Counted from the stretch's first letter, positions 1 to 64,000 are shown. The stretch is DNA of 64,000 nt from Vicinamibacteria bacterium (GCA_963668695.2 CAXXLQ010000004.1:2560001-2624000); one strand, 5' to 3'. The notes: a model not told the origin generated them from the letters alone. A program made the numbers and translations.

Positions 1-95
1 TCGGTCGAAAGAGCGCTGCTATTCCTCCCTCACGCGCCTTGTCAGCCGGGCGCCTCGCCCGTCTCGGTGCTCGCGCCATACCCCGGACGGACTCC
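1..95. repeat. Right part of family-A MITE-like repeat, truncated by the window edge
   Basis: Shares the core TCGGTCGAAA...TTCCTCCCTCACGCGCCTTGTCAGCCGGGCGCCTC with the copies at 15925-16107 and 24034-24691. Confidence 0.75.
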
Positions 96-97
96 AA

Positions 98-1267
98 ATG
101 AACCTTCACGAGCACCAGGCGAAGGGGCTCCTTGCCGAGTACGGCGTCCCCGTCCCGCGCGGCAAGGTCGCGTTCAGCGTGGACGAAGCGGTCGCCGCCG
201 CCTCGGAACTCGGCCTCCCGGTGGTGGTGAAGGCCCAGATCCACGCCGGCGGCCGGGGAAAGGCCGGAGGAGTGCGCCTCGCCCGGACCGAAGCGGAGGT
301 GCGGGCCGCCGCGGACGCGATCCTCGGCGCCACCCTGGTGACGAAGCAGACCGGGCCCGAGGGCCGGCTCGTGCGGCGGCTCCTGATCGAGGAAGGGGTC
401 GCGATCGCCCGGGAGCTCTACGTCAGCTTCATCATCGACCGCTCGACCGGCCGCCCGATGTGCATCGCGAGCGCCGCCGGGGGAATGGACATCGAGGAAG
501 TGGCGGCCGAGTCGCCCGAGAAGATCCTGACCGTGACCGTGGACCCGGCGATGGGAATGCAGCCCTTCCAGGCGCGCCGCCTGGCGTTCGGGCTGGGGTT
601 CGAGGGGCAGGTCTTCAAGAACGGGACGAAGTTCCTGACGGCGCTCTACCGCGCCTTCGAGGGACTCGACGCCAGCCAGGTCGAGATCAACCCGATGCTG
701 GTGACCGAGGGCGGCGAGGTACTGGCGCTCGACGCCAAGGTCTCGGTGGACGACAGCGCGCTTTTCCGCCAGCCCAGGGTCGCCTCGCTCCGCGACATCC
801 ACGAGGAGTCGCCGCTGGAGGTCGAGGCCAGCAAGTACCGCCTCAGCTACATCAAGCTCGACGGCTCGGTGGGCTGCATGGTGAACGGCGCCGGCCTCGC
901 GATGGCAACCATGGACATCGTGAAGCTGGCCGGCGCGTCGCCCGCGAACTTCCTCGACGTCGGGGGCGGAGCCAGCGCCGAGCAGATCGAAAACGCCTTC
1001 CGCATCCTCTCCTCGGACCCCGCGGTGCGGGTGGTGCTGATCAACATCTTCGGGGGCATCCTGCGCTGTGACCGCCTCGCGGAGGGCCTCATCGCGGCCG
1101 TCCGGAAGCTCGGAGTGAGCCTGCCGGTCGTGATTCGCATGGAAGGCACGAATGGGGAACTCGCCCGCCGGATGCTCGAGGAGTCGGGGCTCGACTTCAC
1201 TACCGCGAACGGCATGCGCGACGCCGCCAACCAGGTCGTCGGAAAGTTGAACCTAAACAGCCCATGA
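98..1267 (+). CDS. sucC: Succinyl-CoA synthetase beta subunit
   Basis: MNLHEHQAK start, [31 protein letters not shown] and NFLDVGGGA motifs; sucD downstream. Confidence 0.98.
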
Positions 1268-1720
1268 ACAAAGTGAACCGGCATTCCCGAGCCAGAAGGG
1301 ATGGTGGTCGGGTGACCCCGCCCCCCGTCCCTTCCGCTCCGGGGTCTCCGCGGTGCTCGCGCCCCGCTCCGGGGTCTCCGCGGTGCTCGCGCCCCGCTCC
1401 GGAAGCCCGAGCCGGAAGGGATGGTGGTCGGGTAGCCCCGCCCCCCGCCCCTTCCGCTCCGGGGTCTCCGCGGTGCTCGCGCCCCGCTCCGGAAACGAGC
1501 GGCGATGCATCCCGGCTGAACCGCCCCCCCACCGGGAGAACTGGCGCTTTGCTCCGCTCGTCGTTGCGCTTCGGTCGAAATACACTCGGGCCAGTTCTCC
1601 CGGTGGGGGCTCCTCCCTCGCGCGTCTTGTCAGCCGGGCCCCCACCGGGAGGACTGGCCCCACCGGGAGAACTGGGCCTCACCACTCTCGGTGCTCGCCC
1701 CACTTTGCCCACGGACTGTT
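1257..1720. mobile_element. Family-A MITE-like element between sucC and sucD, with internal 30 bp and ~120 bp tandem duplications
   Basis: Ends ACAGCCCATGAACAAAGT...ACTTTGCCCACGGACTGT, preceded by CTAA; conserved family-A core; four copies of the 18-mer. Confidence 0.75.
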
Positions 1721-1730
1721 CGGAGGCCGC

Positions 1731-2606
1731 ATGAGCGTTCTGGTCGGTAACGAGACCCGCCTGCTCGTGCAGGGAATCACCGGGCGCGAAGGAGCGTTCC
1801 ACGCCGCGGCCTGCCGCGACTACGGGACGACGCTGGTCGCGGGAGTCACTCCCGGGAAGGGGGGACAGACCGCCGCGGCAGGCGTGCCGATCTTCGACAC
1901 GGTGGCCGAGGCGGTGGCGGCAACCGGCGCCAACACCTCGTTCGTCGTCGTCCCGCCGGCCTTCGCCGCGGACGCCCTCTCGGAAGCGGCCGACGCCGGA
2001 ATGGATCTGGCGGTAAGCATCACCGAGGGCGTCCCGACCCGGGACATGGTCCGGGTGATGCGCGCCGTCCCGCCGGGCGGCACCCGCATTCTCGGCCCGA
2101 ACTGCCCGGGAGTCATTTCTCCGGGGCGAGCCAAGGTCGGCATCATGCCGGGATTCATCCACCGGGAGGGCCACGTCGGGGTCGTCTCCCGGAGCGGGAC
2201 GCTCACCTACGAGGCGGTGCATCAGCTCAGCCAGCGCGGCATCGGCCAGAGCACCTGCGTCGGGATCGGCGGCGATCCGGTCATCGGCACCTACTTCGTC
2301 GATGTGCTCGAGCTCTTCGCGGCGGATGACGAGACCGAGGCGGTCATCCTGATCGGCGAGATCGGCGGGGGCGCCGAGGAAGAAGCCGCGGAATTCATCC
2401 GGCGCGAACTCGACAAGCCGGTCGTCAGCTTCATCGCCGGCCAGACCGCCCCTCCGGGACGGAGGATGGGTCACGCCGGGGCGATCGTCATGGGCGGCAA
2501 GGGAACCGCCGCGGACAAGATGGAGGCGCTCCGTTCGGCCGGTTGCACGGTCGTCGAGAGCCCCGCCGATCTCGGCGCCGCCATGGAAGCCCGACTTCGC
2601 GCGTAA
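1731..2606 (+). CDS. sucD: Succinyl-CoA synthetase alpha subunit
   Basis: MSVLVG...[21 protein letters not shown] and RMGHAGA (phospho-His) motifs; GGAGG upstream of ATG 1731. Confidence 0.98.
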
Positions 2607-2830
2607 CAGCCCGTGGTGAAAGCACCCCGCACGAGCCCCAGGAGGTCGCGCGCGGCGAATCCGTCGGTTTGTGTGCGTGCGGGGCGCTTTCCCCACGGGT
2701 TGGTGGTGCGAATCGCTGCGCGATTCGCACCACCGTCTTTCGTGGGGAGGGGAAACCCCTCCCCACACCCCACCCCCGCGGCGCTGCGCGCCGCGAATGG
2801 ATGCCTTCCGGGTTTCACCACGAGCTGTTA
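2606..2830. mobile_element. Family-B MITE-like element
   Basis: Inverted ends ACAGCCCGTGGTGAAA / TTTCACCACGAGCTGT between TAA and TAG; internal hairpin GTGGGGAGGGGAAACCCCTCCCCAC shared with copies at 21.3, 27.9 and 43.3 kb. Confidence 0.75.
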
Positions 2831-2853
2831 GCCCCGAGCAGAAAGAGAAGAGC

Positions 2854-3273
2854 ATGAGAACGTTTTCCATCGTGAAACCCGACGCGGTAGCGGCCGGGAA
2901 CACCGGGGCCATCCTGCAGTCGCTGGAAGCGGCCGGTTTCCGGCTGGTCGCCCTGCGCCTCGTCCGGATGACCAAGGCCGAGGCGGAAGGGTTCTACGGC
3001 GTCCACCGCGAGCGGCCGTTCTTCTCGAGCCTCACCGATTTCATGTCCTCGGGCCCGGCGGTCGTCGTGGCTCTCGAGCGGGACGATGCGATCTCCGAAC
3101 TGCGGCGCTTGATGGGCGCCACGAACCCGGCCGACGCGGCTCCCGGCACCATCCGGGCGCGCTTCGCATCCTCCATCGAACGGAATGCGATCCATGGTTC
3201 GGATTCGCCGGAATCGGCCGCCTTCGAACTCGTGTACTTTTTCCCGGAATTGGAGGGTTCTAGCGGGCTCTAG
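2854..3273 (+). CDS. ndk: Nucleoside diphosphate kinase
   Basis: [21 protein letters not shown] and NAIHGSDS motifs. Confidence 0.97.
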
Positions 3274-3418
3274 CGGGCTCTCCGGGTTTCATGGGACCCG
3301 TTGACAGTCCCCCGGCTGCGTGCCAGTGTTGACACGGCACCCCTTCACACGTACACACTCGTTGCCGCTCGGATCGTGGCGTAAAGGTACCGGGGAAGGG
3401 GTGGTACCGTTGGGAGCC

Positions 3419-3703
3419 ATGCCGGAGCAGAGCAACAACATCACGCGAGCCAACGTGATCGCGGTGGTTGCTGCTCTAGGAATTGTCGCTGAGGTCGGCC
3501 GGGAGGTTGAGGCGCATCGCTACGAGGAAGTTCGAACTAGCGGTCATCCCGTCATGGACCAAATCTATGGCGGCGAGGTGCCACCATCGGGGGAGATTTT
3601 CCCTAAACCTGTGTCGGGTTCCGACCCTGTAGACCACGCGGTAAACGCTCGTCCCGCTCGTTGGTCGTTCGCCCGGAAACGAACGGCGATGCATCCCGGC
3701 TGA
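3419..3703 (+). CDS. Orphan small ORF, possibly a fragment; its C-terminus runs into a truncated MITE
   Basis: GGGAG just before ATG 3419; hydrophobic N-terminal stretch VIAVVAALGIV; TTGACA boxes at 3301 and 3329; no recognisable family. Confidence 0.3.
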   Translation: MPEQSNNITRANVIAVVAALGIVAEVGREVEAHRYEEVRTSGHPVMDQIYGGEVPPSGEIFPKPVSGSDPVDHAVNARPARWSFARKRTAMHPG

Positions 3704-3851
3704 ATAGCTCCGCTTCGCGTCGCCCATCGTTGCGCTTCGCTCGAAATACACTCGGGCCAGTTCTCCCGGTGGGGGCTCCTCCCTCGCGCGCCTTGTCAGC
3801 CGGGCGCCTCACCGCTCTCGGTGCTCACCCCACCTTGTCCACGGACTGCTA
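3685..3851. mobile_element. Family-A MITE-like element missing its left end
   Basis: Family-A core and right end CCTTGTCCACGGACTGCTA present; no left inverted repeat. Confidence 0.7.
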
Positions 3852-4466
3852 ACGCTGACGCCGGACGGAGGAAATCGAAACTGGGAAGCATCAAGCCGGA
3901 TCGCTGGATCCGCCGGATGTCGAAAGAGCACCGGCTGATCGATCCGTTCGTGGACCATCAGGTCGGGCAGGGGGTCATCTCCTACGGGCTGTCCGCCTAC
4001 GGCTACGACATCCGCGTCTCCAACGAGTTCAAGATCTTCACGAACGTTCACACCACGATCGTGGACCCGAAGAACTTCGACGAGCGGAGCTTCGTGGACT
4101 ACAAGGGCGAGGTGTGCGTCATCCCGCCCAACTCCTTCGCACTCTCCAACACGATCGAGAACTTCCGGATACCGCGGAACGTCTACGGCATCTGCATCGG
4201 CAAGTCCACCTACGCGCGTTGCGGCATCATCATCAACGTGACCGGGTTCGACGCCGAGTGGGAAGGGAACGCGACGCTCGAGATCTCGAACACGACCCCG
4301 CTTCCGTGCCGCATCTATGCCGGGGAGGGGATCGCGCAGGTGCTCTTCTTCGAGAGCGACGAGGATTGCGAGGTCAGCTACCGGGACAAGAAGGGGAAGT
4401 ACCAGGGGCAGGAACGCATCACCCTGCCCACGATCCTCGGCCGGGGCTCCGGTTCCGGCACGTAGC
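3811..4466 (+). repeat. Direct repeat copy 1 (~655 bp; MITE end plus dcd)
   Basis: Nearly identical to 6589-7244 (offset 2778); I see mismatches only near 3852/3854, 4423 and 4462. Confidence 0.95.
3881..4465 (+). CDS. dcd: dCTP deaminase, copy 1 (probable CTG start)
   Basis: [37 protein letters not shown] and KYQGQ motifs; GGAGG ~10 nt before CTG. Confidence 0.95.
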
Positions 4467-4491
4467 AGCACTGGGCTCGGAATCGAAACCG

Positions 4492-4775
4492 ATGACCACA
4501 ATGAAAATCCGCATCCTCGTCGGTGACGCGCTCGTCCGGCTGCGGGACCTGCCGGATGAGTCCGTGCAGTGCGTGGTCACGTCGCCGCCCTACTGGGGAT
4601 TGCGCGACTATGGCAACGCCAAGTGGGAAGGTGGCGATCCGGAATGCGAACACGAGGGGAAACGGACCATCAGCGGCGGCACGAATCCGGCCGTATCATC
4701 GAAGCAGAACAGCCATCCCGGGTCGCAAGGTGGAGAGATCGGCGACTGCGTGAAGTGCGGAGCCAGGAAGGCGGA
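4492..4775 (+). pseudogene. N-terminal fragment of a phage-type N4/N6 DNA methyltransferase
   Basis: ILVGDALVRLRDLPDESVQCVVTSPPYWGLRDYG (SPPY catalytic motif) plus a Cys-rich insert; no SAM-binding DPFxGSGT part follows. Confidence 0.85.
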
Positions 4776-5202
<427 letters not shown>

Positions 5203-5257
5203 GAATATAGCCGCGTGTAAGCGGTAAGGGGGCGTCGCCTCAACCGAGGAGAACACC

Positions 5258-6236
5258 ATGAGACGAATCATCCTCTCTCTTTTCGCAACGGGCCTGCTCG
5301 CTGCCTGTCCCGGGGATTCCGGGGTCCCTCCCCCGTCCCCGACCACGCCCCTCGCCGGCGAGGCGACGCCCACCGGAGGGGGTGGGAGCGGCCTCTCGAC
5401 CCTGAGCCTCGGGGATCCGAAGATCCTCACGGTGGTCAAGGAGCAGTTCATTCAGACCTTCGGCGACGACTCGTGCTCGGTGCCTGCCGGAGCGGTTGAG
5501 GTCAGCGACCAATGGCTCAGAGTCGGATCCGGGTTGCAGTGCCGCCAGATTGCCTGGACAATCGGAAACTCGGGGGGTAGTTGCGAGGCGGGTTGCAAGG
5601 ACTGGCCAGACCCCACTACCGAGGGAGAAGGCGAAGGCGCCACCACCGAGGAGACTCCAACCACCGAGGTCCCGCCGCCGCCCGTGGAGGACGCTGCCCG
5701 TGGAGGACCTGCCCGTGGAGGACACGCCCGTGGAGGACACGCCCATGGAGGACACGCCCATGGAGGACACGCCCATGGAGGACCTGCCGCCAGTGGACTC
5801 ATGCACGGCTTCCTTCGCGACATATACCCAATCTACGAACGAGGCAATACAAGCGGCGACTTGCGACTCTTTAACCCTTTGCAAGTGGGATGCTGGGAAA
5901 TGTGTAACCTGCCAATCGAAGTTGATTGACGGAGTCGGGACCTGCCTCGACAAGCAGGTGCCTGAAATCGTGCCAGGGACCGTGTCAGGGACCGTGCCTG
6001 AAACCAATAGGTGCGAAAACCCAGACGACGAAAACCTATACAACCCGCCGGGGGGCTTCGTGGCCGGGGTGTGGAGAGACCACGACTCCGTGTGTACAAA
6101 AAGAGTGCGGGGTGGAAAATGTGAGGCTCTTTATTGGGTCGGCGTGGTCGGGGCGAGCTCAGTCGAGGCGTGTTCCGTGCCGCCTAGCTGGTGTAGCGTC
6201 CTCGATCGAGGGGACATCGGACAATGCAAAAGATAG
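5258..6236 (+). pseudogene. Cys-rich lipoprotein with PVED/PMED repeats, frameshifted near 5693
   Basis: GAGGAG RBS; lipobox LLAA-C; one extra G in GAC-G-CTG shifts the PVED repeat from ORF 5258..5929 into ORF 5496..6236. Confidence 0.65.
5681..5787 (+). repeat. 15 bp tandem repeat CCC(G/A)TGGAGGAC(ACG/CTG), about 7 units
   Basis: Directly visible in sequence. Confidence 0.9.
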
Positions 6237-6269
6237 GGCCTAACTCAGTGGTCAGAGTGTCCGCCTGTC
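6234..6269 (+). pseudogene. 5' half of a tRNA-Asp(GTC)-like gene
   Basis: 7-nt acceptor strand, TA, D-arm ACTC-AGTGGTCA-GAGT, anticodon stem TCCGC, CT-GTC; similarity stops right after the anticodon. Confidence 0.65.
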
Positions 6270-6283
6270 TCCGCTCATCACTC

Positions 6284-6330
6284 AGGGCCGTAGCTCAGCC
6301 GGTTAGAGCGCCTGTCCGATAAACAGGAGG
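6284..6330 (+). pseudogene. 5' two-thirds of a tRNA-Ile(GAT)-like gene
   Basis: D-arm GCTC-AGCCGGTTA-GAGC, anticodon arm CCTGT-CCGATAA-ACAGG, then AGG; no T-arm or 3' acceptor strand. Confidence 0.7.
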
Positions 6331-6585
6331 GACGAGGCGACGCACGGGTTCCGTCTGGTCCGGGTTCACGCCATTCTTTACGACATGGACGACAACGAAA
6401 TCCTCAATACGGTAGACACGGCCGACATCGACGAGGGCCTCTGCTCCGTCAACCACACTGTCGACTACACGTTTATCAAGTTCGACCGAACTGACGAAAT
6501 CGGCCGGGTCCTGCTTTTCTTCGCGCCCCGTACGACTCAGAACATCGAGGCGTCGGAGTTCACCTATCGGGTCTTCCCGGAGTGA
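6331..6585 (+). pseudogene. C-terminal fragment of an unknown protein
   Basis: Open, protein-like frame DEATHGFRLVRVHAILYDMDDNE...YRVFPE starts abruptly at the tRNA junction. Confidence 0.4.
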
Positions 6586-6588
6586 CTT

Positions 6589-7244
6589 ACCGCTCTCGGT
6601 GCTCACCCCACCTTGTCCACGGACTGCTAGCTCTGACGCCGGACGGAGGAAATCGAAACTGGGAAGCATCAAGCCGGATCGCTGGATCCGCCGGATGTCG
6701 AAAGAGCACCGGCTGATCGATCCGTTCGTGGACCATCAGGTCGGGCAGGGGGTCATCTCCTACGGGCTGTCCGCCTACGGCTACGACATCCGCGTCTCCA
6801 ACGAGTTCAAGATCTTCACGAACGTTCACACCACGATCGTGGACCCGAAGAACTTCGACGAGCGGAGCTTCGTGGACTACAAGGGCGAGGTGTGCGTCAT
6901 CCCGCCCAACTCCTTCGCACTCTCCAACACGATCGAGAACTTCCGGATACCGCGGAACGTCTACGGCATCTGCATCGGCAAGTCCACCTACGCGCGTTGC
7001 GGCATCATCATCAACGTGACCGGGTTCGACGCCGAGTGGGAAGGGAACGCGACGCTCGAGATCTCGAACACGACCCCGCTTCCGTGCCGCATCTATGCCG
7101 GGGAGGGGATCGCGCAGGTGCTCTTCTTCGAGAGCGACGAGGATTGCGAGGTCAGCTACCGGGACAAGAAGGGGAAGTACCAGGGGCAGGAACGCATCAC
7201 TCTGCCCACGATCCTCGGCCGGGGCTCCGGTTCCGGCACCTAGC
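6589..7244 (+). repeat. Direct repeat copy 2 (MITE end plus dcd)
   Basis: Nearly identical to 3811-4466. Confidence 0.95.
6659..7243 (+). CDS. dcd: dCTP deaminase, copy 2 (protein identical to copy 1)
   Basis: Same translation as 3881..4465; followed directly by the dUTPase gene. Confidence 0.95.
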
Positions 7245-7250
7245 GGCGAC

Positions 7251-7760
7251 GTGGAGCTGATCGCGGGCGCCGCTCTCCGGCGCCGGCTCGCCGACGATCC
7301 GCCGCTTCTCTCCGGCCTGGTGGATCCGGAGGTGCAGATCCAGATGAACGGAGTGGATCTCACCCTCGCCGAGGTGAGTCTCTTCGGGACGGGTCCGGGC
7401 CGGGTGGATTTCGACAACCGCAGCCGCCGCATTCCGGCGCCGGAACCGCTCTCGCCCGACGGCGACGGCGTCTTTCGGCTCCCCGCCGGGCCTTACTGGA
7501 TTCGCTACCACGAAGTGGTGAACATCCCGCCGGACGTTTTCGCCATCGGACGCACCCGGTCGTCGCTGCTCAGAAGCGGAGCGCAGATCGGCACCGCGCT
7601 ATGGGACTCGGGGTACCGAGGACGCAGCGGTTCCCTCCTGACCGTCCACCATCCCGACGGACTGGAACTCATCCGCGACGCCCGCATCCTCCAACTGGTG
7701 TTCTTCCAGTTGGCGGCGCCGGCCGAGCGGACCTACTCGGGCGAGTACCAGAACGAGTAG
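7251..7760 (+). CDS. dut: Trimeric dUTPase, archaeal/Dcd-like type
   Basis: QMNGVDLTL, RSSLLRSG, ALWDSGYRG, RILQLVF and YSGEYQ motifs; GTG start. Confidence 0.8.
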   Translation: MELIAGAALRRRLADDPPLLSGLVDPEVQIQMNGVDLTLAEVSLFGTGPGRVDFDNRSRRIPAPEPLSPDGDGVFRLPAGPYWIRYHEVVNIPPDVFAIGRTRSSLLRSGAQIGTALWDSGYRGRSGSLLTVHHPDGLELIRDARILQLVFFQLAAPAERTYSGEYQNE

Positions 7761-7881
7761 CTCCGGGCGCCCGGCGTAAACAGCAGCCGGACGGTCTTTC
7801 CCCCACCCGCGCGCCCGTCTGCCGGCGTGGCATGGCGGTTGCATTTCGGTAGAGACCGGCCACAATCAGGTCAACAAGTCC

Positions 7882-8925
7882 ATGCATTTCGTCATTCCGA
7901 TCGTTCTTTCCCTGCTGATGGCAGTTCCGGCTCCCGCTCAGCCCCGCTCCGACACGAACCTGCGAGACGAGATCACGTCGGCGATCGAAGAAGCGAATCT
8001 GCCGATCGGCATTTTCGAAGTGGAGGTGCGGGACGGAGTTGCCGTGCTGAGCGGGGAAGTGCTGGACGAGAGCACGCGGACGCGGGTGGTGGAGCTGGCG
8101 CTCTTCGTGGACGGGGTGGTTGCGGTCGAAACGGACATCGCCGTGCTGCAGATGGAAGAGCCGGAGGATGCGGAAGCCGAGGGAATCGCCTCCGAGGCGC
8201 CCGCGGCAGAAGCTGAGGAAGATGCCGCTCGCGCTCCATCGCCCCCGCCGGCCGCGCGGACCGCAACGCGCGCCGATGGGGCCGTGCAGGCCGAGGTGGT
8301 GCGGGAGATCGAGCGGGCGGATCTCGAAGGCGGCGATCCCCGGGTCATCGTGACGGACGGGGTCGTCCGGCTCACCGGGCAGGTCGCGAGCGCGTGGGAG
8401 TGGCGCGACGTCGTCGAGCGCGCCGAATCGGTTTCCGGAGTGCTGGCCGTAGATCCGGATCTCGAGGTCGCCGAGCCGGAGAGCATGGAGGACCTCGTCG
8501 AAGGGGTCCGGCGGGCCGTGCTCCGCTATTCGTACTACACGGTTTTCGACGACATCAACTTCGGGGTGGAAGAGCCGTACGAGATCGTCCTGCTGGGGTC
8601 GGTGACCGAACCGTTCAAGAAGACCGAGCTCGAGAAACGGGTTGCCAAGGTCTTTGGAGTGAAGAGCGTGGACAACCGGATCGAGGTCCTCCCGCTCTCC
8701 CCGAACGATCAGGACCTTCGCCGCGCCCTCTACTACCGGATCTACCGGGACTCCCGCTTCTCGGATCGGGCCAACCGGGTGAATCCCCCGATCCACATCG
8801 TGGTTTCGCGGGGGGTGGTGGCGCTTACCGGAGTGGTCCGGAGCGCGATCGAATCCCGGATTCTCGAGTCCATCGCCCGCAGCACGCCAGGGGTCTTCCG
8901 GGTAATCAACCGCCTCGAACACTGA
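7882..8925 (+). CDS. Secreted multi-BON (OsmY-like) domain protein
   Basis: Signal peptide; repeated V...DGVVxLxG...GVxxVxNxL units. Confidence 0.85.
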   Translation: MHFVIPIVLSLLMAVPAPAQPRSDTNLRDEITSAIEEANLPIGIFEVEVRDGVAVLSGEVLDESTRTRVVELALFVDGVVAVETDIAVLQMEEPEDAEAEGIASEAPAAEAEEDAARAPSPPPAARTATRADGAVQAEVVREIERADLEGGDPRVIVTDGVVRLTGQVASAWEWRDVVERAESVSGVLAVDPDLEVAEPESMEDLVEGVRRAVLRYSYYTVFDDINFGVEEPYEIVLLGSVTEPFKKTELEKRVAKVFGVKSVDNRIEVLPLSPNDQDLRRALYYRIYRDSRFSDRANRVNPPIHIVVSRGVVALTGVVRSAIESRILESIARSTPGVFRVINRLEH

Positions 8926-9338
8926 CAGCCGGTGGATAAAGTGGCGTGAGCGCCGAGGCTGGCGAGGCCCAGTTCTCCCGGTGGGGGTCCGGCTGACAAG
9001 GCGCGCGAGGGAGGAGCCCCCACCGGGAGAACTGGCCCGGGTGTATTTCGACCGAAACGCAACGATGAGCGCCGCGAAGCGACGCGGTTCAGCCGGGATG
9101 GATCGCCGGCCGAACGCCGCGTGGGTTTCATCACCGGTTGTTTGGCCGGGATGGATCGCCGGCCGAGCCCCCACCGGGAGAACTGGGCCACGCGGGTTTC
9201 ATTACAGGCTGTTTGGCCGGGATGGATCGCCGGCCGAGCCCCCACCGGGAGAACTGGGCCGCGCGGGTTTCATTACAGGCTGTTCAGCCGGGATGGATCG
9301 CCGCTCGAACGCCGCGTGACTTTGTCCACAGGCTGTTA
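8925..9338. mobile_element. Family-A MITE-like element with internal ~72 bp duplication
   Basis: Ends ACAGCCGGTGGATAAAGT / ACTTTGTCCACAGGCTGT; abuts the BON gene stop codon. Confidence 0.8.
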
Positions 9339-9370
9339 CTTGGGCGGCCCCGGGGCCGCCCCGGCGAGCG

Positions 9371-10372
9371 TCAGGATTCGGTCGGAGGTTCGGGTACGAG
9401 CGCGCGGGCGCGCTTCGGGGGCAGGGCGCTCCAGAGAAGCTTCTTGCGGAGCACCCGGAAGTAGTTCGTTTCGGGCAGGCTGAGAAGCTGCATCCGGACT
9501 TCGGACTTGCGGACTCTGAGCGCGTCTCCGGGGAGCACGGGATAGCTCGCCTGCCCGTCGAACGTCACATGGACCTGCCGCCGGCGGCCCCGCAGCGTCA
9601 GGGTCAACTCCTCGGTGTCCGGGAAGACGACGGGCCGCTGGGTCAGGGTCAGCGGCACGATGGGGGCCAGAATGATCGCCTCGACGGCGGGATGAACCAC
9701 CGGTCCCCCGGCCCCGATGTTGTAAGCGGTGGATCCGGTCGGAGTCGCGATGATGACGCCGTCGCCGAGCACGGTGGCTACGAAGCCATGGGCGGTCGTG
9801 ATGCGTACCTCGAGCACGCGGGCGATCGCGCTTCCGGTGATGACCACGTCATTCACGGACATCTCCTCGAGCAGGGTCTCGCCCTCCCGGAGGAGGGAGA
9901 TCCGCAGCGTCGTGCGTTCGTCCACAACTCCCTGGCCCGCCAGGATCTTCTCCAGTCCCGGGTACAACTGGTCGATCGGCGCGTTCGTGAGGAAGCCGAG
10001 GCTCCCCAGATTGACGCCGAAGATCGGGACCTGATGGTCGCCCATCGCGCGCGCCGCCGAGAGGAGGGTGCCGTCACCTCCGAGAACCAGCACCATGTCC
10101 CGGTCCTCCCCGATCGCTTTGAGCGGAACCGAGCCTCCGTCGCCGCCGATCGACTCCGCGAGTTTTTCCTCCAGCGTGACGCTCACGCCTTGGCTCCGAA
10201 GCCAGCCGGCCAGCCCGCGCGTCGTCTCGGCAGTCTCGGGCGCGACAATCTTGGCGACGATCCCGACGCGAAGGTCCCTCTCTGCCGGAGGAACGAAAGA
10301 CCGGGCTTTCGACTGGACGGCCCCACGCCGGCGGGAACGGGAGTTGCGGCGCCCGGCGGCGGCCTGGGGCAT
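9371..10372 (-). CDS. nadK: NAD(+) kinase
   Basis: VLGGDGTLL, GVNLGSLGFL and ATPTGSTAY motifs; start uncertain. Confidence 0.95.
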   Translation of the reverse strand: MPQAAAGRRNSRSRRRGAVQSKARSFVPPAERDLRVGIVAKIVAPETAETTRGLAGWLRSQGVSVTLEEKLAESIGGDGGSVPLKAIGEDRDMVLVLGGDGTLLSAARAMGDHQVPIFGVNLGSLGFLTNAPIDQLYPGLEKILAGQGVVDERTTLRISLLREGETLLEEMSVNDVVITGSAIARVLEVRITTAHGFVATVLGDGVIIATPTGSTAYNIGAGGPVVHPAVEAIILAPIVPLTLTQRPVVFPDTEELTLTLRGRRRQVHVTFDGQASYPVLPGDALRVRKSEVRMQLLSLPETNYFRVLRKKLLWSALPPKRARALVPEPPTES

Positions 10373-10383
10373 CGGCAGGGGAG

Positions 10384-11331
10384 TCAGGCCGTCCGGTGGA
10401 GGATGCGGTCCGTCAACAACCGGAGGAGATGGATTCCCGCGAACTTTACGGGTGGTCCGGATCCGGCACTGGCCTCGTCCAGCAGACTGCGGGCCATCGC
10501 GGCGCGGCGGGACGCTTCCGCGCGGGCCGCTTCCAACCCATGGATCGCCGGATAGGTGGCCTTCCCGGCGGCGCGATCCTTGCCGGCTGACTTGCCGAGC
10601 CTGGCGCTGGTTTGCTCTTCGTCCAGCAGGTCATCCACGATCTGAAACATGAGTCCGAGTTCTCGCCCGAAACCCCCGAGGGTATCCGCCTGCCAGGTGG
10701 TGCCTCCCCCGGCAAACGCACCCAGTGCGACCGATGCGGAGATCAGCGCTCCGGTCTTCCCCCGGTGAATCGCTTCCAGCCCCCGGGCGTCGGGGGTTCG
10801 GGTTTCCGCCTCCATGTCGAGAACCTGGCCGCCCACCATCCCGTCGGGCCCGGCAGCGACGGCCAGACGCTTCACACACTCGAGCCGTATCTCCGGCGGC
10901 GCGTCGCTGCCTGCGATGGTGTCGAAGGCGAGGGTGTGAAGCGCGTCTCCGGCGAGTACGGCGATCGCCTCGCCGAACCGGACGTGGACCGTCGGCTGTC
11001 CGCGCCTCAGGTCGTCGTTGTCCATGCACGGCAGATCGTCGTGGATCAGCGAGTAGGTGTGAACCATCTCGAGCGCGCTGGCCACCGGGAGGGCGTTGTG
11101 GCTCTTCCCGCCCACCGCGATCGCTGATGCCATCGCCAGCGCCGGCCGGATTCGTTTTCCCCCGCCGAGGACGGCATGGCGCATGGCGCTGGCGAGCGTT
11201 GCCGTAGGGCCGGTCGCCGGTGGGAGCACGCCATCGAGAAAGGCGTCCACCTCCCGCGCGCAGTCGGCGAGGAAATCCCCCAGATCGACGGGCCGCACCG
11301 CCGCCGGGCTGCCGGCGTCAGAAAGGAGCAT
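10384..11331 (-). CDS. ispA: Farnesyl/geranylgeranyl diphosphate synthase
   Basis: GGKRIRP, SLIHDDLPCMDNDDLRRG, KTGAL and FQIVDDLLD motifs; xseB-ispA synteny. Confidence 0.95.
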   Translation of the reverse strand: MLLSDAGSPAAVRPVDLGDFLADCAREVDAFLDGVLPPATGPTATLASAMRHAVLGGGKRIRPALAMASAIAVGGKSHNALPVASALEMVHTYSLIHDDLPCMDNDDLRRGQPTVHVRFGEAIAVLAGDALHTLAFDTIAGSDAPPEIRLECVKRLAVAAGPDGMVGGQVLDMEAETRTPDARGLEAIHRGKTGALISASVALGAFAGGGTTWQADTLGGFGRELGLMFQIVDDLLDEEQTSARLGKSAGKDRAAGKATYPAIHGLEAARAEASRRAAMARSLLDEASAGSGPPVKFAGIHLLRLLTDRILHRTA

Positions 11332-11830
11332 CGGAGTCGGGGTCTTCCCCCGCCTGGCGGGCCGCTGGCGGGGCGGCGCCGGAGGTGGTGCCGGAGGTGG
11401 TACCGGTTTGGGTGATCTGCTCCTGGGCGGCGCCGAGAATCGCTTCGCAGCGGGCTGCCAGCCGCTGAGCCTCCCCGTGGAGGTCGATGACTCGCGCCAG
11501 CGGCAGATCCTCGTTCTCGAGGGTGTTCACGACCTCGGCCAGCCGGTCCCGTACCGCTTCGTACGGCTCCCTTGGGCCTTCGCCGGCGCTTGGTCCCGGC
11601 GGGCCGGCGTCGTTCCCGGCGTCATTCGCCGCCTTGCTGGTCGCCTTGCGGGCCGCTTCCACGATGGCCTCGAGTCTCCGGTGCATGGAGGCCGCGCGAG
11701 CATGGAGCTGCAATCGTTCTTCGAGCGCGACGGCCGGGTCTTCGAGCTGCGCGGTCACCGCCTTCAGTTCGGCCTCCACCGACTCGAAGCTCGGTTCCGG
11801 CGGCGGGGCGGTACTGCCGGATTCGGTCAT
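11318..11830 (-). CDS. xseB: Exodeoxyribonuclease VII small subunit with two tandem XseB-like domains
   Basis: SFESVEAELKAVTAQLEDPAVALEE and PYEAVRDRLAEVVNTLENEDLPLAR...RCEAILGAAQEQI; lies between xseA and ispA. Confidence 0.8.
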   Translation of the reverse strand: MTESGSTAPPPEPSFESVEAELKAVTAQLEDPAVALEERLQLHARAASMHRRLEAIVEAARKATSKAANDAGNDAGPPGPSAGEGPREPYEAVRDRLAEVVNTLENEDLPLARVIDLHGEAQRLAARCEAILGAAQEQITQTGTTSGTTSGAAPPAARQAGEDPDSDAPF

Positions 11831-13464
11831 GACGGGTTTCCTTCGGGATTCTGCCCCGCGGAGCGGGGTGCTGCGGGACCTGTGCCCGACAGTTCGCGCG
11901 GGGGCCGCACTGACTCGACGGCCGCGCCGAGTTCACCATCCCCAAGCAGCAACCGTAGCCGATCGCCGACGCGGACGGTCTTGCTGGAAACGAGCGCGCG
12001 TCCTCCGGAGTCCAGCGCCAGGCTGTAGCCGCGCCGTAGAACGACCCGCGGGTCAAGGGCGTCCAGATTCTGGCCGATTCTCTCGGCAATGAAGGAGCGG
12101 CGCTCCAGACACCTCTCCAGCGAGGCGCGCTGCCGGGTGCGGCGGTCGGCAAGGGCGGCGCGCTCCGATTCCAGGAGCCGGGGCAGGGGTTGTGCGGAAA
12201 CCCGGCGCCGCGTGGCTTCGAGCCGCTCCTCCTGATCCCGGAGCAGCGGCAATCCCGCGAGGCGCTCGCGGAGCCGGCTCAACTGGGCGAACTGGCCCGC
12301 GAGTTTCTGGGCCGGGTGGTTTTGCTCGAGCCGCGCGCGGACCGTTCGCAGTCGCTCTTCGCTGCTCTGGATCGTGCGCTCCGCCGCAGCGAGCGCGATG
12401 GAACGATCCTGTTGCCGGCTTTGTCGTTCCTGCTCGAGCCACCCGGGCAGCGCCGTGGTCGCCCGGTGCGTGAGGAAAGTCGCCACCCGATCCTGCGCTG
12501 CGCTCAGGACCCGGCGCGCCACGGTTTCGGCCACCCTCCGGCGATCCTCGATCTCCCGAAGCAGATCGCTCCGCTCGGGGAGGATTTCCCGAGCTGCCGC
12601 CGAGGGCGTGCTGCAGCGACGATCGGCTACCCGGTCGAGGAGCGGCCGATTCTGCTCGTGGCCGATCGCGCTGACGAGCGGCACGGGGCAGGCGGCCGCG
12701 GCGCGCACCACGATCTCGTCGCTGAAGGGGAGGAGATCCTCCACCGACCCGCCGCCCCGGGCCACCACGATGACGTCGAGCGCTTCGCGGCCCAGAGCAC
12801 GAATCCCGGCGGCCAGCGCCGCCGGCGCGGCGGGCCCCTGTACCGGTGCGAAGTGTTCCCGGATCATGACCCCGGGAAAGCGGGTGCGGGCCGCTCGTGT
12901 GAAGTCGGCCCAGGCGTCGCTTCCCGCAGCGGTCAGGAGTCCGATCCGGAGCGGGAGAAAGGGGAGGGGACGTTTCCTTGCGGGATCGAACAGGCCTTCG
13001 CGCTCGAGGCGCGCCTCCCTTTCCAGGAGTTGCTGGAGCAGCGTCCCGATCCCGGCCTTCTCGAGGCGCTGGACCTGAAACTGGTAGCGGCTCTTCCCCT
13101 CGTACAGGCGCAACCGGCCGAAGGCGCGAATCCGGTCCCCCGGCTCGGGAGTGAAGGCGAAGCTCCGGGCGTCAGTGGCCCACGCCACGGCTTCGAGGAC
13201 GGTTGTTTCTTCGCGAAGGGACAGGTAGAGGTGGCCGCTTCGCGGGCGGCTCACCTGGGAAAGTTCCCCCTCGATCCAGAAGCTCCGGGGAAATCCGTCC
13301 TCGAGCACCTCGCGGATGCGGGCGCTGATTTCCCGGACCGAGTACGGAGCCCCGGAAGACCCCGGCCGGGCTGCGGCTACCGTCTCGATCCGGGGTTCCG
13401 CCGGCGGCGGGGAAACGGGTGGGGCCGGAGACGGCGGCTGTCCGAAGAGAGAGCGGCGCGTCAT
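11827..13464 (-). CDS. xseA: Exodeoxyribonuclease VII large subunit
   Basis: WIEGELS..SGHLYLSL, ARGGGSVEDL, SAIGHE and LDPRVVLRRGYS motifs. Confidence 0.95.
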   Translation of the reverse strand: MTRRSLFGQPPSPAPPVSPPPAEPRIETVAAARPGSSGAPYSVREISARIREVLEDGFPRSFWIEGELSQVSRPRSGHLYLSLREETTVLEAVAWATDARSFAFTPEPGDRIRAFGRLRLYEGKSRYQFQVQRLEKAGIGTLLQQLLEREARLEREGLFDPARKRPLPFLPLRIGLLTAAGSDAWADFTRAARTRFPGVMIREHFAPVQGPAAPAALAAGIRALGREALDVIVVARGGGSVEDLLPFSDEIVVRAAAACPVPLVSAIGHEQNRPLLDRVADRRCSTPSAAAREILPERSDLLREIEDRRRVAETVARRVLSAAQDRVATFLTHRATTALPGWLEQERQSRQQDRSIALAAAERTIQSSEERLRTVRARLEQNHPAQKLAGQFAQLSRLRERLAGLPLLRDQEERLEATRRRVSAQPLPRLLESERAALADRRTRQRASLERCLERRSFIAERIGQNLDALDPRVVLRRGYSLALDSGGRALVSSKTVRVGDRLRLLLGDGELGAAVESVRPPRELSGTGPAAPRSAGQNPEGNPS

Positions 13465-13504
13465 CGTCCTCCGGATGCTATTCCGGCGGAAGACCGGCTG
13501 CTAG

Positions 13505-14206
13505 CTAACCGCGGCCCCGGCGGCGGGCCCGGCGCTCCGCCTCGGCTGCCTTCCGCTCGGCGCGTTCCTGCTTACGGAGCTCCCGGGCGGCTTCTTTCTC
13601 GCGCTCGCGGACCGCGTTCATCGTGCGGGACAGAAGGCGGGTGATGGCCGACTGCGCCTGGCCGCTGGTGCCTTGCTTGTCCGCCATGTGTTCCACCACC
13701 AGCCACTTGCGGATACGGGAGCGGCGCTTCTCCTCTTCCCGGCTGATGGTCTTCAGCTCGTGGCGCAGGTGGAGGCGCTTCAACGCGGTTGCGAGGCTCG
13801 ACGCGGTCCCTTCGCGCTCCTGGGCCGTGATCTGGTCCAGGCGCTCGGAGGCGTCGTCGATGGTCGGATCGAAGTCCGAACCGAGGATGCCCTCGATCAC
13901 CCCCGGGGAGTCCCCGGAGTGGCGGATGCCTCGAGACACCAAATGGCCAACCGGAACCAGAACGCGATTCCCGGTCGAGGAATCCTGCGGGGTGAGTTCC
14001 AGCAGTTCCAGGCCGCTCGCTGCGTCCTGAATCACATCCCCGACGTGACAGTGGCCGATCTGGGGATAGAAGATCAGATCTCCCGCCTCGAAAACGCCCG
14101 GGACCGGACCGCCGCCGTCCGCACCCTCTTCGGACAGCTCTTCCTCGGCCGGTTCTTCCTCGGCCGGTTCTTCCTCGGCCGGTTCTTCCTCGGATACCGT
14201 CTCCAT
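13505..14206 (-). CDS. CarD/CdnL-like transcription factor with acidic N-terminal repeats
   Basis: FEAGDLIFYPQIG...VLVPV...GIR matches the CarD/TRCF RNAP-interaction pattern; EEEPA x3; basic C-terminus; GGAG before ATG 14206. Confidence 0.65.
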   Translation of the reverse strand: METVSEEEPAEEEPAEEEPAEEELSEEGADGGGPVPGVFEAGDLIFYPQIGHCHVGDVIQDAASGLELLELTPQDSSTGNRVLVPVGHLVSRGIRHSGDSPGVIEGILGSDFDPTIDDASERLDQITAQEREGTASSLATALKRLHLRHELKTISREEEKRRSRIRKWLVVEHMADKQGTSGQAQSAITRLLSRTMNAVREREKEAARELRKQERAERKAAEAERRARRRGRG

Positions 14207-14299
14207 GAGGTCGGCTCCCCCTTCCTGCGCGACCGTCAATTTCTTGGGCGAGGTAGCGGATTCAGATCAGGAGGCGACGGAAGATGCAAGGGACTCACT

Positions 14300-14308
14300 A
14301 TTTTACCA
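14300..14308 (-). promoter_or_regulatory. Extended -10 promoter (TGgTAAAAT) for the carD-like/xseAB/ispA/nadK operon
   Basis: TGnTAAAAT about 95 nt upstream of the start, in a GC-rich background. Confidence 0.5.
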
Positions 14309-14414
14309 CGCTGCTTCCGCGCACGGCGGTCCCGCGCGAACCCCTACCGGGAGAACTGGGCCCCGCGACTCCTGTCCACGGCCGGCTGGCAGCGGTGGTC
14401 AGGCGCACGAGTTG

Positions 14415-15411
14415 AGCAGCCCGCAGACAAAGTCGCGCGGCGTTCGTGCGGCGATCCATCCCGGCCAAACAGCCTGTGGTGGAACCCACGCGGCCCAGTT
14501 CTCCCGGTGGGGGCTCGGCCAGCGATCCATCCCGGCCAAACAACCGGTGATGAAACCCACGCGGCCCAGTTCTCCCGGTGGGGGCTCGGCCGGCGATCCA
14601 TCCCGGCCAAACAACCGGTGATGAAACCCACGCGGCCCAGTTCTCCCGGTGGGGGCTCGGCCGGCGATCCATCCCGGCCAAACAGCCTGTAATGAAACCC
14701 GCGTGGCCCAGTTCCATCCCGGCCAAACAGCCTGTAATGAAACCCGCGTGGCGTTCGGCCGGCGATCCATCCCGGCTGAACCGCGTCGCTGCGCGCCGCT
14801 CGTCGTTGCGTTTCGGTCGAAATACACTAGGTATTCCTCCCTCACGCGCCTTGTCAGCCGGACCCCCACCGGGAGAACTGGGCCTCGCCGGCCTCGGCGC
14901 TCACGCGGGTTCCACCACCGGCTGTTCACCGCGTCGCTTCGCGTCGCTCATCGTTGCGTTTCGGTCGCAATACACGCGGTATTCCTCCCTCACGCGCCTT
15001 GTCAGCCGGGCGCCTCGCCCCCACCGGGAGGACTGGCCGACCTCGGCGCTCACGTGGGTTCCACCACCGGCTGTTCACCGCGTCGCTACGCGCCGCTCAT
15101 CGTTGCGTTTCGGTCGCAATACACCCGGGCCAGTTCTCTGGGGGCTCCTCCCTCACGCGCCTTGTCAGCCGGGCGCCTCGCCCCCACCGGGAGGACTGGC
15201 CGGCCTCGGCGCTCACGCGGATTCCACGACCGGCTGTTCACCGCGTCGCTGCGCGGCGCTCATCGTTGCGTTTCGGTCGCAATACACCCGGGCCAGTTCT
15301 CCCGGTGGGGGCTCCTCCCTCGCGCGCCTTGTCAGCCGGGCGCCTCGCCCCCACCGGGAGAACTGGGCCTCGCCGCTCTCGGCGCTCGCGCCACTTTATC
15401 CACAGGCTGCT
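14415..15411. mobile_element. Compound family-A MITE array with 71 bp tandem units and three to four core copies
   Basis: Outer ends AGCAGCCCGCAGACAAAGT / ACTTTATCCACAGGCTGCT; 18-mer at 14495, 14566 and 14637 (period 71). Confidence 0.85.
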
Positions 15412-15896
15412 AGCGCGGCGTCGTAGTCCGGTTCTTCCTTGATTTCCGGAACGAGCTGGGAATAGCCGACCTTGCCGTCCGGGCCCACCACGACCACCGC
15501 CCGCGCCAGGAGTCCGGCGAGCGGCCCCTCCGTGATTGTGAGGCCGTATGCCTCACCGAACGAACTGCCGCGCATCTCCGAGACGCAGCGGACCGCCTCG
15601 ATGTCCTCGGCGGCGCAGAAACGCCCGTGGGCGAACGGGAGATCCCGCGATACGCACAGGACGGTCACCCCCTCGAGGGCGGCGGCTTCTTCGTTGAAGC
15701 GCCGGACCGAGGCCGCGCACACGGGGGTGTCCACGCTCGGGAAAATGTTAAGGATCAGCCGCTGCCCGGCGTAGTCGCGGAGCGCAACGTCACCGAGGTC
15801 GCCGCCGGTAAGCGTGAAATCGGGAGCGGTGTCTCCAGCCTTGGGAACATCTCCCGAAATGGCGAACGGGGTGCCGCCAAGCGTGACGGTAGCCAT
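15396..15896 (-). CDS. tpx: Thiol peroxidase (atypical 2-Cys peroxiredoxin)
   Basis: NIFPSVDTPVCAASVRRFN, SRDLPFAHGRFC and EPDYDAAL motifs; AGGAGG RBS. Confidence 0.97.
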   Translation of the reverse strand: MATVTLGGTPFAISGDVPKAGDTAPDFTLTGGDLGDVALRDYAGQRLILNIFPSVDTPVCAASVRRFNEEAAALEGVTVLCVSRDLPFAHGRFCAAEDIEAVRCVSEMRGSSFGEAYGLTITEGPLAGLLARAVVVVGPDGKVGYSQLVPEIKEEPDYDAALAACG

Positions 15897-15924
15897 GACC
15901 TGTCTCCTCCTTGAGAAAAAGGTG

Positions 15925-16107
15925 AGGAGCCTGTCCCGGTAATAGCACGGCATTCGACCGGCGATGCATCCCGGCTGAACCGCGCCGCTTTGCGGCGCTC
16001 ATCGTTGCGCTTCGGTCGAAATACACTCGGTATTCCTCCCTCACGCGCCTCGTCAGCCGGGCGCCTCACCGGTCTCGGTGCTCCCGCTATTACCGGGACA
16101 GACTCCT
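15925..16107. mobile_element. Family-A MITE-like element lacking the 18-mer (empty-site reference)
   Basis: 22 bp inverted ends AGGAGCCTGTCCCGGTAATAGC / GCTATTACCGGGACAGACTCCT, ending at CTAG. Confidence 0.8.
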
Positions 16108-16230
16108 AGCCCCCGGGATTCACGGGACGGGATCCCTGAAAACCGGGGGCGATCCGGGTAGTGGAGAAAGCGGAACGGGCCGCTTCTGACCGGGTAGGAT
16201 AGCAACCCGGCCGGCTGGGAGGCTCACATC

Positions 16231-17217
16231 ATGAAGACACTTGTTCCCCGTTCCATCACCGTTCCCGCGCCCACGCGCCCCGCGGGTTTCGGGCGGCTGC
16301 CGGTCGTGCTCGCGTTCGGGCTCGCGATGAGCCTCGCTGGTTGTTCCCCCCCGGAGGGAGGGGAGGAATCACCCGAAGAGGAAGGCGCCACCGGGATGAC
16401 GGAGGCCAGCGAAGCGGGGCCCTCGTGGAACCGGATCGCCTCGCTGTTGGCCGACGGTCAGGTTGTCTTCGGGATCTTTTCCGGGGAGAAGACTCCGGAA
16501 ACCGCGATGGAGATGGCGAAGTTGGAGTTGGCGGATTTCATCTTCTATTCGCTCGAAACGGGGCCTTTCGATCTCACCACCATGGCAACGTATCAGGAGG
16601 CCCTGTCCCCGCCCGACTCCCGCGGAGCCGCTAATCCTCATCCGATCGCGTTGCGCATCCCGCCCATCCGCGACGGGATGGACGAAGCCGCGGAGCGAAC
16701 GGCTGCCGGGCTCGACGCCGGGGCGTATTCGATCGTCTTTCCGCATGTCGAGAACGCTGACGAGGCGCGGCAGGCGGTGGCCTCGATGCGGCCGGTCCGC
16801 GCCGGCGGGCTGCGGGGCGACCCGGACGCCGAGGCGGCGCGGGTGTTTGGAGTCTCCCCGGAGGATTACGCAGCGCGCGCCGACATCTGGCCTCTGGACC
16901 CCCGGGGAGAACTGGTGAGCATGGTGCTGATCGAGGACCAGGTGGGGGTAGCGAACGCGCTCGACATCGTCAGGGTGCCCGGAGTGAGCGTTGCGTTTCC
17001 CGGTCCCGGCGATCTGCGGCGCGCTTACGAGGGCGACATGGAGTCGGTGGAAGGTGCGATCCAGACCGTGCTGGCCGCCTGCCTGGAGGCTGGCGTTCCT
17101 TGCGGGATCACGGCGGGTCCCGATGACATCGCCATGCGGATCGAGCAGGGATTCCGCGTCTTTATCGTGACTTCTCCGGACGCCCTGGCCGTCGGCCACC
17201 AGGCCGCCGGCCGCTAG
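16231..17217 (+). CDS. HpcH/HpaI aldolase/citrate lyase family protein with predicted lipoprotein signal
   Basis: LDAGAYSIVFPHVENADEARQAV, VLIED..GVAN and GPGDL motifs; lipobox SLAG-C. Confidence 0.8.
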   Translation: MKTLVPRSITVPAPTRPAGFGRLPVVLAFGLAMSLAGCSPPEGGEESPEEEGATGMTEASEAGPSWNRIASLLADGQVVFGIFSGEKTPETAMEMAKLELADFIFYSLETGPFDLTTMATYQEALSPPDSRGAANPHPIALRIPPIRDGMDEAAERTAAGLDAGAYSIVFPHVENADEARQAVASMRPVRAGGLRGDPDAEAARVFGVSPEDYAARADIWPLDPRGELVSMVLIEDQVGVANALDIVRVPGVSVAFPGPGDLRRAYEGDMESVEGAIQTVLAACLEAGVPCGITAGPDDIAMRIEQGFRVFIVTSPDALAVGHQAAGR

Positions 17218-17263
17218 ACGTTTCTCGGGAACACCGGCAACAAAGAACCGGAGGAAAGGACTC

Positions 17264-18607
17264 ATGTCCGAACACAACAAAGCAGCACTCCTCGAGCGGG
17301 ACGCCGAGCACCTGATCCATCCGATCCACAGCAACGCGGCGACCGCCGGGGGCCACGTTTGGGTCCGTGGGGAAGGGGCCCGGCTGTTCGACGCCGACGG
17401 CCGGGACTACGTGGACGCCCTTTCCGGACTCTGGAACGTCTTTATCGGGCACGGTCGGGGGGAACTGGCCGACGCCGCTGCGAACCAGATGCGCGAGCTC
17501 GGTTACGCCTCGGGGTACGCGGGCAGCACCAACCGGCGGGCCATCGCCCTGGCGGAGACGCTCGCCGAGATCGCCTATCCGAGCATCAACCGTTTCTTCC
17601 TCACCTCGGGCGGCGGAGAATCGACGGACTCCAGCATCAAGACCGCCCGCTACTACTGGAAGGTCCGCGGCAAGCCGGACAAGACCAAGGTCATCTCCCG
17701 CATCTGGGGCTATCACGGCGTGACGCTGGCGGCGATGTGCGCCACCGGCATCAGCGCCTACTGGCCGATGTTCGAGCCCCGGATTCCGGGCTTTCGGCAC
17801 ATCGGGTCACCGTATCCCTACTTCTACGATCCCCCGCCCGGGAAAACCCGGGGGGAGGCCGCCGCCGACGAACTGGAAACGGCGATTCTGGAAGAAGGGC
17901 CGGACACCGTGGCGATGTTCATCGCCGAGCCGATCCAGGGCGCGGGCGGGGTGATCATCCCCACCGACGACTACTTCCCCCGTATCCGGGAGATCTGCGA
18001 CCGCTACGAGGTGCTGCTCGTCTCCGACGAGGTCATCACCGGGTTCGGGCGCACCGGCACGATGTTCGGCCTGACCCACTGGGGGATCGAGCCCGACATC
18101 ATGCAGTTCGCCAAGGGGATCACCTCCGGATACATCCCCCTCGGGGGGATCGGGCTCTCCGACCGGGTGGCCGCAACGCTGGACACCGGCGATCAGGTCT
18201 GGATGCACGCCTATACCTACAGCGCCCATCCGGTGTGCTGCGCCGTCGCGCTCGAAAACCTCCGCATCATCCGTGAGGAGGGACTGGTCGAAATGGCGGC
18301 GGAGAAGGGCGCCGCGCTGATCCGCAATCTCGAGCAGGCGGTCGGCGGCCACCCTCACGTGGGTGAGGTTCGCGGGCAGGGTCTCATCGCCGGGGTCGAG
18401 GTGGTGGCCGACCGCGAGACCCGGGAACTCTTCCCGGCGTCCGAGAAAGTGGGCCCCCGCCTCCTGAAGGTGATCGACGATCACGGTGTCTTCAGCCGGA
18501 TGCGCGGCGACGTGTTCGTCTGCGCCCCGCCGGTCTGCTCCACTTCCGCCGATCTCGAGCAAATCGCCGACGCGGTGGCCGCCGCCCTCGGAGAGGTACT
18601 GGGCTAG
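17264..18607 (+). CDS. Class III (omega) aminotransferase
   Basis: YVDALSGLWNV, GYHGVT, AEPIQGAGG, DEVITGFGRTG and AKGITSGY (PLP Lys) motifs. Confidence 0.95.
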   Translation: MSEHNKAALLERDAEHLIHPIHSNAATAGGHVWVRGEGARLFDADGRDYVDALSGLWNVFIGHGRGELADAAANQMRELGYASGYAGSTNRRAIALAETLAEIAYPSINRFFLTSGGGESTDSSIKTARYYWKVRGKPDKTKVISRIWGYHGVTLAAMCATGISAYWPMFEPRIPGFRHIGSPYPYFYDPPPGKTRGEAAADELETAILEEGPDTVAMFIAEPIQGAGGVIIPTDDYFPRIREICDRYEVLLVSDEVITGFGRTGTMFGLTHWGIEPDIMQFAKGITSGYIPLGGIGLSDRVAATLDTGDQVWMHAYTYSAHPVCCAVALENLRIIREEGLVEMAAEKGAALIRNLEQAVGGHPHVGEVRGQGLIAGVEVVADRETRELFPASEKVGPRLLKVIDDHGVFSRMRGDVFVCAPPVCSTSADLEQIADAVAAALGEVLG

Positions 18608-18609
18608 GA

Positions 18610-18965
18610 GCGGCAGGAGCGCTTGGGAGCGCCGGTCTTCAGGCCCCCACCGGGAGAACTGGCCAGCATCGCCCGCGTAGCGGGCGCAACTCCCATCGCC
18701 CCCCCGAGCCGAAGCGCGAGGACGGCAGTCCCGCTCACCCCACTTCCACGACGTAGCTTCAGGCCCTCACCGGGAGAACTGGCCGGCATCGCCCGCGCAG
18801 CGGGCGAAACTCCCGTCGCCGCCCGAGCAGAAGCGCGAGGACGGCAGTCCCGCTCACCCCACTTCCACGACGTAGCTTCAGGCCCTCACCGGGAGAACTG
18901 GCCGGCATCGCCCGCGCAGCGGGCGCAACTCCCGTCGCCATCCGAGCAGAAGCGCGACGACGGCC
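18610..18965. repeat. Family-C REP-like repeat, three ~120 bp tandem units each carrying the 19 bp insert
   Basis: GGAGCGCCGGTCTTCAGGCC...GCATCGCCCGCG; motif at 18647, 18767 and 18886. Confidence 0.85.
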
Positions 18966-19024
18966 GTCCACTGACTACTTTTGTCACCCCGCGCGGTTAG
19001 CTTTGGTGTTCGAGGATGTCGGAA

Positions 19025-19640
19025 TGATGAAGACTCACATCGATCGCATCGCAACCCTGGTCCATCTGGGGGGTCCGGACCCAGCGGCTGTCAAGGTTGA
19101 AGGAATAGCTTCTCAAGAAGGACACCGGACATCGTGGCGGTTCAAAAGATCTGTGTGTCCGAAGCCGATTCCCCAAAGTGTGAACTCGAAAGAATCGGCT
19201 ACCGCAGCGCGGTTCGGCGTAACGGAGTCCTGGTGGGACTTCGGAGTCGCGATCCTGAGCCGCGGGGATCTCCCAGCGCCGACGAATGTCGTCAAACATC
19301 TGCCCTGCCCTAAACATCTGCCCTACCCTAAATATCTGCCCTGCCCTCAGGCGAAGGGCTCGCGGTACCTGTCCACCGCAATTGGCAGGCTCCGTACCGC
19401 TTCCCTCTACGCCCCGTACTTGAGCCAACTGAGAAAGGCCGAGGCCATCAGACGACGCATCACCAGGCTGCAGCATCTGCGGACCCACCTCCGCAACCAG
19501 GACCTCGCGGACGGGGAGAGCGTCCTGGGCGGGGACTTCCTGGGCGGGGACTTCAACGTCAAGGCCCACGACCTGCCGAAGCCTGATCAGGGGCACCACT
19601 CCGAAGACGAACGACGCGAATTCTCGGCGCTTTGCCGAGA
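19025..19640 (+). pseudogene. Degraded exonuclease III / EEP-family nuclease
   Basis: Across frames: RIAT.., RLSRLKE*LL, PDIVAVQK, IGYRS, GVAILSR, SLYAP and LGGDFNV; stop, frameshifts and no C-terminal SDH. Confidence 0.7.
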
Positions 19641-20096
19641 GCGGGAGCCGCTCCGGGAGCATCGTCCATGAGTGATGAGCTTCCGCGCGTCTTCGAGGTC
19701 GCGGGCGTAATTTTCTGGTTGTTCTACGCCCTCGTGCTGCCGGTGGTCGGCGGCGCCTGGTTCCTCGTTGTCCTCTGCCTCGCCTTCTTCGAGTGGCTTG
19801 CGGGCTGACGCGCGTTTGCCGGGCATCTACCAGCGGTCCCCCGACCACGCCTTCCACGGGCCGGCGCCGAGCGAGCCGCACTACCACGGCTGGACCGTCC
19901 ACGGGGCGCGCGCGATGTTCGCGGTGCCGCTGCGGTTCGCCACGGCGCCCTTCTTCCGGCGCGACAGCAGCCTCCCTGGCTAGCCCAGAGAGCGCCGGCG
20001 TCCCTTCAACGGGCCGCCGCGGTCCGTTCCAGCAGGTCGCAGAGGCGCGGCAGGGCCCGCCGGTCTTTTTCCCGGTCGGCGGTCTCCCTCCCGCCC

Positions 20097-21263
20097 TCAG
20101 ACGACTTCGACGATGTAGCGCTCGCGGAGCAGCCGCCACGCCGACGCTGCGAACGCGGTCAACGGAATCGCCAGCAGCGTCCCGGTGAGGCCGCCGAGCG
20201 CGCTGCCCCAGAAGAGGACCGCGACGATGATCGCCATCCAGTGGAGACCCGTCTGGTCACCCATGATCTTGGGGGTGAGCACCCATCCTTCGATCAACTG
20301 CACGGCGATCAGGACACCGGCGGTCAGAGCCGCGAGCACGAGCCCGCCGTCCGGTTGGATCCAGGCCAGCGGCACCGCGACGGCAAACCCCACGGCCGTC
20401 CCCAGGTAGGGAATGATGGTCAAGACGCCGAGCCCCAACCCGATCACGAAACCGTAGTCGAGGCCGATCGCGGTGAATCCCACCGCCACCAGCAGCCCCT
20501 GGAGGAACGCCACCACGAGTTGGGCCCGGAAGAACACGATCAGGATCTGCACGAAATCCCTGGTGAGCCGGACCACGCTGTCCCGGGTCCGCGGTTTCAG
20601 GAACGGCAGAACCCGGGCCGTGTCGGTGGGCGGGGGCTCCCACAGCAGGAAGAACCCGAAATAGAGTGGCAGAACCGCCCAGGAGAGCAGCGCGCCGACT
20701 CCCCGCAGGATTCCGGCGCTGGCCGCGACCGCCTGTTCCCCGACCAGGGCGAGCCCCTGGAGAAGGGACGCCTGCTGGCTCAGCACGAAGTCCCGGACCT
20801 GCTGTCCCACCGGGTGGTTTTCGAAGAAGTCCACGAACGTCGGGGTCTCGGCGACCACCCAGGCATAGGCGTTTTCAAGAAGGGTCGGCGCCCGTTGCAC
20901 CAGATCGCCAAGCTGGGTCGCGAGCAGGCGCCCGAAGACGAGCGCGAAGCCGGCGAGGGCCGCCGCCACGGATACGTACACCGCGATGAGCGCCGCCCAG
21001 GCGGGCAGCCGCAGGCGGGTCCGGAAGGCGTGGAACCACGGCTTGAAGACCAGCGCGGCCAGACCGCCCACCGCGAGGGGGAGCAGCACGTGGGAGAACG
21101 CGGAGACGAACCGGTAGAGGAGCCAGACGACGCCGCAGCCGGCGCCGAGAATGACCGCTGACGACAGAACGACCAAGGCCGCCGCCCGCGGATCTCCGGA
21201 ACGGGCCGGCTCCGAGCCCCCCGGCCGTTCCGGGCCCCCCGGCCGCCCCGTCCCGTCGTGCAT
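20097..21263 (-). CDS. AI-2E (PerM/UPF0118) family transporter
   Basis: IIPYLG, QLIEGWVLTPKIMGDQTGLH and LGGLTGTLLAIPL motifs. Confidence 0.9.
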   Translation of the reverse strand: MHDGTGRPGGPERPGGSEPARSGDPRAAALVVLSSAVILGAGCGVVWLLYRFVSAFSHVLLPLAVGGLAALVFKPWFHAFRTRLRLPAWAALIAVYVSVAAALAGFALVFGRLLATQLGDLVQRAPTLLENAYAWVVAETPTFVDFFENHPVGQQVRDFVLSQQASLLQGLALVGEQAVAASAGILRGVGALLSWAVLPLYFGFFLLWEPPPTDTARVLPFLKPRTRDSVVRLTRDFVQILIVFFRAQLVVAFLQGLLVAVGFTAIGLDYGFVIGLGLGVLTIIPYLGTAVGFAVAVPLAWIQPDGGLVLAALTAGVLIAVQLIEGWVLTPKIMGDQTGLHWMAIIVAVLFWGSALGGLTGTLLAIPLTAFAASAWRLLRERYIVEVV

Positions 21264-21269
21264 CAGCCC

Positions 21270-21497
21270 GTTAGCGCCCGGTGGCGAAAGCCCTCGCCGT
21301 CAGTTCGCGGCGCAGAGCGCCGCGGGGGTGGGGTGTGGGGAGGGGTTTCCCCTCCCCACGAAAGACGTTGTCGCGAATCGCGGAGCGGTTCGCGGCAACC
21401 TCCCGCGGGGAAAGCGTCCCGCATTCACGGGATTTTGCCGAGTTTGCACGTCTCGCGCGCTAGCCGCGGTGCGGGGCGCTTTTCCCACGGGAGCCTA
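21270..21497. mobile_element. Family-B MITE-like element
   Basis: GTGGGGAGGGGTTTCCCCTCCCCAC hairpin; right end TTTTCCCACGGGAGCCTA overlaps the ahcY stop. Confidence 0.7.
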
Positions 21498-22994
21498 ATA
21501 TCGATAGCTGTCCGGCTTGTAGGGCCCGTCGATCGGGACGTCGATGTAGTCGCTCTGCTCCGGCGTCAGGCGGGTGAGCCGCGCTCCGAGCTTGTCGAGA
21601 TGCAGACGGGCGACTTCCTCGTCGAGATGCTTCGGCAGTACGTGGACACCGAGGGCGTAGTGCTCCGGCCGCTGGTGCAGTTCCAGTTGCGCGAGCACCT
21701 GGTTCGCAAAGCTCGAACTCATCACGAAACTGGGATGGCCGGTCGCGTTCCCGAGGTTCAGCAGCCGTCCCTCCGAAAGCACCAGGATCTGCCGTCCGTC
21801 CGGGAAGATCCAGGCGTCCACCTGGGGCTTGATGTTCTGGCGCCGGATACCCGGTTCGGCGGCGAGTCCCGCCATGTCGATTTCGTTATCGAAGTGGCCG
21901 ACGTTTCCGACGATGGCGTTTCGCTTCATGCGCCGCATGTGCTCCACGCCGATCACCCGGACGTTTCCGGTGGTGGTTACGAAAACGTCGGCCTCGTCGA
22001 CCACGTCTTCCAACCGGACCACCTGATACCCGTCCATGAGCGCCTGGAGCGCGCAGATGGGGTCCACTTCGGTGACGACGATCCGGCACTTCTGCCCGGC
22101 GAGCGACTGCGCCGCGCCCTTACCCACCTCGCCGTAGCCGAGCACCACCGCGAGCTTGCCGCTCAGCATCACGTCGGTGCCCCGCATGAGGCCGTCCACC
22201 AGCGAGTGCCGGATTCCGTAGACGTTGTCGAACTTGCTCTTCGTGACCGAGTCGTTGACGTTGATCGCGGGAAACAGCAGCGATCCCTCGCGGTGCATGC
22301 GGGCCAGCCGGTGGACCCCGGTGGTGGTTTCCTCGGTGACGCCCACGATGCCGGCGGCGAGCGCTCCGAGCCAGCCCGGCCGTTCTTCGGCGGCGGCCGC
22401 GAGGAGCGAATAGATGACGGCCACTTCCTCGTTCTCCGCCGATTCCGGCGCCGGAACGGCTCCCGCGCGCTCGCATTCCACGCCCTTGTGTACCAGCAGG
22501 GTGGCGTCGCCGCCGTCATCCAGGATGAGGCTGGGGCCGCGCCCGTCCGGCCAGTCGAAGGCCTGCGCCGTGCACCACCAGTACTCGGCGAGCGTCTCGC
22601 CCTTCCACGCGAAGACCGCCGGCCCTCTCAGGTCGTGGGCGTCTCCGCCGCGTCCCGCCACCACGGCGGCGGCGGCGTGGTCCTGGGTCGAGTAGATGTT
22701 GCAGCTCGCCCAGCGCACTTCCGCGCCGAGATCCAGCAGTGTTTCGATGAGCACCGCGGTCTGGATCGTCATGTGGAGCGATCCGGTGATCCGGGCGCCG
22801 GCGAGCGGCCGGTCCACCGCGTAGCGCTCCCGAATCGCCATCAGACCCGGCATCTCGTGTTCTGCAAGTTCGATTTCGCGCCGCCCGAAGGCGATGGTTT
22901 CCGGGGAGAGATCGGCGACGCGATGAGGAACGCCCCCGAACAGCGGTAGTCCGGTGTTCAGGAAGGTCCGGGTCGCAGCGGGGGCTTGGGGCAC
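21495..22994 (-). CDS. ahcY: Adenosylhomocysteinase
   Basis: [48 protein letters not shown] and [10 protein letters not shown] motifs. Confidence 0.98.
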
Positions 22995-23028
22995 GGATTC
23001 CGGGTCCTTTGGGAAGAGCGGTCGTGGA

Positions 23029-23946
23029 TCAGCGGTCGTTTTTTCGGCGTCCGCCGCCGAGGAAGGCGGTAGACAGGAACCCCCCGGCGAGGGCCAAACC
23101 GGCGGTGACGATCTGGGCGCCCGTCGGTACGAAATGGACGCCGTTCATGGTCTGGAAGGGCCAGAGCCCTGCCGAGGCTCCCAGCAGGAGCCCGAAGAGC
23201 ACGCCGAGAGTCACCTGCCGATGGGCGCCCAGAAAGTATCGCACGAGGCGCGCGGCGGCGGCGATGCCGAGCGCTATGCCGAAGAAGAAGGGGAGGACGC
23301 CGGAAATGGCCGCGAGAATCGCCGACGGATCCCAGGGCCGCGATCCGAGGGTGTCTGCCAGCCGGTCCGCCGCGTTCAGAAACGGCAGGTACATCCCCAT
23401 CAACAGCAGCAGGGTGCTGCCGCTGATCCCGGGCAGCACCATCGCGAAGGCGGCGACCGCTCCGGCCCCGAAGAGGGCGGGCGCCGACGCCGCGAGTGCC
23501 GACGCCTCCGGGCCTCCCCGGCTTACCAGCACGATCGGAAGCACTACTGCCAGCGCTCCCGCGACCGATCCCACCCCAAAGGCCCGGTCGGGAGATGACG
23601 CCATCCGCCAGAGCAGCGGGGCGCCCCCGAGCGTGAGGCCGAGGAACAGCGCGAAGAACAGGACCGGCCACGCGGTGAAGGCGTCGCGAGCCGCACCGGC
23701 GACGCCGAAGACGGCCAGCAGGGCTGATCCGACGGTCACCAGGAGGCGGGCCACCGAGGCGCGCCGCAGCCGTCCCGAGGTGATTTCGGCGACCGCGCCT
23801 ACCAGCTCCGGGTAGACCCCGGCGGCCAGAATCATCGTTCCGGCGCTCACCCCAGGTACGAGACTCGCGAGGCCGCCGAGGATTCCGGCCACCGCACATC
23901 GTCCCAGGGTTACCCTGCGGCCGGTCCCTCCGCTGAGCTGCACCAT
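23029..23946 (-). CDS. DUF368 family membrane protein
   Basis: [15 protein letters not shown] and [17 protein letters not shown] motifs; start uncertain. Confidence 0.85.
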
Positions 23947-24033
23947 TTGGCGAGTGTACGGTTCAAGAGCGCTCCCCCGGCCGCTCGCGATCGGCCATGA
24001 TCCCGGCGCCGGTCCCAAGCACCCGAGGGCCTA

Positions 24034-24691
24034 AACAGCCTGTGCTGAAACCCAGGCGGCGTTCGAGCGGCGATCCATCCCGGCCAAACAACCGGTGATG
24101 AAACCCACGCGGCCCAGTTCTCCCGGTGGGGGCTCGGCCGGCGATCCATCCCGGCCAAACAACCGGTGATGAAACCCACGCGGCCCAGTTCTCCCGGTGG
24201 GGGCTCGGCCGGCGATCCATCCCGGCTGAACCGCGTCGCTTCGCGGCGCTCATCGTTGCGTTTCGGTCGGAATACACGCGGTATTCCTCCCTCACGCGCC
24301 TTGTCAGCCGGACCCCCACCGGGAGAACTGGGCCTCGCCGGCCTCGGCGCTCACGCGGGTTCCACCACCGGCTGTTCACCGCGTCGCTTCGCGCCGCTCA
24401 TCGTTGCGTTTCGGTCGGAATACACCCGGGCCAGTTCTCCCGGTGGGGGCTCCTCCCTCACGCGCCTTGTCAGCCGGGCGCCTCCCCGGCCTCGGCGCTC
24501 ACGTGGGTTCCACCACCGGCTGTTCACCGCGCCGCTTTGCGGCGCTCGGCGTTGCGCTTCGGTCGAAATACACTCGGGCCAGTTCTCCCGGTGGGGGCTC
24601 CTCCCTCACGCGCCTTGTCACCCGGACCCCCACCGGGAGAACTGGGCCTCCCCGCTCTCGGCGCTCACCCGGGTTCCACCACAGGCTGTTA
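24034..24691. mobile_element. Compound family-A MITE array
   Basis: CTAA-ACAGCCTGTGCTGAAACCC...GGGTTCCACCACAGGCTGT-TAA; three cores; six 18-mers. Confidence 0.85.
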
Positions 24692-26275
24692 ATGCTTCGA
24701 AAAACGAGTGTCACCTTCGTCGCTCTCCTCCTCACCGCCAGCGGCTGCGGGGACCGCTACGACCGGATTCTGGTGGGCGGCGAGGTGTACGACGGGCGCG
24801 GGAACCCGCCGCAGGTCATGGATATCGGCATCAACGGCGACCGCATCGCCGCCATCGGGGACCTGTCCGCGGCAAGCGCCGGGCAGCGCACCGACGTCTC
24901 CGGGCTCGCGGTGGTCCCCGGCCTGGTGGATATCCACAGCCACGCGGTCCTTGGCGTCTTCCGTCACCCGCTCGCGGAGAACTACCTGCGGCAGGGGGTG
25001 ACCACCGCCGTCGGCGGCCCCGACGGCGGCTCGCCGCTGCCGGTCGGCGCGTGGCTGGAGCGGTTCGAGGCGGAGGGCTCCGCGATCAACATGGGGCTCC
25101 TGGTCGGGCACGGGACCGTGCGCCGCGAAGTTCTGGGAATGGAGGATCGGGCCCCGACCGAAGCCGAACTCGACGCCATGCGCGACCTGGTGGACGCCGC
25201 GATGCGCGAGGGAGCGTTCGGTCTCTCCACCGGGCTCAAGCTCCTCCCCGGCGCCTTCGCCGAGACCGAGGAGGTCATCGCCCTCGCCCGGGTGGCCGCG
25301 GGCTACGGCGGCGTTCACATCAGCCACCTGCGCGAGGAGGGGCTGGCGCTGCTGGACGCGGTGCGCGAGACGATCCGCATTGGCGAGGAGGGAGGTCTCC
25401 CCACCCAACTCACCCATCACAAGGTGGTCGGCGCCCCGATGTGGGGTCGGAGCGAGGCGAGCCTCGCCCTCGTGGACGAAGCGGTGGCCCGCGGGGTGGA
25501 TGTGACGATCGACCAATATCCCTACACCGCCTCGTCCACTTTTCTCACGATCCTGTTTCCGGCCTGGAGCCTCGCCGGCGGCGCCGAAGCTCTCGCCGGG
25601 CGCCTCCGGGACCACGGGGACCCCGGGGACCGGGAGCGGATCCGGTTGGCGGTCCGGGAGAACCTCGAAGTGGATCGTGGCGGCGGCAGCCCCGACAACG
25701 TCGTCATCGCCGATTGCGAGTGGGACCCGTCGCTCGAAGGGAAGAGCCTCGGCGACATCCTTCGCGAACGGGGTCTCCCCGTCACGACCGACGCGGGGGC
25801 GACGCTCGCCCTCGAACTCCAGGAAAAAGGCGGGTTCCTCGGCGTCTTCCACGCCATGCACGAGGACGATGTCCGACGCATCATGCTCCATCCGCGGACC
25901 ATGATCGCCTCCGACGGCGGCATCGTGGCCCCCGGCGAAGGGGTGCCGCATCCGCGGAACTACGGGACCTTCGCCCGGGTGTTTTCGCTCTATGTCCGCG
26001 AGGCCGGCCTGCTTTCCTTCGCCGAGGCGGTCCGCAAGATGACTTCGCTCCCGGCCGGCCGGCTCGGGATGACCGATCGGGGGGTGCTGGAGGAAGGGGC
26101 GGTTGCGGACATTGCGGTGCTCGACCCGGAAGCGGTCGAGGCGCCGGCCGGGTTCGGCGATCCGCACCGGTACGCCACCGGGGCGCGGCACGTGCTGGTC
26201 TCCGGGGTCTTGGTCCTCGAGGACGGGGAGGTCACCGGCGCCCGTCCCGGCCGCGCACTCCGCCGCGGCCGGTAG
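24692..26275 (+). CDS. N-acyl-D-amino-acid deacylase family amidohydrolase, lipoprotein
   Basis: PGLVDIHSH, GAFGLSTGL, DQYPYTASST and PHPRNYGTFAR motifs; lipobox ASG-C. Confidence 0.92.
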   Translation: MLRKTSVTFVALLLTASGCGDRYDRILVGGEVYDGRGNPPQVMDIGINGDRIAAIGDLSAASAGQRTDVSGLAVVPGLVDIHSHAVLGVFRHPLAENYLRQGVTTAVGGPDGGSPLPVGAWLERFEAEGSAINMGLLVGHGTVRREVLGMEDRAPTEAELDAMRDLVDAAMREGAFGLSTGLKLLPGAFAETEEVIALARVAAGYGGVHISHLREEGLALLDAVRETIRIGEEGGLPTQLTHHKVVGAPMWGRSEASLALVDEAVARGVDVTIDQYPYTASSTFLTILFPAWSLAGGAEALAGRLRDHGDPGDRERIRLAVRENLEVDRGGGSPDNVVIADCEWDPSLEGKSLGDILRERGLPVTTDAGATLALELQEKGGFLGVFHAMHEDDVRRIMLHPRTMIASDGGIVAPGEGVPHPRNYGTFARVFSLYVREAGLLSFAEAVRKMTSLPAGRLGMTDRGVLEEGAVADIAVLDPEAVEAPAGFGDPHRYATGARHVLVSGVLVLEDGEVTGARPGRALRRGR

Positions 26276-26370
26276 GAGCGCCGGTCTTCAGGGCCCGACC
26301 GGGAGAACTGGCCAGCATCGCCCGCCGGAGGCGGGCGAAACGCGCGATGCTCACCACCCTCGCGGTGCCC
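26276..26370. repeat. Family-C REP-like repeat with 18-mer
   Basis: GGAGCGCCGGTCTTCAGGGCCCGACCGGGAGAACTGGCCAGCATCGCCC; similar to 51780-51875. Confidence 0.7.
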
Positions 26371-26458
26371 ACGGTAACGCTGGGTTCCCGAGGTTGAAGA
26401 AGACGCGCTGGCAGCATCGGAAACGCCTCCACGAAGCGAAAACCGCGAAGATACCCCG

Positions 26459-27088
26459 GTGTTCGCTGTTCGCGATCTGTCCATCTCCGGCCTGCCGCCG
26501 CTCGCCTTCGAGGTGCCGCCGGCCGGCGTCCTCGCGATTTCGGGTCCCTCCGGGTCGGGCAAGACCCTCCTGCTCCGGGCCCTCGCCGACCTCGATCCGC
26601 ATGGGGGACAACTCTCGTGGTCGGGAAGATCGTGCGAGGGGGTACCGGCGCCCGAGTGGCGCCGGCAGGTGGGACTGCTCCCCGCCGAACCGCGCTTCTG
26701 GCACCCCACGGTCGGCGCGCACTTCCCGGCCGAAGCGAACGCGCTGGGGGAGGAGTTCGCCTCCCTCCGGCTTGACCCCAAGATTCGAGATGCCGACCCC
26801 ATGCTCCTGTCCACCGGCGAACGATCCCGGCTGGCGCTCCTGCGACTCCTGCTGCGCGCTCCCGAAGTCCTTCTCCTCGACGAGCCCACGGCCAACCTCG
26901 ACCAGGACAACCGGGCGCTCGTCATAGGACGGATCGACCGCTACCGGAGAGAGCACGGGGCGCCCGTACTGTGGGTTTCCCATCTCCCGGAGGTGGTCGC
27001 CGCCGCGGACCGGGTGCTGGTTCTTCCGGAAGGGAACGTGCGGTTGCCCTCTCCCGGAAGCGCGGCCGCGGCGGAGAATTCTCCGTGA
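26459..27088 (+). CDS. ABC ATP-binding protein, FetA/YbbL-like
   Basis: GPSGSGKT, LSTGE, LLLDEPTANLD and WVSH motifs. Confidence 0.9.
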   Translation: MFAVRDLSISGLPPLAFEVPPAGVLAISGPSGSGKTLLLRALADLDPHGGQLSWSGRSCEGVPAPEWRRQVGLLPAEPRFWHPTVGAHFPAEANALGEEFASLRLDPKIRDADPMLLSTGERSRLALLRLLLRAPEVLLLDEPTANLDQDNRALVIGRIDRYRREHGAPVLWVSHLPEVVAAADRVLVLPEGNVRLPSPGSAAAAENSP

Positions 27089-27873
27089 TTCCTCTCACCT
27101 ACTGGGACCTCGTCGCGGCGGCGGCCACGGTGGTGGCGCTCGCCGCCGCGAACCGGATGGCGGGACTCGGCGCCTCCCGCCAACTGCTCTGGCTCGCCGC
27201 CCGGGGGTCCGCTCAGCTTCTGCTGTTGGGGCTCGTGCTGCGGTTCGTACTCGGAACGAGTCATCCCGTGATCGTCGGACTCATGGCGCTCTTCATGCTG
27301 GCGGTTGCGACGCGCGAGGTGAAGGTCCGCCAGGCGCGCCCGCTGGCCGGACGCTGGGGCTACTTCGCCGGAGCCCTGGCGATGTTCCTCTCGTCGTTCC
27401 TTTTCACTGTGTTCGCGCTCGCGGTGGTGCTTGGGCCCGATCCCTGGTGGGCGCCCCGGTTTTCCATCCCGCTCCTCGGCATGCTGCTCGGAAACACCAT
27501 GAACGGGGTTTCGCTCTCCACCGAGCGACTGACCGAAGCGGTGGTCCGGAGCCGCGACGTGATCGAACAGCGCCTCGCCCTCGGGGAAACCCGCGAGCAG
27601 GCGGTGTCCGACATTTCCCGGGAGAGCGTGCGGGCCGGGTTGATCCCGATTTTCAATGCGATGGCGGCTGCCGGAGTGGTGAGCCTTCCCGGAATGATGA
27701 CCGGGCAGATCCTCGCCGGAGCCCCGGTGGACCAGGCCGTCCGGTACCAGATCCTGATCCTGCTGCTCATCGCCGCGGGGACCGGTTTCGGGGTGTTGGC
27801 CGCGGTGCGGGTGGTATCCCGGAGGCTCTTCGACGACCGGCACCGGCTGCGGATCGATCGCCTCGCCGCCTGA
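27085..27873 (+). CDS. ABC permease, FetB/YbbM (UPF0014) family
   Basis: IPLLGMLLGNTMNG and GVVSLPGMMTGQILAG..P..AVRYQI motifs. Confidence 0.92.
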   Translation: MIPLTYWDLVAAAATVVALAAANRMAGLGASRQLLWLAARGSAQLLLLGLVLRFVLGTSHPVIVGLMALFMLAVATREVKVRQARPLAGRWGYFAGALAMFLSSFLFTVFALAVVLGPDPWWAPRFSIPLLGMLLGNTMNGVSLSTERLTEAVVRSRDVIEQRLALGETREQAVSDISRESVRAGLIPIFNAMAAAGVVSLPGMMTGQILAGAPVDQAVRYQILILLLIAAGTGFGVLAAVRVVSRRLFDDRHRLRIDRLAA

Positions 27874-27919
27874 AGAGGTCGCGCGGAAGACTCCGCGCCC
27901 GTCGACCAGACAGGCGATA

Positions 27920-28125
27920 GTCAGTAGTCGGGCGGCGGCGCGGAGCGCCGCCGGGGGAGGGGTTTGGGGAGGGGTTTCCCCTCCCCACAAAGAACGGAGG
28001 TGAGGATCGCGCAGCGATTCGCACCTCCACCCGTGGGAAAAGCACCCCGCTGCAGAGAAATCCACGGGTTCTGCCGTTTCCTTTGCGTTGGAGGAGAAAG
28101 GGGTGCATTTCCCACGGGCGTTTGT
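27920..28125. mobile_element. Family-B MITE-like element
   Basis: GGGGAGGGGTTTCCCCTCCCC hairpin and CCCGTGGGAAAAGCACCCC...GGGGTGCATTTCCCACGGG stem. Confidence 0.65.
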
Positions 28126-28160
28126 AGGATACTGACCGGCTTCCGGAGGGCACCTACCGA

Positions 28161-29819
28161 ATGTCTCGAAACCGTCGCTCAAGCCTGCTTCTGGCTCTGC
28201 TCGTCGCCTGCGCGGTGGCCGCGCCACTGGCCGCTCAGGAAGACCTTCCCTTCCCGGTGCCGGACCGCACCGACGGGGAAGGGCCCTGGGACCGATTGAT
28301 CCTGCGCGGGCCCATCGTGATCGACGGCACCGGAGCGCCGCCGTACGGCCCCGTGGACATCATCGTCGAGGGCAACATCATCCACTCGATCCACAACGTG
28401 GGCACCGGGGTGACTCCGATCCGCGAAGAGGATCGTCCCAAGGCGGAGCCGGGGGATCACGAGATCGATCTCGAAGGCCACTACATCCTGCCCGGATTCA
28501 TCGACATGCACCTCCATCAGCACAACGAGGGCGAGGGGCAGAAGGTGCCCACCGAGTACATCCACAAACTCTGGATGGGCCACGGGATCACCACGGGCGG
28601 CGACCTCGGCAACTTCAACACCCGCTGGCTCATCCATCACAAGAACAGGGCGTGGAACAACGAAATCACCTCCCCGCGCATCCAGGCGTTCGTGGTCTTC
28701 GGGCGGGACGGTGAGGAACCGGTGACGAACCCCGACGCCGCCCGCCGCTGGGTGCAGTGGGTGAAGGAACAGGGGGCCGACGGGATCAAGTTCTTCGGAG
28801 CGCAGCCGCGGATCTTCCGGGCGGCGCTCGACGAAGCGGCCAAGCAGGGGCTCCGCTCCACCTCCCATCACGCCCAACTCGACGTGGTGGGCATGAACGC
28901 GCTCGAAACCGCCCGTGCCGGGCTGACCTCCATGACCCACTGGTACGGCCTCCCCGAGGCGATGTTCGTGGACAAGGCAATCCAGCACTACCCGGCCGAC
29001 TACAACTACAACAACGAGTACCACCGTTTTGGAGAAGCCGGACGGCTGTGGGCCCAGGCCGCGCCCCCGTTCTCGGAGAAATGGAACGAGGTGATGAACG
29101 AGCTCCTGGAGCTGGACTTCTCGATCCACCCGACCTGGGTCGCCTACATCGGCACCCGGGATCTCATGCGCCAGCAGCGGAACGAGTGGCACTCCGTTTA
29201 CACCCATCCCAACCTCTGGGAGTTCTACCGGCCGAACGCCGAGAACCACGCCTCCTACTTCTTCGACTGGACCACCCAGGTCGAACTCAACTGGAAGGAG
29301 AACTACCGGCTCTGGATGACCTTCGTGAACGAGTTCAAGAACCGCGGAGGCCGCGTCGCGGTCGGTAGCGACTCGGGCTACACCTTCAATCTCTACGGAT
29401 TCGGCTTTGTCCAGGAGCTCGAACTGATGCAGGAAGCGGGCTTCCATCCGCTCGAGGTCATCAAGGCGGCGACCCTGAACGGCGCCCAGGTGCTCGGGCT
29501 CGATGACCGGCTCGGGAGCATCGAAGAGGAAAAGCTTGCCGACTTCGTGGTGCTCGAGGAGAACCCCCTTCACAACCTGAAGGTGCTCTACGGGACCGGA
29601 ACGATCCGGCTGAACCACGAAACCGGCCGGACCGAGCGGATCGGCACGATCCGCTACACCATCAAGGACGGCATCGTGTACGACACCCGGAAGCTGCTCT
29701 CCGACGTGCGCGAGACCGTGCGCGCCGCCCGCGCCGAGCAGGGGCTTCCGCCCCCGCCGATGCCGCTCTTCCTCGAGGACAACGCCGACCACGACTTCCC
29801 GAAGCCGGGCAAGCGCTAG
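28161..29819 (+). CDS. Secreted amidohydrolase family protein
   Basis: Signal peptide; LPGFIDMHLH, VGSDSG, ATLNGA and GSIEEEKLADFV motifs. Confidence 0.9.
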   Translation: MSRNRRSSLLLALLVACAVAAPLAAQEDLPFPVPDRTDGEGPWDRLILRGPIVIDGTGAPPYGPVDIIVEGNIIHSIHNVGTGVTPIREEDRPKAEPGDHEIDLEGHYILPGFIDMHLHQHNEGEGQKVPTEYIHKLWMGHGITTGGDLGNFNTRWLIHHKNRAWNNEITSPRIQAFVVFGRDGEEPVTNPDAARRWVQWVKEQGADGIKFFGAQPRIFRAALDEAAKQGLRSTSHHAQLDVVGMNALETARAGLTSMTHWYGLPEAMFVDKAIQHYPADYNYNNEYHRFGEAGRLWAQAAPPFSEKWNEVMNELLELDFSIHPTWVAYIGTRDLMRQQRNEWHSVYTHPNLWEFYRPNAENHASYFFDWTTQVELNWKENYRLWMTFVNEFKNRGGRVAVGSDSGYTFNLYGFGFVQELELMQEAGFHPLEVIKAATLNGAQVLGLDDRLGSIEEEKLADFVVLEENPLHNLKVLYGTGTIRLNHETGRTERIGTIRYTIKDGIVYDTRKLLSDVRETVRAARAEQGLPPPPMPLFLEDNADHDFPKPGKR

Positions 29820-29822
29820 AAA

Positions 29823-29985
29823 GGGAGCGCCGGCCTTCAGGCCGGCACTGCGGCGCGCAGCGCCGCGGAACCGCGTACCGCACATCCCGCAGAAGCGCGG
29901 GAACGGCTTGGAACGCCGGCCTCCGGCCGGCACGGCCCGCCGATAGGCGGGCGAAACCGCGCAACGCCACGCGGGAAGAAGCGCG
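29823..29985. repeat. Family-C REP-like hairpins without the 19 bp insert
   Basis: GGGAGCGCCGGCCTTCAGGCCGGCA and GGAACGCCGGCCTCCGGCCGGCA. Confidence 0.7.
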
Positions 29986-29988
29986 CAG

Positions 29989-31188
29989 GGAACCCACCTC
30001 TCGCTCCCCCCCACCGACATCGAGTTCCTGCGCGACGTGGTCGGCGATGCCCGCATCGTCGCCCTCGGGGAGAACACGCGCGGCACCCGGGATTTCTTCG
30101 AGATGAAGACGCGCGTTCTGCGTTTCTTAGTGGAAGAGATGGGGTTCAGGACCTTCGCCATGCAGGTGAACTGGCCCGAAGCTCGGCGCGTGGATCGCTA
30201 CGTTCGCACCGGTCAGGGCGATCCGGACAAGCTGCTCGCCGGGCTCTACCACTGGTGGTGGAACACCGAGTCGGTGCTGGAAGTGATCGAGTGGATGCGG
30301 GAGCACAATGCTGCGGGGGGCGATGTGGGCTTTGCCGGGTTCGACATGCTGTTCTCCGGGATGCCACTCCACAATCTTCGGCTGTTCCTCCGCGAGGTGG
30401 AGCCGGTCGCGGCCGACAAGGTGACTGTCCAACTGAATTGCCTTGGCCGCTTCGCGAACGGTCCCGACGGTTGGCGTTCCTTCCCCGAATACGACGATCA
30501 GTCTTCCGAGTACCACGCCGCTTGCGGGGCCGCGCTCAATGAAACCTGGGATGGGTTCCTCTTGATGCGGGACAAATACGAAGCGCTGGTGGGCGAGGAG
30601 GACTACGAAGTGGCCCTCCAGAACCTGCGGTTGGCCGTTCAGTACCACCTTTGGACTGCTGACGAGCGGGGCCGTGGTGAATCCATGGCCGAGAACGTGG
30701 AATGGATCCGTCGCCGGAGCGGCCCCCAACATCGAATCCTGCTGTGGGCCGACAACTACCACGCTTCCACCGAGCCGGGGGGCATGGGGGCCCATCTGCG
30801 CGAGGCCTTCGGGGACGAGTTTCTGACGGTCGGATTCAGCCACGAGCGGGGCCGATTCGTCGGGGTGTACCGGAGCGAAACCCCCAATCCCGGGTTCGCC
30901 GCCTTCGACCTCGACGCTCCCATCGCGGGATCCTTCGAGCACTATTTGTCGAGCGCGTCCTACCCACAGTTCCTCCTCGACCTTCGCGATCTGGATGCCA
31001 TCCAGGTTGGAGGCGCCAGGTTTGCCGAGACGCGGGCCTTCCGATTCATCGGGATCAACTACGAGCCGGCGATGCCCGAGTCCTTTTGGGTCCAGACACC
31101 GCTCAGTGATTGGTACGACGTGCTCATCCACGTCAAGACCACCCGCCCTAGCGTGGTCCTGCCGCTCCGTTTTCCGCACTCGTTCTAG
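29989..31188 (+). pseudogene. Erythromycin esterase (Ere) family protein, 5'-truncated, with GExTHG changed to GENTRG
   Basis: ARIVALGENTRGTRDFF, LVEEMGFRTFA, GFDM, MAENVEW and LLWADNYH motifs; begins abruptly after the REP. Confidence 0.8.
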
Positions 31189-31313
31189 GGCTGCCACGCG
31201 TCCCCGGTTTACGGCGTTGCACGCGTAGTTGGCAAACCGCTCGCGTGCGCGACGGGAATCGGAGAAGGGAGACGACCGTACCCGGATTGCTGCCCAGGAA
31301 GCGGCCCCTGGCC

Positions 31314-31640
31314 TTGACTCGTCCGCTCTGGATCGCTGTCATCCTGATGCTCACCCAGGGATGCCAGGAAGACGCGGCGGTGGGGACGGTGCCGCAGCTT
31401 CCGCTAACAACTCTCCCGCCGGATCCGATACCGGTGTGGTTCGCGGACAACGCCCGACCCTTTGATGGTTCCCATCTGTTCCTTCCCCACACCGACATCG
31501 AGTTCCTCCGCGACATCGCGGGCGGCACGCGCATCGTCGCTCCGGGCGAAGCCACCCACGGCACGCGGGATTTCTTCGAGATGAGGCCCCGACTCCTCCG
31601 TTTCCTGGTGGAGGAAATGAGATTCAACACGTTCGCTATC
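31314..31640 (+). pseudogene. N-terminal fragment of a second Ere-family lipoprotein
   Basis: Lipobox TQG-C, then GSHLFLPHTDIEFLRDIAGGTRIVAPGEATHGTRDFFEM, homologous to 29989-30160; truncated. Confidence 0.8.
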
Positions 31641-31653
31641 GGGCCGGCTGGGT

Positions 31654-32638
31654 CTACCACGCCAGCAAGACTCCCACTCCGGCCGCCATCACACCCAGGA
31701 ACACCGGCGCGATGACCCGGAGGAGCGGGCGGGCGCCCAGTGCCGCCACCATTCCCATCTTGAAACCAGGTTGGCCAGGCCGGCCGTCAGAATGAGCTTC
31801 CCGGTTTGTGCGGGTGGGAGGCGCCCGTCATTCATCATGTTGGCGAGCGAGAGCGTGACGGCATCCACGTCGGTCAATCCGCTCAGAATGGCCACCCCGT
31901 AGAGTCCCGGGGAGCCGAGGACATCCTCGGCGAAAGCGATGAGCAGCAGGACGACTCCATAGAGCGCGGCGAAGACCAGGGCGGTCTTGAATTCCGCCGG
32001 GTTCCGGGGATTGGGAACCCGCTCGTGGTCGCGCCTCCTGGTGGTGAGGAACAGACCGATGGAAATCGCAGTCATGATTCCCAGGACAATCAGCACGGGC
32101 GGCGTAACAGCCAGGACGTGGCGGGGCGCCACGATCGCCACCTCGATGAGAATCCGCCCGAAGGCGACTGCAGACGCCGTGGTGATGACGAACGCCGCCA
32201 GCCGGGACACCGCCGGGTCTTCCGTGGTTCGCCTTGCGTAGGTGACGGTGGTGGCGGTGCTCGAGACCAGGCCTCCGAGAATGCCGCTGAGGCCCGCCCC
32301 GATCACGACCCCAATGGTCATGTCCCCGAGCATCAGGTACGCCCCGAGCGCATAGAGCAGCAAGGCGGCGACCGTGGTCGTCTGACCGACATCGGACAAG
32401 TGGTCGTGCTGTTCCAGATAGTCGGCAAGGGCAAAGAGGACCGCGATGGCGATCACGCCGGCCGCGACGGGCCAGGCCGCATCGAAGTGCCTGGCAATCA
32501 GCCCGGACAACGCGCCAAACAGCGCAATCAGGGAGAAGGTGCGGATCCCGGCGATCCGGGTTGGAATCGCTCTCGCTGCAGCCCCACCAGCAGGCCCAGG
32601 CCGAGCGCCACTCCCAACCTCGCGATATCACCGTACAT
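31654..32638 (-). pseudogene. MgtC/SapB-DUF4010 membrane protein with frameshifts and an internal deletion
   Basis: LGLGLLVGLQRE / IAGIRTF split by a frameshift; GGLVSSTATT and SGLTDVDAVTLS motifs; second frameshift near 31765. Confidence 0.8.
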
Positions 32639-32960
32639 TGCAGTATCGCTCCGGCGCTCCGGTCCAATTCGGCTCGGCGACTACCGTATCCGTGGCCCCT
32701 TCGGTAGATCGCAACCCGGATACTCGCCGGCGGACGCTGACGAGCGACCGGGGATCTCAGGTGACCCCCTCCGGGTCGGAGGCCACGGAGGAGGCGCCGA
32801 CCACGAGTCCTGCCGCGGGAGTGCCGTCCCCGCCGCGCTGGCCGCGCGGATGGCCCGGCTCCAGGTCGCTTTCGGGTCCGGTGGTGGGGGCCGGCGCACC
32901 CTGCGACTTTCACCGCCGGGCGGCCGGAACGCTAGGCTCGCGGGTCCGGACGGACCTTCG

Positions 32961-34553
32961 ATGCGCGAAATTGAGGCCAAGTTCCTGGCCCCCGGGGACC
33001 TGGGCAGATTGATTCCGGTCCTCTCGGAGCTGGGGTACCGCGCCCGAGCGCTTGATCCCCAGGAAATCGTTGATCGGTACCGCGACACCGCCGACTGGGA
33101 CATTTCGCAGGCCGGCTGGGCCTACCGCCGGCGGAAAGTGAACGGCGAGCAGATCGTGGCCCTGAAGCAACTGGGTTCGGAACGCGCCGTGGTGTGGATC
33201 CGGGTGGAATTCGAGCAGCGGGTCCCCGACCGGAAAGGCGACGACCGCCTCCTGCCCGCGGGGCCGGTCACCGACCGTCTCGGTCGGGTGGTGGGGAGGA
33301 AACCGACGCGGGAATTGTTCGAGGTTCGGAACCGGCGACTCCGGTACGGACTGACCCGCTGCGATGGGAGCGCGGTCTGCATTGAACTCGCCGTGGATCA
33401 CGTGGAGATCCGGGGGCGGCGCCGAACCCGTCGGGCGCCCGGCCGGCTCCGTTTCCGGGAGATCGAGTTCGAACTCCGAGACGGGCCCGAAAGCGCGCTG
33501 ATAGCGCTGGCAGAGCGGCTACCACGGAAGATCGAGCTGCTGCCGGCTCGCTGCAGTAAGTTCGAGCGGGGTCTTCAGACGATCGGTGTCCCGGACCCGC
33601 CCGACGCTACCCATCCGGCGCCACTGGGGCCCACGGATCGATGGGTTGACCTGGCCTTTGCGCACTTCCGCCGGCAAGCACGGGTTCTGCGGCGCGAGGA
33701 GCGTCGCGCCTGGGAGGGTCTGGACCCTGAAGGAGTGCACCAGATGCGCGTCGCCATGCGGCGCATCCGGGCTGCTTTGAAGGCCTTCGAGCCAGTCCTG
33801 CCGCCGCGCCGGGTACGGGGTCTGAACACCGAACTTCGTTGGGCCGGCCGGGCGCTGGGTGCGGTCCGTGACCTCGATGTCTATCACGAAGCGCTGAACC
33901 GCCACCTCAAGACGGTCTCGGCCGGCGAGGCTCGCCGACTGGCTCCGTATCGGATCTACCTGAATACTGTGGCGCAGCGCCGCCGGCGACGCCTGATCGC
34001 CACTCTGGGCAGTCGCCGGTTCCACCGGCTGCGGGAGCGTCTGGAGCGTTTCGCGGAGCGGGGGCCGTCGCAGGCGGCCACCCGTCGCTTCCGCGGGCTC
34101 TTGATCTCCGCTGCGGCGGGCCCGGCGGTGGAACGATGGCTGAAACGAGTGCTTCGCGGGGGCCGGGCCATCGACGGGAGCGCGACGGCGGAGCAGATGC
34201 ATGCCCTCCGAATCCAGAGCAAACAGCTTCGCTATCTGCTGGAGTTCGTCAGGATGCGGGGAGCGGCGGCGGGGGATCCGGCGCGGAGGCCGATCGAGGA
34301 GATAAAGAGGCTCCTGGACCTGATGGGCATCCATCAGGATGCAGTCGTCGCGGCGCGCCTGGCCCGGGGCTTTGCCGAAACCGTCGCCGCCGGCCCTGCG
34401 ACGCGGCCGCTGCTTGCGGCCCTCGAACGCCTGGCGCAGGTTCACGAGCAGCAACGGAGGAAACAGGAGGAACTCTTTTCGGAGGTTTGGAACCAGTTTG
34501 ACGAGGCGGTCTCGTCCGCCCGGCTGCCGGAGAGATTGCGCGCGGCGGGGTGA
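32961..34553 (+). CDS. CYTH + CHAD domain protein
   Basis: MREIEAKF (ExExK), EIEFEL, SKFERG; EGVHQMRVAMRRIR, LGAVRDLDV, HALRIQSKQLRYLLE motifs. Confidence 0.9.
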   Translation: MREIEAKFLAPGDLGRLIPVLSELGYRARALDPQEIVDRYRDTADWDISQAGWAYRRRKVNGEQIVALKQLGSERAVVWIRVEFEQRVPDRKGDDRLLPAGPVTDRLGRVVGRKPTRELFEVRNRRLRYGLTRCDGSAVCIELAVDHVEIRGRRRTRRAPGRLRFREIEFELRDGPESALIALAERLPRKIELLPARCSKFERGLQTIGVPDPPDATHPAPLGPTDRWVDLAFAHFRRQARVLRREERRAWEGLDPEGVHQMRVAMRRIRAALKAFEPVLPPRRVRGLNTELRWAGRALGAVRDLDVYHEALNRHLKTVSAGEARRLAPYRIYLNTVAQRRRRRLIATLGSRRFHRLRERLERFAERGPSQAATRRFRGLLISAAAGPAVERWLKRVLRGGRAIDGSATAEQMHALRIQSKQLRYLLEFVRMRGAAAGDPARRPIEEIKRLLDLMGIHQDAVVAARLARGFAETVAAGPATRPLLAALERLAQVHEQQRRKQEELFSEVWNQFDEAVSSARLPERLRAAG

Positions 34554-34770
34554 GCTGCTGGTCGGGCGCCCGTACCCGCGCTGCCCGCTCACGGACGTCC
34601 CCGCTTCCGAGGCCCGGACGGCGGGATTCGCGCCCGCCGGGATCTCGCGTCACGGCCGCAGCGGGTACCTGCGGGTACATCGCCCGGACGCTGCGGTGCG
34701 GACCCACCACGAAGGCCGGAGGTCCCTCAAGTCCGGTCGTTCTCCTCGGTCCGTGCAGATCGAGTTACGG

Positions 34771-34776
34771 TAGTAT
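34771..34776 (+). promoter_or_regulatory. -10 box (TAGTAT) for a probable leaderless antitoxin mRNA
   Basis: TAGTAT 6 nt before ATG 34783; no SD sequence. Confidence 0.45.
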
Positions 34777-34782
34777 GGTGTT

Positions 34783-35102
34783 ATGGCAATACAGAAGATG
34801 ACCTTCAGTCTCGACACCCTGACTGCGGCCCGCATCGGGGCGCTGTCCGAACAGCTTGGCAAGGCCAAGAGCGCGGTGGTTCGGGAGGCGGTGGCCCTCT
34901 ACAAGGAGCATTCCGACCGCGTCAGCGAGACGGAACGGGCGGAACGGGTCCGGGTATTTCGCGAGTTCCTTCAGCAGGTCCCCCGGCACCGTCGCACGAG
35001 GCCGCCAGGGCGGAACTTCGGGAAATCCAGCTTGCCCGCCGTAGCGGCGGACGGCGCACTTCGCCCGGTCATGATCGTCCTCGACACCTCCATCCTCATT
35101 GA
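34783..35102 (+). pseudogene. Ribbon-helix-helix antitoxin, frameshifted in the C-run near 34980
   Basis: KMTFSLD...KSAVVREAV; the natural C-terminus AELREIQLARRSGGR lies in another frame. Confidence 0.65.
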
Positions 35103-35457
35103 CGCCCTCACCGAGGCGCGTCCGCTGGCGGGCGCTCTGGAGAGGCTTCTCGACTCGGGCGAGCCGGGTCTCGGTGCCGACTCCCGTGCTCTACGAATGG
35201 CTGCGGGGCCCCAGGAAGCCGAGGGACTCGAGGTGCAGCGGTTTCTGTTCCCCGACGAACGGGCGATCGTCTTCGGCCCCGCCGAAGCCCGGGTCGCTGC
35301 CGACCTGTATCGGATCCTTCCCCGCGCGCGGGGCAGAGAAACGGAGTTCGCCATCGCCGCCTGTGCGCTGACCCAGGAAGGCCGTCTGTGGACTACCAAC
35401 GAGCAGGACTTCCGGGATATCCCCGGCCTATCGCTCTTCGACGGGACCGACCCGTAG
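35071..35457 (+). pseudogene. vapC: VapC (PIN) toxin with two compensating frameshifts
   Basis: MIVLDTSILID, IAACAL, LWTTNEQDFRDIPGL; the expected VLYEWLRG segment is out of frame (35165-35215). Confidence 0.75.
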
Positions 35458-35493
35458 CGGCGGCGGCCGGCCGACGTTACCCGTCGCCCTGCG

Positions 35494-36491
35494 TCAGGGC
35501 CTCGGCAAGTGCTTCTTCGGGAACATGGCGACCACGGTGTAGTTCGGATCCACCACGTTCCCGATGCGCGCCTTGCCGAGCTGCGACAGGAGTTGCAGCG
35601 CCTCCCAGCGGTCGAGCCCGTATTCCCCCTCGAGCCAGAGGATCATCTCCGTGTGGGCGATGCGGAAAGCGTCCATGAGCGGGCGCACGGAGCCCGCGAC
35701 CATGATGTATTCGTCGTTCTCGATCCGGGGCCAGGCGATGGACTTCCCCTTGATCACGTTGAACTCGAAAGTCACCTCGGCGGTGGTTTCGAGCCCGGTG
35801 CCGGTGATCTCCCCCTCGCCCTGCAGGGCGTGGACGTCGCCGAAATAGAAGTAGGCGCCCGGCTCGAACACCGGGAGGTACACGGTCACCCCCTCGCGAA
35901 TCTCCGGGGTGTCCATGTTGCCCCCGAAGTTGCCGGGAGCGGCGTTCCAGATCACTTCGCCCCGGTCCGGGGCCACGGCCATTCGCCCGAGCATGGGCGA
36001 AAGCTCCACGGTGACGGGATCCTTGCCGCTCGCCGGGAGCGCGAGGGTCCCGGTGTTCGCCTCGAGGTCCAGCTCCCATTCGAAGCGGCGCTGGGGTACC
36101 GGCTCGTGGAGCATCGCCGTCTGGGGTGTCATGGTGAGCGCTGCGAATCCGGGGAGGTCCCCGAATACGCCCGGTCGCGGTTGAGTTCGAGCCGGATGAC
36201 CCGGATGATCAGGGTGTCGCCGCGCTCCGAACCCTCGATGTAGATCGGCCCGACTTCCCCGGCCCGGTCCCGCTCCCCCTCGGGCAGGAACGCGCCGTTC
36301 ATGGTCTCGCTGATCAGCGTGTCCCCGGGAGCCAGCCGGACGACCGGCTCCCGGACCGCGAAGCTCTGGACGCCGCGCTCCGGGATATAGGTGTGGGTCT
36401 GTCCCTGCGCGGCCGCCGAGAACGGCGCCAGTAGCAGAACCGGTAGGACCGCTGCGAAACGGTGGGTCGGGGTCGGGGAAGCGGTACGCAT
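35494..36491 (-). pseudogene. Acetamidase/formamidase family protein, frameshifted near 36150
   Basis: VGPIYIEGSERGDTL in 36129..36491; GGNMD and GDVHALQGEGEI.GTGLE in 35494..36132. Confidence 0.85.
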
Positions 36492-36530
36492 GGCCCCGAT
36501 TCTACGGAGGAAGCCCGCTGGCCAGTCCCG

Positions 36531-36673
36531 TCAGCGCGCGAGCGAGAACGGGTGGATCCGCCAGAAGTGAGCCCGGTAGCTAAGGACGGTGAACTCGATC
36601 CGCTCCCCTGGGGGAGACCAGGCGGGCTGGGTCTTGCCGGTGGGGTCCGAAGTGATTTGTTCCGGATCTCCAC
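36531..36673 (-). repeat. Displaced, diverged copy of the last ~143 bp of the TolB-like gene
   Basis: Encodes GDPEQITSDPTGKTQPAWSP...SYRAHFWRIHPFSLAR*, matching 38353-38495. Confidence 0.9.
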
Positions 36674-36970
36674 AAGTAGACCCCCTTGGTAAGTCGGGAG
36701 AGCGTCCCGCTGGCATCTTTGAATCGGCCTTCTGCTCGTTGGCTGCGGGGGAGGCGTGGACGGCAAACCCATCCCACCCGCAGCCTCACCGGAACCGCCC
36801 GCCGTTCGGCAGCCGGAAGCGAAACGGTGCAGGTGCGAGGGGTCGAGGTTGTGGAGGTCGGCCCAGACTTCATTCGGTGGAGGTGGCTTCCCGTGGAGGG
36901 CGCGAGGGGCTATTAGGCCCGGACGGTGTATTCGAATACCACCCAGAGGTAGCGCCGCCGATGCCGGCGC

Positions 36971-36999
36971 TTGATTCCGCGCGAGGCATGGATTATCTT
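36971..36999 (+). promoter_or_regulatory. Sigma70-type promoter of the vapBC pair, with TCTTACT direct repeat as candidate operator
   Basis: TTGATT-17nt-TATCTT; TCTTACT twice at 36996-37013; GGAGG RBS. Confidence 0.55.
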
Positions 37000-37034
37000 A
37001 CTTTCGTCTTACTCCACATCGCCGGAGGTTCACG

Positions 37035-37310
37035 ATGTCCGGGTTCCACCCTCCTACTACCACCCTTTCGACCAAGGGGCAGGTCATCCTGCCAAAACCA
37101 ATTCGCGAAGCGCTCGGTTGGGATGCGGGGGCGCGGCTGATCGTCGAGCGCACTCCCGAGGGCGTGTTGCTGAAACCCGTGTCGGGCTTCCCGGGGACCC
37201 ACCCCGACGACGTTTTTGGATGCCTCGACTTCGACGGCGCGCCGAAGTCGCTGGCGGAGATGGAAGCGGGGATTGTGGCGGAAGCCAGGCGGCGCCATGC
37301 GGACGGTTGA
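37035..37310 (+). CDS. AbrB/MazE/SpoVT-family antitoxin
   Basis: TTLSTKGQVILPKPIREALGW..G..L...GVLLKP. Confidence 0.9.
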   Translation: MSGFHPPTTTLSTKGQVILPKPIREALGWDAGARLIVERTPEGVLLKPVSGFPGTHPDDVFGCLDFDGAPKSLAEMEAGIVAEARRRHADG

Positions 37311-37683
37311 TACCAACGTTGTCGTCCGCTTTCTGACCGGCGATGACCCGGAGCAGGCGGCCCGCGCGAGGGATGTGTTCACCGCGGGGCCGGTCTTTGT
37401 GAGCACAACCGTCCTCCTCGAAAGCGACTGGGTGCTGCGCAGTGCCTACGGTTTCCCCCGAACCGAGGTTGCGGCGGCGCTGCGAGCCTTGGCGGGCCTC
37501 GCGGACGTAACGGTAGAGAATCCTGTCCTGCTTGCCGAAGCCCTGGACCGCACGGAGCGGGGGATGGATTTCGCCGACGCGCTTCACCTCGGCGCCGCGG
37601 TGCGGTGCGAATCAATGCTGACCTTCGACCAACGGTTCATCCAGGCTGCTGAAGGCGCCCCCGTCAGAGTCCGCGAGCCCTGA
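37297..37683 (+). CDS. vapC: VapC (PIN domain) toxin
   Basis: VDTNVVVRFL, VLLESDWVL, DFADALH and TFD motifs; overlaps the antitoxin. Confidence 0.9.
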   Translation: MRTVDTNVVVRFLTGDDPEQAARARDVFTAGPVFVSTTVLLESDWVLRSAYGFPRTEVAAALRALAGLADVTVENPVLLAEALDRTERGMDFADALHLGAAVRCESMLTFDQRFIQAAEGAPVRVREP

Positions 37684-38246
37684 ATCCGGGGGCGAGACCA
37701 GGTTCGCAACCGCGGGCACGGAGCCCCCACCGGGAGATCTGGCGCCAATCCCCGGGGCAGCCCTCTCGGTGGCGCGCGGCACGCGGGAGCGCGAAAGTAG
37801 CGCCGATGACGTTGCGCCCCGTCAACGCGAATACCGCGCGCGCTCCTCAGCCGTGGGTGCGGGGTCTACCGTGGAGCGAGCGCGTCAACCTGAGCCGCCA
37901 AACGGCTCGTCCGGGACACAAATCCGAGTGATCCGGATCACCGTGAACCGTCTTGACCCGGAAAGGCTATTGGCCAACGCGAGCCGCTCCACGGCGCTCG
38001 AGGTGTACCTGAACGAGTCTGACCCGGGTCCCACGTGCCGGAACCGGCTCGTCGAGGTCTTGCGGTTCCGGATTCCCGTCCCGGAACCCTCCGGGTTCAC
38101 GACGTCCGCGCGCTGAACCGTTCAGAGGCGGGGGCGGCGCGGACCGCCGGAAATCCGATCCGCTCATCGGGGGCACGACGCTCGACCCCGGGAAAGGGGT
38201 CGTGAAGATCGTGTCGTCCCGCAGCGACGCTGCGCCTCCGCAGCCC

Positions 38247-38300
38247 TCAGCGCGCGAGTGAGAACGGGTGGATCCGCCAGAAGTGGGCCCGGTAGCTGAA
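38247..38300 (-). repeat. Third copy (54 bp) of the TolB-like gene 3' end
   Basis: Encodes FSYRAHFWRIHPFSLAR*. Confidence 0.85.
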
Positions 38301-38352
38301 CACGGGGTTCTTCCGATCTTCTGCAATCGGTTCGTTGTCCGGGTAGGGAGGA

Positions 38353-40137
38353 TCAGCGCCGGAGCGAGAACGGGCGGATACGCCAGAAGTGGGCCCGGTA
38401 GCTGAAGACGGTGAACGCGATCCGGTCGCCGAGCGGTGACCACGCGGGCTGGGTCTTGTGGGTGGGGTCCGAAGTGATCTGTTCCGGATCTCCACCGCCG
38501 AGCGGCACCCGGAAGACCTGAAAGAAGCCGTCGCCGGCGCGGTCGATGTAGGCCGCCCACCGGCCGTCCGGCGAGACCCCGATCCCGGAATGGATCTGGT
38601 CCGACCCGAACTCGTGGAAGCGGGCCGGCTCGCCGCCGGCGCGCGGGACCGTCCAGAGGCTCTTCCTGCCCACTGCCTCGGCGGCTTCGAAGAGGAGGGT
38701 CTCGCCTGAATCCGCCCACTCGGCCTGGATTACGTCCTGGTCGAAACCCCCGAGAGGCACCTGTTGCTGGCGTGCGGTCACTTCGCCCGTCTCCTGGTCC
38801 ACGCCGATGACGTAGAGGCCGCCGTGCCGGGCGCCGGATTCGTCCCGCCGGTAGCTCGTGAAGACCACGAAACGGCCGTCGGGGGACCAGCGCGCCCACC
38901 CGGTTTCGTGACCGTCCAGGCTGATCTGCCGGGCTCCGCTCCCGTCCGCCGCCATGAGCCAGATGTCGTCCGATTCCTCGTGGGTGTGGAAGACGATCCA
39001 GCGCCCGTTCGGCGACCACTGCATGCCCTGATCTTCGGAGTACGACTGCCGCACGATGCGCTGCGGTTCCCGGTGCGGCGTCTCGACGCTCACCGGAACC
39101 GTGCCGAGGTGCTGGGCGATGTCCGGATAGTGGATGTCGTCCGTTACGTGCCGCCAGCTTCCGTAGGTGAAGGCGATCTCGCTGCCGTCCGGACTCCACG
39201 TGGGAGTCTCCGACTGGAACGCGGTCAGCGGTTCGGAGGGTCCGCCGTCCGCCGGGGCGGTCGCCAGGAAGACCCGGTAGTCCTGGCTCTTGAACACGAC
39301 CTCGCCGCCCGCGCCCGCCGAAGGGGAATAGGCGTCGCGCGCGAATCTGGTGAGCCGGGTGCGCCGGCCACCGCTGACGCGGCGCATCCAGAGGTCGAGG
39401 AAGCCGCCCTCGCCCGGAACCCCGTAGATCACCCACTCCCCGTCCGGCGAGAAGGCGATGCGTCCGAAGGCTTCCTGATCGTCGAAGAGCGGTTCGGGCG
39501 CGGAACAGGGCAGATGCAGGTGCTGGCGCTGTCCGGTGCGGACGAGGCACGCGATCTGTCCATCGGGCGACCAGGCCGGGAAGGACAGCTGGTCTCCGCG
39601 GGCTTGCGGCGCCGCGTTCCCGCCGGCGGCGTCGAGGACCCAGAGTTGCGAAACGCCGTCGGCCCGGGTCACCCCGGCGACTGCGGAGCCGTCCACGGAC
39701 CAGCTCAATTGGCCCAGCGCCCCGGTTGCCGGCGCGGCGTCCGCCGGGCGATCGGGCCACAGCGGACTCCGGCTGCCGTCGGCCCGGTCGTAGATCCACC
39801 ACTCCTGGCGGCTGTGGTCGAAGACGTTCTCGTGAACCAGCACCCGGCGGCTGTCCGGGAACCAGGTCAGGTAGCGGATGGACGCCGTGCCCGGGCCGAG
39901 ACGCTGCGCCGCCCCTCCCGCAGCCGGGGCGAAGCGGATCTGACCCCGCTCCAGCGATGCCAGCCAGTTCCCGTCCGGTGAAATGGCCCCGACCGGGTCG
40001 CGGTAGGCGACCGGACCGGCCTGATCCGCGGTGGCGAGATAGTGAAGCGGTGGGAGCGTTCCCCGCTCGGGACGGTCTCCGCCGCACGCGGCGATCAGGA
40101 GAAGGGTTGCGCAGCCGAGGTGAGGGATTCCAGGCAT
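38353..40137 (-). CDS. TolB-like / PD40 beta-propeller lipoprotein
   Basis: Lipobox IAA-C; many WSPDG/FSPDG repeats. Confidence 0.85.
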   Translation of the reverse strand: MPGIPHLGCATLLLIAACGGDRPERGTLPPLHYLATADQAGPVAYRDPVGAISPDGNWLASLERGQIRFAPAAGGAAQRLGPGTASIRYLTWFPDSRRVLVHENVFDHSRQEWWIYDRADGSRSPLWPDRPADAAPATGALGQLSWSVDGSAVAGVTRADGVSQLWVLDAAGGNAAPQARGDQLSFPAWSPDGQIACLVRTGQRQHLHLPCSAPEPLFDDQEAFGRIAFSPDGEWVIYGVPGEGGFLDLWMRRVSGGRRTRLTRFARDAYSPSAGAGGEVVFKSQDYRVFLATAPADGGPSEPLTAFQSETPTWSPDGSEIAFTYGSWRHVTDDIHYPDIAQHLGTVPVSVETPHREPQRIVRQSYSEDQGMQWSPNGRWIVFHTHEESDDIWLMAADGSGARQISLDGHETGWARWSPDGRFVVFTSYRRDESGARHGGLYVIGVDQETGEVTARQQQVPLGGFDQDVIQAEWADSGETLLFEAAEAVGRKSLWTVPRAGGEPARFHEFGSDQIHSGIGVSPDGRWAAYIDRAGDGFFQVFRVPLGGGDPEQITSDPTHKTQPAWSPLGDRIAFTVFSYRAHFWRIRPFSLRR

Positions 40138-40169
40138 GCGGGGAATCCTATGGGGGGAGGGGGAAGAAC

Positions 40170-40410
40170 TCTGCGCGCGCTTCTTCTCAAGGGGCGATGG
40201 GAGTTTCGCCCGCTACGCGGGCGATGCCGGTGTGAACACCGGCGCTCCCAGCCGCCGCGCGCTTCTTCTCGGGGGGCGATGGGAGTTTCGCGGCCTTTGG
40301 CCGCGATGCCGGTCTGAAGTCCGGCGCTCCTACCCCGCGCTTCTTCTCGGGGGGCGATGGGAGTTTCGCCCGCTACGTGGACGATGCCGGTGTGAACACC
40401 GGCGCTCCTA
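40170..40410. repeat. Family-C REP-like tandem repeat, three ~80 bp units
   Basis: GATGCCGGTGTGAACACCGGCGCTCC hairpins, repeated. Confidence 0.8.
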
Positions 40411-40668
40411 GCCCTTGGCTACCAGGCGGGAGAGGCGGGACTTGGTGCGGGCCGCGGCGTTTCTGTGAAGGACCCGGCGGCTCGCCATCCGATCCAACAG
40501 GGCGATGGTCTCCGGCAGCTTCTGCTGACTGGTTTCCTGATCGCCGGCGGCGACGGCGGCGCGGAGGCTCTTGATCGCGGTTCGCAGGCGGCTCCGATGG
40601 TGCCGAGTGCGGAGGCGCTGCTCCTCACTCTGGCGAACGCGTTTCTTCGCGGATTTGCTGTGGGCCAT
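40408..40668 (-). CDS. rpsT: 30S ribosomal protein S20
   Basis: MAHSKSAKKRVRQSE...RSRLRTAIK...LHRNAAARTKSRL. Confidence 0.97.
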   Translation of the reverse strand: MAHSKSAKKRVRQSEEQRLRTRHHRSRLRTAIKSLRAAVAAGDQETSQQKLPETIALLDRMASRRVLHRNAAARTKSRLSRLVAKG

Positions 40669-40831
40669 ACGTCTCCGAACCCTATGTTCTCGAAGTGAAG
40701 TGGTCGGGTTCCGGAGAACCCACCATCAGGGAACTCGCGTCAAATCGCAGTTCGACCGGGCATTGTACCATCGCGCGCCCGGCGAGCGCCCATCACTGGA
40801 GGTGAGGGATGCGCCCCCCGGAAAAGGGGTG

Positions 40832-42181
40832 ATGGCCGTGATTGGTTGGCTGGATCGTTTCTTCGAGATCGGAGCCCGCGGCAGCACCCCGGGGCGCGAA
40901 GTGTTGGCCGGTGCGACCACCTGGCTGACCCTCGCCTACATCGTGCTGGTCAATCCCATCGTGCTCGGGGCGGCGGGGATGGATACCGGCGCGGTCATGG
41001 TGGCCACCTGCGTCGGTGCGGCGCTCGCGACGGCGTCCGCCGGAGTGTTCGCGCGCTTGCCGGTCGCCCTCGCGCCGGGAATGGGCCTCAACTTCTTCTT
41101 CGCCTTCACGCTGTGCGGAACCGCCGCCACCGGGGGATTCGGGCTGAGCTGGCAGCAGGCGCTCGCCGCCACCTTCATCGCCGGCGTCCTCTTCCTGGCG
41201 AGTTCGCTGTTCAAGCTTCGTTCGAAGCTGATGGACGCCGTCCCGGAACCCTTGCGGCACGGGATCGTGGCCGGCATCGGGTTGATGATCGCGGTGATCG
41301 GGCTTCGCTGGGCCGGTCTGCTGGTCGCCACCCCGAACATCTACATCGGGCCCGGCGACCTCGGGGCGCGCCCCGTGCAAGTTGCCCTGGCGGGGCTCAT
41401 CGTCACCGCCATCCTCGTGATCCGGCGGGTACCCGGAGCGCTGCTCATCGGCGCCGGGGTATCGGGCGTTTTGAGCCTGGGGTTCGGGCTCACCCAGTTC
41501 ACCGGGGTGGTTTCGGTGCCCCCCTCGATCCTCCCGACGTTTCTTGCGCTGGACTTCGGGGGTCTCTTCGCGGCGCCCACCTGGATCCTTGCGGTGGTCG
41601 TGCTCCTGATCGTGGACATGTTCGACACGATGGGGACCCTGCTCGGCGTTACGAGCCGTGCCGGACTGATGGAGGATGGACGCGTTCCCCGAGCCGAAGC
41701 GGCTTTCGCGTCCGATGCCGGCGGCACGATGCTGGGCGGCCTGCTCGGCACCTCCACCATCACCACCTACATCGAAAGCGCCGCCGGTATTGCCGCGGGC
41801 GGCCGGACCGGACTCACCGCGCTAACGACGGCCGGTCTGCTGCTGTGCTCGATGTTCTTCCATCCGCTGCTGTCCGTGATCGGCGGGGTGCCTATCGGGG
41901 AGGGGATCACGCTCTATCCGGTGGCGGCGCCCATCCTGATCCTGATCGGCATCTTCATGATGCCGGAGGTCGCCAAGGTGCCCTGGGACCGTCCCCTGGC
42001 GGCGATCCCGGCGTTCTTCGTGGTGGTGGGAATGCCCCTGACCACCAGCATCACGAACGGGATCGGCGCGGGCTTCATCGCCTGGTCCGCTCTCCACCTG
42101 CTCTCGGGGAAGGGCCGGGACGTCTCCTTGGTGATCCACGCCCTGGCCGGGCTCTTCGTGCTTTTCTTCCTGCTCGAATAG
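40832..42181 (+). CDS. NCS2/AzgA-family purine permease
   Basis: YIVLVNP, ALAPGMGLN, DMFDTMGT and TTYIESAAGIAAGGRTGLT motifs. Confidence 0.93.
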   Translation: MAVIGWLDRFFEIGARGSTPGREVLAGATTWLTLAYIVLVNPIVLGAAGMDTGAVMVATCVGAALATASAGVFARLPVALAPGMGLNFFFAFTLCGTAATGGFGLSWQQALAATFIAGVLFLASSLFKLRSKLMDAVPEPLRHGIVAGIGLMIAVIGLRWAGLLVATPNIYIGPGDLGARPVQVALAGLIVTAILVIRRVPGALLIGAGVSGVLSLGFGLTQFTGVVSVPPSILPTFLALDFGGLFAAPTWILAVVVLLIVDMFDTMGTLLGVTSRAGLMEDGRVPRAEAAFASDAGGTMLGGLLGTSTITTYIESAAGIAAGGRTGLTALTTAGLLLCSMFFHPLLSVIGGVPIGEGITLYPVAAPILILIGIFMMPEVAKVPWDRPLAAIPAFFVVVGMPLTTSITNGIGAGFIAWSALHLLSGKGRDVSLVIHALAGLFVLFFLLE

Positions 42182-42215
42182 CGAGGAGGGTTCCCGGCGA
42201 CAATCGTCGTTCGAA

Positions 42216-43205
42216 CTAACGCTCCGCTTTCCGGATGGCGCGGGCCTCCGGAGCGAGGTGAATGGCCCCGCCGAAGGTGCTGACGCTGATCTGCGGCCCG
42301 CCGTCCCCGTACCGGCCCTCGAGCCTTCGGCTGTCGCGCTCCGTCTCGAACTCCAGGTCATTCTGGATTTCGCCCGAATAGGTGGTGACCGCGACCGTGA
42401 ATCCAGGGACGGATCCGAGTCCCAGCAGGACCGCCCCCGAGTGGGTCTGGAACTCGTACCAGCCGTTGAGCTGAAGGACGCCGCTCACTCGGATGGGCGC
42501 CGTCAGGGTCATGAAGCTGGCACGGTGGGCCCGGACATCCGCAAGATTCAGACTCCCGCTTACGGTTTCCGCCCGCAGGTTGTGGGCTTCCAGATCCGTG
42601 ATCTCGATGGGCCCACTGACGCTGCGCAGGAGGAAGTCTCCGTCCGGAGTGGCGATCCCGGCAATCGTGATGGGCGCCGTGAAAGTGCGCACCTCCAAAG
42701 AGGCCCCATCCGGGAGCCAGACCTCCAGATCTACCGACACCGGGGGGATCCGCCTGGGTGGCCGGACCTCGGCGATGGGTGTGTCCTGTCTCCGCTCTTC
42801 CGAAGACCGGTCCGACCCGGACGAACCTCCCTGCTCTCCGCGCGGGCGGTTGGGTCCGATGTGAATCCGCCGTCCGCGGCGCCTCAAGTCCAGATTCACC
42901 TGGCGGAAGATGCGCGCTGCCTCCTCTGCCGGGAGTTCGGTTTCGAGTCGCTTTATCCCGATCACGCGGAGCATGCGGTCCTCACCTGGATCGGTTCCGT
43001 GCACCTCCACATGTCCGGCGAAGTTCATGATCGAAATCCGGGCGTCGCGCGGAATCTCCACCGCGTGTTCCACCCTTTCCGTCAGGGGCTGGGCCACCAC
43101 CAACTGGGAGCCGGCAAGAAAAACCACCGCCGCCGGTGCGGCGCGCCGGGAAAATCCTTGCCCGACCGGACGCCGCGGCGTCGGATTCGGGGAATGCATC
43201 ATCAC
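42216..43205 (-). CDS. DUF4097-like beta-strand repeat protein
   Basis: VDLEVWLP..ASLEV; repeated (S/T)VSG/THSG/TYSG/TFGG units; start uncertain. Confidence 0.7.
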   Translation of the reverse strand: MMMHSPNPTPRRPVGQGFSRRAAPAAVVFLAGSQLVVAQPLTERVEHAVEIPRDARISIMNFAGHVEVHGTDPGEDRMLRVIGIKRLETELPAEEAARIFRQVNLDLRRRGRRIHIGPNRPRGEQGGSSGSDRSSEERRQDTPIAEVRPPRRIPPVSVDLEVWLPDGASLEVRTFTAPITIAGIATPDGDFLLRSVSGPIEITDLEAHNLRAETVSGSLNLADVRAHRASFMTLTAPIRVSGVLQLNGWYEFQTHSGAVLLGLGSVPGFTVAVTTYSGEIQNDLEFETERDSRRLEGRYGDGGPQISVSTFGGAIHLAPEARAIRKAER

Positions 43206-43281
43206 AAGTTGCTCCTTGGCTGGTTCTCTAGCTTGCTGCGCGGCACCTTTGCCGGATCAGGCGGTCCACTCTCCGCACTCT

Positions 43282-43516
43282 TGGCAGGCGGTGGAGAAAA
43301 GTCAGTCGGCGTCGGTCCGCGGCGCGGAGCGCCGCGGGGGAGGGGGGTGGGGAGGAGTATCCCTGACCCACGAAAAACAATGGCGCGGGCCCCCACCGGG
43401 AGAACTGGCGCGCAGCGATGCGCGACATCACCCCGTGGGGAAAGTGGAAAGACCGGCACATACGGCGCGTCTCTCGTCCCGGGGGCGGTGTGGGGTGCTT
43501 TTTCCACGGGGTGTTA
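43282..43516. mobile_element. Family-B MITE-like element carrying the 18-mer
   Basis: Ends GGCGGTGGAGAAAA / TTTTTCCACGGGGTGTTA, overlapping a stop codon. Confidence 0.65.
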
Positions 43517-43957
43517 GTCGGTGTCGGGGCGTCCTCGTCCCGAAATGGCGTCAATCCGATCCTGGGCCGTTGCGCTGTCACCTCGTTCCATGTCCCGCAT
43601 GAGCATCAGGGTGTTGTGGAACAGATCCAGCTTCCGGCGCAGACTTTCAAACAGGGTCTCCTGGGCTTCTTCATCGTCGGGTGCGGCGGCCGCGCGCCGG
43701 CGACTGTCGGCGATGGCGGCGTCCAGCGCCTGCCGCTCCTGCTCCATGGCCGCGTGCAGGTCTCCGAATCCCTCGGAGTCCGTGGAGCGGAGCGCCGATT
43801 CCAGATCGCCGATCGCCTCTTCGTAGAGCGCTTCGGCTTCGGTGAGCGGATCGGCCACCTCGGCTGGAGCCGGTGTTTCCTCGGCCCACGGCCGCAGGAT
43901 CAGCAGGACTGCCGCGATCCCCAGAAGGGCTGGCCAGAGCCACCGTGCCGGCCGCAT
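43514..43957 (-). CDS. Membrane-anchored helical hypothetical protein
   Basis: N-terminal TM segment and coiled-coil (LDAAIADSR...YRRK-like motif); lies upstream of the DUF4097 gene. Confidence 0.65.
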   Translation of the reverse strand: MRPARWLWPALLGIAAVLLILRPWAEETPAPAEVADPLTEAEALYEEAIGDLESALRSTDSEGFGDLHAAMEQERQALDAAIADSRRRAAAAPDDEEAQETLFESLRRKLDLFHNTLMLMRDMERGDSATAQDRIDAISGRGRPDTD

Positions 43958-44052
43958 GAGGAAACCTTAGCGCCGCAGGGATGCCGGCCGGCGGGCCGTC
44001 GACCCTCGGCCCGAGGGTTTGGGAAACACTCCCTTCTGATTACGCTCGACCC

Positions 44053-45768
44053 TTACCGGAGGTTCCGCAGCCACACCAGAATCCAGATGGCCACGGCGCC
44101 GGCAGCGGCGAACAGCACGGTCCAGCTTATGGAAGCCCGGAAGCTGAATCCGTCCGCCCGCCGGGTCGTGGCCCCCTGGGCCGCCAGAGCGCGAACGGCC
44201 CCGTCGAGCCGCGCCACCGCGCCGCCTCTGAGCGTGCGGGCGACGGGTCCGAAGCTCCCGAGAATCCGGGTAGTGGCCATGACCCCCGGGCCGAGGAGTT
44301 TCCGGTAGAACCAATCGGTATCGAGAGCGATGGTGGGAGACGGGGCGAGGTGGCGCCGGGCCAGAAAGAAGACGAAGCCGGTGGCCGCGAGCAGTTGTCC
44401 TGTCGAAACGACGTGGTCGAGCGTGTAGGGAACGTAGGAAGCGGCGAACGGGAGGCGGCTGTACAGGAGATCCGGGAACACCCCGTAGAGCACGCAGAGG
44501 CCGCCGGCGATTCCCATGGCCGCCAGCAGATTCGTCGGCAGGGGCCGGACGGCGACTCCGCGCCGCTCCCCGAAGAACGCGAACCACGGGAGTTTCAACC
44601 CGACGGAAAGGAATGTCCCGACGGCGGCGACCGTGAGCAGGAGTTCGGTCCACAGCAGGTGTTCTTCGCCGGCCGCGCTGACGATCATGGATTTGCTGAT
44701 GAAGCCGTTGAAGAGGGGGGCTCCCGAGATGGAAAGCGCGCCGACGGCGTACATGACCACAGCGAACCGCATCCCGCGAGCGATCCCTCCGAGATCGGAA
44801 AGGCGGCGCAATCCGGTGGCCTCGATGGCCGCTCCCGCCCCCATGAACAGCAGCGCCTTGTAGAGGATGTGAGAAAAGGCGTGCGATGCCGCGCCATTGA
44901 GCGCGAGTTGGGTGCCGATTCCCACCGCCGCCACCATGTAACCGACCTGACTCACGATGTGGTAGCCGAGCAGCCGGCGGATGTCGTTCTCGATGATCGC
45001 GAAGACGACGCCGTAGAGCGTCATCGCGACACCCAGTGGCACCAGGATCTCGGTTCCCGGGAAAAGGCGCAGCAGCGCGTAGACCGCGGTCTTGGTGGTG
45101 AAGGCCGAAAGGAATACGGAGGCCGAAGTAGAGGCCTCAGGGTAGGCGTCGGTCAGCCAGGCGTGGAGGGGCGGGATCGCGGCGTTGATCGCGACCGCGC
45201 CCAGGATCAGCCAGAACGGAGGCGAGCCGGAAACCAGCGCACCAAGCGAGGCGTCCCCTCCGCCGCCCAGATGGAGGGCGATCCCGACAAACATCAAGGC
45301 TCCGCCGGTGGCGTGGACCAGCAGGTACCGCAACCCCGCGCGCCGGGCGCGGGCCGTCCCTGCCTGCCAGATCAGCGCGAGGGACGCGAAGGCCATCGCC
45401 TCCCAGAAGATGAAGAAGGTGATCCAGTCCCCCGCCAGCACGGTGGCGATCGCGGAACCGGCGTAGAGCAGCGCCGCCGCCGTTTCGCCGGCGCCCATCC
45501 GGTGCGATCCGTAGAGAAACCCCAGCAGGGCCACGATCGCGAAGACCAGCGAGAAGAGGAGGCTCAGCTTGTCCGCGTGGAACCAGATGAGCCGGAATCC
45601 CGCAACGTTCGTCTCCAGAGTGCCTTCCACCCCGCGAAGGAGGGCCAGCAGCGCCCCGATCGCGACGATGATCCCCACCGGTAGTCCGGGGATGCGCCGC
45701 CGGTTGACGAATACGAAAAGGACCCCCAGGAAGAGCCAGAAAGCGGGATGCAGCAGCACCGCGCTCAC
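44053..45768 (-). CDS. Mrp-type Na+/H+ antiporter subunit D-like (third paralogue)
   Basis: PPLHAWLTDAYPEA, SAFTTKTAVY and RRLLGYHIVSQVGYM motifs. Confidence 0.9.
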   Translation of the reverse strand: MSAVLLHPAFWLFLGVLFVFVNRRRIPGLPVGIIVAIGALLALLRGVEGTLETNVAGFRLIWFHADKLSLLFSLVFAIVALLGFLYGSHRMGAGETAAALLYAGSAIATVLAGDWITFFIFWEAMAFASLALIWQAGTARARRAGLRYLLVHATGGALMFVGIALHLGGGGDASLGALVSGSPPFWLILGAVAINAAIPPLHAWLTDAYPEASTSASVFLSAFTTKTAVYALLRLFPGTEILVPLGVAMTLYGVVFAIIENDIRRLLGYHIVSQVGYMVAAVGIGTQLALNGAASHAFSHILYKALLFMGAGAAIEATGLRRLSDLGGIARGMRFAVVMYAVGALSISGAPLFNGFISKSMIVSAAGEEHLLWTELLLTVAAVGTFLSVGLKLPWFAFFGERRGVAVRPLPTNLLAAMGIAGGLCVLYGVFPDLLYSRLPFAASYVPYTLDHVVSTGQLLAATGFVFFLARRHLAPSPTIALDTDWFYRKLLGPGVMATTRILGSFGPVARTLRGGAVARLDGAVRALAAQGATTRRADGFSFRASISWTVLFAAAGAVAIWILVWLRNLR

Positions 45769-46010
45769 GACCCGCGGCCTCCGTCGTAGTAGCTCTCGGG
45801 GCGGGTGAGAAACCGCTTCAGGATTCGGCGGGAGAACCAGACGAGCATTCCGGCGGCGAGCGTTCCCAGGACCAGATCGCCGAGCGGCAGACTGTTCCAC
45901 AAGCCCCCGTGATGTTCCGACCCGGCCCGGAACAGGAGCACATCGAGCCCCACGAGAGCAGCCGCGCCGACACCTACCGTCACCACCGCGATCGGTTGCC
46001 ACCTCCTCAT
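45765..46010 (-). CDS. Small membrane protein of the mrp cluster
   Basis: Two TM segments; C-terminal RPESYYD; translationally coupled on both sides. Confidence 0.7.
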   Translation of the reverse strand: MRRWQPIAVVTVGVGAAALVGLDVLLFRAGSEHHGGLWNSLPLGDLVLGTLAAGMLVWFSRRILKRFLTRPESYYDGGRGS

Positions 46011-47524
46011 GGCGCAACTCCGCCGAGCCCCGTGAAGAACTCGGGAGCGCCGGCGGCGACACTCTGTGCGGCGGAGGTGGCGAGGAACCAGAAGCGGGCG
46101 CCGGCGTCGGGAGCCACCCCGAGCACGATGGCCGCCAGCGCAGCGAAGACCGGCGGCGCCACCAGCCATGCCGACGGTTCCCGGACGGGTCGGTCATCGC
46201 CGGTTTCGAAGACAGCGATCCGGAGGATGGGCAGGTAGTAGGAGAGGTTCAGCAGGCCGCTGACGACGAGTAGCACCACCACCCAGACCTGGTCGTCCGA
46301 AAGGGCGCCCAGGGCCAGGTTCCACTTGCTGATGAACCCCGGGAGCAGGGGGACTCCCGCCATGCCGAGCGCGCCGATCCCGAACGCGGCGAACGTCAGC
46401 GGCATCTTGCGGCCCAGCCCGGACAACTGGGAGATGTGTTCTCTGCCGGTGGCGGCATAGATCGAACCCGCACAGAAGAAGAGGGTGATCTTCAAGAACC
46501 CGTGGGCGACGATGTGGAACGCAGCTCCCGCGAGCGCGAGCGGCGTTCCGATCGCGCCCCCGAGAACGATGTAGCTGAGCTGGCCGATGGTCGAGTACGC
46601 GAGTCGACGCTTGAGATGGTCCTCGCCGAGGGCGCGTAGCGAGGCGAAGAGGATGGTGCCCGCGGCGAGCAGGGCGAGCGGCAGGCTGAGCCCCAGATCG
46701 TGCATCAGCTCGGGGCCGAAAACCCATCCCGTCAGCCGAAGCATTCCGAAAGCCCCGGCCTTCACGACCGCGACCGCGTGGAGCAGGGCGCTCACGGGAG
46801 TGGGCGCCACCATCGCGGCCGGCAGCCAGCCATGGAGCGGAAACACCGCAGCCTTCGCGCCGACGCCCACCAGGAGGAGCACGAACAGGAGGCGCAGGGC
46901 GCCGTCGGTGGCGGTTCCCGCGAGGAAGCCGCCCGGGGTGAACTGGGCGCCGGGGGCCAGCGTCCCCGCCCAGACGACGGCGCCCAGCAGCAGTTGACCC
47001 GCGATCAGCGTGTAGGCGAGGTAGGACCGGCCCGAACCGAGCACTCCGGAGGTTCGCTTGTGAATCACGAGGGGCCAGGTCGCGAGGGTGAGCACCTCGT
47101 AGCAGATCAGGAAGGTCACGAGGTTGGCGGCGAGCGCGACGCCCGCGGCCGCCGCCACGGCGGCTGCGAAGGCAGCGAAGTACCCCGTCTGGTGTTTGAG
47201 GCCGAGCGTTCGGAGATATCCCACCGAATAGCTCGAAGTGACGAGCCAGAGGATCGACGAAAGCGTCAGGAAAATGAGGCCCAACGGGTCGGCGCGGAAC
47301 TGCAGCGGCATACCCGGCAGCAGGGGCAGGGCCGGGCTCAGGTGGGCCGCGCCTCCGAAGGCGGCGGGGAGCATGGAAAGCGCGGCGCCGAGCTGTACGG
47401 CCCCCGCCAGGAAGGTCCACGCCTCGCGGAGCGCGGGGCGCCGTCCGCTGAGGAGAATCGGCAATACGACGGCCAGTCCCGCGCCGACCGCCAGGAGCGG
47501 GCGAAGGGAGACGATCTCAGTCAC
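46007..47524 (-). CDS. Mrp-type antiporter subunit D-like
   Basis: PLHGWLPAAMVAPTPVSALLHAVAVVKAG and KRRLAYSTIGQLSY motifs. Confidence 0.92.
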   Translation of the reverse strand: MTEIVSLRPLLAVGAGLAVVLPILLSGRRPALREAWTFLAGAVQLGAALSMLPAAFGGAAHLSPALPLLPGMPLQFRADPLGLIFLTLSSILWLVTSSYSVGYLRTLGLKHQTGYFAAFAAAVAAAAGVALAANLVTFLICYEVLTLATWPLVIHKRTSGVLGSGRSYLAYTLIAGQLLLGAVVWAGTLAPGAQFTPGGFLAGTATDGALRLLFVLLLVGVGAKAAVFPLHGWLPAAMVAPTPVSALLHAVAVVKAGAFGMLRLTGWVFGPELMHDLGLSLPLALLAAGTILFASLRALGEDHLKRRLAYSTIGQLSYIVLGGAIGTPLALAGAAFHIVAHGFLKITLFFCAGSIYAATGREHISQLSGLGRKMPLTFAAFGIGALGMAGVPLLPGFISKWNLALGALSDDQVWVVVLLVVSGLLNLSYYLPILRIAVFETGDDRPVREPSAWLVAPPVFAALAAIVLGVAPDAGARFWFLATSAAQSVAAGAPEFFTGLGGVAP

Positions 47525-49085
47525 GGTGGACGGCGGAAGCGCGCGCGATGTCGGACGGCCAGTCGGGGAGAATGTGGCGCTCGAAGGGACGCGCGAAGAC
47601 CCCGGTGAGCAGGACCAGGACGGCGAGCCCGATCACGGGTAAAGACAGCGACCGGGGGAGGAGAGCGGGGGGCTTCCGGCCAGCGGCGGGCTTCCGGCCA
47701 GCGGGGGGTTCGCCGGAGGAAACGGAGTCAGGCGCATCCGCGGGCGCCCGGAACCACGCGGCCTCCAGAATGCGCAGGAAGTAGATGGTCGCCAGCAGGC
47801 TCGAAATGATGATGGCGGTAAAGGCCGCCACTCCCGCGGGTCCTCCCTGTCCGACCGACGCCGCGAGCAGGTAGTACTTCGAGAAGAATCCGGCAGTCGG
47901 CGGAATGCCGATCATGGAAAGCGCGGCTACCGTGAGAGCCGCCACCGTCCAGGGAGCGCGGGCGCCGAGTCCCGCCCACCGGTCGACGCCGTCCCCTCCG
48001 CACCGCGTGCGGATCCCGCCGGCGCCGAAGAAGAGGCATCCCTTGGCCAGTGCATGGGCCGTTATGTGGAAGAGGGCGCCGGTGATGGCGAGGGTGGATC
48101 CCATCCCCACTCCGATCAGGATCATTCCCATCGCGGAGATGCTGGACCAGGCCAGCATGCGGGTGACGGAACGTTGGGCGACGGCGAGGATCCCGCCGGC
48201 CAGGACTCCGAGAACTCCGAGCCAGACGAGGACGTCGAGCACCACCGCCCCCGCGGCGGTTCCGGCGAGGACTTCACCGAGCAGCCGGAGGAGCGCGTAG
48301 GCGCTCACCTTGGCCATGACCGCGGCGATGAACCCCGCCGCCGGCGTCGGCGCGTAGACGTAGGCGTCGGGCAGCCAGCCGTGGAGCGGGAACACGGCGG
48401 CCTTGATGGACAGCCCGACGGCGATCAGGACCACCGCCACGGTGAGGGCGGCGTCCGCTTCCACCGAGGGCAGCCGCGCCGCGAGGTCGTCCATGTTCAG
48501 GGTTCCGGTGAGCGCATAGAGGAAGCCGACCCCGAACAGATAGAGCGAACCGGCCGCGGTGCCGGCGAGCAGGTACCGGAAGGCGGCTACCGTGGCCCGG
48601 CCTCCGCCGGAGGCGACCAGCGTGTAGGCGGCGAGTGAAGAAATCTCCAGAAAGACGAAAAGGTTGAAAACGTCCCGGGTGACGACGATGCCGAGCAGGC
48701 CCCCGAGCAGCAGCAGCAAGGCGCCGCGCAGCAGACCCTCCCGAAGTGGAGTCGCCGTGGGTGTAGTCCCCTCCTGATCGGGGCCGAAGGTCTGCGCGAC
48801 CGCGGCGCAGCAGGCCATTCCCGCAACCAGCGCCGCGATCAGCGTGCTCAGGCCGTCAAACCACAGCTCGATGCCCCAGGGGCCGGGCCAGCCTCCCACC
48901 GCGTAGCGAATCGGTCCGCCAGCGGCCACGGACCAGAAGAGCCCCAGGGCCGCCCCGAAGATTGCGGCATGCATGCCGAGAGCCAACCCCCGGGTGCCGC
49001 GCCCGAGCAGGACCGCAACCAGGGGGACGAGAGCCGCTCCGGTCAGCGGGAGCGCGACCAACAGGCCCGGAAGAATGTCTCGCAC
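47517..49085 (-). CDS. mrpD: Mrp antiporter subunit D
   Basis: DVFNLFVFLEI, TGTLNM, PLHGWLPDAY..AP and HALAKGCLF motifs. Confidence 0.9.
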   Translation of the reverse strand: MRDILPGLLVALPLTGAALVPLVAVLLGRGTRGLALGMHAAIFGAALGLFWSVAAGGPIRYAVGGWPGPWGIELWFDGLSTLIAALVAGMACCAAVAQTFGPDQEGTTPTATPLREGLLRGALLLLLGGLLGIVVTRDVFNLFVFLEISSLAAYTLVASGGGRATVAAFRYLLAGTAAGSLYLFGVGFLYALTGTLNMDDLAARLPSVEADAALTVAVVLIAVGLSIKAAVFPLHGWLPDAYVYAPTPAAGFIAAVMAKVSAYALLRLLGEVLAGTAAGAVVLDVLVWLGVLGVLAGGILAVAQRSVTRMLAWSSISAMGMILIGVGMGSTLAITGALFHITAHALAKGCLFFGAGGIRTRCGGDGVDRWAGLGARAPWTVAALTVAALSMIGIPPTAGFFSKYYLLAASVGQGGPAGVAAFTAIIISSLLATIYFLRILEAAWFRAPADAPDSVSSGEPPAGRKPAAGRKPPALLPRSLSLPVIGLAVLVLLTGVFARPFERHILPDWPSDIARASAVHRD

Positions 49086-49099
49086 CGGTTCCAGATCCG

Positions 49100-49444
49100 T
49101 TAGCGAAGCTTCTGGAGCAGGCGATGTTCGTCGAGGGTGCGGAACCGCCGCCGAATTCGTACCAGCAGGCCGAGCGCCAGGCCGGTGGTCGAAACCGAAA
49201 CTACGATGGCGGTGAGCATCAACGTGTGGGGCAGCGGGTTCATGAAGTCGGCGGCCGCCGGACTGCCGGCGCCGTCGAAGATCGGCACCGTCGCTCCGTC
49301 CTTGTATGCGAGGGAGACGAAGAAGACGATGACGGCTAGCTGCATCACGTTCATCGCGAGCAGTTTCCGGAGCAGGTTCGGCAGCAGCGCCATGCCGCCA
49401 AGTCCGATGGTGAACAGCGCGGCCGCAAAGGCGTACGTCGTCAT
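49100..49444 (-). CDS. mrpC: Mrp antiporter subunit C
   Basis: NPLPHTLMLTAIVV motif. Confidence 0.93.
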   Translation of the reverse strand: MTTYAFAAALFTIGLGGMALLPNLLRKLLAMNVMQLAVIVFFVSLAYKDGATVPIFDGAGSPAAADFMNPLPHTLMLTAIVVSVSTTGLALGLLVRIRRRFRTLDEHRLLQKLR

Positions 49445-49522
49445 CGGGCCGTCCGCTTCAGTATTTACGGGAAGGCCGGGCCGCGAGGCGGCCCCTCGAG
49501 CGCGGTTGCGGGTTGGGCGCGG

Positions 49523-50383
49523 TCATTCCGCCGGGCTCCGGCCGGGTGGGGCCCCGATTCCATCTTCCCGCATCCCGATGCTGATCGTGTCGAACAAGAT
49601 GGCGACCGTGCCGGCGACGGTGAGGAAGACGGCGGCTTCGACCCCGAGAGTGGCGAGTTTCCGCACGTGCGCGGGGTCGCCGCCGAGGGGGAGGGTTCCG
49701 TAATCCAGGAAGGAACCCCCGAACGCCATCGCCGCGAGGCCGATCCCGACGTACCCGAGGATCCCGGCGCACGCCAGGATCAGGGCGCCTCGCAGGCCGG
49801 GACCGAAAGCGGGAACTCCCGGGGCCTCACTTCGGGAGGCGTTCGGGGGTCCCCAGACGAGCCGCATCATGACGAGTCCGGAGCCGAACAGTACGCCGCC
49901 CTGAAAGCCGCCCCCAGGGCTGATATGGCCATGAACGAGCACATAGACGGCAAATACCAGGACGGCCGGGACCAGGATTCTGGCGGCCGCGTCCAGCAGG
50001 ACGCTCCCGAACGGATGCGACATCCCGGGCCCGGGAAGATCGGCGCGGTCCCGGGCGGCCCCGGCGAGGATCACCAGGCAGCCCAGGCCGGCCGCGAAGA
50101 TCACCGCGGTCTCACCGAGGGTGTCATAGCCGCGGTAGTCCGCCAGCACCGCCGTGACCATGTTGGCGGCCCCCGTCTCCTCGGCCGCTTTCTCGATGAA
50201 ACGGGGAGAGACGTGGGTTGCGGCGGGAGAGGCGGGATCCCCGAACCGCGGGATCTCCGCCATGGCCAGGACGAGGCCGACAAAGAGAGCCGGGAACGCG
50301 ACGGCGCCGAGCAGCAGCCGGATGCGAGCCGATCCGCCCGGCCGCTTCCCGTGGGCCGCGGCGGGCGTGGACCCGTCCATCAA
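49523..50383 (-). CDS. mrpB: Mrp antiporter subunit B (MbhE + MnhB domains)
   Basis: NMVTAVLADYRGYDTLGE and GHISPGGGFQGG motifs. Confidence 0.9.
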   Translation of the reverse strand: MMDGSTPAAAHGKRPGGSARIRLLLGAVAFPALFVGLVLAMAEIPRFGDPASPAATHVSPRFIEKAAEETGAANMVTAVLADYRGYDTLGETAVIFAAGLGCLVILAGAARDRADLPGPGMSHPFGSVLLDAAARILVPAVLVFAVYVLVHGHISPGGGFQGGVLFGSGLVMMRLVWGPPNASRSEAPGVPAFGPGLRGALILACAGILGYVGIGLAAMAFGGSFLDYGTLPLGGDPAHVRKLATLGVEAAVFLTVAGTVAILFDTISIGMREDGIGAPPGRSPAE

Positions 50384-50631
50384 TCGAACCTCCGGCTCGT
50401 TCGAAACGCGGTCGAGACGAACAAGATGGTGGTCAGCGCCCCACCGACGCAGGCTTCGGTGAACGCGACGTCCACGGCGCCCATGAGCGCGAACCAGGTG
50501 GCGGCCGAAAAACTGAAGACGCCGAAGAGCGCCGCGGCCGCCAGCAGGTCTCTCACGGCCAGGGCAGTGACCCCCGCGAGCAGCATCACCGCGAGCAGTC
50601 CGACGCTGATCAGGTGTCCCTCAGCCATCAT
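50380..50631 (-). CDS. DUF4040/MbhD-like antiporter subunit
   Basis: AVDVAFTEACVG motif. Confidence 0.85.
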   Translation of the reverse strand: MMAEGHLISVGLLAVMLLAGVTALAVRDLLAAAALFGVFSFSAATWFALMGAVDVAFTEACVGGALTTILFVSTAFRTSRRFD

Positions 50632-50969
50632 CGCTCTCCGGACGGATCTTCCGCTTCATCCGCGCCCCACACGGGAACGCCGCTCTTCCTGGCCGCCCGG
50701 GCGAGGGCGTGCGTTGCCGTCGGGTTGGCCACCGCTACCAGGATCAGGACGAGCGCCAGCTTGACCGCCACCGCGGGATCCCGCGCCAGCAGGGCGAGCC
50801 CCAGGAGGCTGAGCGAGAGTCCGGCGGTGTCGCATTTCCCGATGGCGTGCAGACGAGTGAAGAAGTCGGGAAGGCGGAGGATCCCGACGACGGCGGCCAG
50901 GGTAAAGAAGAGCCCGGCCGCGAGAAGGACGACCGCGAGCGCGTCGGTAAGGTTGAGCCAGGAGATCAC
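50628..50969 (-). CDS. mrpG: Mrp antiporter subunit G
   Basis: GILRLPDFFTRLHA and NPTATHALARAA motifs. Confidence 0.93.
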   Translation of the reverse strand: MISWLNLTDALAVVLLAAGLFFTLAAVVGILRLPDFFTRLHAIGKCDTAGLSLSLLGLALLARDPAVAVKLALVLILVAVANPTATHALARAARKSGVPVWGADEAEDPSGER

Positions 50970-51232
50970 GGGCTGCTTGATCCTTCGAAGTACTTCGCGA
51001 GGACCAGGGCGCTGAGGAATCCGATCAACGCGTAGGCGAGGGCGATGTCCGTGAACATCTCGGGCCTCCCGGAGAGCTCGCCCGCGACCACCAGCAGGAT
51101 CAGGGTCTTGGTCCCGATCAGGGCGACACCGGAAAGCCGGTCCCAGAGTGTCGGGCCGCGGACGACCCGGAAGAGCGATCCGCCGATCGCAAGAAAAATG
51201 GCGCCCGCGAAAGCGGTCAGCAAGACGGACAT
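50966..51232 (-). CDS. mrpF: Mrp antiporter subunit F
   Basis: RVVRGPTLWDR and DIALAYALIGF motifs. Confidence 0.9.
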   Translation of the reverse strand: MSVLLTAFAGAIFLAIGGSLFRVVRGPTLWDRLSGVALIGTKTLILLVVAGELSGRPEMFTDIALAYALIGFLSALVLAKYFEGSSSP

Positions 51233-51777
51233 CAGCGCGCCGGAGGGTCGAACAGCGCCCGCACTCTTGCCGCCATCGGTCCGCCGTCCGTACCCAGGCT
51301 TCTCGCGGCCTCCGGGTCGATGGCGTGGACCTCCATCCCGTCGTCGTCGCAATCGATGGTCACGGTGCCGGGAGTCAGGGTGATGGAGTGGGCGAGGGTA
51401 AGGCGGGCGATGGGATGGGGCAGGTCATCCACAATCCGTACCACCCGGGGAGCGATGGGGAGCCGGGGATGCAGCACCAGTTTCGCAACCTCGATCGCCG
51501 ACCGGAAGATCTGCACCACCAGCCACATCCAATAGCCGAGGAAAAGGCGCCACCGGAGCGGAGCCCGCCCGAATTCGTCCGGTGGCATCGGCTGGGGAGG
51601 CACCCGGTAGAGCCTGGCGGTCGCGAGCGCGACCGCGACGGCGGTGATCAGCCCGAGCGAGAGATGGAAGGTGTCCAGTTTTCCCGAAAGCGCAACCCAG
51701 AAGCCGAACAGCAGGACGACCGCTACGACCACCGGTCGGGTCCCCACCGGGAGGACTGGGCGCCGCCGATCCGACAT
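51232..51777 (-). CDS. mrpE: Mrp antiporter subunit E
   Basis: FWVALSG, LAHSITLTPGTVTID and VHAI motifs; start uncertain. Confidence 0.9.
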   Translation of the reverse strand: MSDRRRPVLPVGTRPVVVAVVLLFGFWVALSGKLDTFHLSLGLITAVAVALATARLYRVPPQPMPPDEFGRAPLRWRLFLGYWMWLVVQIFRSAIEVAKLVLHPRLPIAPRVVRIVDDLPHPIARLTLAHSITLTPGTVTIDCDDDGMEVHAIDPEAARSLGTDGGPMAARVRALFDPPAR

Positions 51778-51779
51778 TC

Positions 51780-51875
51780 AGGGAGAACGCCGGTCTTCAG
51801 GCCCACACCGGGAGAACTGGCGGCATCGCCCGCCGGAGGCGGGCGAAACGCGCAAAGTTGGCGCTCTCACGGTGC
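51780..51875. repeat. Family-C REP-like repeat with 18-mer
   Basis: GAACGCCGGTCTTCAGGCCCACACCGGGAGAACTGGCGGCATCGCCCGCC. Confidence 0.65.
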
Positions 51876-51919
51876 CTTCTTTGCCCCGCTGAACGCTCTC
51901 CAGTTTTGAGGAATACGGG

Positions 51920-52621
51920 TTACTTGTAGTAGTTGACCCCGATCATGGCCTGCTGTGTGCGGAAGGAAAAATCCTTCGAGGACCAGATGCGGTATTCCGC
52001 GCGCGCCGACAGGTAGGAGAACACATACACCTCGAAGCCGACTGCGACGTGGGCGGTCGGGGCGTACCCGGTGTGCTCCAAAGTGATCTCGTTGCCGACC
52101 GGGATCCGGATCCCGACGGATCCCGGCTGGTTTTCTCCGCCGGGGTCGGTGGTTTCGTAGATGAGGTCCTCTCGGAGTTCGTCGCGTCTCACGATTCCGC
52201 CTCCGGCGACGACGTACATCTGGAACGGCTGGCGCCGGCCGAGGTGGTACACGATGGATCCGTCGAGATGGTACCGATTCGTCCGGAACTGGTACACCGG
52301 TTCGGCAATCACGTCTTCGACCGGCTCGTCAGCGGCCGTGTAGCGCCGGTTGGAACGCCCGAAGAAGAAACCGGTGGCGAAGCTGATGTGATCGGTGGCT
52401 CGAAAGGCGGCTGCCCCCCCCAGTCCCGCGCCCCTCCCCGGACTCAACTCCGGACGCGCGAAGAACTGCAGCCCGGCGCCAGCGAAGAGTCGGAACTTGT
52501 GATCCTGACCTGCGGCCGGTGTTGCGGCAAGCAAGCCGACAGCCAAGGCGGCGGGTACGAAGGCAGCGAAGAGGCGGCCGCGCCTCGCAACCGGCGGGGG
52601 AGTGTCTTCCGGCGCGGTCAA
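51920..52621 (-). CDS. Outer-membrane beta-barrel protein (OmpA-like TM family)
   Basis: Signal peptide, alternating beta strands, PFQMYVVAGGG, RAEYR and aromatic C-terminus. Confidence 0.7.
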   Translation of the reverse strand: MTAPEDTPPPVARRGRLFAAFVPAALAVGLLAATPAAGQDHKFRLFAGAGLQFFARPELSPGRGAGLGGAAAFRATDHISFATGFFFGRSNRRYTAADEPVEDVIAEPVYQFRTNRYHLDGSIVYHLGRRQPFQMYVVAGGGIVRRDELREDLIYETTDPGGENQPGSVGIRIPVGNEITLEHTGYAPTAHVAVGFEVYVFSYLSARAEYRIWSSKDFSFRTQQAMIGVNYYK

Positions 52622-52715
52622 TGCGCGCGGAATGCTACTTCACATCGAGCGGTCCGGGAACGGGGGCACTTTGTTGGTCGAGCGTTCCCCGGACGGGGCC
52701 ACGGCGCCTTCGAGT

Positions 52716-53063
52716 TGGTACCGTGGTCTTGATTGCGTTCGGGCCCCGTCCGGGAACCGCCCGGCGCTGCGCGCCGGCAATCGAAACTTCCTTGCCCGCC
52801 TCTCGGCGGGCTTCGGCAAGTTCCGATTGGACGTTACTGATTGTGAAAGGGGGGCGAGCCCCCCTTTCACGCTTTCCCCCCGGACACGTGGGCAGCGAAC
52901 CGGAGGTTCGCTGCCATGAGTTGTTGCTCGCTCGGTGAGACGCCGATCGTGGCTTTCCGCCGAGGGAGAAAAAGTGCGGTGCAAAGGGAGCGCTGGCCAG
53001 TTCTCGCGGTTGCGGGCCTCCAGACCGGCATCGCCTCCCGGATGCGGGCGAAACCGCGTACCA
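52716..53063. other. Highly structured intergenic element (MITE-like or ncRNA)
   Basis: Ends TGGTACCGTGGT / ACCGCGTACCA; hairpins GTGAAAGGGGGGC-GA-GCCCCCCTTTCAC and GGCAGCGAACC-GGA-GGTTCGCTGCC. Confidence 0.4.
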
Positions 53064-53114
53064 CTGTTGTCCCTGACGGCACGCAGATGCACTCCCCTCG
53101 GCTACGCTGTTGCA

Positions 53115-54884
53115 ATGCCGGGCGAGGGCGGAAACACCCCAGGGGCGACGCTCGGGCGACGTACTCCGGAGACAGGCGAACTGCGGACGCCCGGCTCGGT
53201 TGACGAACGGCAGCTGGCGCGCCGCGCCGGCTCCGTGAGCCTCGGGGTTGTTTTCTCCCGCCTTACCGGCCTGGTCCGGGAGGGAACCCTCGCCTTCCTG
53301 TTCTCGACCCCGCTGCTCGACGCCTTCTACGCGGCGTACACCTTCCCGAACACCCTTCGGGAGATGCTCGCCGAGGGGGCTCTCTCGAAAGCGTTCGTTG
53401 CGACGTTCGCCGGCGTGGACCAGGGGGAAGGAAGAGAGGCCGCTCATCGGCTCTTCGGGCGGGTCTTCCGGGTCCTGCTGCCGGTCAGCCTCCTGGTCAC
53501 CGTTGTTGGTGTGGTGTTCGCTCCCCAACTGGTGGATTTCGTGTTCTCGCGGGGAGCGTTCGACGAACCGCTTCCCAAGTCCCTGCAGTTCGGTCTCGAA
53601 ACACCGAGGGAGTTGGCCGTCTGGCTCACCCGCGTGATGTTTCCTTTCATCGCCTGCGCGTCGATCGCCTCACTCTTCATGGGGGGGCTGCAGGCGCGGA
53701 ACTCGTTTTTCCTCCCGGCGGTGGCGTCCTCGTTCTTCAACGTCACCACCATCGTCTTCACAGCGCTGGGATTCCTTTCGGCTCCCCGGTTGGGACTTCA
53801 CCCGATGGCGGGGCTCGCGATTGGCGTGCCGGTCGGAGGACTCGTCCAACTGCTGGTGCAGTGGCGGTGGTTTCGCCGAGATGGCTATCGCGCGGTGGCC
53901 ACGGGGGGAATGCGAGCCACGGTCTCCGATCCGGCCTTTCGCCGGGTGTGCCGTCTCTTTGCGCCCGCAGCGGGCGCTGCCGGGACGCTGCAGATCAACG
54001 TCATCATTTCGAGGCACTTCGCTTCCGCCGGAACCTCCTGGCTCGCCTGGTTCATGATGGCATACCGCCTCGTACAGCTTCCCTCCGGGCTCATCGGAGT
54101 CGCCTTGTCGAGCGCCACCCTGCCGGCGCTTACCCGCGCCGCCGGCCGCGGTGACCCGGACGCTTTCGGTCGGGTACTCGGGCAATCCGGCCGCCTCATG
54201 CTGGTGTTGACGCTCGTTGCCGCCGCCGGCCTCGTCGGGATCGCAACGCCGTTCGTTGCGGTCATCTACCAGCGCGGAGCCTTCAGCGCCGGGGACGCCC
54301 AGCAGGTCGCCCGGGTGCTTTCGATCTTTGCGCTGGGCCTCCCCGCTTTTGGGGCGACCAAACTGCTGTCCGACGCGTTCTTCGCGCTTGGAAGCACGCG
54401 GCCGCCGTTCCTGGTCGCCGGTGTCGGCACCGTGGTCACCTGGATCGCGACCCGGAGTTTCGTGGTTGCCGCGGGTTTCGGTCATCTGGGCCTGCCGCTC
54501 GCGACCGTTTCGGTGGCCTGGTTCTCGGCGGGATTGCTGGCGGTTCTCCTGACTCCCAGGCTCGGCGCGGATCCATCCGGCCGGTCCCGGGCAAGAGCGG
54601 TGTTTTCGGAAGTGGCGGGAGCCGGCCTTCGCGCCCTGCCGGTCGCGGCCGCCACCGGCGGCACGGCATGGCTGCTTGCGCGGTTTGTCGGCGAACGCTT
54701 CGGAAGCGGCGGTTGGGGCGATGCCGCCACGACGCTGCTCGCCACCGCTGCCGGAGGCCTCGTCTTCTGGTTCTCCGTGCGGTTCTTCGCGCCGCGGGAA
54801 TGGGATCCGATCCGCGACGCGCTCCGGGCGCTCGGCGAGCGGTTCGGTTTCGGCGGCGGAGGGCGTGGGGGAGGCCATCCGTGA
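53115..54884 (+). CDS. murJ: Lipid II flippase
   Basis: SRLTGLVRE, DAFYAAYTFPNTLR..LAEGALS.AFV and AYRLVQLP motifs. Confidence 0.93.
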   Translation: MPGEGGNTPGATLGRRTPETGELRTPGSVDERQLARRAGSVSLGVVFSRLTGLVREGTLAFLFSTPLLDAFYAAYTFPNTLREMLAEGALSKAFVATFAGVDQGEGREAAHRLFGRVFRVLLPVSLLVTVVGVVFAPQLVDFVFSRGAFDEPLPKSLQFGLETPRELAVWLTRVMFPFIACASIASLFMGGLQARNSFFLPAVASSFFNVTTIVFTALGFLSAPRLGLHPMAGLAIGVPVGGLVQLLVQWRWFRRDGYRAVATGGMRATVSDPAFRRVCRLFAPAAGAAGTLQINVIISRHFASAGTSWLAWFMMAYRLVQLPSGLIGVALSSATLPALTRAAGRGDPDAFGRVLGQSGRLMLVLTLVAAAGLVGIATPFVAVIYQRGAFSAGDAQQVARVLSIFALGLPAFGATKLLSDAFFALGSTRPPFLVAGVGTVVTWIATRSFVVAAGFGHLGLPLATVSVAWFSAGLLAVLLTPRLGADPSGRSRARAVFSEVAGAGLRALPVAAATGGTAWLLARFVGERFGSGGWGDAATTLLATAAGGLVFWFSVRFFAPREWDPIRDALRALGERFGFGGGGRGGGHP

Positions 54885-55879
54885 GTTCCGGGGCGGGGAA
54901 ACTGCGTCCGGCGCCAACGGGCGCGGAAGATCGATCCGCACGGAATCGGGCTTCGCCGGCGGCGGGGGATCCGCGGGCGGAGGAGTTTCTGAACCACCTC
55001 CGGGTGGAGCGCCGGCTTTCGGAAAACACGCTCGACGCTTACCGCCGCGATCTCGGGAAGCTGAACGAGTTCGGCGCCGGCCGTGCGCTTGCCGAATTCG
55101 ACACCAGGGATCTGCAGCGCTTTCTCACCCATCTGCACCGCCGCGGCCTCTCCTTCCGGTCAATACAGCGGGTCACCTCCGCGATCCGTGGCGCGTACGC
55201 GTTCCTGATGGCCGGTGGGGCCATCGAGAAGGATCCCACCGAGGGAATTACCGTGGCGCGGGCCCTGCCGGGGCTCCCCCGCTATCTGTCACCCGACGAA
55301 GTGGAGCGACTGCTCGCTGCGCCCGATGACTCCCCGCTGGGTCTGCGCGACCGGGCAATGCTCGAGATGCTCTACGCGACCGGTCTTCGGGTGTCGGAAC
55401 TCGTAGGCCTACGGGTAATCGATGCGGTTTCCGCGCGCGGCGAGGGGCCGGGCTACGTCACCGTGATCGGCAAAGGGGACAAGGAGCGCATCGTTCCCTA
55501 CGGAGATGTCGCCGCCGCGAGCCTGGAATCGTGGATACGGGAGGGGCGGCCCCGCGTGCTGGGGAAGCGGGGTCGGGAGACCGGGTCGCCCTGGCTCTTC
55601 GTGACGGCTCGCGGCGGGGCGATGACCCGTCAGCGGTTCTGGCAGATCGTCAGGACTCGCGGCGAACAGGCGGGGATCCCGCGCCGCTTCTCACCTCACG
55701 TGCTGCGCCACTCGTTTGCGACGCATCTGCTCGAGCGCGGGGCCGACCTGCGGAGCCTGCAACAGATGCTTGGCCACGCCTCGATCACCACCACCCAGAT
55801 CTACACCCACGTCACCGAGGAGCGCCTGCGGCGGGTGTACGACGAGCACCATCCGCGCGCCCGGCGCGGCGATTCCTAG
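54881..55879 (+). CDS. xerD: Tyrosine recombinase XerD
   Basis: ERRLSENTLDAYRRDL, RDRAMLEMLYATGLRVSEL, GKGDKERIVP, MTRQRFW, SPHVLRHSFATHLL and TTQIYTHV motifs. Confidence 0.93.
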   Translation: MSSGAGKLRPAPTGAEDRSARNRASPAAGDPRAEEFLNHLRVERRLSENTLDAYRRDLGKLNEFGAGRALAEFDTRDLQRFLTHLHRRGLSFRSIQRVTSAIRGAYAFLMAGGAIEKDPTEGITVARALPGLPRYLSPDEVERLLAAPDDSPLGLRDRAMLEMLYATGLRVSELVGLRVIDAVSARGEGPGYVTVIGKGDKERIVPYGDVAAASLESWIREGRPRVLGKRGRETGSPWLFVTARGGAMTRQRFWQIVRTRGEQAGIPRRFSPHVLRHSFATHLLERGADLRSLQQMLGHASITTTQIYTHVTEERLRRVYDEHHPRARRGDS

Positions 55880-56151
55880 TGGCCTGTCGATAAAGTGGCG
55901 GGAGCGCAGAGAGCGGCGAGGCCCAGTTCTCCCGGTGGGGCCAGTTCTCCCGGTGGGGGCCCGGCTGACAAGGCGCGCGAGGGAGGAGCCCCCACCGGGA
56001 GAACTGGCCCTGGTGTATTTCGACCGAAGCGTAACGATGAGCGAGGCGAAGCCCCAGTTCTCCCGGTGGGGGCGCGGTTCAGCCGGGATGCATCGCCGGT
56101 CGAGCCCCCACCGGGAGAACTGGGCCGCGTGACTTTGTCGACAGGCTGCTA
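55878..56151. mobile_element. Family-A MITE-like element at the xerD stop codon
   Basis: CTAG-TGGCCTGTCGATAAAGT...ACTTTGTCGACAGGCTG-CTAA; five 18-mers. Confidence 0.8.
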
Positions 56152-56164
56152 AGGGCCCTTTCCG

Positions 56165-56770
56165 ATGCCCTTCGACGCTGGCGGAAAGAGGCAGTTCCCG
56201 GTGGGGCGTTTGTCGGAAGTGCAGGCGAAGGCGGTCGACCGGATGGCCGCGGATCTGCGCTCCGGCGCCGTGGTGGCCTTCCCCACCGAAACCTTCTATG
56301 CACTGGGCGCCGATCCACGCTCCGCTGAAGCGGTGTCCGAGGTATTCCGCCTCAAGGGTCGCCCGGGGGACCGCCGGCTGCCCTGGATCGCCGCGAGCCG
56401 GGCGCAGGTAGAAGGCGTCTGCCATCTGCCCGAAACGGCGGCCGCCTTCGCGGATCGCTACTGGCCTGGTCCCGTCACCCTGGTACTGCCGCTCCGTAGC
56501 CCTGGTGGGGAAGGGGTGGCGGTCCGGGTGAGTTCGCATCCGCTGGCGCGGGCGCTGGCTGAAGCCCTCGGCCATCCGGTGGTTTCGACGAGCGCCAATC
56601 CGAGCGGCCGGCCGCCGGCGGCTACCGCCTCCGAGGTCCGAGAGGCGTTCTCGGGCCAGAACGCGCAGAACCTCCGGATCCTGGATGGAGGACGGACCCC
56701 GGGCGGGGAACCCTCCGTCATCGTCGATCTGACGGGTGCGTCGCCCAGGATCCTGAGAGGAAGGCTCTAA
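56165..56770 (+). CDS. tsaC: L-threonylcarbamoyladenylate synthase (YrdC/TsaC)
   Basis: VAFPTETFYALG, LKGR, WPGPVTLVL and STSANPSG motifs. Confidence 0.92.
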   Translation: MPFDAGGKRQFPVGRLSEVQAKAVDRMAADLRSGAVVAFPTETFYALGADPRSAEAVSEVFRLKGRPGDRRLPWIAASRAQVEGVCHLPETAAAFADRYWPGPVTLVLPLRSPGGEGVAVRVSSHPLARALAEALGHPVVSTSANPSGRPPAATASEVREAFSGQNAQNLRILDGGRTPGGEPSVIVDLTGASPRILRGRL

Positions 56771-57025
56771 CAGCCTGTGGTGGAACCCGGGTGAGCGCCG
56801 AGAGCGGCCAGTTCTCCCGGTGGGGGCGAGGCCCAGTTCTCCCGGTGGGGGTCCGGCTGACAAGGCGCGTGAGGGAGGAGCCCCCACCGGGAGAACTGGC
56901 CCGAGTGTATTTCGACCGAAACGCAACGACGAGCGGCGCACAGCGGCGCGGTTCAGGCTGGATGGATCGCCGCTCGAGCCCCCACCGGGAGAACTGGGCC
57001 GCGTGGGTTTCACCACCGGCTGTTA
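56770..57025. mobile_element. Family-A MITE-like element at the tsaC stop codon
   Basis: CTA-ACAGCCTGTGGTGGAACCC...GGGTTTCACCACCGGCTGT-TAA. Confidence 0.8.
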
Positions 57026-57044
57026 ACCCCGGCGCCAGGGCGAA

Positions 57045-57959
57045 TCATTCTCCTGAGGAGCCCTCGCTGGCTCCGAAGCGCCGGACGAAGTCCTTCTGCT
57101 CCGGCGTCAGATCCTTGGGGACCGCGATCCGGACGCGAACCACCAGATCGCCGTGTCCGCCGCCGGGGCGAGGCATTCCCCGGCCGGGAACCCGCAGTGC
57201 GCCGCCGCCGGACACTCCGGCCGGAATACGGATCCGTACCGGTTCGCCGAGCGTGGGGACCTCGATTTCTCCACCGAGCGCGGCCTCGGCAAAACGGACC
57301 GGGATCTCGACTTCGAGGTTGTCGCCTGCGCGCCGGAACCGTGGGTGATCCGCTACGCGAACCACCAGCATCGAGTCCCCGTCGGGAGTCCGGACTCTCA
57401 GCCGCGCGCCGTCCCGGACTCCGGGCGGGATGCGGACCCGGTATGACCCGTTCCTGCCGGTGCGGAGCTGCCGGAGCGCGCCGCGGTAGGCCTCCTCGAG
57501 GCTGATCTCGACGACCCCCGGCTGCCCGGCCGGATCGGCCGCCGGCCCCGGCGGCCGATACCGGGAAGAAGGCGGCCAACCCGGAGGCCGGCGCGCTCTG
57601 CCGTCGAGCGTGCCAAATGGGGAATCCGGGCCGAAGATATGGAGAAAAAAGCTCGAGAAGTCGCCAAATCCGCCCGGACCGGGCCGCGGTCCGCCCGCGG
57701 GTCCCGCGGTCCGGGCTCGGGCGTTTCGCCCCTGCTGGGCCCAATCAGGCCCCAACTGGTCGTACCGGCGCCGCCGGTCCGGATCGGAGAGCACCGCATA
57801 GGCCTCACCGATTTCCTTGAAGCGCTCGGAGGCCTCGCGGTCACCGGGATTCAGGTCGGGATGGTGTTTTCGTGCGAGTCGTCGGTAGGCCTGTTTGATC
57901 TGGGACTCGTCGGCCTGTTTCCCAACTCTCAAGACGGCGTAGTAGTCGCGGTACTTCAA
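57045..57959 (-). CDS. DnaJ/CbpA-like class II J-domain chaperone
   Basis: DYYAVL...AYRRLARKHHPD; C-terminal domain present; no zinc finger. Confidence 0.92.
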   Translation of the reverse strand: MKYRDYYAVLRVGKQADESQIKQAYRRLARKHHPDLNPGDREASERFKEIGEAYAVLSDPDRRRRYDQLGPDWAQQGRNARARTAGPAGGPRPGPGGFGDFSSFFLHIFGPDSPFGTLDGRARRPPGWPPSSRYRPPGPAADPAGQPGVVEISLEEAYRGALRQLRTGRNGSYRVRIPPGVRDGARLRVRTPDGDSMLVVRVADHPRFRRAGDNLEVEIPVRFAEAALGGEIEVPTLGEPVRIRIPAGVSGGGALRVPGRGMPRPGGGHGDLVVRVRIAVPKDLTPEQKDFVRRFGASEGSSGE

Positions 57960-58003
57960 CGGAGATGGGTCCGGCGAACGGGCGTTGGCGCCGGGAGGAG
58001 CCG

Positions 58004-60490
<2,487 letters not shown>

Positions 60491-60612
60491 CGGAGCTTGC
60501 CTCCCTCGAATGCGTTCGGTATCCGGCCGTAGCCGAAACCCGGAGAGTACGGTCCGGTGTCCACCGGAACGTTCCATGATCCTAACACGGAGCACCCATT
60601 GTTGCGTGATCC

Positions 60613-60643
60613 GTTATCAAGATCAAACCAAGTCATTGATAAC
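60613..60643. promoter_or_regulatory. Inverted repeat upstream of lon-dnaJ, candidate operator
   Basis: GTTATCAA-N15-TTGATAAC inside a markedly AT-rich intergenic region. Confidence 0.45.
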
Positions 60644-60704
60644 ACAGCGACTAATTCAGGCGGCACTACCGTTGAAATATGAGTAGAGTGACATCAGATT
60701 GTAA

Positions 60705-61163
60705 TTAGCCGAACGTTACTTCGTCCGGAAGCTCGTTCACATCGTCGGGCTGGATCGGAAAGTGCCGCGCCAGAAAGCCTCCGATGCGACGGACTCCGTG
60801 TTCGAGGCCGTCTCCGATGCCGTTTTCGCGGATGTGGCTCGTGATTTCAACTGCGATCTCGTTCCACGACTCTTCGCCGACTTCCTCGTTGATCGCCTGG
60901 TCGGCCACGATTTCGAATCGGCCGGATCGAACCGCCAGGAACAGCAGGACGCCGGAACCGTCCTTCGTGCGGTCCACCCCCAGCCGGAAGAACTCGCGGA
61001 TGGCGCGCCGGCGGGCGTTCTCGAGCGGCAGCAGCCGCGGGACGACGTGAACCCGCAACTCGCCCGACGTCTCGCGCTCGGCCGCTGCAATGGCGCTGGC
61101 GATGCGGTCGAGGTCTTCCTCGGACAAGTGGGCGCGGAGACGTTTGGGAACGCGCATGGTCAC
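60705..61163 (-). CDS. TPM domain protein
   Basis: AIAAAERETSGELRVH, GVLLFLA and NELPD motifs. Confidence 0.9.
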   Translation of the reverse strand: MTMRVPKRLRAHLSEEDLDRIASAIAAAERETSGELRVHVVPRLLPLENARRRAIREFFRLGVDRTKDGSGVLLFLAVRSGRFEIVADQAINEEVGEESWNEIAVEITSHIRENGIGDGLEHGVRRIGGFLARHFPIQPDDVNELPDEVTFG

Positions 61164-62095
61164 CAGCTGCCGCTGGCTCCGCCTCCGCCGAAACCGCCGC
61201 CTCCACCTGAGAAGCCACCGAAACCACCCCCGAAACCGCCCCCGAATCCACCCCGGAATCCATGAGAAGCCCCCATGACGCCCCGGCGTCCCGGCATTCC
61301 CCCGTAGCCCCAGGCGCCGCCTCGGCCTGCGGTCGCGCGCGTGAAGGCCGTGGCTCCGAAGCCGGAAAGCAGACCGAGCGGCACCAGCCAGAACAGGGAA
61401 CCCACGCCGATCAGCAAGAACCCGAGCAGCGCCGCGATCCCGCCCCCGGCGGCGGCTGCCCCGGCCGGATGGAAGGCGTTCCCGATGTAGCCGAGGAGCT
61501 GCATCCCGAGCAGAATCCCCACGAGGACCAGCGTCGAGATCCCGCGTCGGGAGGTACGCCGGGCACCGGGATTCGCTCCGCTGCTGGCTCCTTGGTATTC
61601 GCCGGCGGCGGCCTGGGCCAGTGCCGCAGCGGTGGCGCTGAAACCGCCCGCGAAATCGCCCGCGGCGAATCGGGGGACGAGTTCGTCACGAATGATGCGC
61701 CCGGCCAGGCCGTCGGGAATCACCGACTCCAGACCGTAGCCGACCTCAATGCGCGCCCGCCGGTCCTCCCGGGAGACGACCACCAGGGCGCCGTTGTCGG
61801 TTTCGGACTGCCCGATGCCCCAGGCCTCGGCGAGGCGGAGGCTGAAGTCTTCTATTGCTCCGTCGATCCGCGGAACGGTGACCAGGACGAGTTGGACCGA
61901 GGTTTCGGCTTCCAGGCGGGCGAGAAGCTCTTCGAGCCGCGTCTCCTCCGCAGGGGAGAGGAACTCCGCCTCGTCTACGACCCGGCCCGCCTGCGCGGGG
62001 AGCGGCGTTTCCTGGGCGGCCACCCCCGCCGGGACTACGAGGCAGAACCCGGCGATGACCGGGAGGACCAGGAGGCGGTGGAAGAACCAAGGCAT
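61160..62095 (-). CDS. TPM domain (YgcG-like) protein with Gly-rich tail
   Basis: RVVDEAEFLS, RIEVGYGLE and GGGGFGGGGASGSW motifs; start overlaps a repeat. Confidence 0.9.
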   Translation of the reverse strand: MPWFFHRLLVLPVIAGFCLVVPAGVAAQETPLPAQAGRVVDEAEFLSPAEETRLEELLARLEAETSVQLVLVTVPRIDGAIEDFSLRLAEAWGIGQSETDNGALVVVSREDRRARIEVGYGLESVIPDGLAGRIIRDELVPRFAAGDFAGGFSATAAALAQAAAGEYQGASSGANPGARRTSRRGISTLVLVGILLGMQLLGYIGNAFHPAGAAAAGGGIAALLGFLLIGVGSLFWLVPLGLLSGFGATAFTRATAGRGGAWGYGGMPGRRGVMGASHGFRGGFGGGFGGGFGGFSGGGGGFGGGGASGSW

Positions 62096-62218
62096 TCGGA
62101 GTGGGTGGCGAGAGTCGGACCAACCCGTGGGAAGACCATCCCGCGAGCGAACGGATTCCGAAGCTGGGGGTGTTTCGCGCGGGCGTGCCAGTCGGGGTGC
62201 TTTTTCCACGGGCGGTTA
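62073..62218. mobile_element. Family-B MITE-like remnant
   Basis: GGCGGTGGAAGAA...GGGGTGCTTTTTCCACGGGCGGTTA, overlapping the lemA stop. Confidence 0.55.
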
Positions 62219-62833
62219 CCGGCTGAAGTCCACCTCGGGTGCGGTTTCGGCTCCCTCTTCGGCCTCGAAGTAGGCGGCGTCGGCGAAACCGGACCAACTC
62301 GCGATCATTCGGGTGAAGAAACCGCGCCGCCGCGTGTTGTATCCCTGGGCGGCTTCGTTGAAACGCCGCCGTTCGACGGCGATCCGGTTCTCGGTCCCCG
62401 CCAATTCATCCTGCAGGCTCAGGAAGTTCTGGTTGGCCTTGATGTCCGGATAGCGCTCGACGACGACCATGAGGCGGGAGAGCGCACCCGAGAGCGCCCC
62501 CTGCGCCGCCTCGAAGCGGGCGAGGGCCTGGGGGTTTTGGAGGTCGTTTGCCGAAACCTGGATGCTGGTGGCTCGGGACCTGGCCGCAATGACGGCTTCG
62601 AGGGTTTCTCGCTCGAAATCGGCCGCCCCCTGGACCGTGGCCACCAGGTTCGGCACGAGGTCGGCGCGCCGCTGGTACACGTTTTCCACCTGCGACCACC
62701 CGGCTTTCACCGCCTCGTCGAGTGTGACCAGACCGTTGTATGTCGAGCGAAATGCAAAGAAGAGGACGACGGCTCCGAGCAAGAGTGCGGCGAGCACGCC
62801 GCCGCAGCCGAGGAGAACGAGTTTTTTCTTCAT
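62216..62833 (-). CDS. lemA: LemA family protein
   Basis: WSQVENVYQRRADLVPNLV, ERYPDIKANQNF and LAGTENRIAVERRRFN motifs. Confidence 0.95.
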   Translation of the reverse strand: MKKKLVLLGCGGVLAALLLGAVVLFFAFRSTYNGLVTLDEAVKAGWSQVENVYQRRADLVPNLVATVQGAADFERETLEAVIAARSRATSIQVSANDLQNPQALARFEAAQGALSGALSRLMVVVERYPDIKANQNFLSLQDELAGTENRIAVERRRFNEAAQGYNTRRRGFFTRMIASWSGFADAAYFEAEEGAETAPEVDFSR

Positions 62834-62959
62834 TGAGCGGTTGGATCGGAGTTGAAAAAGGCGTCTGAAAAACAGTCGCCCACGCCCGGAAGCATAGGAG
62901 AGGGGAAGTGGATGTGCGTGGGTCCGGCCGGGGCCGGCCGGGGGCGGTGGCCCGATCTG

Positions 62960-64000
62960 CTAGCGATCGTAGCCAGCGACGGGTTCCGTACCCGGAAGGA
63001 AGGCTTCCATGATCGTGTTGGGCCCCCCCTCGGACGGCTGTCCGCTTTCGAGATCCACCGGAACGAGCGCCACTGTGGGTGGCGCCCGGAAGCCGTGCCG
63101 TGGAGGGTCGGGGCGCCCGGTTTCCATGAAACGGATCCAGGCAGGCAGCGCTACCCGGGCGCCGCTTTCGCGTTCTCCCAGCGTCTCGTTTCCGTCGTTG
63201 CCGATCCAGACAGCCGCGGCAATCTCGGGGTCGAAGCCGATGAACCAGGCATCCGTGAACTCGTTCGTGGTGCCGGTCTTGCCGGCGACCGGTCGGCCGA
63301 GCCTGCGTGCTCCTACGGCGGTGCCGCGCGCCACCACGCCCTCGAGCAGGTGGGTGATGACGTACGCAAGATCCGCGGGAATGACCGACGCGGTCTCGGG
63401 ATAGAAGCGCTCCAGCTCCCGCCCGTCGCGGTCCGTGATTCGCGAGACGAAGAACGGCTCCATCCGGACGCCCTGATTGGGAAACGCGCTGTACGCGGAA
63501 ACCATCTCCAGGAGAGTGACGCCGCTCGAGCCGAGGGTGATCGAGAGCACCGGGAGGAGTTCCCCGCGGATCCCCAGCCGGCGCGCGAGCGCGACGACGC
63601 TTTCGGGGCCGATGTCGTGAACCATCCGCACCGCCGGCACGTTGCGCGAACCCTCGAAGGCCTTCCGCATCGTGATCCAGCCGAGGTGTTGGCCGTCGTA
63701 GTTCTGGGGTTCGTAAGGCTCGTCGCTGACCGGATCGATCCAGGTGAAGGGCTCGTCCAGAAGGAGTGAAGTGGGAGCGAGCCGCCCGGTAGCGAGGGCC
63801 GCTCCATAGGCGAACGGCTTGAACGACGACCCTGGCTGCCGGCGCGCCTGGATCGCCCGGTTGAACTCGCTGCGCTCGAAGTCAAACCCGCCGACCACGG
63901 CCCGGATGGCTCCGATCTCGATGTCCAGGGCCAGGAAGGCCCCTTCGGCCAGCGGCTCCTGTTCCAGCCTGACGACGAGGGGCCTTTCCAGGTTGAGGCG
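62960..64000 (-). CDS. Penicillin-binding protein 1A family, C-terminal part (runs off the window)
   Basis: FNRAIQARRQPGSSFKPF (SxxK), SRN and AGKTGTTN motifs. Confidence 0.92.
   Translation of the reverse strand, partial: RLNLERPLVVRLEQEPLAEGAFLALDIEIGAIRAVVGGFDFERSEFNRAIQARRQPGSSFKPFAYGAALATGRLAPTSLLLDEPFTWIDPVSDEPYEPQNYDGQHLGWITMRKAFEGSRNVPAVRMVHDIGPESVVALARRLGIRGELLPVLSITLGSSGVTLLEMVSAYSAFPNQGVRMEPFFVSRITDRDGRELERFYPETASVIPADLAYVITHLLEGVVARGTAVGARRLGRPVAGKTGTTNEFTDAWFIGFDPEIAAAVWIGNDGNETLGERESGARVALPAWIRFMETGRPDPPRHGFRAPPTVALVPVDLESGQPSEGGPNTIMEAFLPGTEPVAGYDR

Follow-up and report, generated by a model that had tools for sequence, protein, structure and literature searches.

How does a block of 19–20 bases come to lie inside several unrelated families of intergenic repeats, at sites that also exist without it? 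The question is posed by the window, a 64-kb stretch of the 4.1-Mb genome (G000) of a sponge-symbiont member of the Vicinamibacteria (Acidobacteriota), for which a preliminary description, made from the sequence alone, had counted about 40 copies of a short motif on both strands and suggested that it is repeatedly written into GC-rich hairpin DNA. The reading that we favour, at roughly even probability, is a tiny non-coding insertion unit which entered hairpins on many separate occasions and was afterwards spread mostly passively with its host repeats.

Sequence and distribution of the motif

The window contains 42 matches at two mismatches or fewer (31 exact, ten with one mismatch and one with two), 26 on the plus strand and 16 on the minus, where 0.02 copies were expected by chance and none of 100 shuffles reached 42; this bears out the earlier count, and the coordinates given with it were all correct. 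A match at 16899, having two mismatches and lying within an ORF, is at chance level and was rejected as a true copy. The whole of G000 holds 1648 copies, 1296 of them exact, at a density of about 1 per 2.5 kb that is equal on both strands (780 plus and 802 minus on the main chromosome). The block reads (G)C-CCCCACCGGGAGAACTGG, where CCCCACCGGGAGAACTGG denotes the invariant 18–19 bases with GC usually just before them, and its borders are sharp: information content is ~1.8–1.97 bits across the core and at most 0.6 bits outside the flanking GCC and SCC triplets. Its consensus, GCCCCCACCGGGAGAACTGGSCC, carries neither a GTAG nor a CGTC tag, and its flanks are rich in GCC/GGCC microhomology. Half-motifs are hardly ever found alone, for which reason the idea that the motif is the ends of an IS was rejected. 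The fold of a motif doublet is no better than that of shuffled sequences (dG −7.4 kcal/mol, z +1.09). By eye, the motif has a stem of 4 bp at most, and a 10-nt loop is possible that would hold its GGGAG/GGA core.

By gene calls that were crude, since they used only ORFs and GC3, credible ORFs have no exact copy deep inside them, either in the window, where the motif had been described as almost wholly intergenic, or genome-wide; the 11 candidate in-gene copies are at most 300 nt from a predicted ORF start, or are look-alikes with one or two mismatches.

Such a word might be a signal under selection, bound by a protein of the host or of an element, used in DNA uptake or acting as an RNA element. 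The exact 17-mer is present in all 15 genomes of the genus and in four further genera of the family (the 16 genomes from two sister families have none), the 21-nt insert has no polymorphic column across 241 anchor-defined sites (its identity is 0.996, while the 40 nt upstream reach 0.877), and the GGGAG/GGA core may sit in a loop. Like uptake sequences (DUS/USS), the motif is short, exact, over-represented, equally frequent on both strands and common to a bacterial family. Uptake sequences, however, are frequent within genes, whereas the motif is practically absent from them and clustered in mobile repeats; the uptake alternative raised in the preliminary description consequently fits poorly. 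Nor do the copies show a bias with respect to the replication strand (genome-wide) or to transcription (391 in the same orientation, 403 in the opposite); divergent, tandem and convergent spacers are all represented, and a single spacer can hold as many as nine copies. Complete congeners have anywhere between 6 and 1296 exact copies, conservation across genera is about equal for the motif, the neighbouring MITE columns and the MITE consensus, no Rfam family matches the motif, and selection would leave its arrival at new sites unexplained. We consider a selected signal very improbable as the origin of the pattern.

Filled and empty sites in the host repeats

At least one flank is repetitive in 1596 of 1647 copies, most of which occupy the five main positions of a MITE (family A), the 71-bp tandem unit of that MITE, or small CCGG-stem hairpins. 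Family A is ~220 bp long, with terminal inverted repeats (TIRs) and YTARCAGCCTGTGG ends. About 1500 ends of the form YTARCAGCCKGTGG were found, and the median length of 515 adjacent plus/minus pairs is 219 nt; the family has the TIRs, the length of 100–400 bp, the lack of ORFs and the many copies of a MITE. TA adjoins its ends, and the duplication seen in 218 of 495 cases is not above composition. No transposase was found in longer TIR-bounded segments (six listed, five translated), and YTARCAGCCKGTGG-type ends were absent from the IS630-like and IS5-like genes examined. In arrays, the period of 71 nt is the sum of the motif and a 53-nt unit. The features of the window are given below with their strand, where one was assigned, and with the state of the site in G001, a ~95%-identical relative of G000.

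1470..1722: composite family-A MITE with four motif copies (1528 plus, 1591 minus, 1641 plus as a G-variant, 1659 plus), pos4 and pos1 filled and an 18-nt doublet at pos2; the pos4 and pos1 copies pair as a 20-bp stem. The array 1239–1722 is wholly missing from the orthologous G001 site
3680..3850, plus: partial family-A MITE with one copy (3757–3773, minus); pos1 filled, pos2 and pos3 empty
8927..9365: MITE with tandem 71/53-bp units; copies at 8969 minus, 9019 plus, 9170 plus and 9241 plus; empty unit junctions CCGAACGCCGCG at about 9110–9125 and 9300–9320; unrelated sequence in its place in G001
14343..15400: 71-bp unit array with at least three MITE copies and nine motif copies (14343 degenerate; 14495, 14566 and 14637 minus; 14865, 15020 and 15183 plus; 15293 minus; 15350 plus); filled units adjoin empty units; 14366–15349 missing in G001
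15960..16085, plus: part of a family-A MITE that lacks the block at positions 4, 1, 2 and 3 alike, the reference empty form (AATACACTCGGTATTCCTCCC)
18631..18905, plus: three ~120-bp tandem units, each a REP-C hairpin with the motif in its loop (18646 exact; 18766 and 18885 CTCACC variants)
24023..24676: two 71-bp units and three MITE copies with six motif copies (24114 and 24185 minus, 24315 plus, 24431 and 24579 minus, 24629 plus); pos2 and pos3 empty at 24470–24490; only a TIR remnant left in G001
26280..26335, plus: filled REP-C hairpin, one-mismatch variant CCGACC...
29829..29855, plus: empty REP-C hairpin (GCCGGCCTTCAGGCCGGC, 7-bp stem)
37726..37742, plus: lone copy with one mismatch, GAGATCTGG, and non-repetitive flanks
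40226..40403: three tandem empty REP-C/D hairpins (loops TGTGAACA / TCTGAAGT)
43392..43408, plus: motif within a family-B hairpin repeat, GCGG-AT-CGCG becoming GCGG-[GC+18-mer]-CGCG
51743..51825, plus: G-variant copy (51743; 12-nt internal duplication in G001) and filled REP-C hairpin (51789–51825, variant CACACC)
55902..56150: MITE with five motif copies (55923 and 55941 minus, a doublet; 55991 plus; 56054 minus; 56107 plus)
56768..57012: complete MITE (TAACAGCC...GGCTGTTAA) with four motif copies (56808 and 56833 minus, 56883 and 56981 plus), whose pairs build nested stems (dG −83.6 kcal/mol, z −8.3); in G001 the element is inverted and has one motif copy only

Filled and empty forms thus coexist in the window as had been described (29829 against 18751–18790, 24470–24490 against 15010–15040, and 16019–16043 against 1578–1612), as do doublets of 18-nt period (1641/1659 and 55923/55941). 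Five main MITE positions and hairpins of family B and REP-C are filled, in keeping with the earlier listing of at least five family-A positions and of families B and C. The two sites described as solo fared differently: 14343 proves to be the border of a MITE remnant, and 37726 is the only copy in the window with non-repetitive flanks, for which no orthologous stretch was found in five congeners.

At a filled site the block replaces one or two target bases (AA, AT, AC, CA, GC or A), with a net gain of 18 or 19 nt at every well-sampled site. No consistent target duplication was found at filled sites; the GGCC previously reported as repeated is no regular feature of what is a replacement by a constant 19–20-mer. 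The first base of the block depends on the site, being C at pos4 and A or G at pos2. The palindromic REP-C/D hairpin, GCCGG-N8-CCGGC, is filled on both strands (GAAGG, 56 filled and 17 empty; TCAGG, 24 filled and 13 empty), and since only one filled form turned up among the AGA/ACA loops scored, the block replaces the last base of the loop. Insertion is at the junction of the loop and 3′ arm in siteB, pos3, REP-C/D and family B (two filled among ten copies listed), at that of the loop and 5′ arm in pos2, within a weak stem in pos1 and at the stem base in pos4. Single-linkage clustering of the motif flanks gave 104 contexts (22 clusters with at least three members, ten pairs and 72 singletons), among them new sites that lie only a few bases away from those already known, one inverted orientation, the family-B hairpin, both strands of REP-C/D, REP-E/F flanks, the junction of two MITE ends and sites only 2–7 nt apart.

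Origin and spread of the copies

Among 452 MITEs in G000 there are 120 different patterns of filled and empty positions, 63 MITEs being empty throughout. Where copies were grouped by identical 80-nt flanks, 23 of the 73 groups contain both states, and a tree of the flanks requires 155 changes of state, where shuffled labels give 213 ± 6.6; the states carry phylogenetic signal. Motif variants are position-specific: G11 makes up 80 of 220 copies at pos2 and 41 of 206 at pos3, with a single instance among 331 at siteB, and doublets are GA in 83 cases, AA in 57, AG in one and GG in none. Along the collinear stretch of G000 and G001, 18 gap intervals bear the motif (ten in G000 only, five in G001 only and three in both), and entire arrays of 250–980 nt have been gained or lost. 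Smaller differences also occur. One MITE is the same in both genomes over ~250 nt, with the block at pos3 as the sole difference; one REP-C hairpin has the block in G000 and lacks it in G001; and the family-B site at 43392 is filled in both and empty in another congener (G004). These orthologous differences can be explained equally well as conversions from other copies. The congener G010 has 98 empty pos1 MITE sites and about six exact motifs; being MITE-rich but motif-poor, it shows that the motif module was not an original part of the MITE. Together with the 63 all-empty MITEs of G000, these empty sites show that the host MITE does not need the motif.

Under the favoured reading, GC-rich intergenic hairpin repeats already present in this sponge-associated lineage would have received the block on many separate occasions. 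Each primary event would exchange one or two bases at or beside a stem-loop junction for the block, in either orientation and without regular target duplication. That such independent micro-insertions happened is argued by the 104 flank contexts, the use of both orientations and of both hairpin strands, and the 98 empty sites of G010 with almost no motif. Most of the ~1650 present copies would be passive, produced by multiplication of MITEs, 71-bp units and CCGG-stem hairpins, while the reshuffling of filled and empty alleles among the hundreds of near-identical host copies would be due to gene conversion or recombination, with tandem slippage in addition. The original proposal of repeated writing therefore survives for the discrete block, its many contexts and its filled and empty forms, and fails as an account of most individual copies. 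We infer that primary insertion was a directed copy-and-paste on hairpin DNA by a trans-acting factor rather than ordinary replication error. It may be ancient and now inactive in G000, as decay has gone further in singleton copies than in those carried by MITEs. Flanks of siteB and pos1 are alike, as are those of pos4 and pos3, so that several 'independent' positions are probably paralogous and primary events are likely to be fewer than contexts. The structural position of the insertion sites, as modelled, is not uniform, which counts against this reading. So does the failure to find an enzyme or to observe a fresh insertion event, in read data that consisted only of k-mer contigs ending at the repeats.

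Alternatively, the 20-mer was never inserted as such, and would be a long-standing module within a single mosaic superfamily of repeats, in which a few ancient indels, one per position, were spread by duplication, inter-family recombination and conversion. Position-specific variants, ordered GA doublets, phylogenetic signal, whole-array mobility and the probable paralogy of flanks are all consistent with it, as is the fact that other genomes and genera show the A/G polymorphism again and have the block at identical positions. It needs, however, an identical block in unrelated repeats (family B, both strands of REP-C/D, REP-E/F flanks, the MITE-end junction) and at sites 2–7 nt apart, with clean borders every time, and G010 is motif-poor yet MITE-rich; we regard it as unlikely. 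A single ancestral insertion copied only with its host repeats, foreseen in the preliminary description as the outcome that would defeat its proposal, is borne out in part: spread and reshuffling of the host repeats account for most copies, given array gain and loss, the position-specific variants and the phylogenetic signal. One ancestral insertion is nevertheless insufficient, in view of the 104 contexts, both REP-C/D strands, the orthologous filled/empty differences and the empty sites of G010.

Somewhat less unlikely than an old module, but still well short of the favoured reading, is that no dedicated mechanism existed, and that template switching or microhomology-guided copying among thousands of GC-rich hairpin repeats, including quasi-palindrome correction (arm-to-arm copying of the block), acted with gene conversion and MITE bursts. 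Templates would be many, 24% of the chromosome lying in 15-mers that occur at least three times, and motif copies within a MITE do pair: minus/plus pairs separated by 31 nt form 20-bp stems (dG −35, z −5.4; dG −30, z −5.6). The replacement junctions, the variable first base and the net +18/+19 would fit microhomology-guided switching, as would the GCC/GGCC microhomology of the flanks, the small motif changes that distinguish G000 from G001 (one duplication and one deletion, each of 12 nt, and a 32-nt insert that is in part a duplication) and the lack of RAYT and reverse transcriptase in G000. Yet hairpin partners are not specially associated, co-filling of pos1 and pos2 having an odds ratio of 2.6 (siteB–pos4, 1.7, and siteB–pos3, 1.4, are not significant) against 5.8 for the same-orientation pair siteB–pos1. 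Single REP-C/D and family-B copies have no inverted partner as template, and the 104 contexts share a block with two nearly identical borders, where ragged borders and donor flanks would be expected.

Candidate enzymes and known systems

In G000 (completeness 91.7%) no match to RAYT (Y1_Tnp, PF01797) and no reverse transcriptase (RVT_1) was found, which leaves the RNA-templated addition suggested earlier unsupported; for the recombinase micro-insertion, no recombinase showed a link to the motif. RAYT is present in 13 of 15 other genomes of the genus, but its presence does not track motif number, since motif-rich relatives (G004, G018 and G019) are without it, and 0, 1 and 0 motif copies lie within ±1.5 kb of RAYT-like genes at three loci in relatives.

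The closest known counterparts are the SDRs of cyanobacteria, 'very small mobile repeats', and REPs nested in palindromes. SDRs of heterocyst-forming cyanobacteria are reportedly 'very small mobile repeated elements' of ~20–27 nt, said to be non-coding, present in hundreds of copies and nested in repeats, their mobility being judged from filled and empty sites; no enzyme is known for them. The present unit resembles SDRs so described as a non-coding 19–20-nt block with 1648 copies, nested in repeats, and with filled and empty sites that include orthologous ones. It differs in its host (class Vicinamibacteria, Acidobacteriota), its presumably unrelated sequence, its lack of a palindrome when alone, perhaps its replacement of one or two target bases, and its carriage mostly by one MITE family. 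Brief descriptions of SDRs, with reference to Elhai et al. 2008 (Genome Res 18:1484), appear in PMC3116915 and PMC2884548.

No phage or integrase link was found for the motif, viral contigs giving one chance-level match. In this it is unlike neisserial dRS3, a phage integration target with inverted ends. In neisserial dRS3 with RS units, and in the BIMEs of E. coli, longer repeat units take turns with a ~20-bp motif to make up mosaic arrays between genes, much as the motif and the 53-nt unit alternate here at a 71-nt period. BIMEs and Neisseria mosaics are mentioned in PMC3733652.

The same source defines REPs by a conserved GTAG (or CGTC) tag at one end. The motif shares with REP/REPINs an extragenic location, hundreds to thousands of copies, mosaic arrays and inverted pairs that give long hairpins. 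Unlike those of REP/REPIN–RAYT systems, it is not an imperfect palindrome of 20–40 nt and has no such tag, G000 has no Y1_Tnp gene, and RAYT-like genes of relatives are not flanked by it. In Thermomicrobium roseum, according to Di Nocera et al. 2013 (PMC3733652, section 7), the GTAG-23 REP is nested in CCGSSCC(n3–4)GGSSCGG palindromes, many of them empty; REP-C/D likewise carries a short repeat in the loop of a GC-rich palindrome with empty copies. The T. roseum inserts, as presented there, are GTAG-tagged palindromic REPs of RAYT-bearing genomes, whereas the insert here is non-palindromic and also found at non-loop positions. IS elements insert at REPs (PMC3733652, Background); similarly, an IS110 element is inserted next to one motif copy.

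Abundance, placement and distribution of the motif

The motif is a real and striking feature of this DNA. Within the window (G000:C4:2560001-2624000), 42 copies of the 17-mer CCCACCGGGAGAACTGG occur with at most two mismatches (31 exact, ten with one mismatch and one with two), against an expectation of 0.02, and the assembly of the genome under study (G000; 4.10 Mb, 67.5% G+C, four contigs) contains 1648 copies, of which 1296 are exact. Motif scans were ungapped. A logo drawn from all copies has sharp borders, defining the unit GCC-CCCACCGGGAGAACTGG-SCC, within which a single polymorphism is common, GAG[A/G]AC, with A at a frequency of 0.88 and G at 0.11.

Copies are divided equally between the strands of the chromosome (780 plus, 802 minus), and their distribution across the genome is even and bears no relation to GC skew. 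Gene calls were crude, being based on ORFs and GC3 only; by these calls, no exact copy in the genome lies deep within a credible ORF, and the 11 candidates within ORFs are either close to predicted ORF starts or look-alikes with one or two mismatches. The preliminary description, in which the motif lay on both strands and was almost wholly intergenic, thus holds genome-wide. Approximately 450 spacers bear the motif (tandem, 251 of 1151; convergent, 120 of 391; divergent, 81 of 367), and its orientation is unbiased with respect to transcription (391 copies in the same direction, 403 in the opposite one). Exclusion from genes also disfavours a DNA-uptake signal, which had been offered as one explanation, and with it the comparison with known uptake sequences. 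A tRNA is the sole Rfam match in the window, and our literature search found no paper on the motif or on the repeats of these bacteria, retrieving an unrelated zebrafish paper and a genome note.

Among species representatives, the word is almost confined to metagenome-assembled genomes labelled Vicinamibacteria, 'Candidatus Marinacidobacterium' or 'Ca. Poriferihabitaceae', and to sponge-metagenome Acidobacteria; the isolated matches from unrelated taxa are no more than chance predicts. All 15 genomes of the genus contain the exact word, as do four other genera of the family, and none of 16 genomes from two sister families contains it.

Exact copies of the word in relatives (G004 to G019) and in the genome under study, assemblies in one to three contigs
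G010: 6
G019: 36
G014: 45
G009: 83
G018: 221
G008: 536
G004: 636
G000: 1296

Low counts in fragmented assemblies may reflect assembly loss, and on that ground most repeat sequence of these sponge symbionts may be lost in short-read assembly, a practical matter where about a quarter of the chromosome lies in repeated 15-mers. In G000, an unusually large share of the DNA for a bacterial genome consists of 15-mers occurring at least three times: on the main chromosome 939 kb (24%), and on contigs C1 and C3 about 48%.

Host repeats and the anatomy of filled and empty sites

Most copies are carried by a single composite element, about 220 bp long and bearing terminal inverted repeats, a MITE whose ends, YTARCAGCCKGTGG, occur about 1500 times; across 515 adjacent pairs of ends the median length is 219 nt. 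Five main motif positions (siteB and pos1 to pos4) lie within the element, and a 53-nt unit forms tandem arrays with a period of 71 nt when filled. Other hosts are the palindromic REP-C/D hairpin, the long family B hairpin and further small CCGG-stem hairpins. In the full MITE, motif pairs form nested stems (dG -83.6 kcal/mol, z -8.3), and the fold of the motif alone is not significant.

Site anatomy was scored by anchoring on the flanks and reading the sequence between them. At all anchored site types, a constant block, GC+CCCCACCGGGAGAACTGG, stands in place of one or two other bases of the empty form, its first base depending on the site (C at one, A or G at another). In the REP-C/D hairpin the base replaced is the final one of the loop, whichever strand carries the block. 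Some motif sites are only 2-7 nt apart, and one near pos3 is inverted.

Empty forms of anchored sites (replaced bases between hyphens)
siteB: CCGA-AC-GCCGCG; among 751 anchored sites, 347 filled, 337 empty, 67 other
pos1: GGA-AT-ACCG
pos2: CCGG-GC-GCCTC
pos3: CCTC-N-CCGGC; filled form +19
pos4: CCGC-GY-CGCT
family B hairpin: GCGG-AT-CGCG
REP-C/D hairpin: GCCGG-TCTKMAG-A-CCGGC, A replaced; filled form +19
further form: GGCTG-AA-CCGC
further form: CAGCCGGG-AT-GGATCG
further form: GTGTGAA-CA-CCGGCG

Comparison of filled and empty flanks revealed no regular target duplication; the GGCC described previously as repeated around the insert is target sequence, present at some sites only. After the siteB anchor, a third module (..TTCCGGAGCGGGGCGCNAGCACCGCGGAGACCCCGGAGCG..) can stand where the motif or the empty sequence is otherwise found, at sites across the genome such as window 1400-1500 and C4:1633552-1634563; it accounts, by our reading, for about 45 of the 751 siteB-anchored sites and builds repetitive arrays of up to about 1 kb within MITE ends.

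Mobility and descent of the copies

A relative of about 95% identity, G001, was compared over a collinear region of about 165 kb that includes the window (93-97% identity), rows outside the collinear part being dropped. Entire arrays of 250-980 nt distinguish the two genomes, occurring in one but not in the other, and of 18 gap intervals that hold the motif, ten hold it in G000 only, five in G001 only and three in both.

Arrays in the window missing or replaced in G001
1239-1722
8927-9365
14366-15349
24023-24676

At window 56788-57002, G001 holds the MITE inverted in the same spacer, with different motif states. The MITE is thus the recently mobile unit, and the motif is its cargo. The opposite orientation at 56788-57002 represents either an inversion between the element's long terminal repeats or separate insertions at a hot spot. 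There are also orthologous copies in G000 and G001 whose only difference is the block. No syntenic counterpart of the solo copy at 37726 was found in five congeners. Pieces of the window are contained in 20 sequencing runs from seven studies; four of these runs were aligned to 37001-57000, and they are uninformative on motif polymorphism because they consist of k-mer contigs that break off where the motif and the repeats begin. The runs differ at strain level by in-frame indels of 18 nt (47663) and 21 nt (54942), which are tandem coding repeats unrelated to the motif.

State patterns were scored in 452 oriented MITEs of G000, which display 120 distinct patterns, 63 elements being empty throughout. 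Both states occur within 23 of 73 groups sharing identical 80-nt flanks, and on a FastTree phylogeny of the flanks (675 rows of 80 nt, a weak tree) there are 155 state changes, compared with 213 +/- 6.6 (minimum 189) when labels are shuffled. Filled and empty states therefore carry phylogenetic signal, yet there is much turnover.

Motif states in 452 MITEs and, among motif copies at each position, frequency of G11, the variant with G for A within the motif
siteB: filled 171, empty 225; G11 1/331
pos1: filled 171, empty 202; G11 6/323
pos2: filled 147, empty 249; G11 80/220
pos3: filled 130, empty 236; G11 41/206
pos4: filled 49, empty 319; G11 0/60

Head-to-tail doublets with an 18-nt period are similarly uneven (by A or G state: GA 83, AA 57, AG 1, GG 0), and a variant one base shorter occurs at pos3-type flanks. 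Since variants are position-specific, the majority of copies trace back to ancestors particular to each position, multiplied by spread of the host repeats and by conversion, and not to a common donor pool. The bulk of motif abundance is accordingly ordinary, the product of MITE bursts plus conversion.

Spread of one ancestral insertion by duplication or conversion of the host repeat was set against repeated insertion in the preliminary description. Spread with the host repeats accounts for most copies, and to that extent this reading stands, but a single ancestral insertion fails to accommodate the 104 flank contexts (22 clusters with at least three members, ten pairs and 72 singletons), the insertion on both strands of REP-C/D, the orthologous copies differing only by the block, and the relative G010, in which there are 98 empty pos1 sites and six exact motifs. 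From the last of these, the MITE persists without the block, and its empty form (hairpin AATAC...GTATT) is plausibly original. The flanks of siteB and pos1, and of pos4 and pos3, look paralogous, which would reduce the number of primary events. Preferred positions differ between genera; in G018 a dialect, CCCCTACCGGGAGAACCGGG, occupies siteB and standard copies are found elsewhere. At loci L016, L017, L033 and L066, from a genome of another genus, single elements combine standard copies with the dialect CCCCTACCGGGAGAACCGGG and with partial tandem copies of 13 nt, CCGGGAGAACTGG.

Candidate agents and comparison with known systems

We consider it rather improbable that an unrecognised trans-acting activity, distinct from RAYT/HUH transposases and reverse transcriptases alike, excises one or two bases at GC-rich stem-loop junctions and writes a fixed 19-20-base sequence there. 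The RNA-templated writing suggested earlier has no support in G000, where no RVT_1 was found; Y1_Tnp/RAYT was not found either, and TnpB gave no match above cut-off. Of 15 other genomes of the genus, 13 have RAYT-like genes; the motif-rich G004, G018 and G019 lack them and the motif-poor G010 has them. At three loci examined in relatives these genes are not flanked by the motif, with 0, 1 and 0 copies nearby. Such Y1 transposase genes were seen in G001, G010, G014 and others (L158-L163), the G001 ORF having the HUH motif PNHVHVLV.

Several other sources were rejected. Half-motifs almost never occur alone in G000, which dismisses fused IS ends as the source of the motif in this genome. Viral contigs gave one match, at chance level, and a co-occurrence test for arm-to-arm copying between hairpin partners gave no specific signal. 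An autonomous MITE parent was sought among six TIR-bounded segments longer than 700 nt, five of which were translated and contain either tandem repeats or a gene resembling amidases. Nor is the segment at window 3245-6633 a transposon; it is a duplication that carries a methylase-like ORF. This 3.4-kb segment of G000 is absent from G001 and has duplicated dCTP-deaminase-like genes at its boundaries (3821-4465 and 6599-7243). Its G+C content is lower (0.627), its ORF at 4114-5202 includes an SPPY DNA-methyltransferase-like motif, and a tRNA is weakly matched at 6284-6363.

Among the closest parallels are the SDRs of cyanobacteria, reportedly 'very small mobile repeated elements' of about 20 nt; to our knowledge, how mobile repeats of this size reach new sites has never been explained. 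The likeness lies in a very small mobile repeat, and the writing of a fixed 19-20-mer into many hairpin sites resembles the same problem in a second, unrelated phylum, here with clear junction anatomy and a host MITE that exists without the insert. NIME/BIME mosaics are among the systems closest to the motif arrays. Another close parallel is the nesting of REPs within small GC-rich palindromes, where empty targets are numerous (PMC3733652). REPIN/RAYT systems share inverted pairs that form hairpins, and differ in that the motif unit is not palindromic and lacks a tag, and that G000 lacks a RAYT. If a dedicated activity were responsible, the motif would be the smallest actively mobile DNA unit known outside cyanobacteria, and the agent should be findable, as complete genomes of the family span 0 to about 1300 copies. 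This gradient (0, 1, 6, 36, 45, 83, 221, about 550 and 1296 copies in closed genomes) permits a comparative search for the responsible factor and makes a comparison of enzyme with replication error feasible.

IS110-type elements at REPs offer a further likeness, in that the only IS110-family element of G000 (G000:C4:482020-483880; DEDD transposase, 428-aa frame) adjoins a motif-bearing hairpin. The element has inserted into a REP-D variant (..CCAGAGGT|CGGCGTTCC), immediately next to a motif copy, and its non-coding left end (about 370 nt) could encode a guide (bridge) RNA. As a single copy beside a motif-bearing REP-D variant, it is a passenger and was rejected as the agent.

For the MITE itself, TA usually precedes the ends, a sequence feature hinting at a Tc1/IS630-type mobiliser. 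The MITE end was sought at two of seven PF01609 (IS5-like) and two of four PF13358 (IS630-like) loci, and the MITE-type ends at one IS630-like locus are owned by neighbouring MITEs, not by the IS630-like element. One IS630-like element (G000:C4:667050-668190; L154 925-2070) has ends GTGTGGTGTCC, unlike those of the MITE, with a duplicated TA on both sides, and sits exactly at CTAG between two abutting MITEs.
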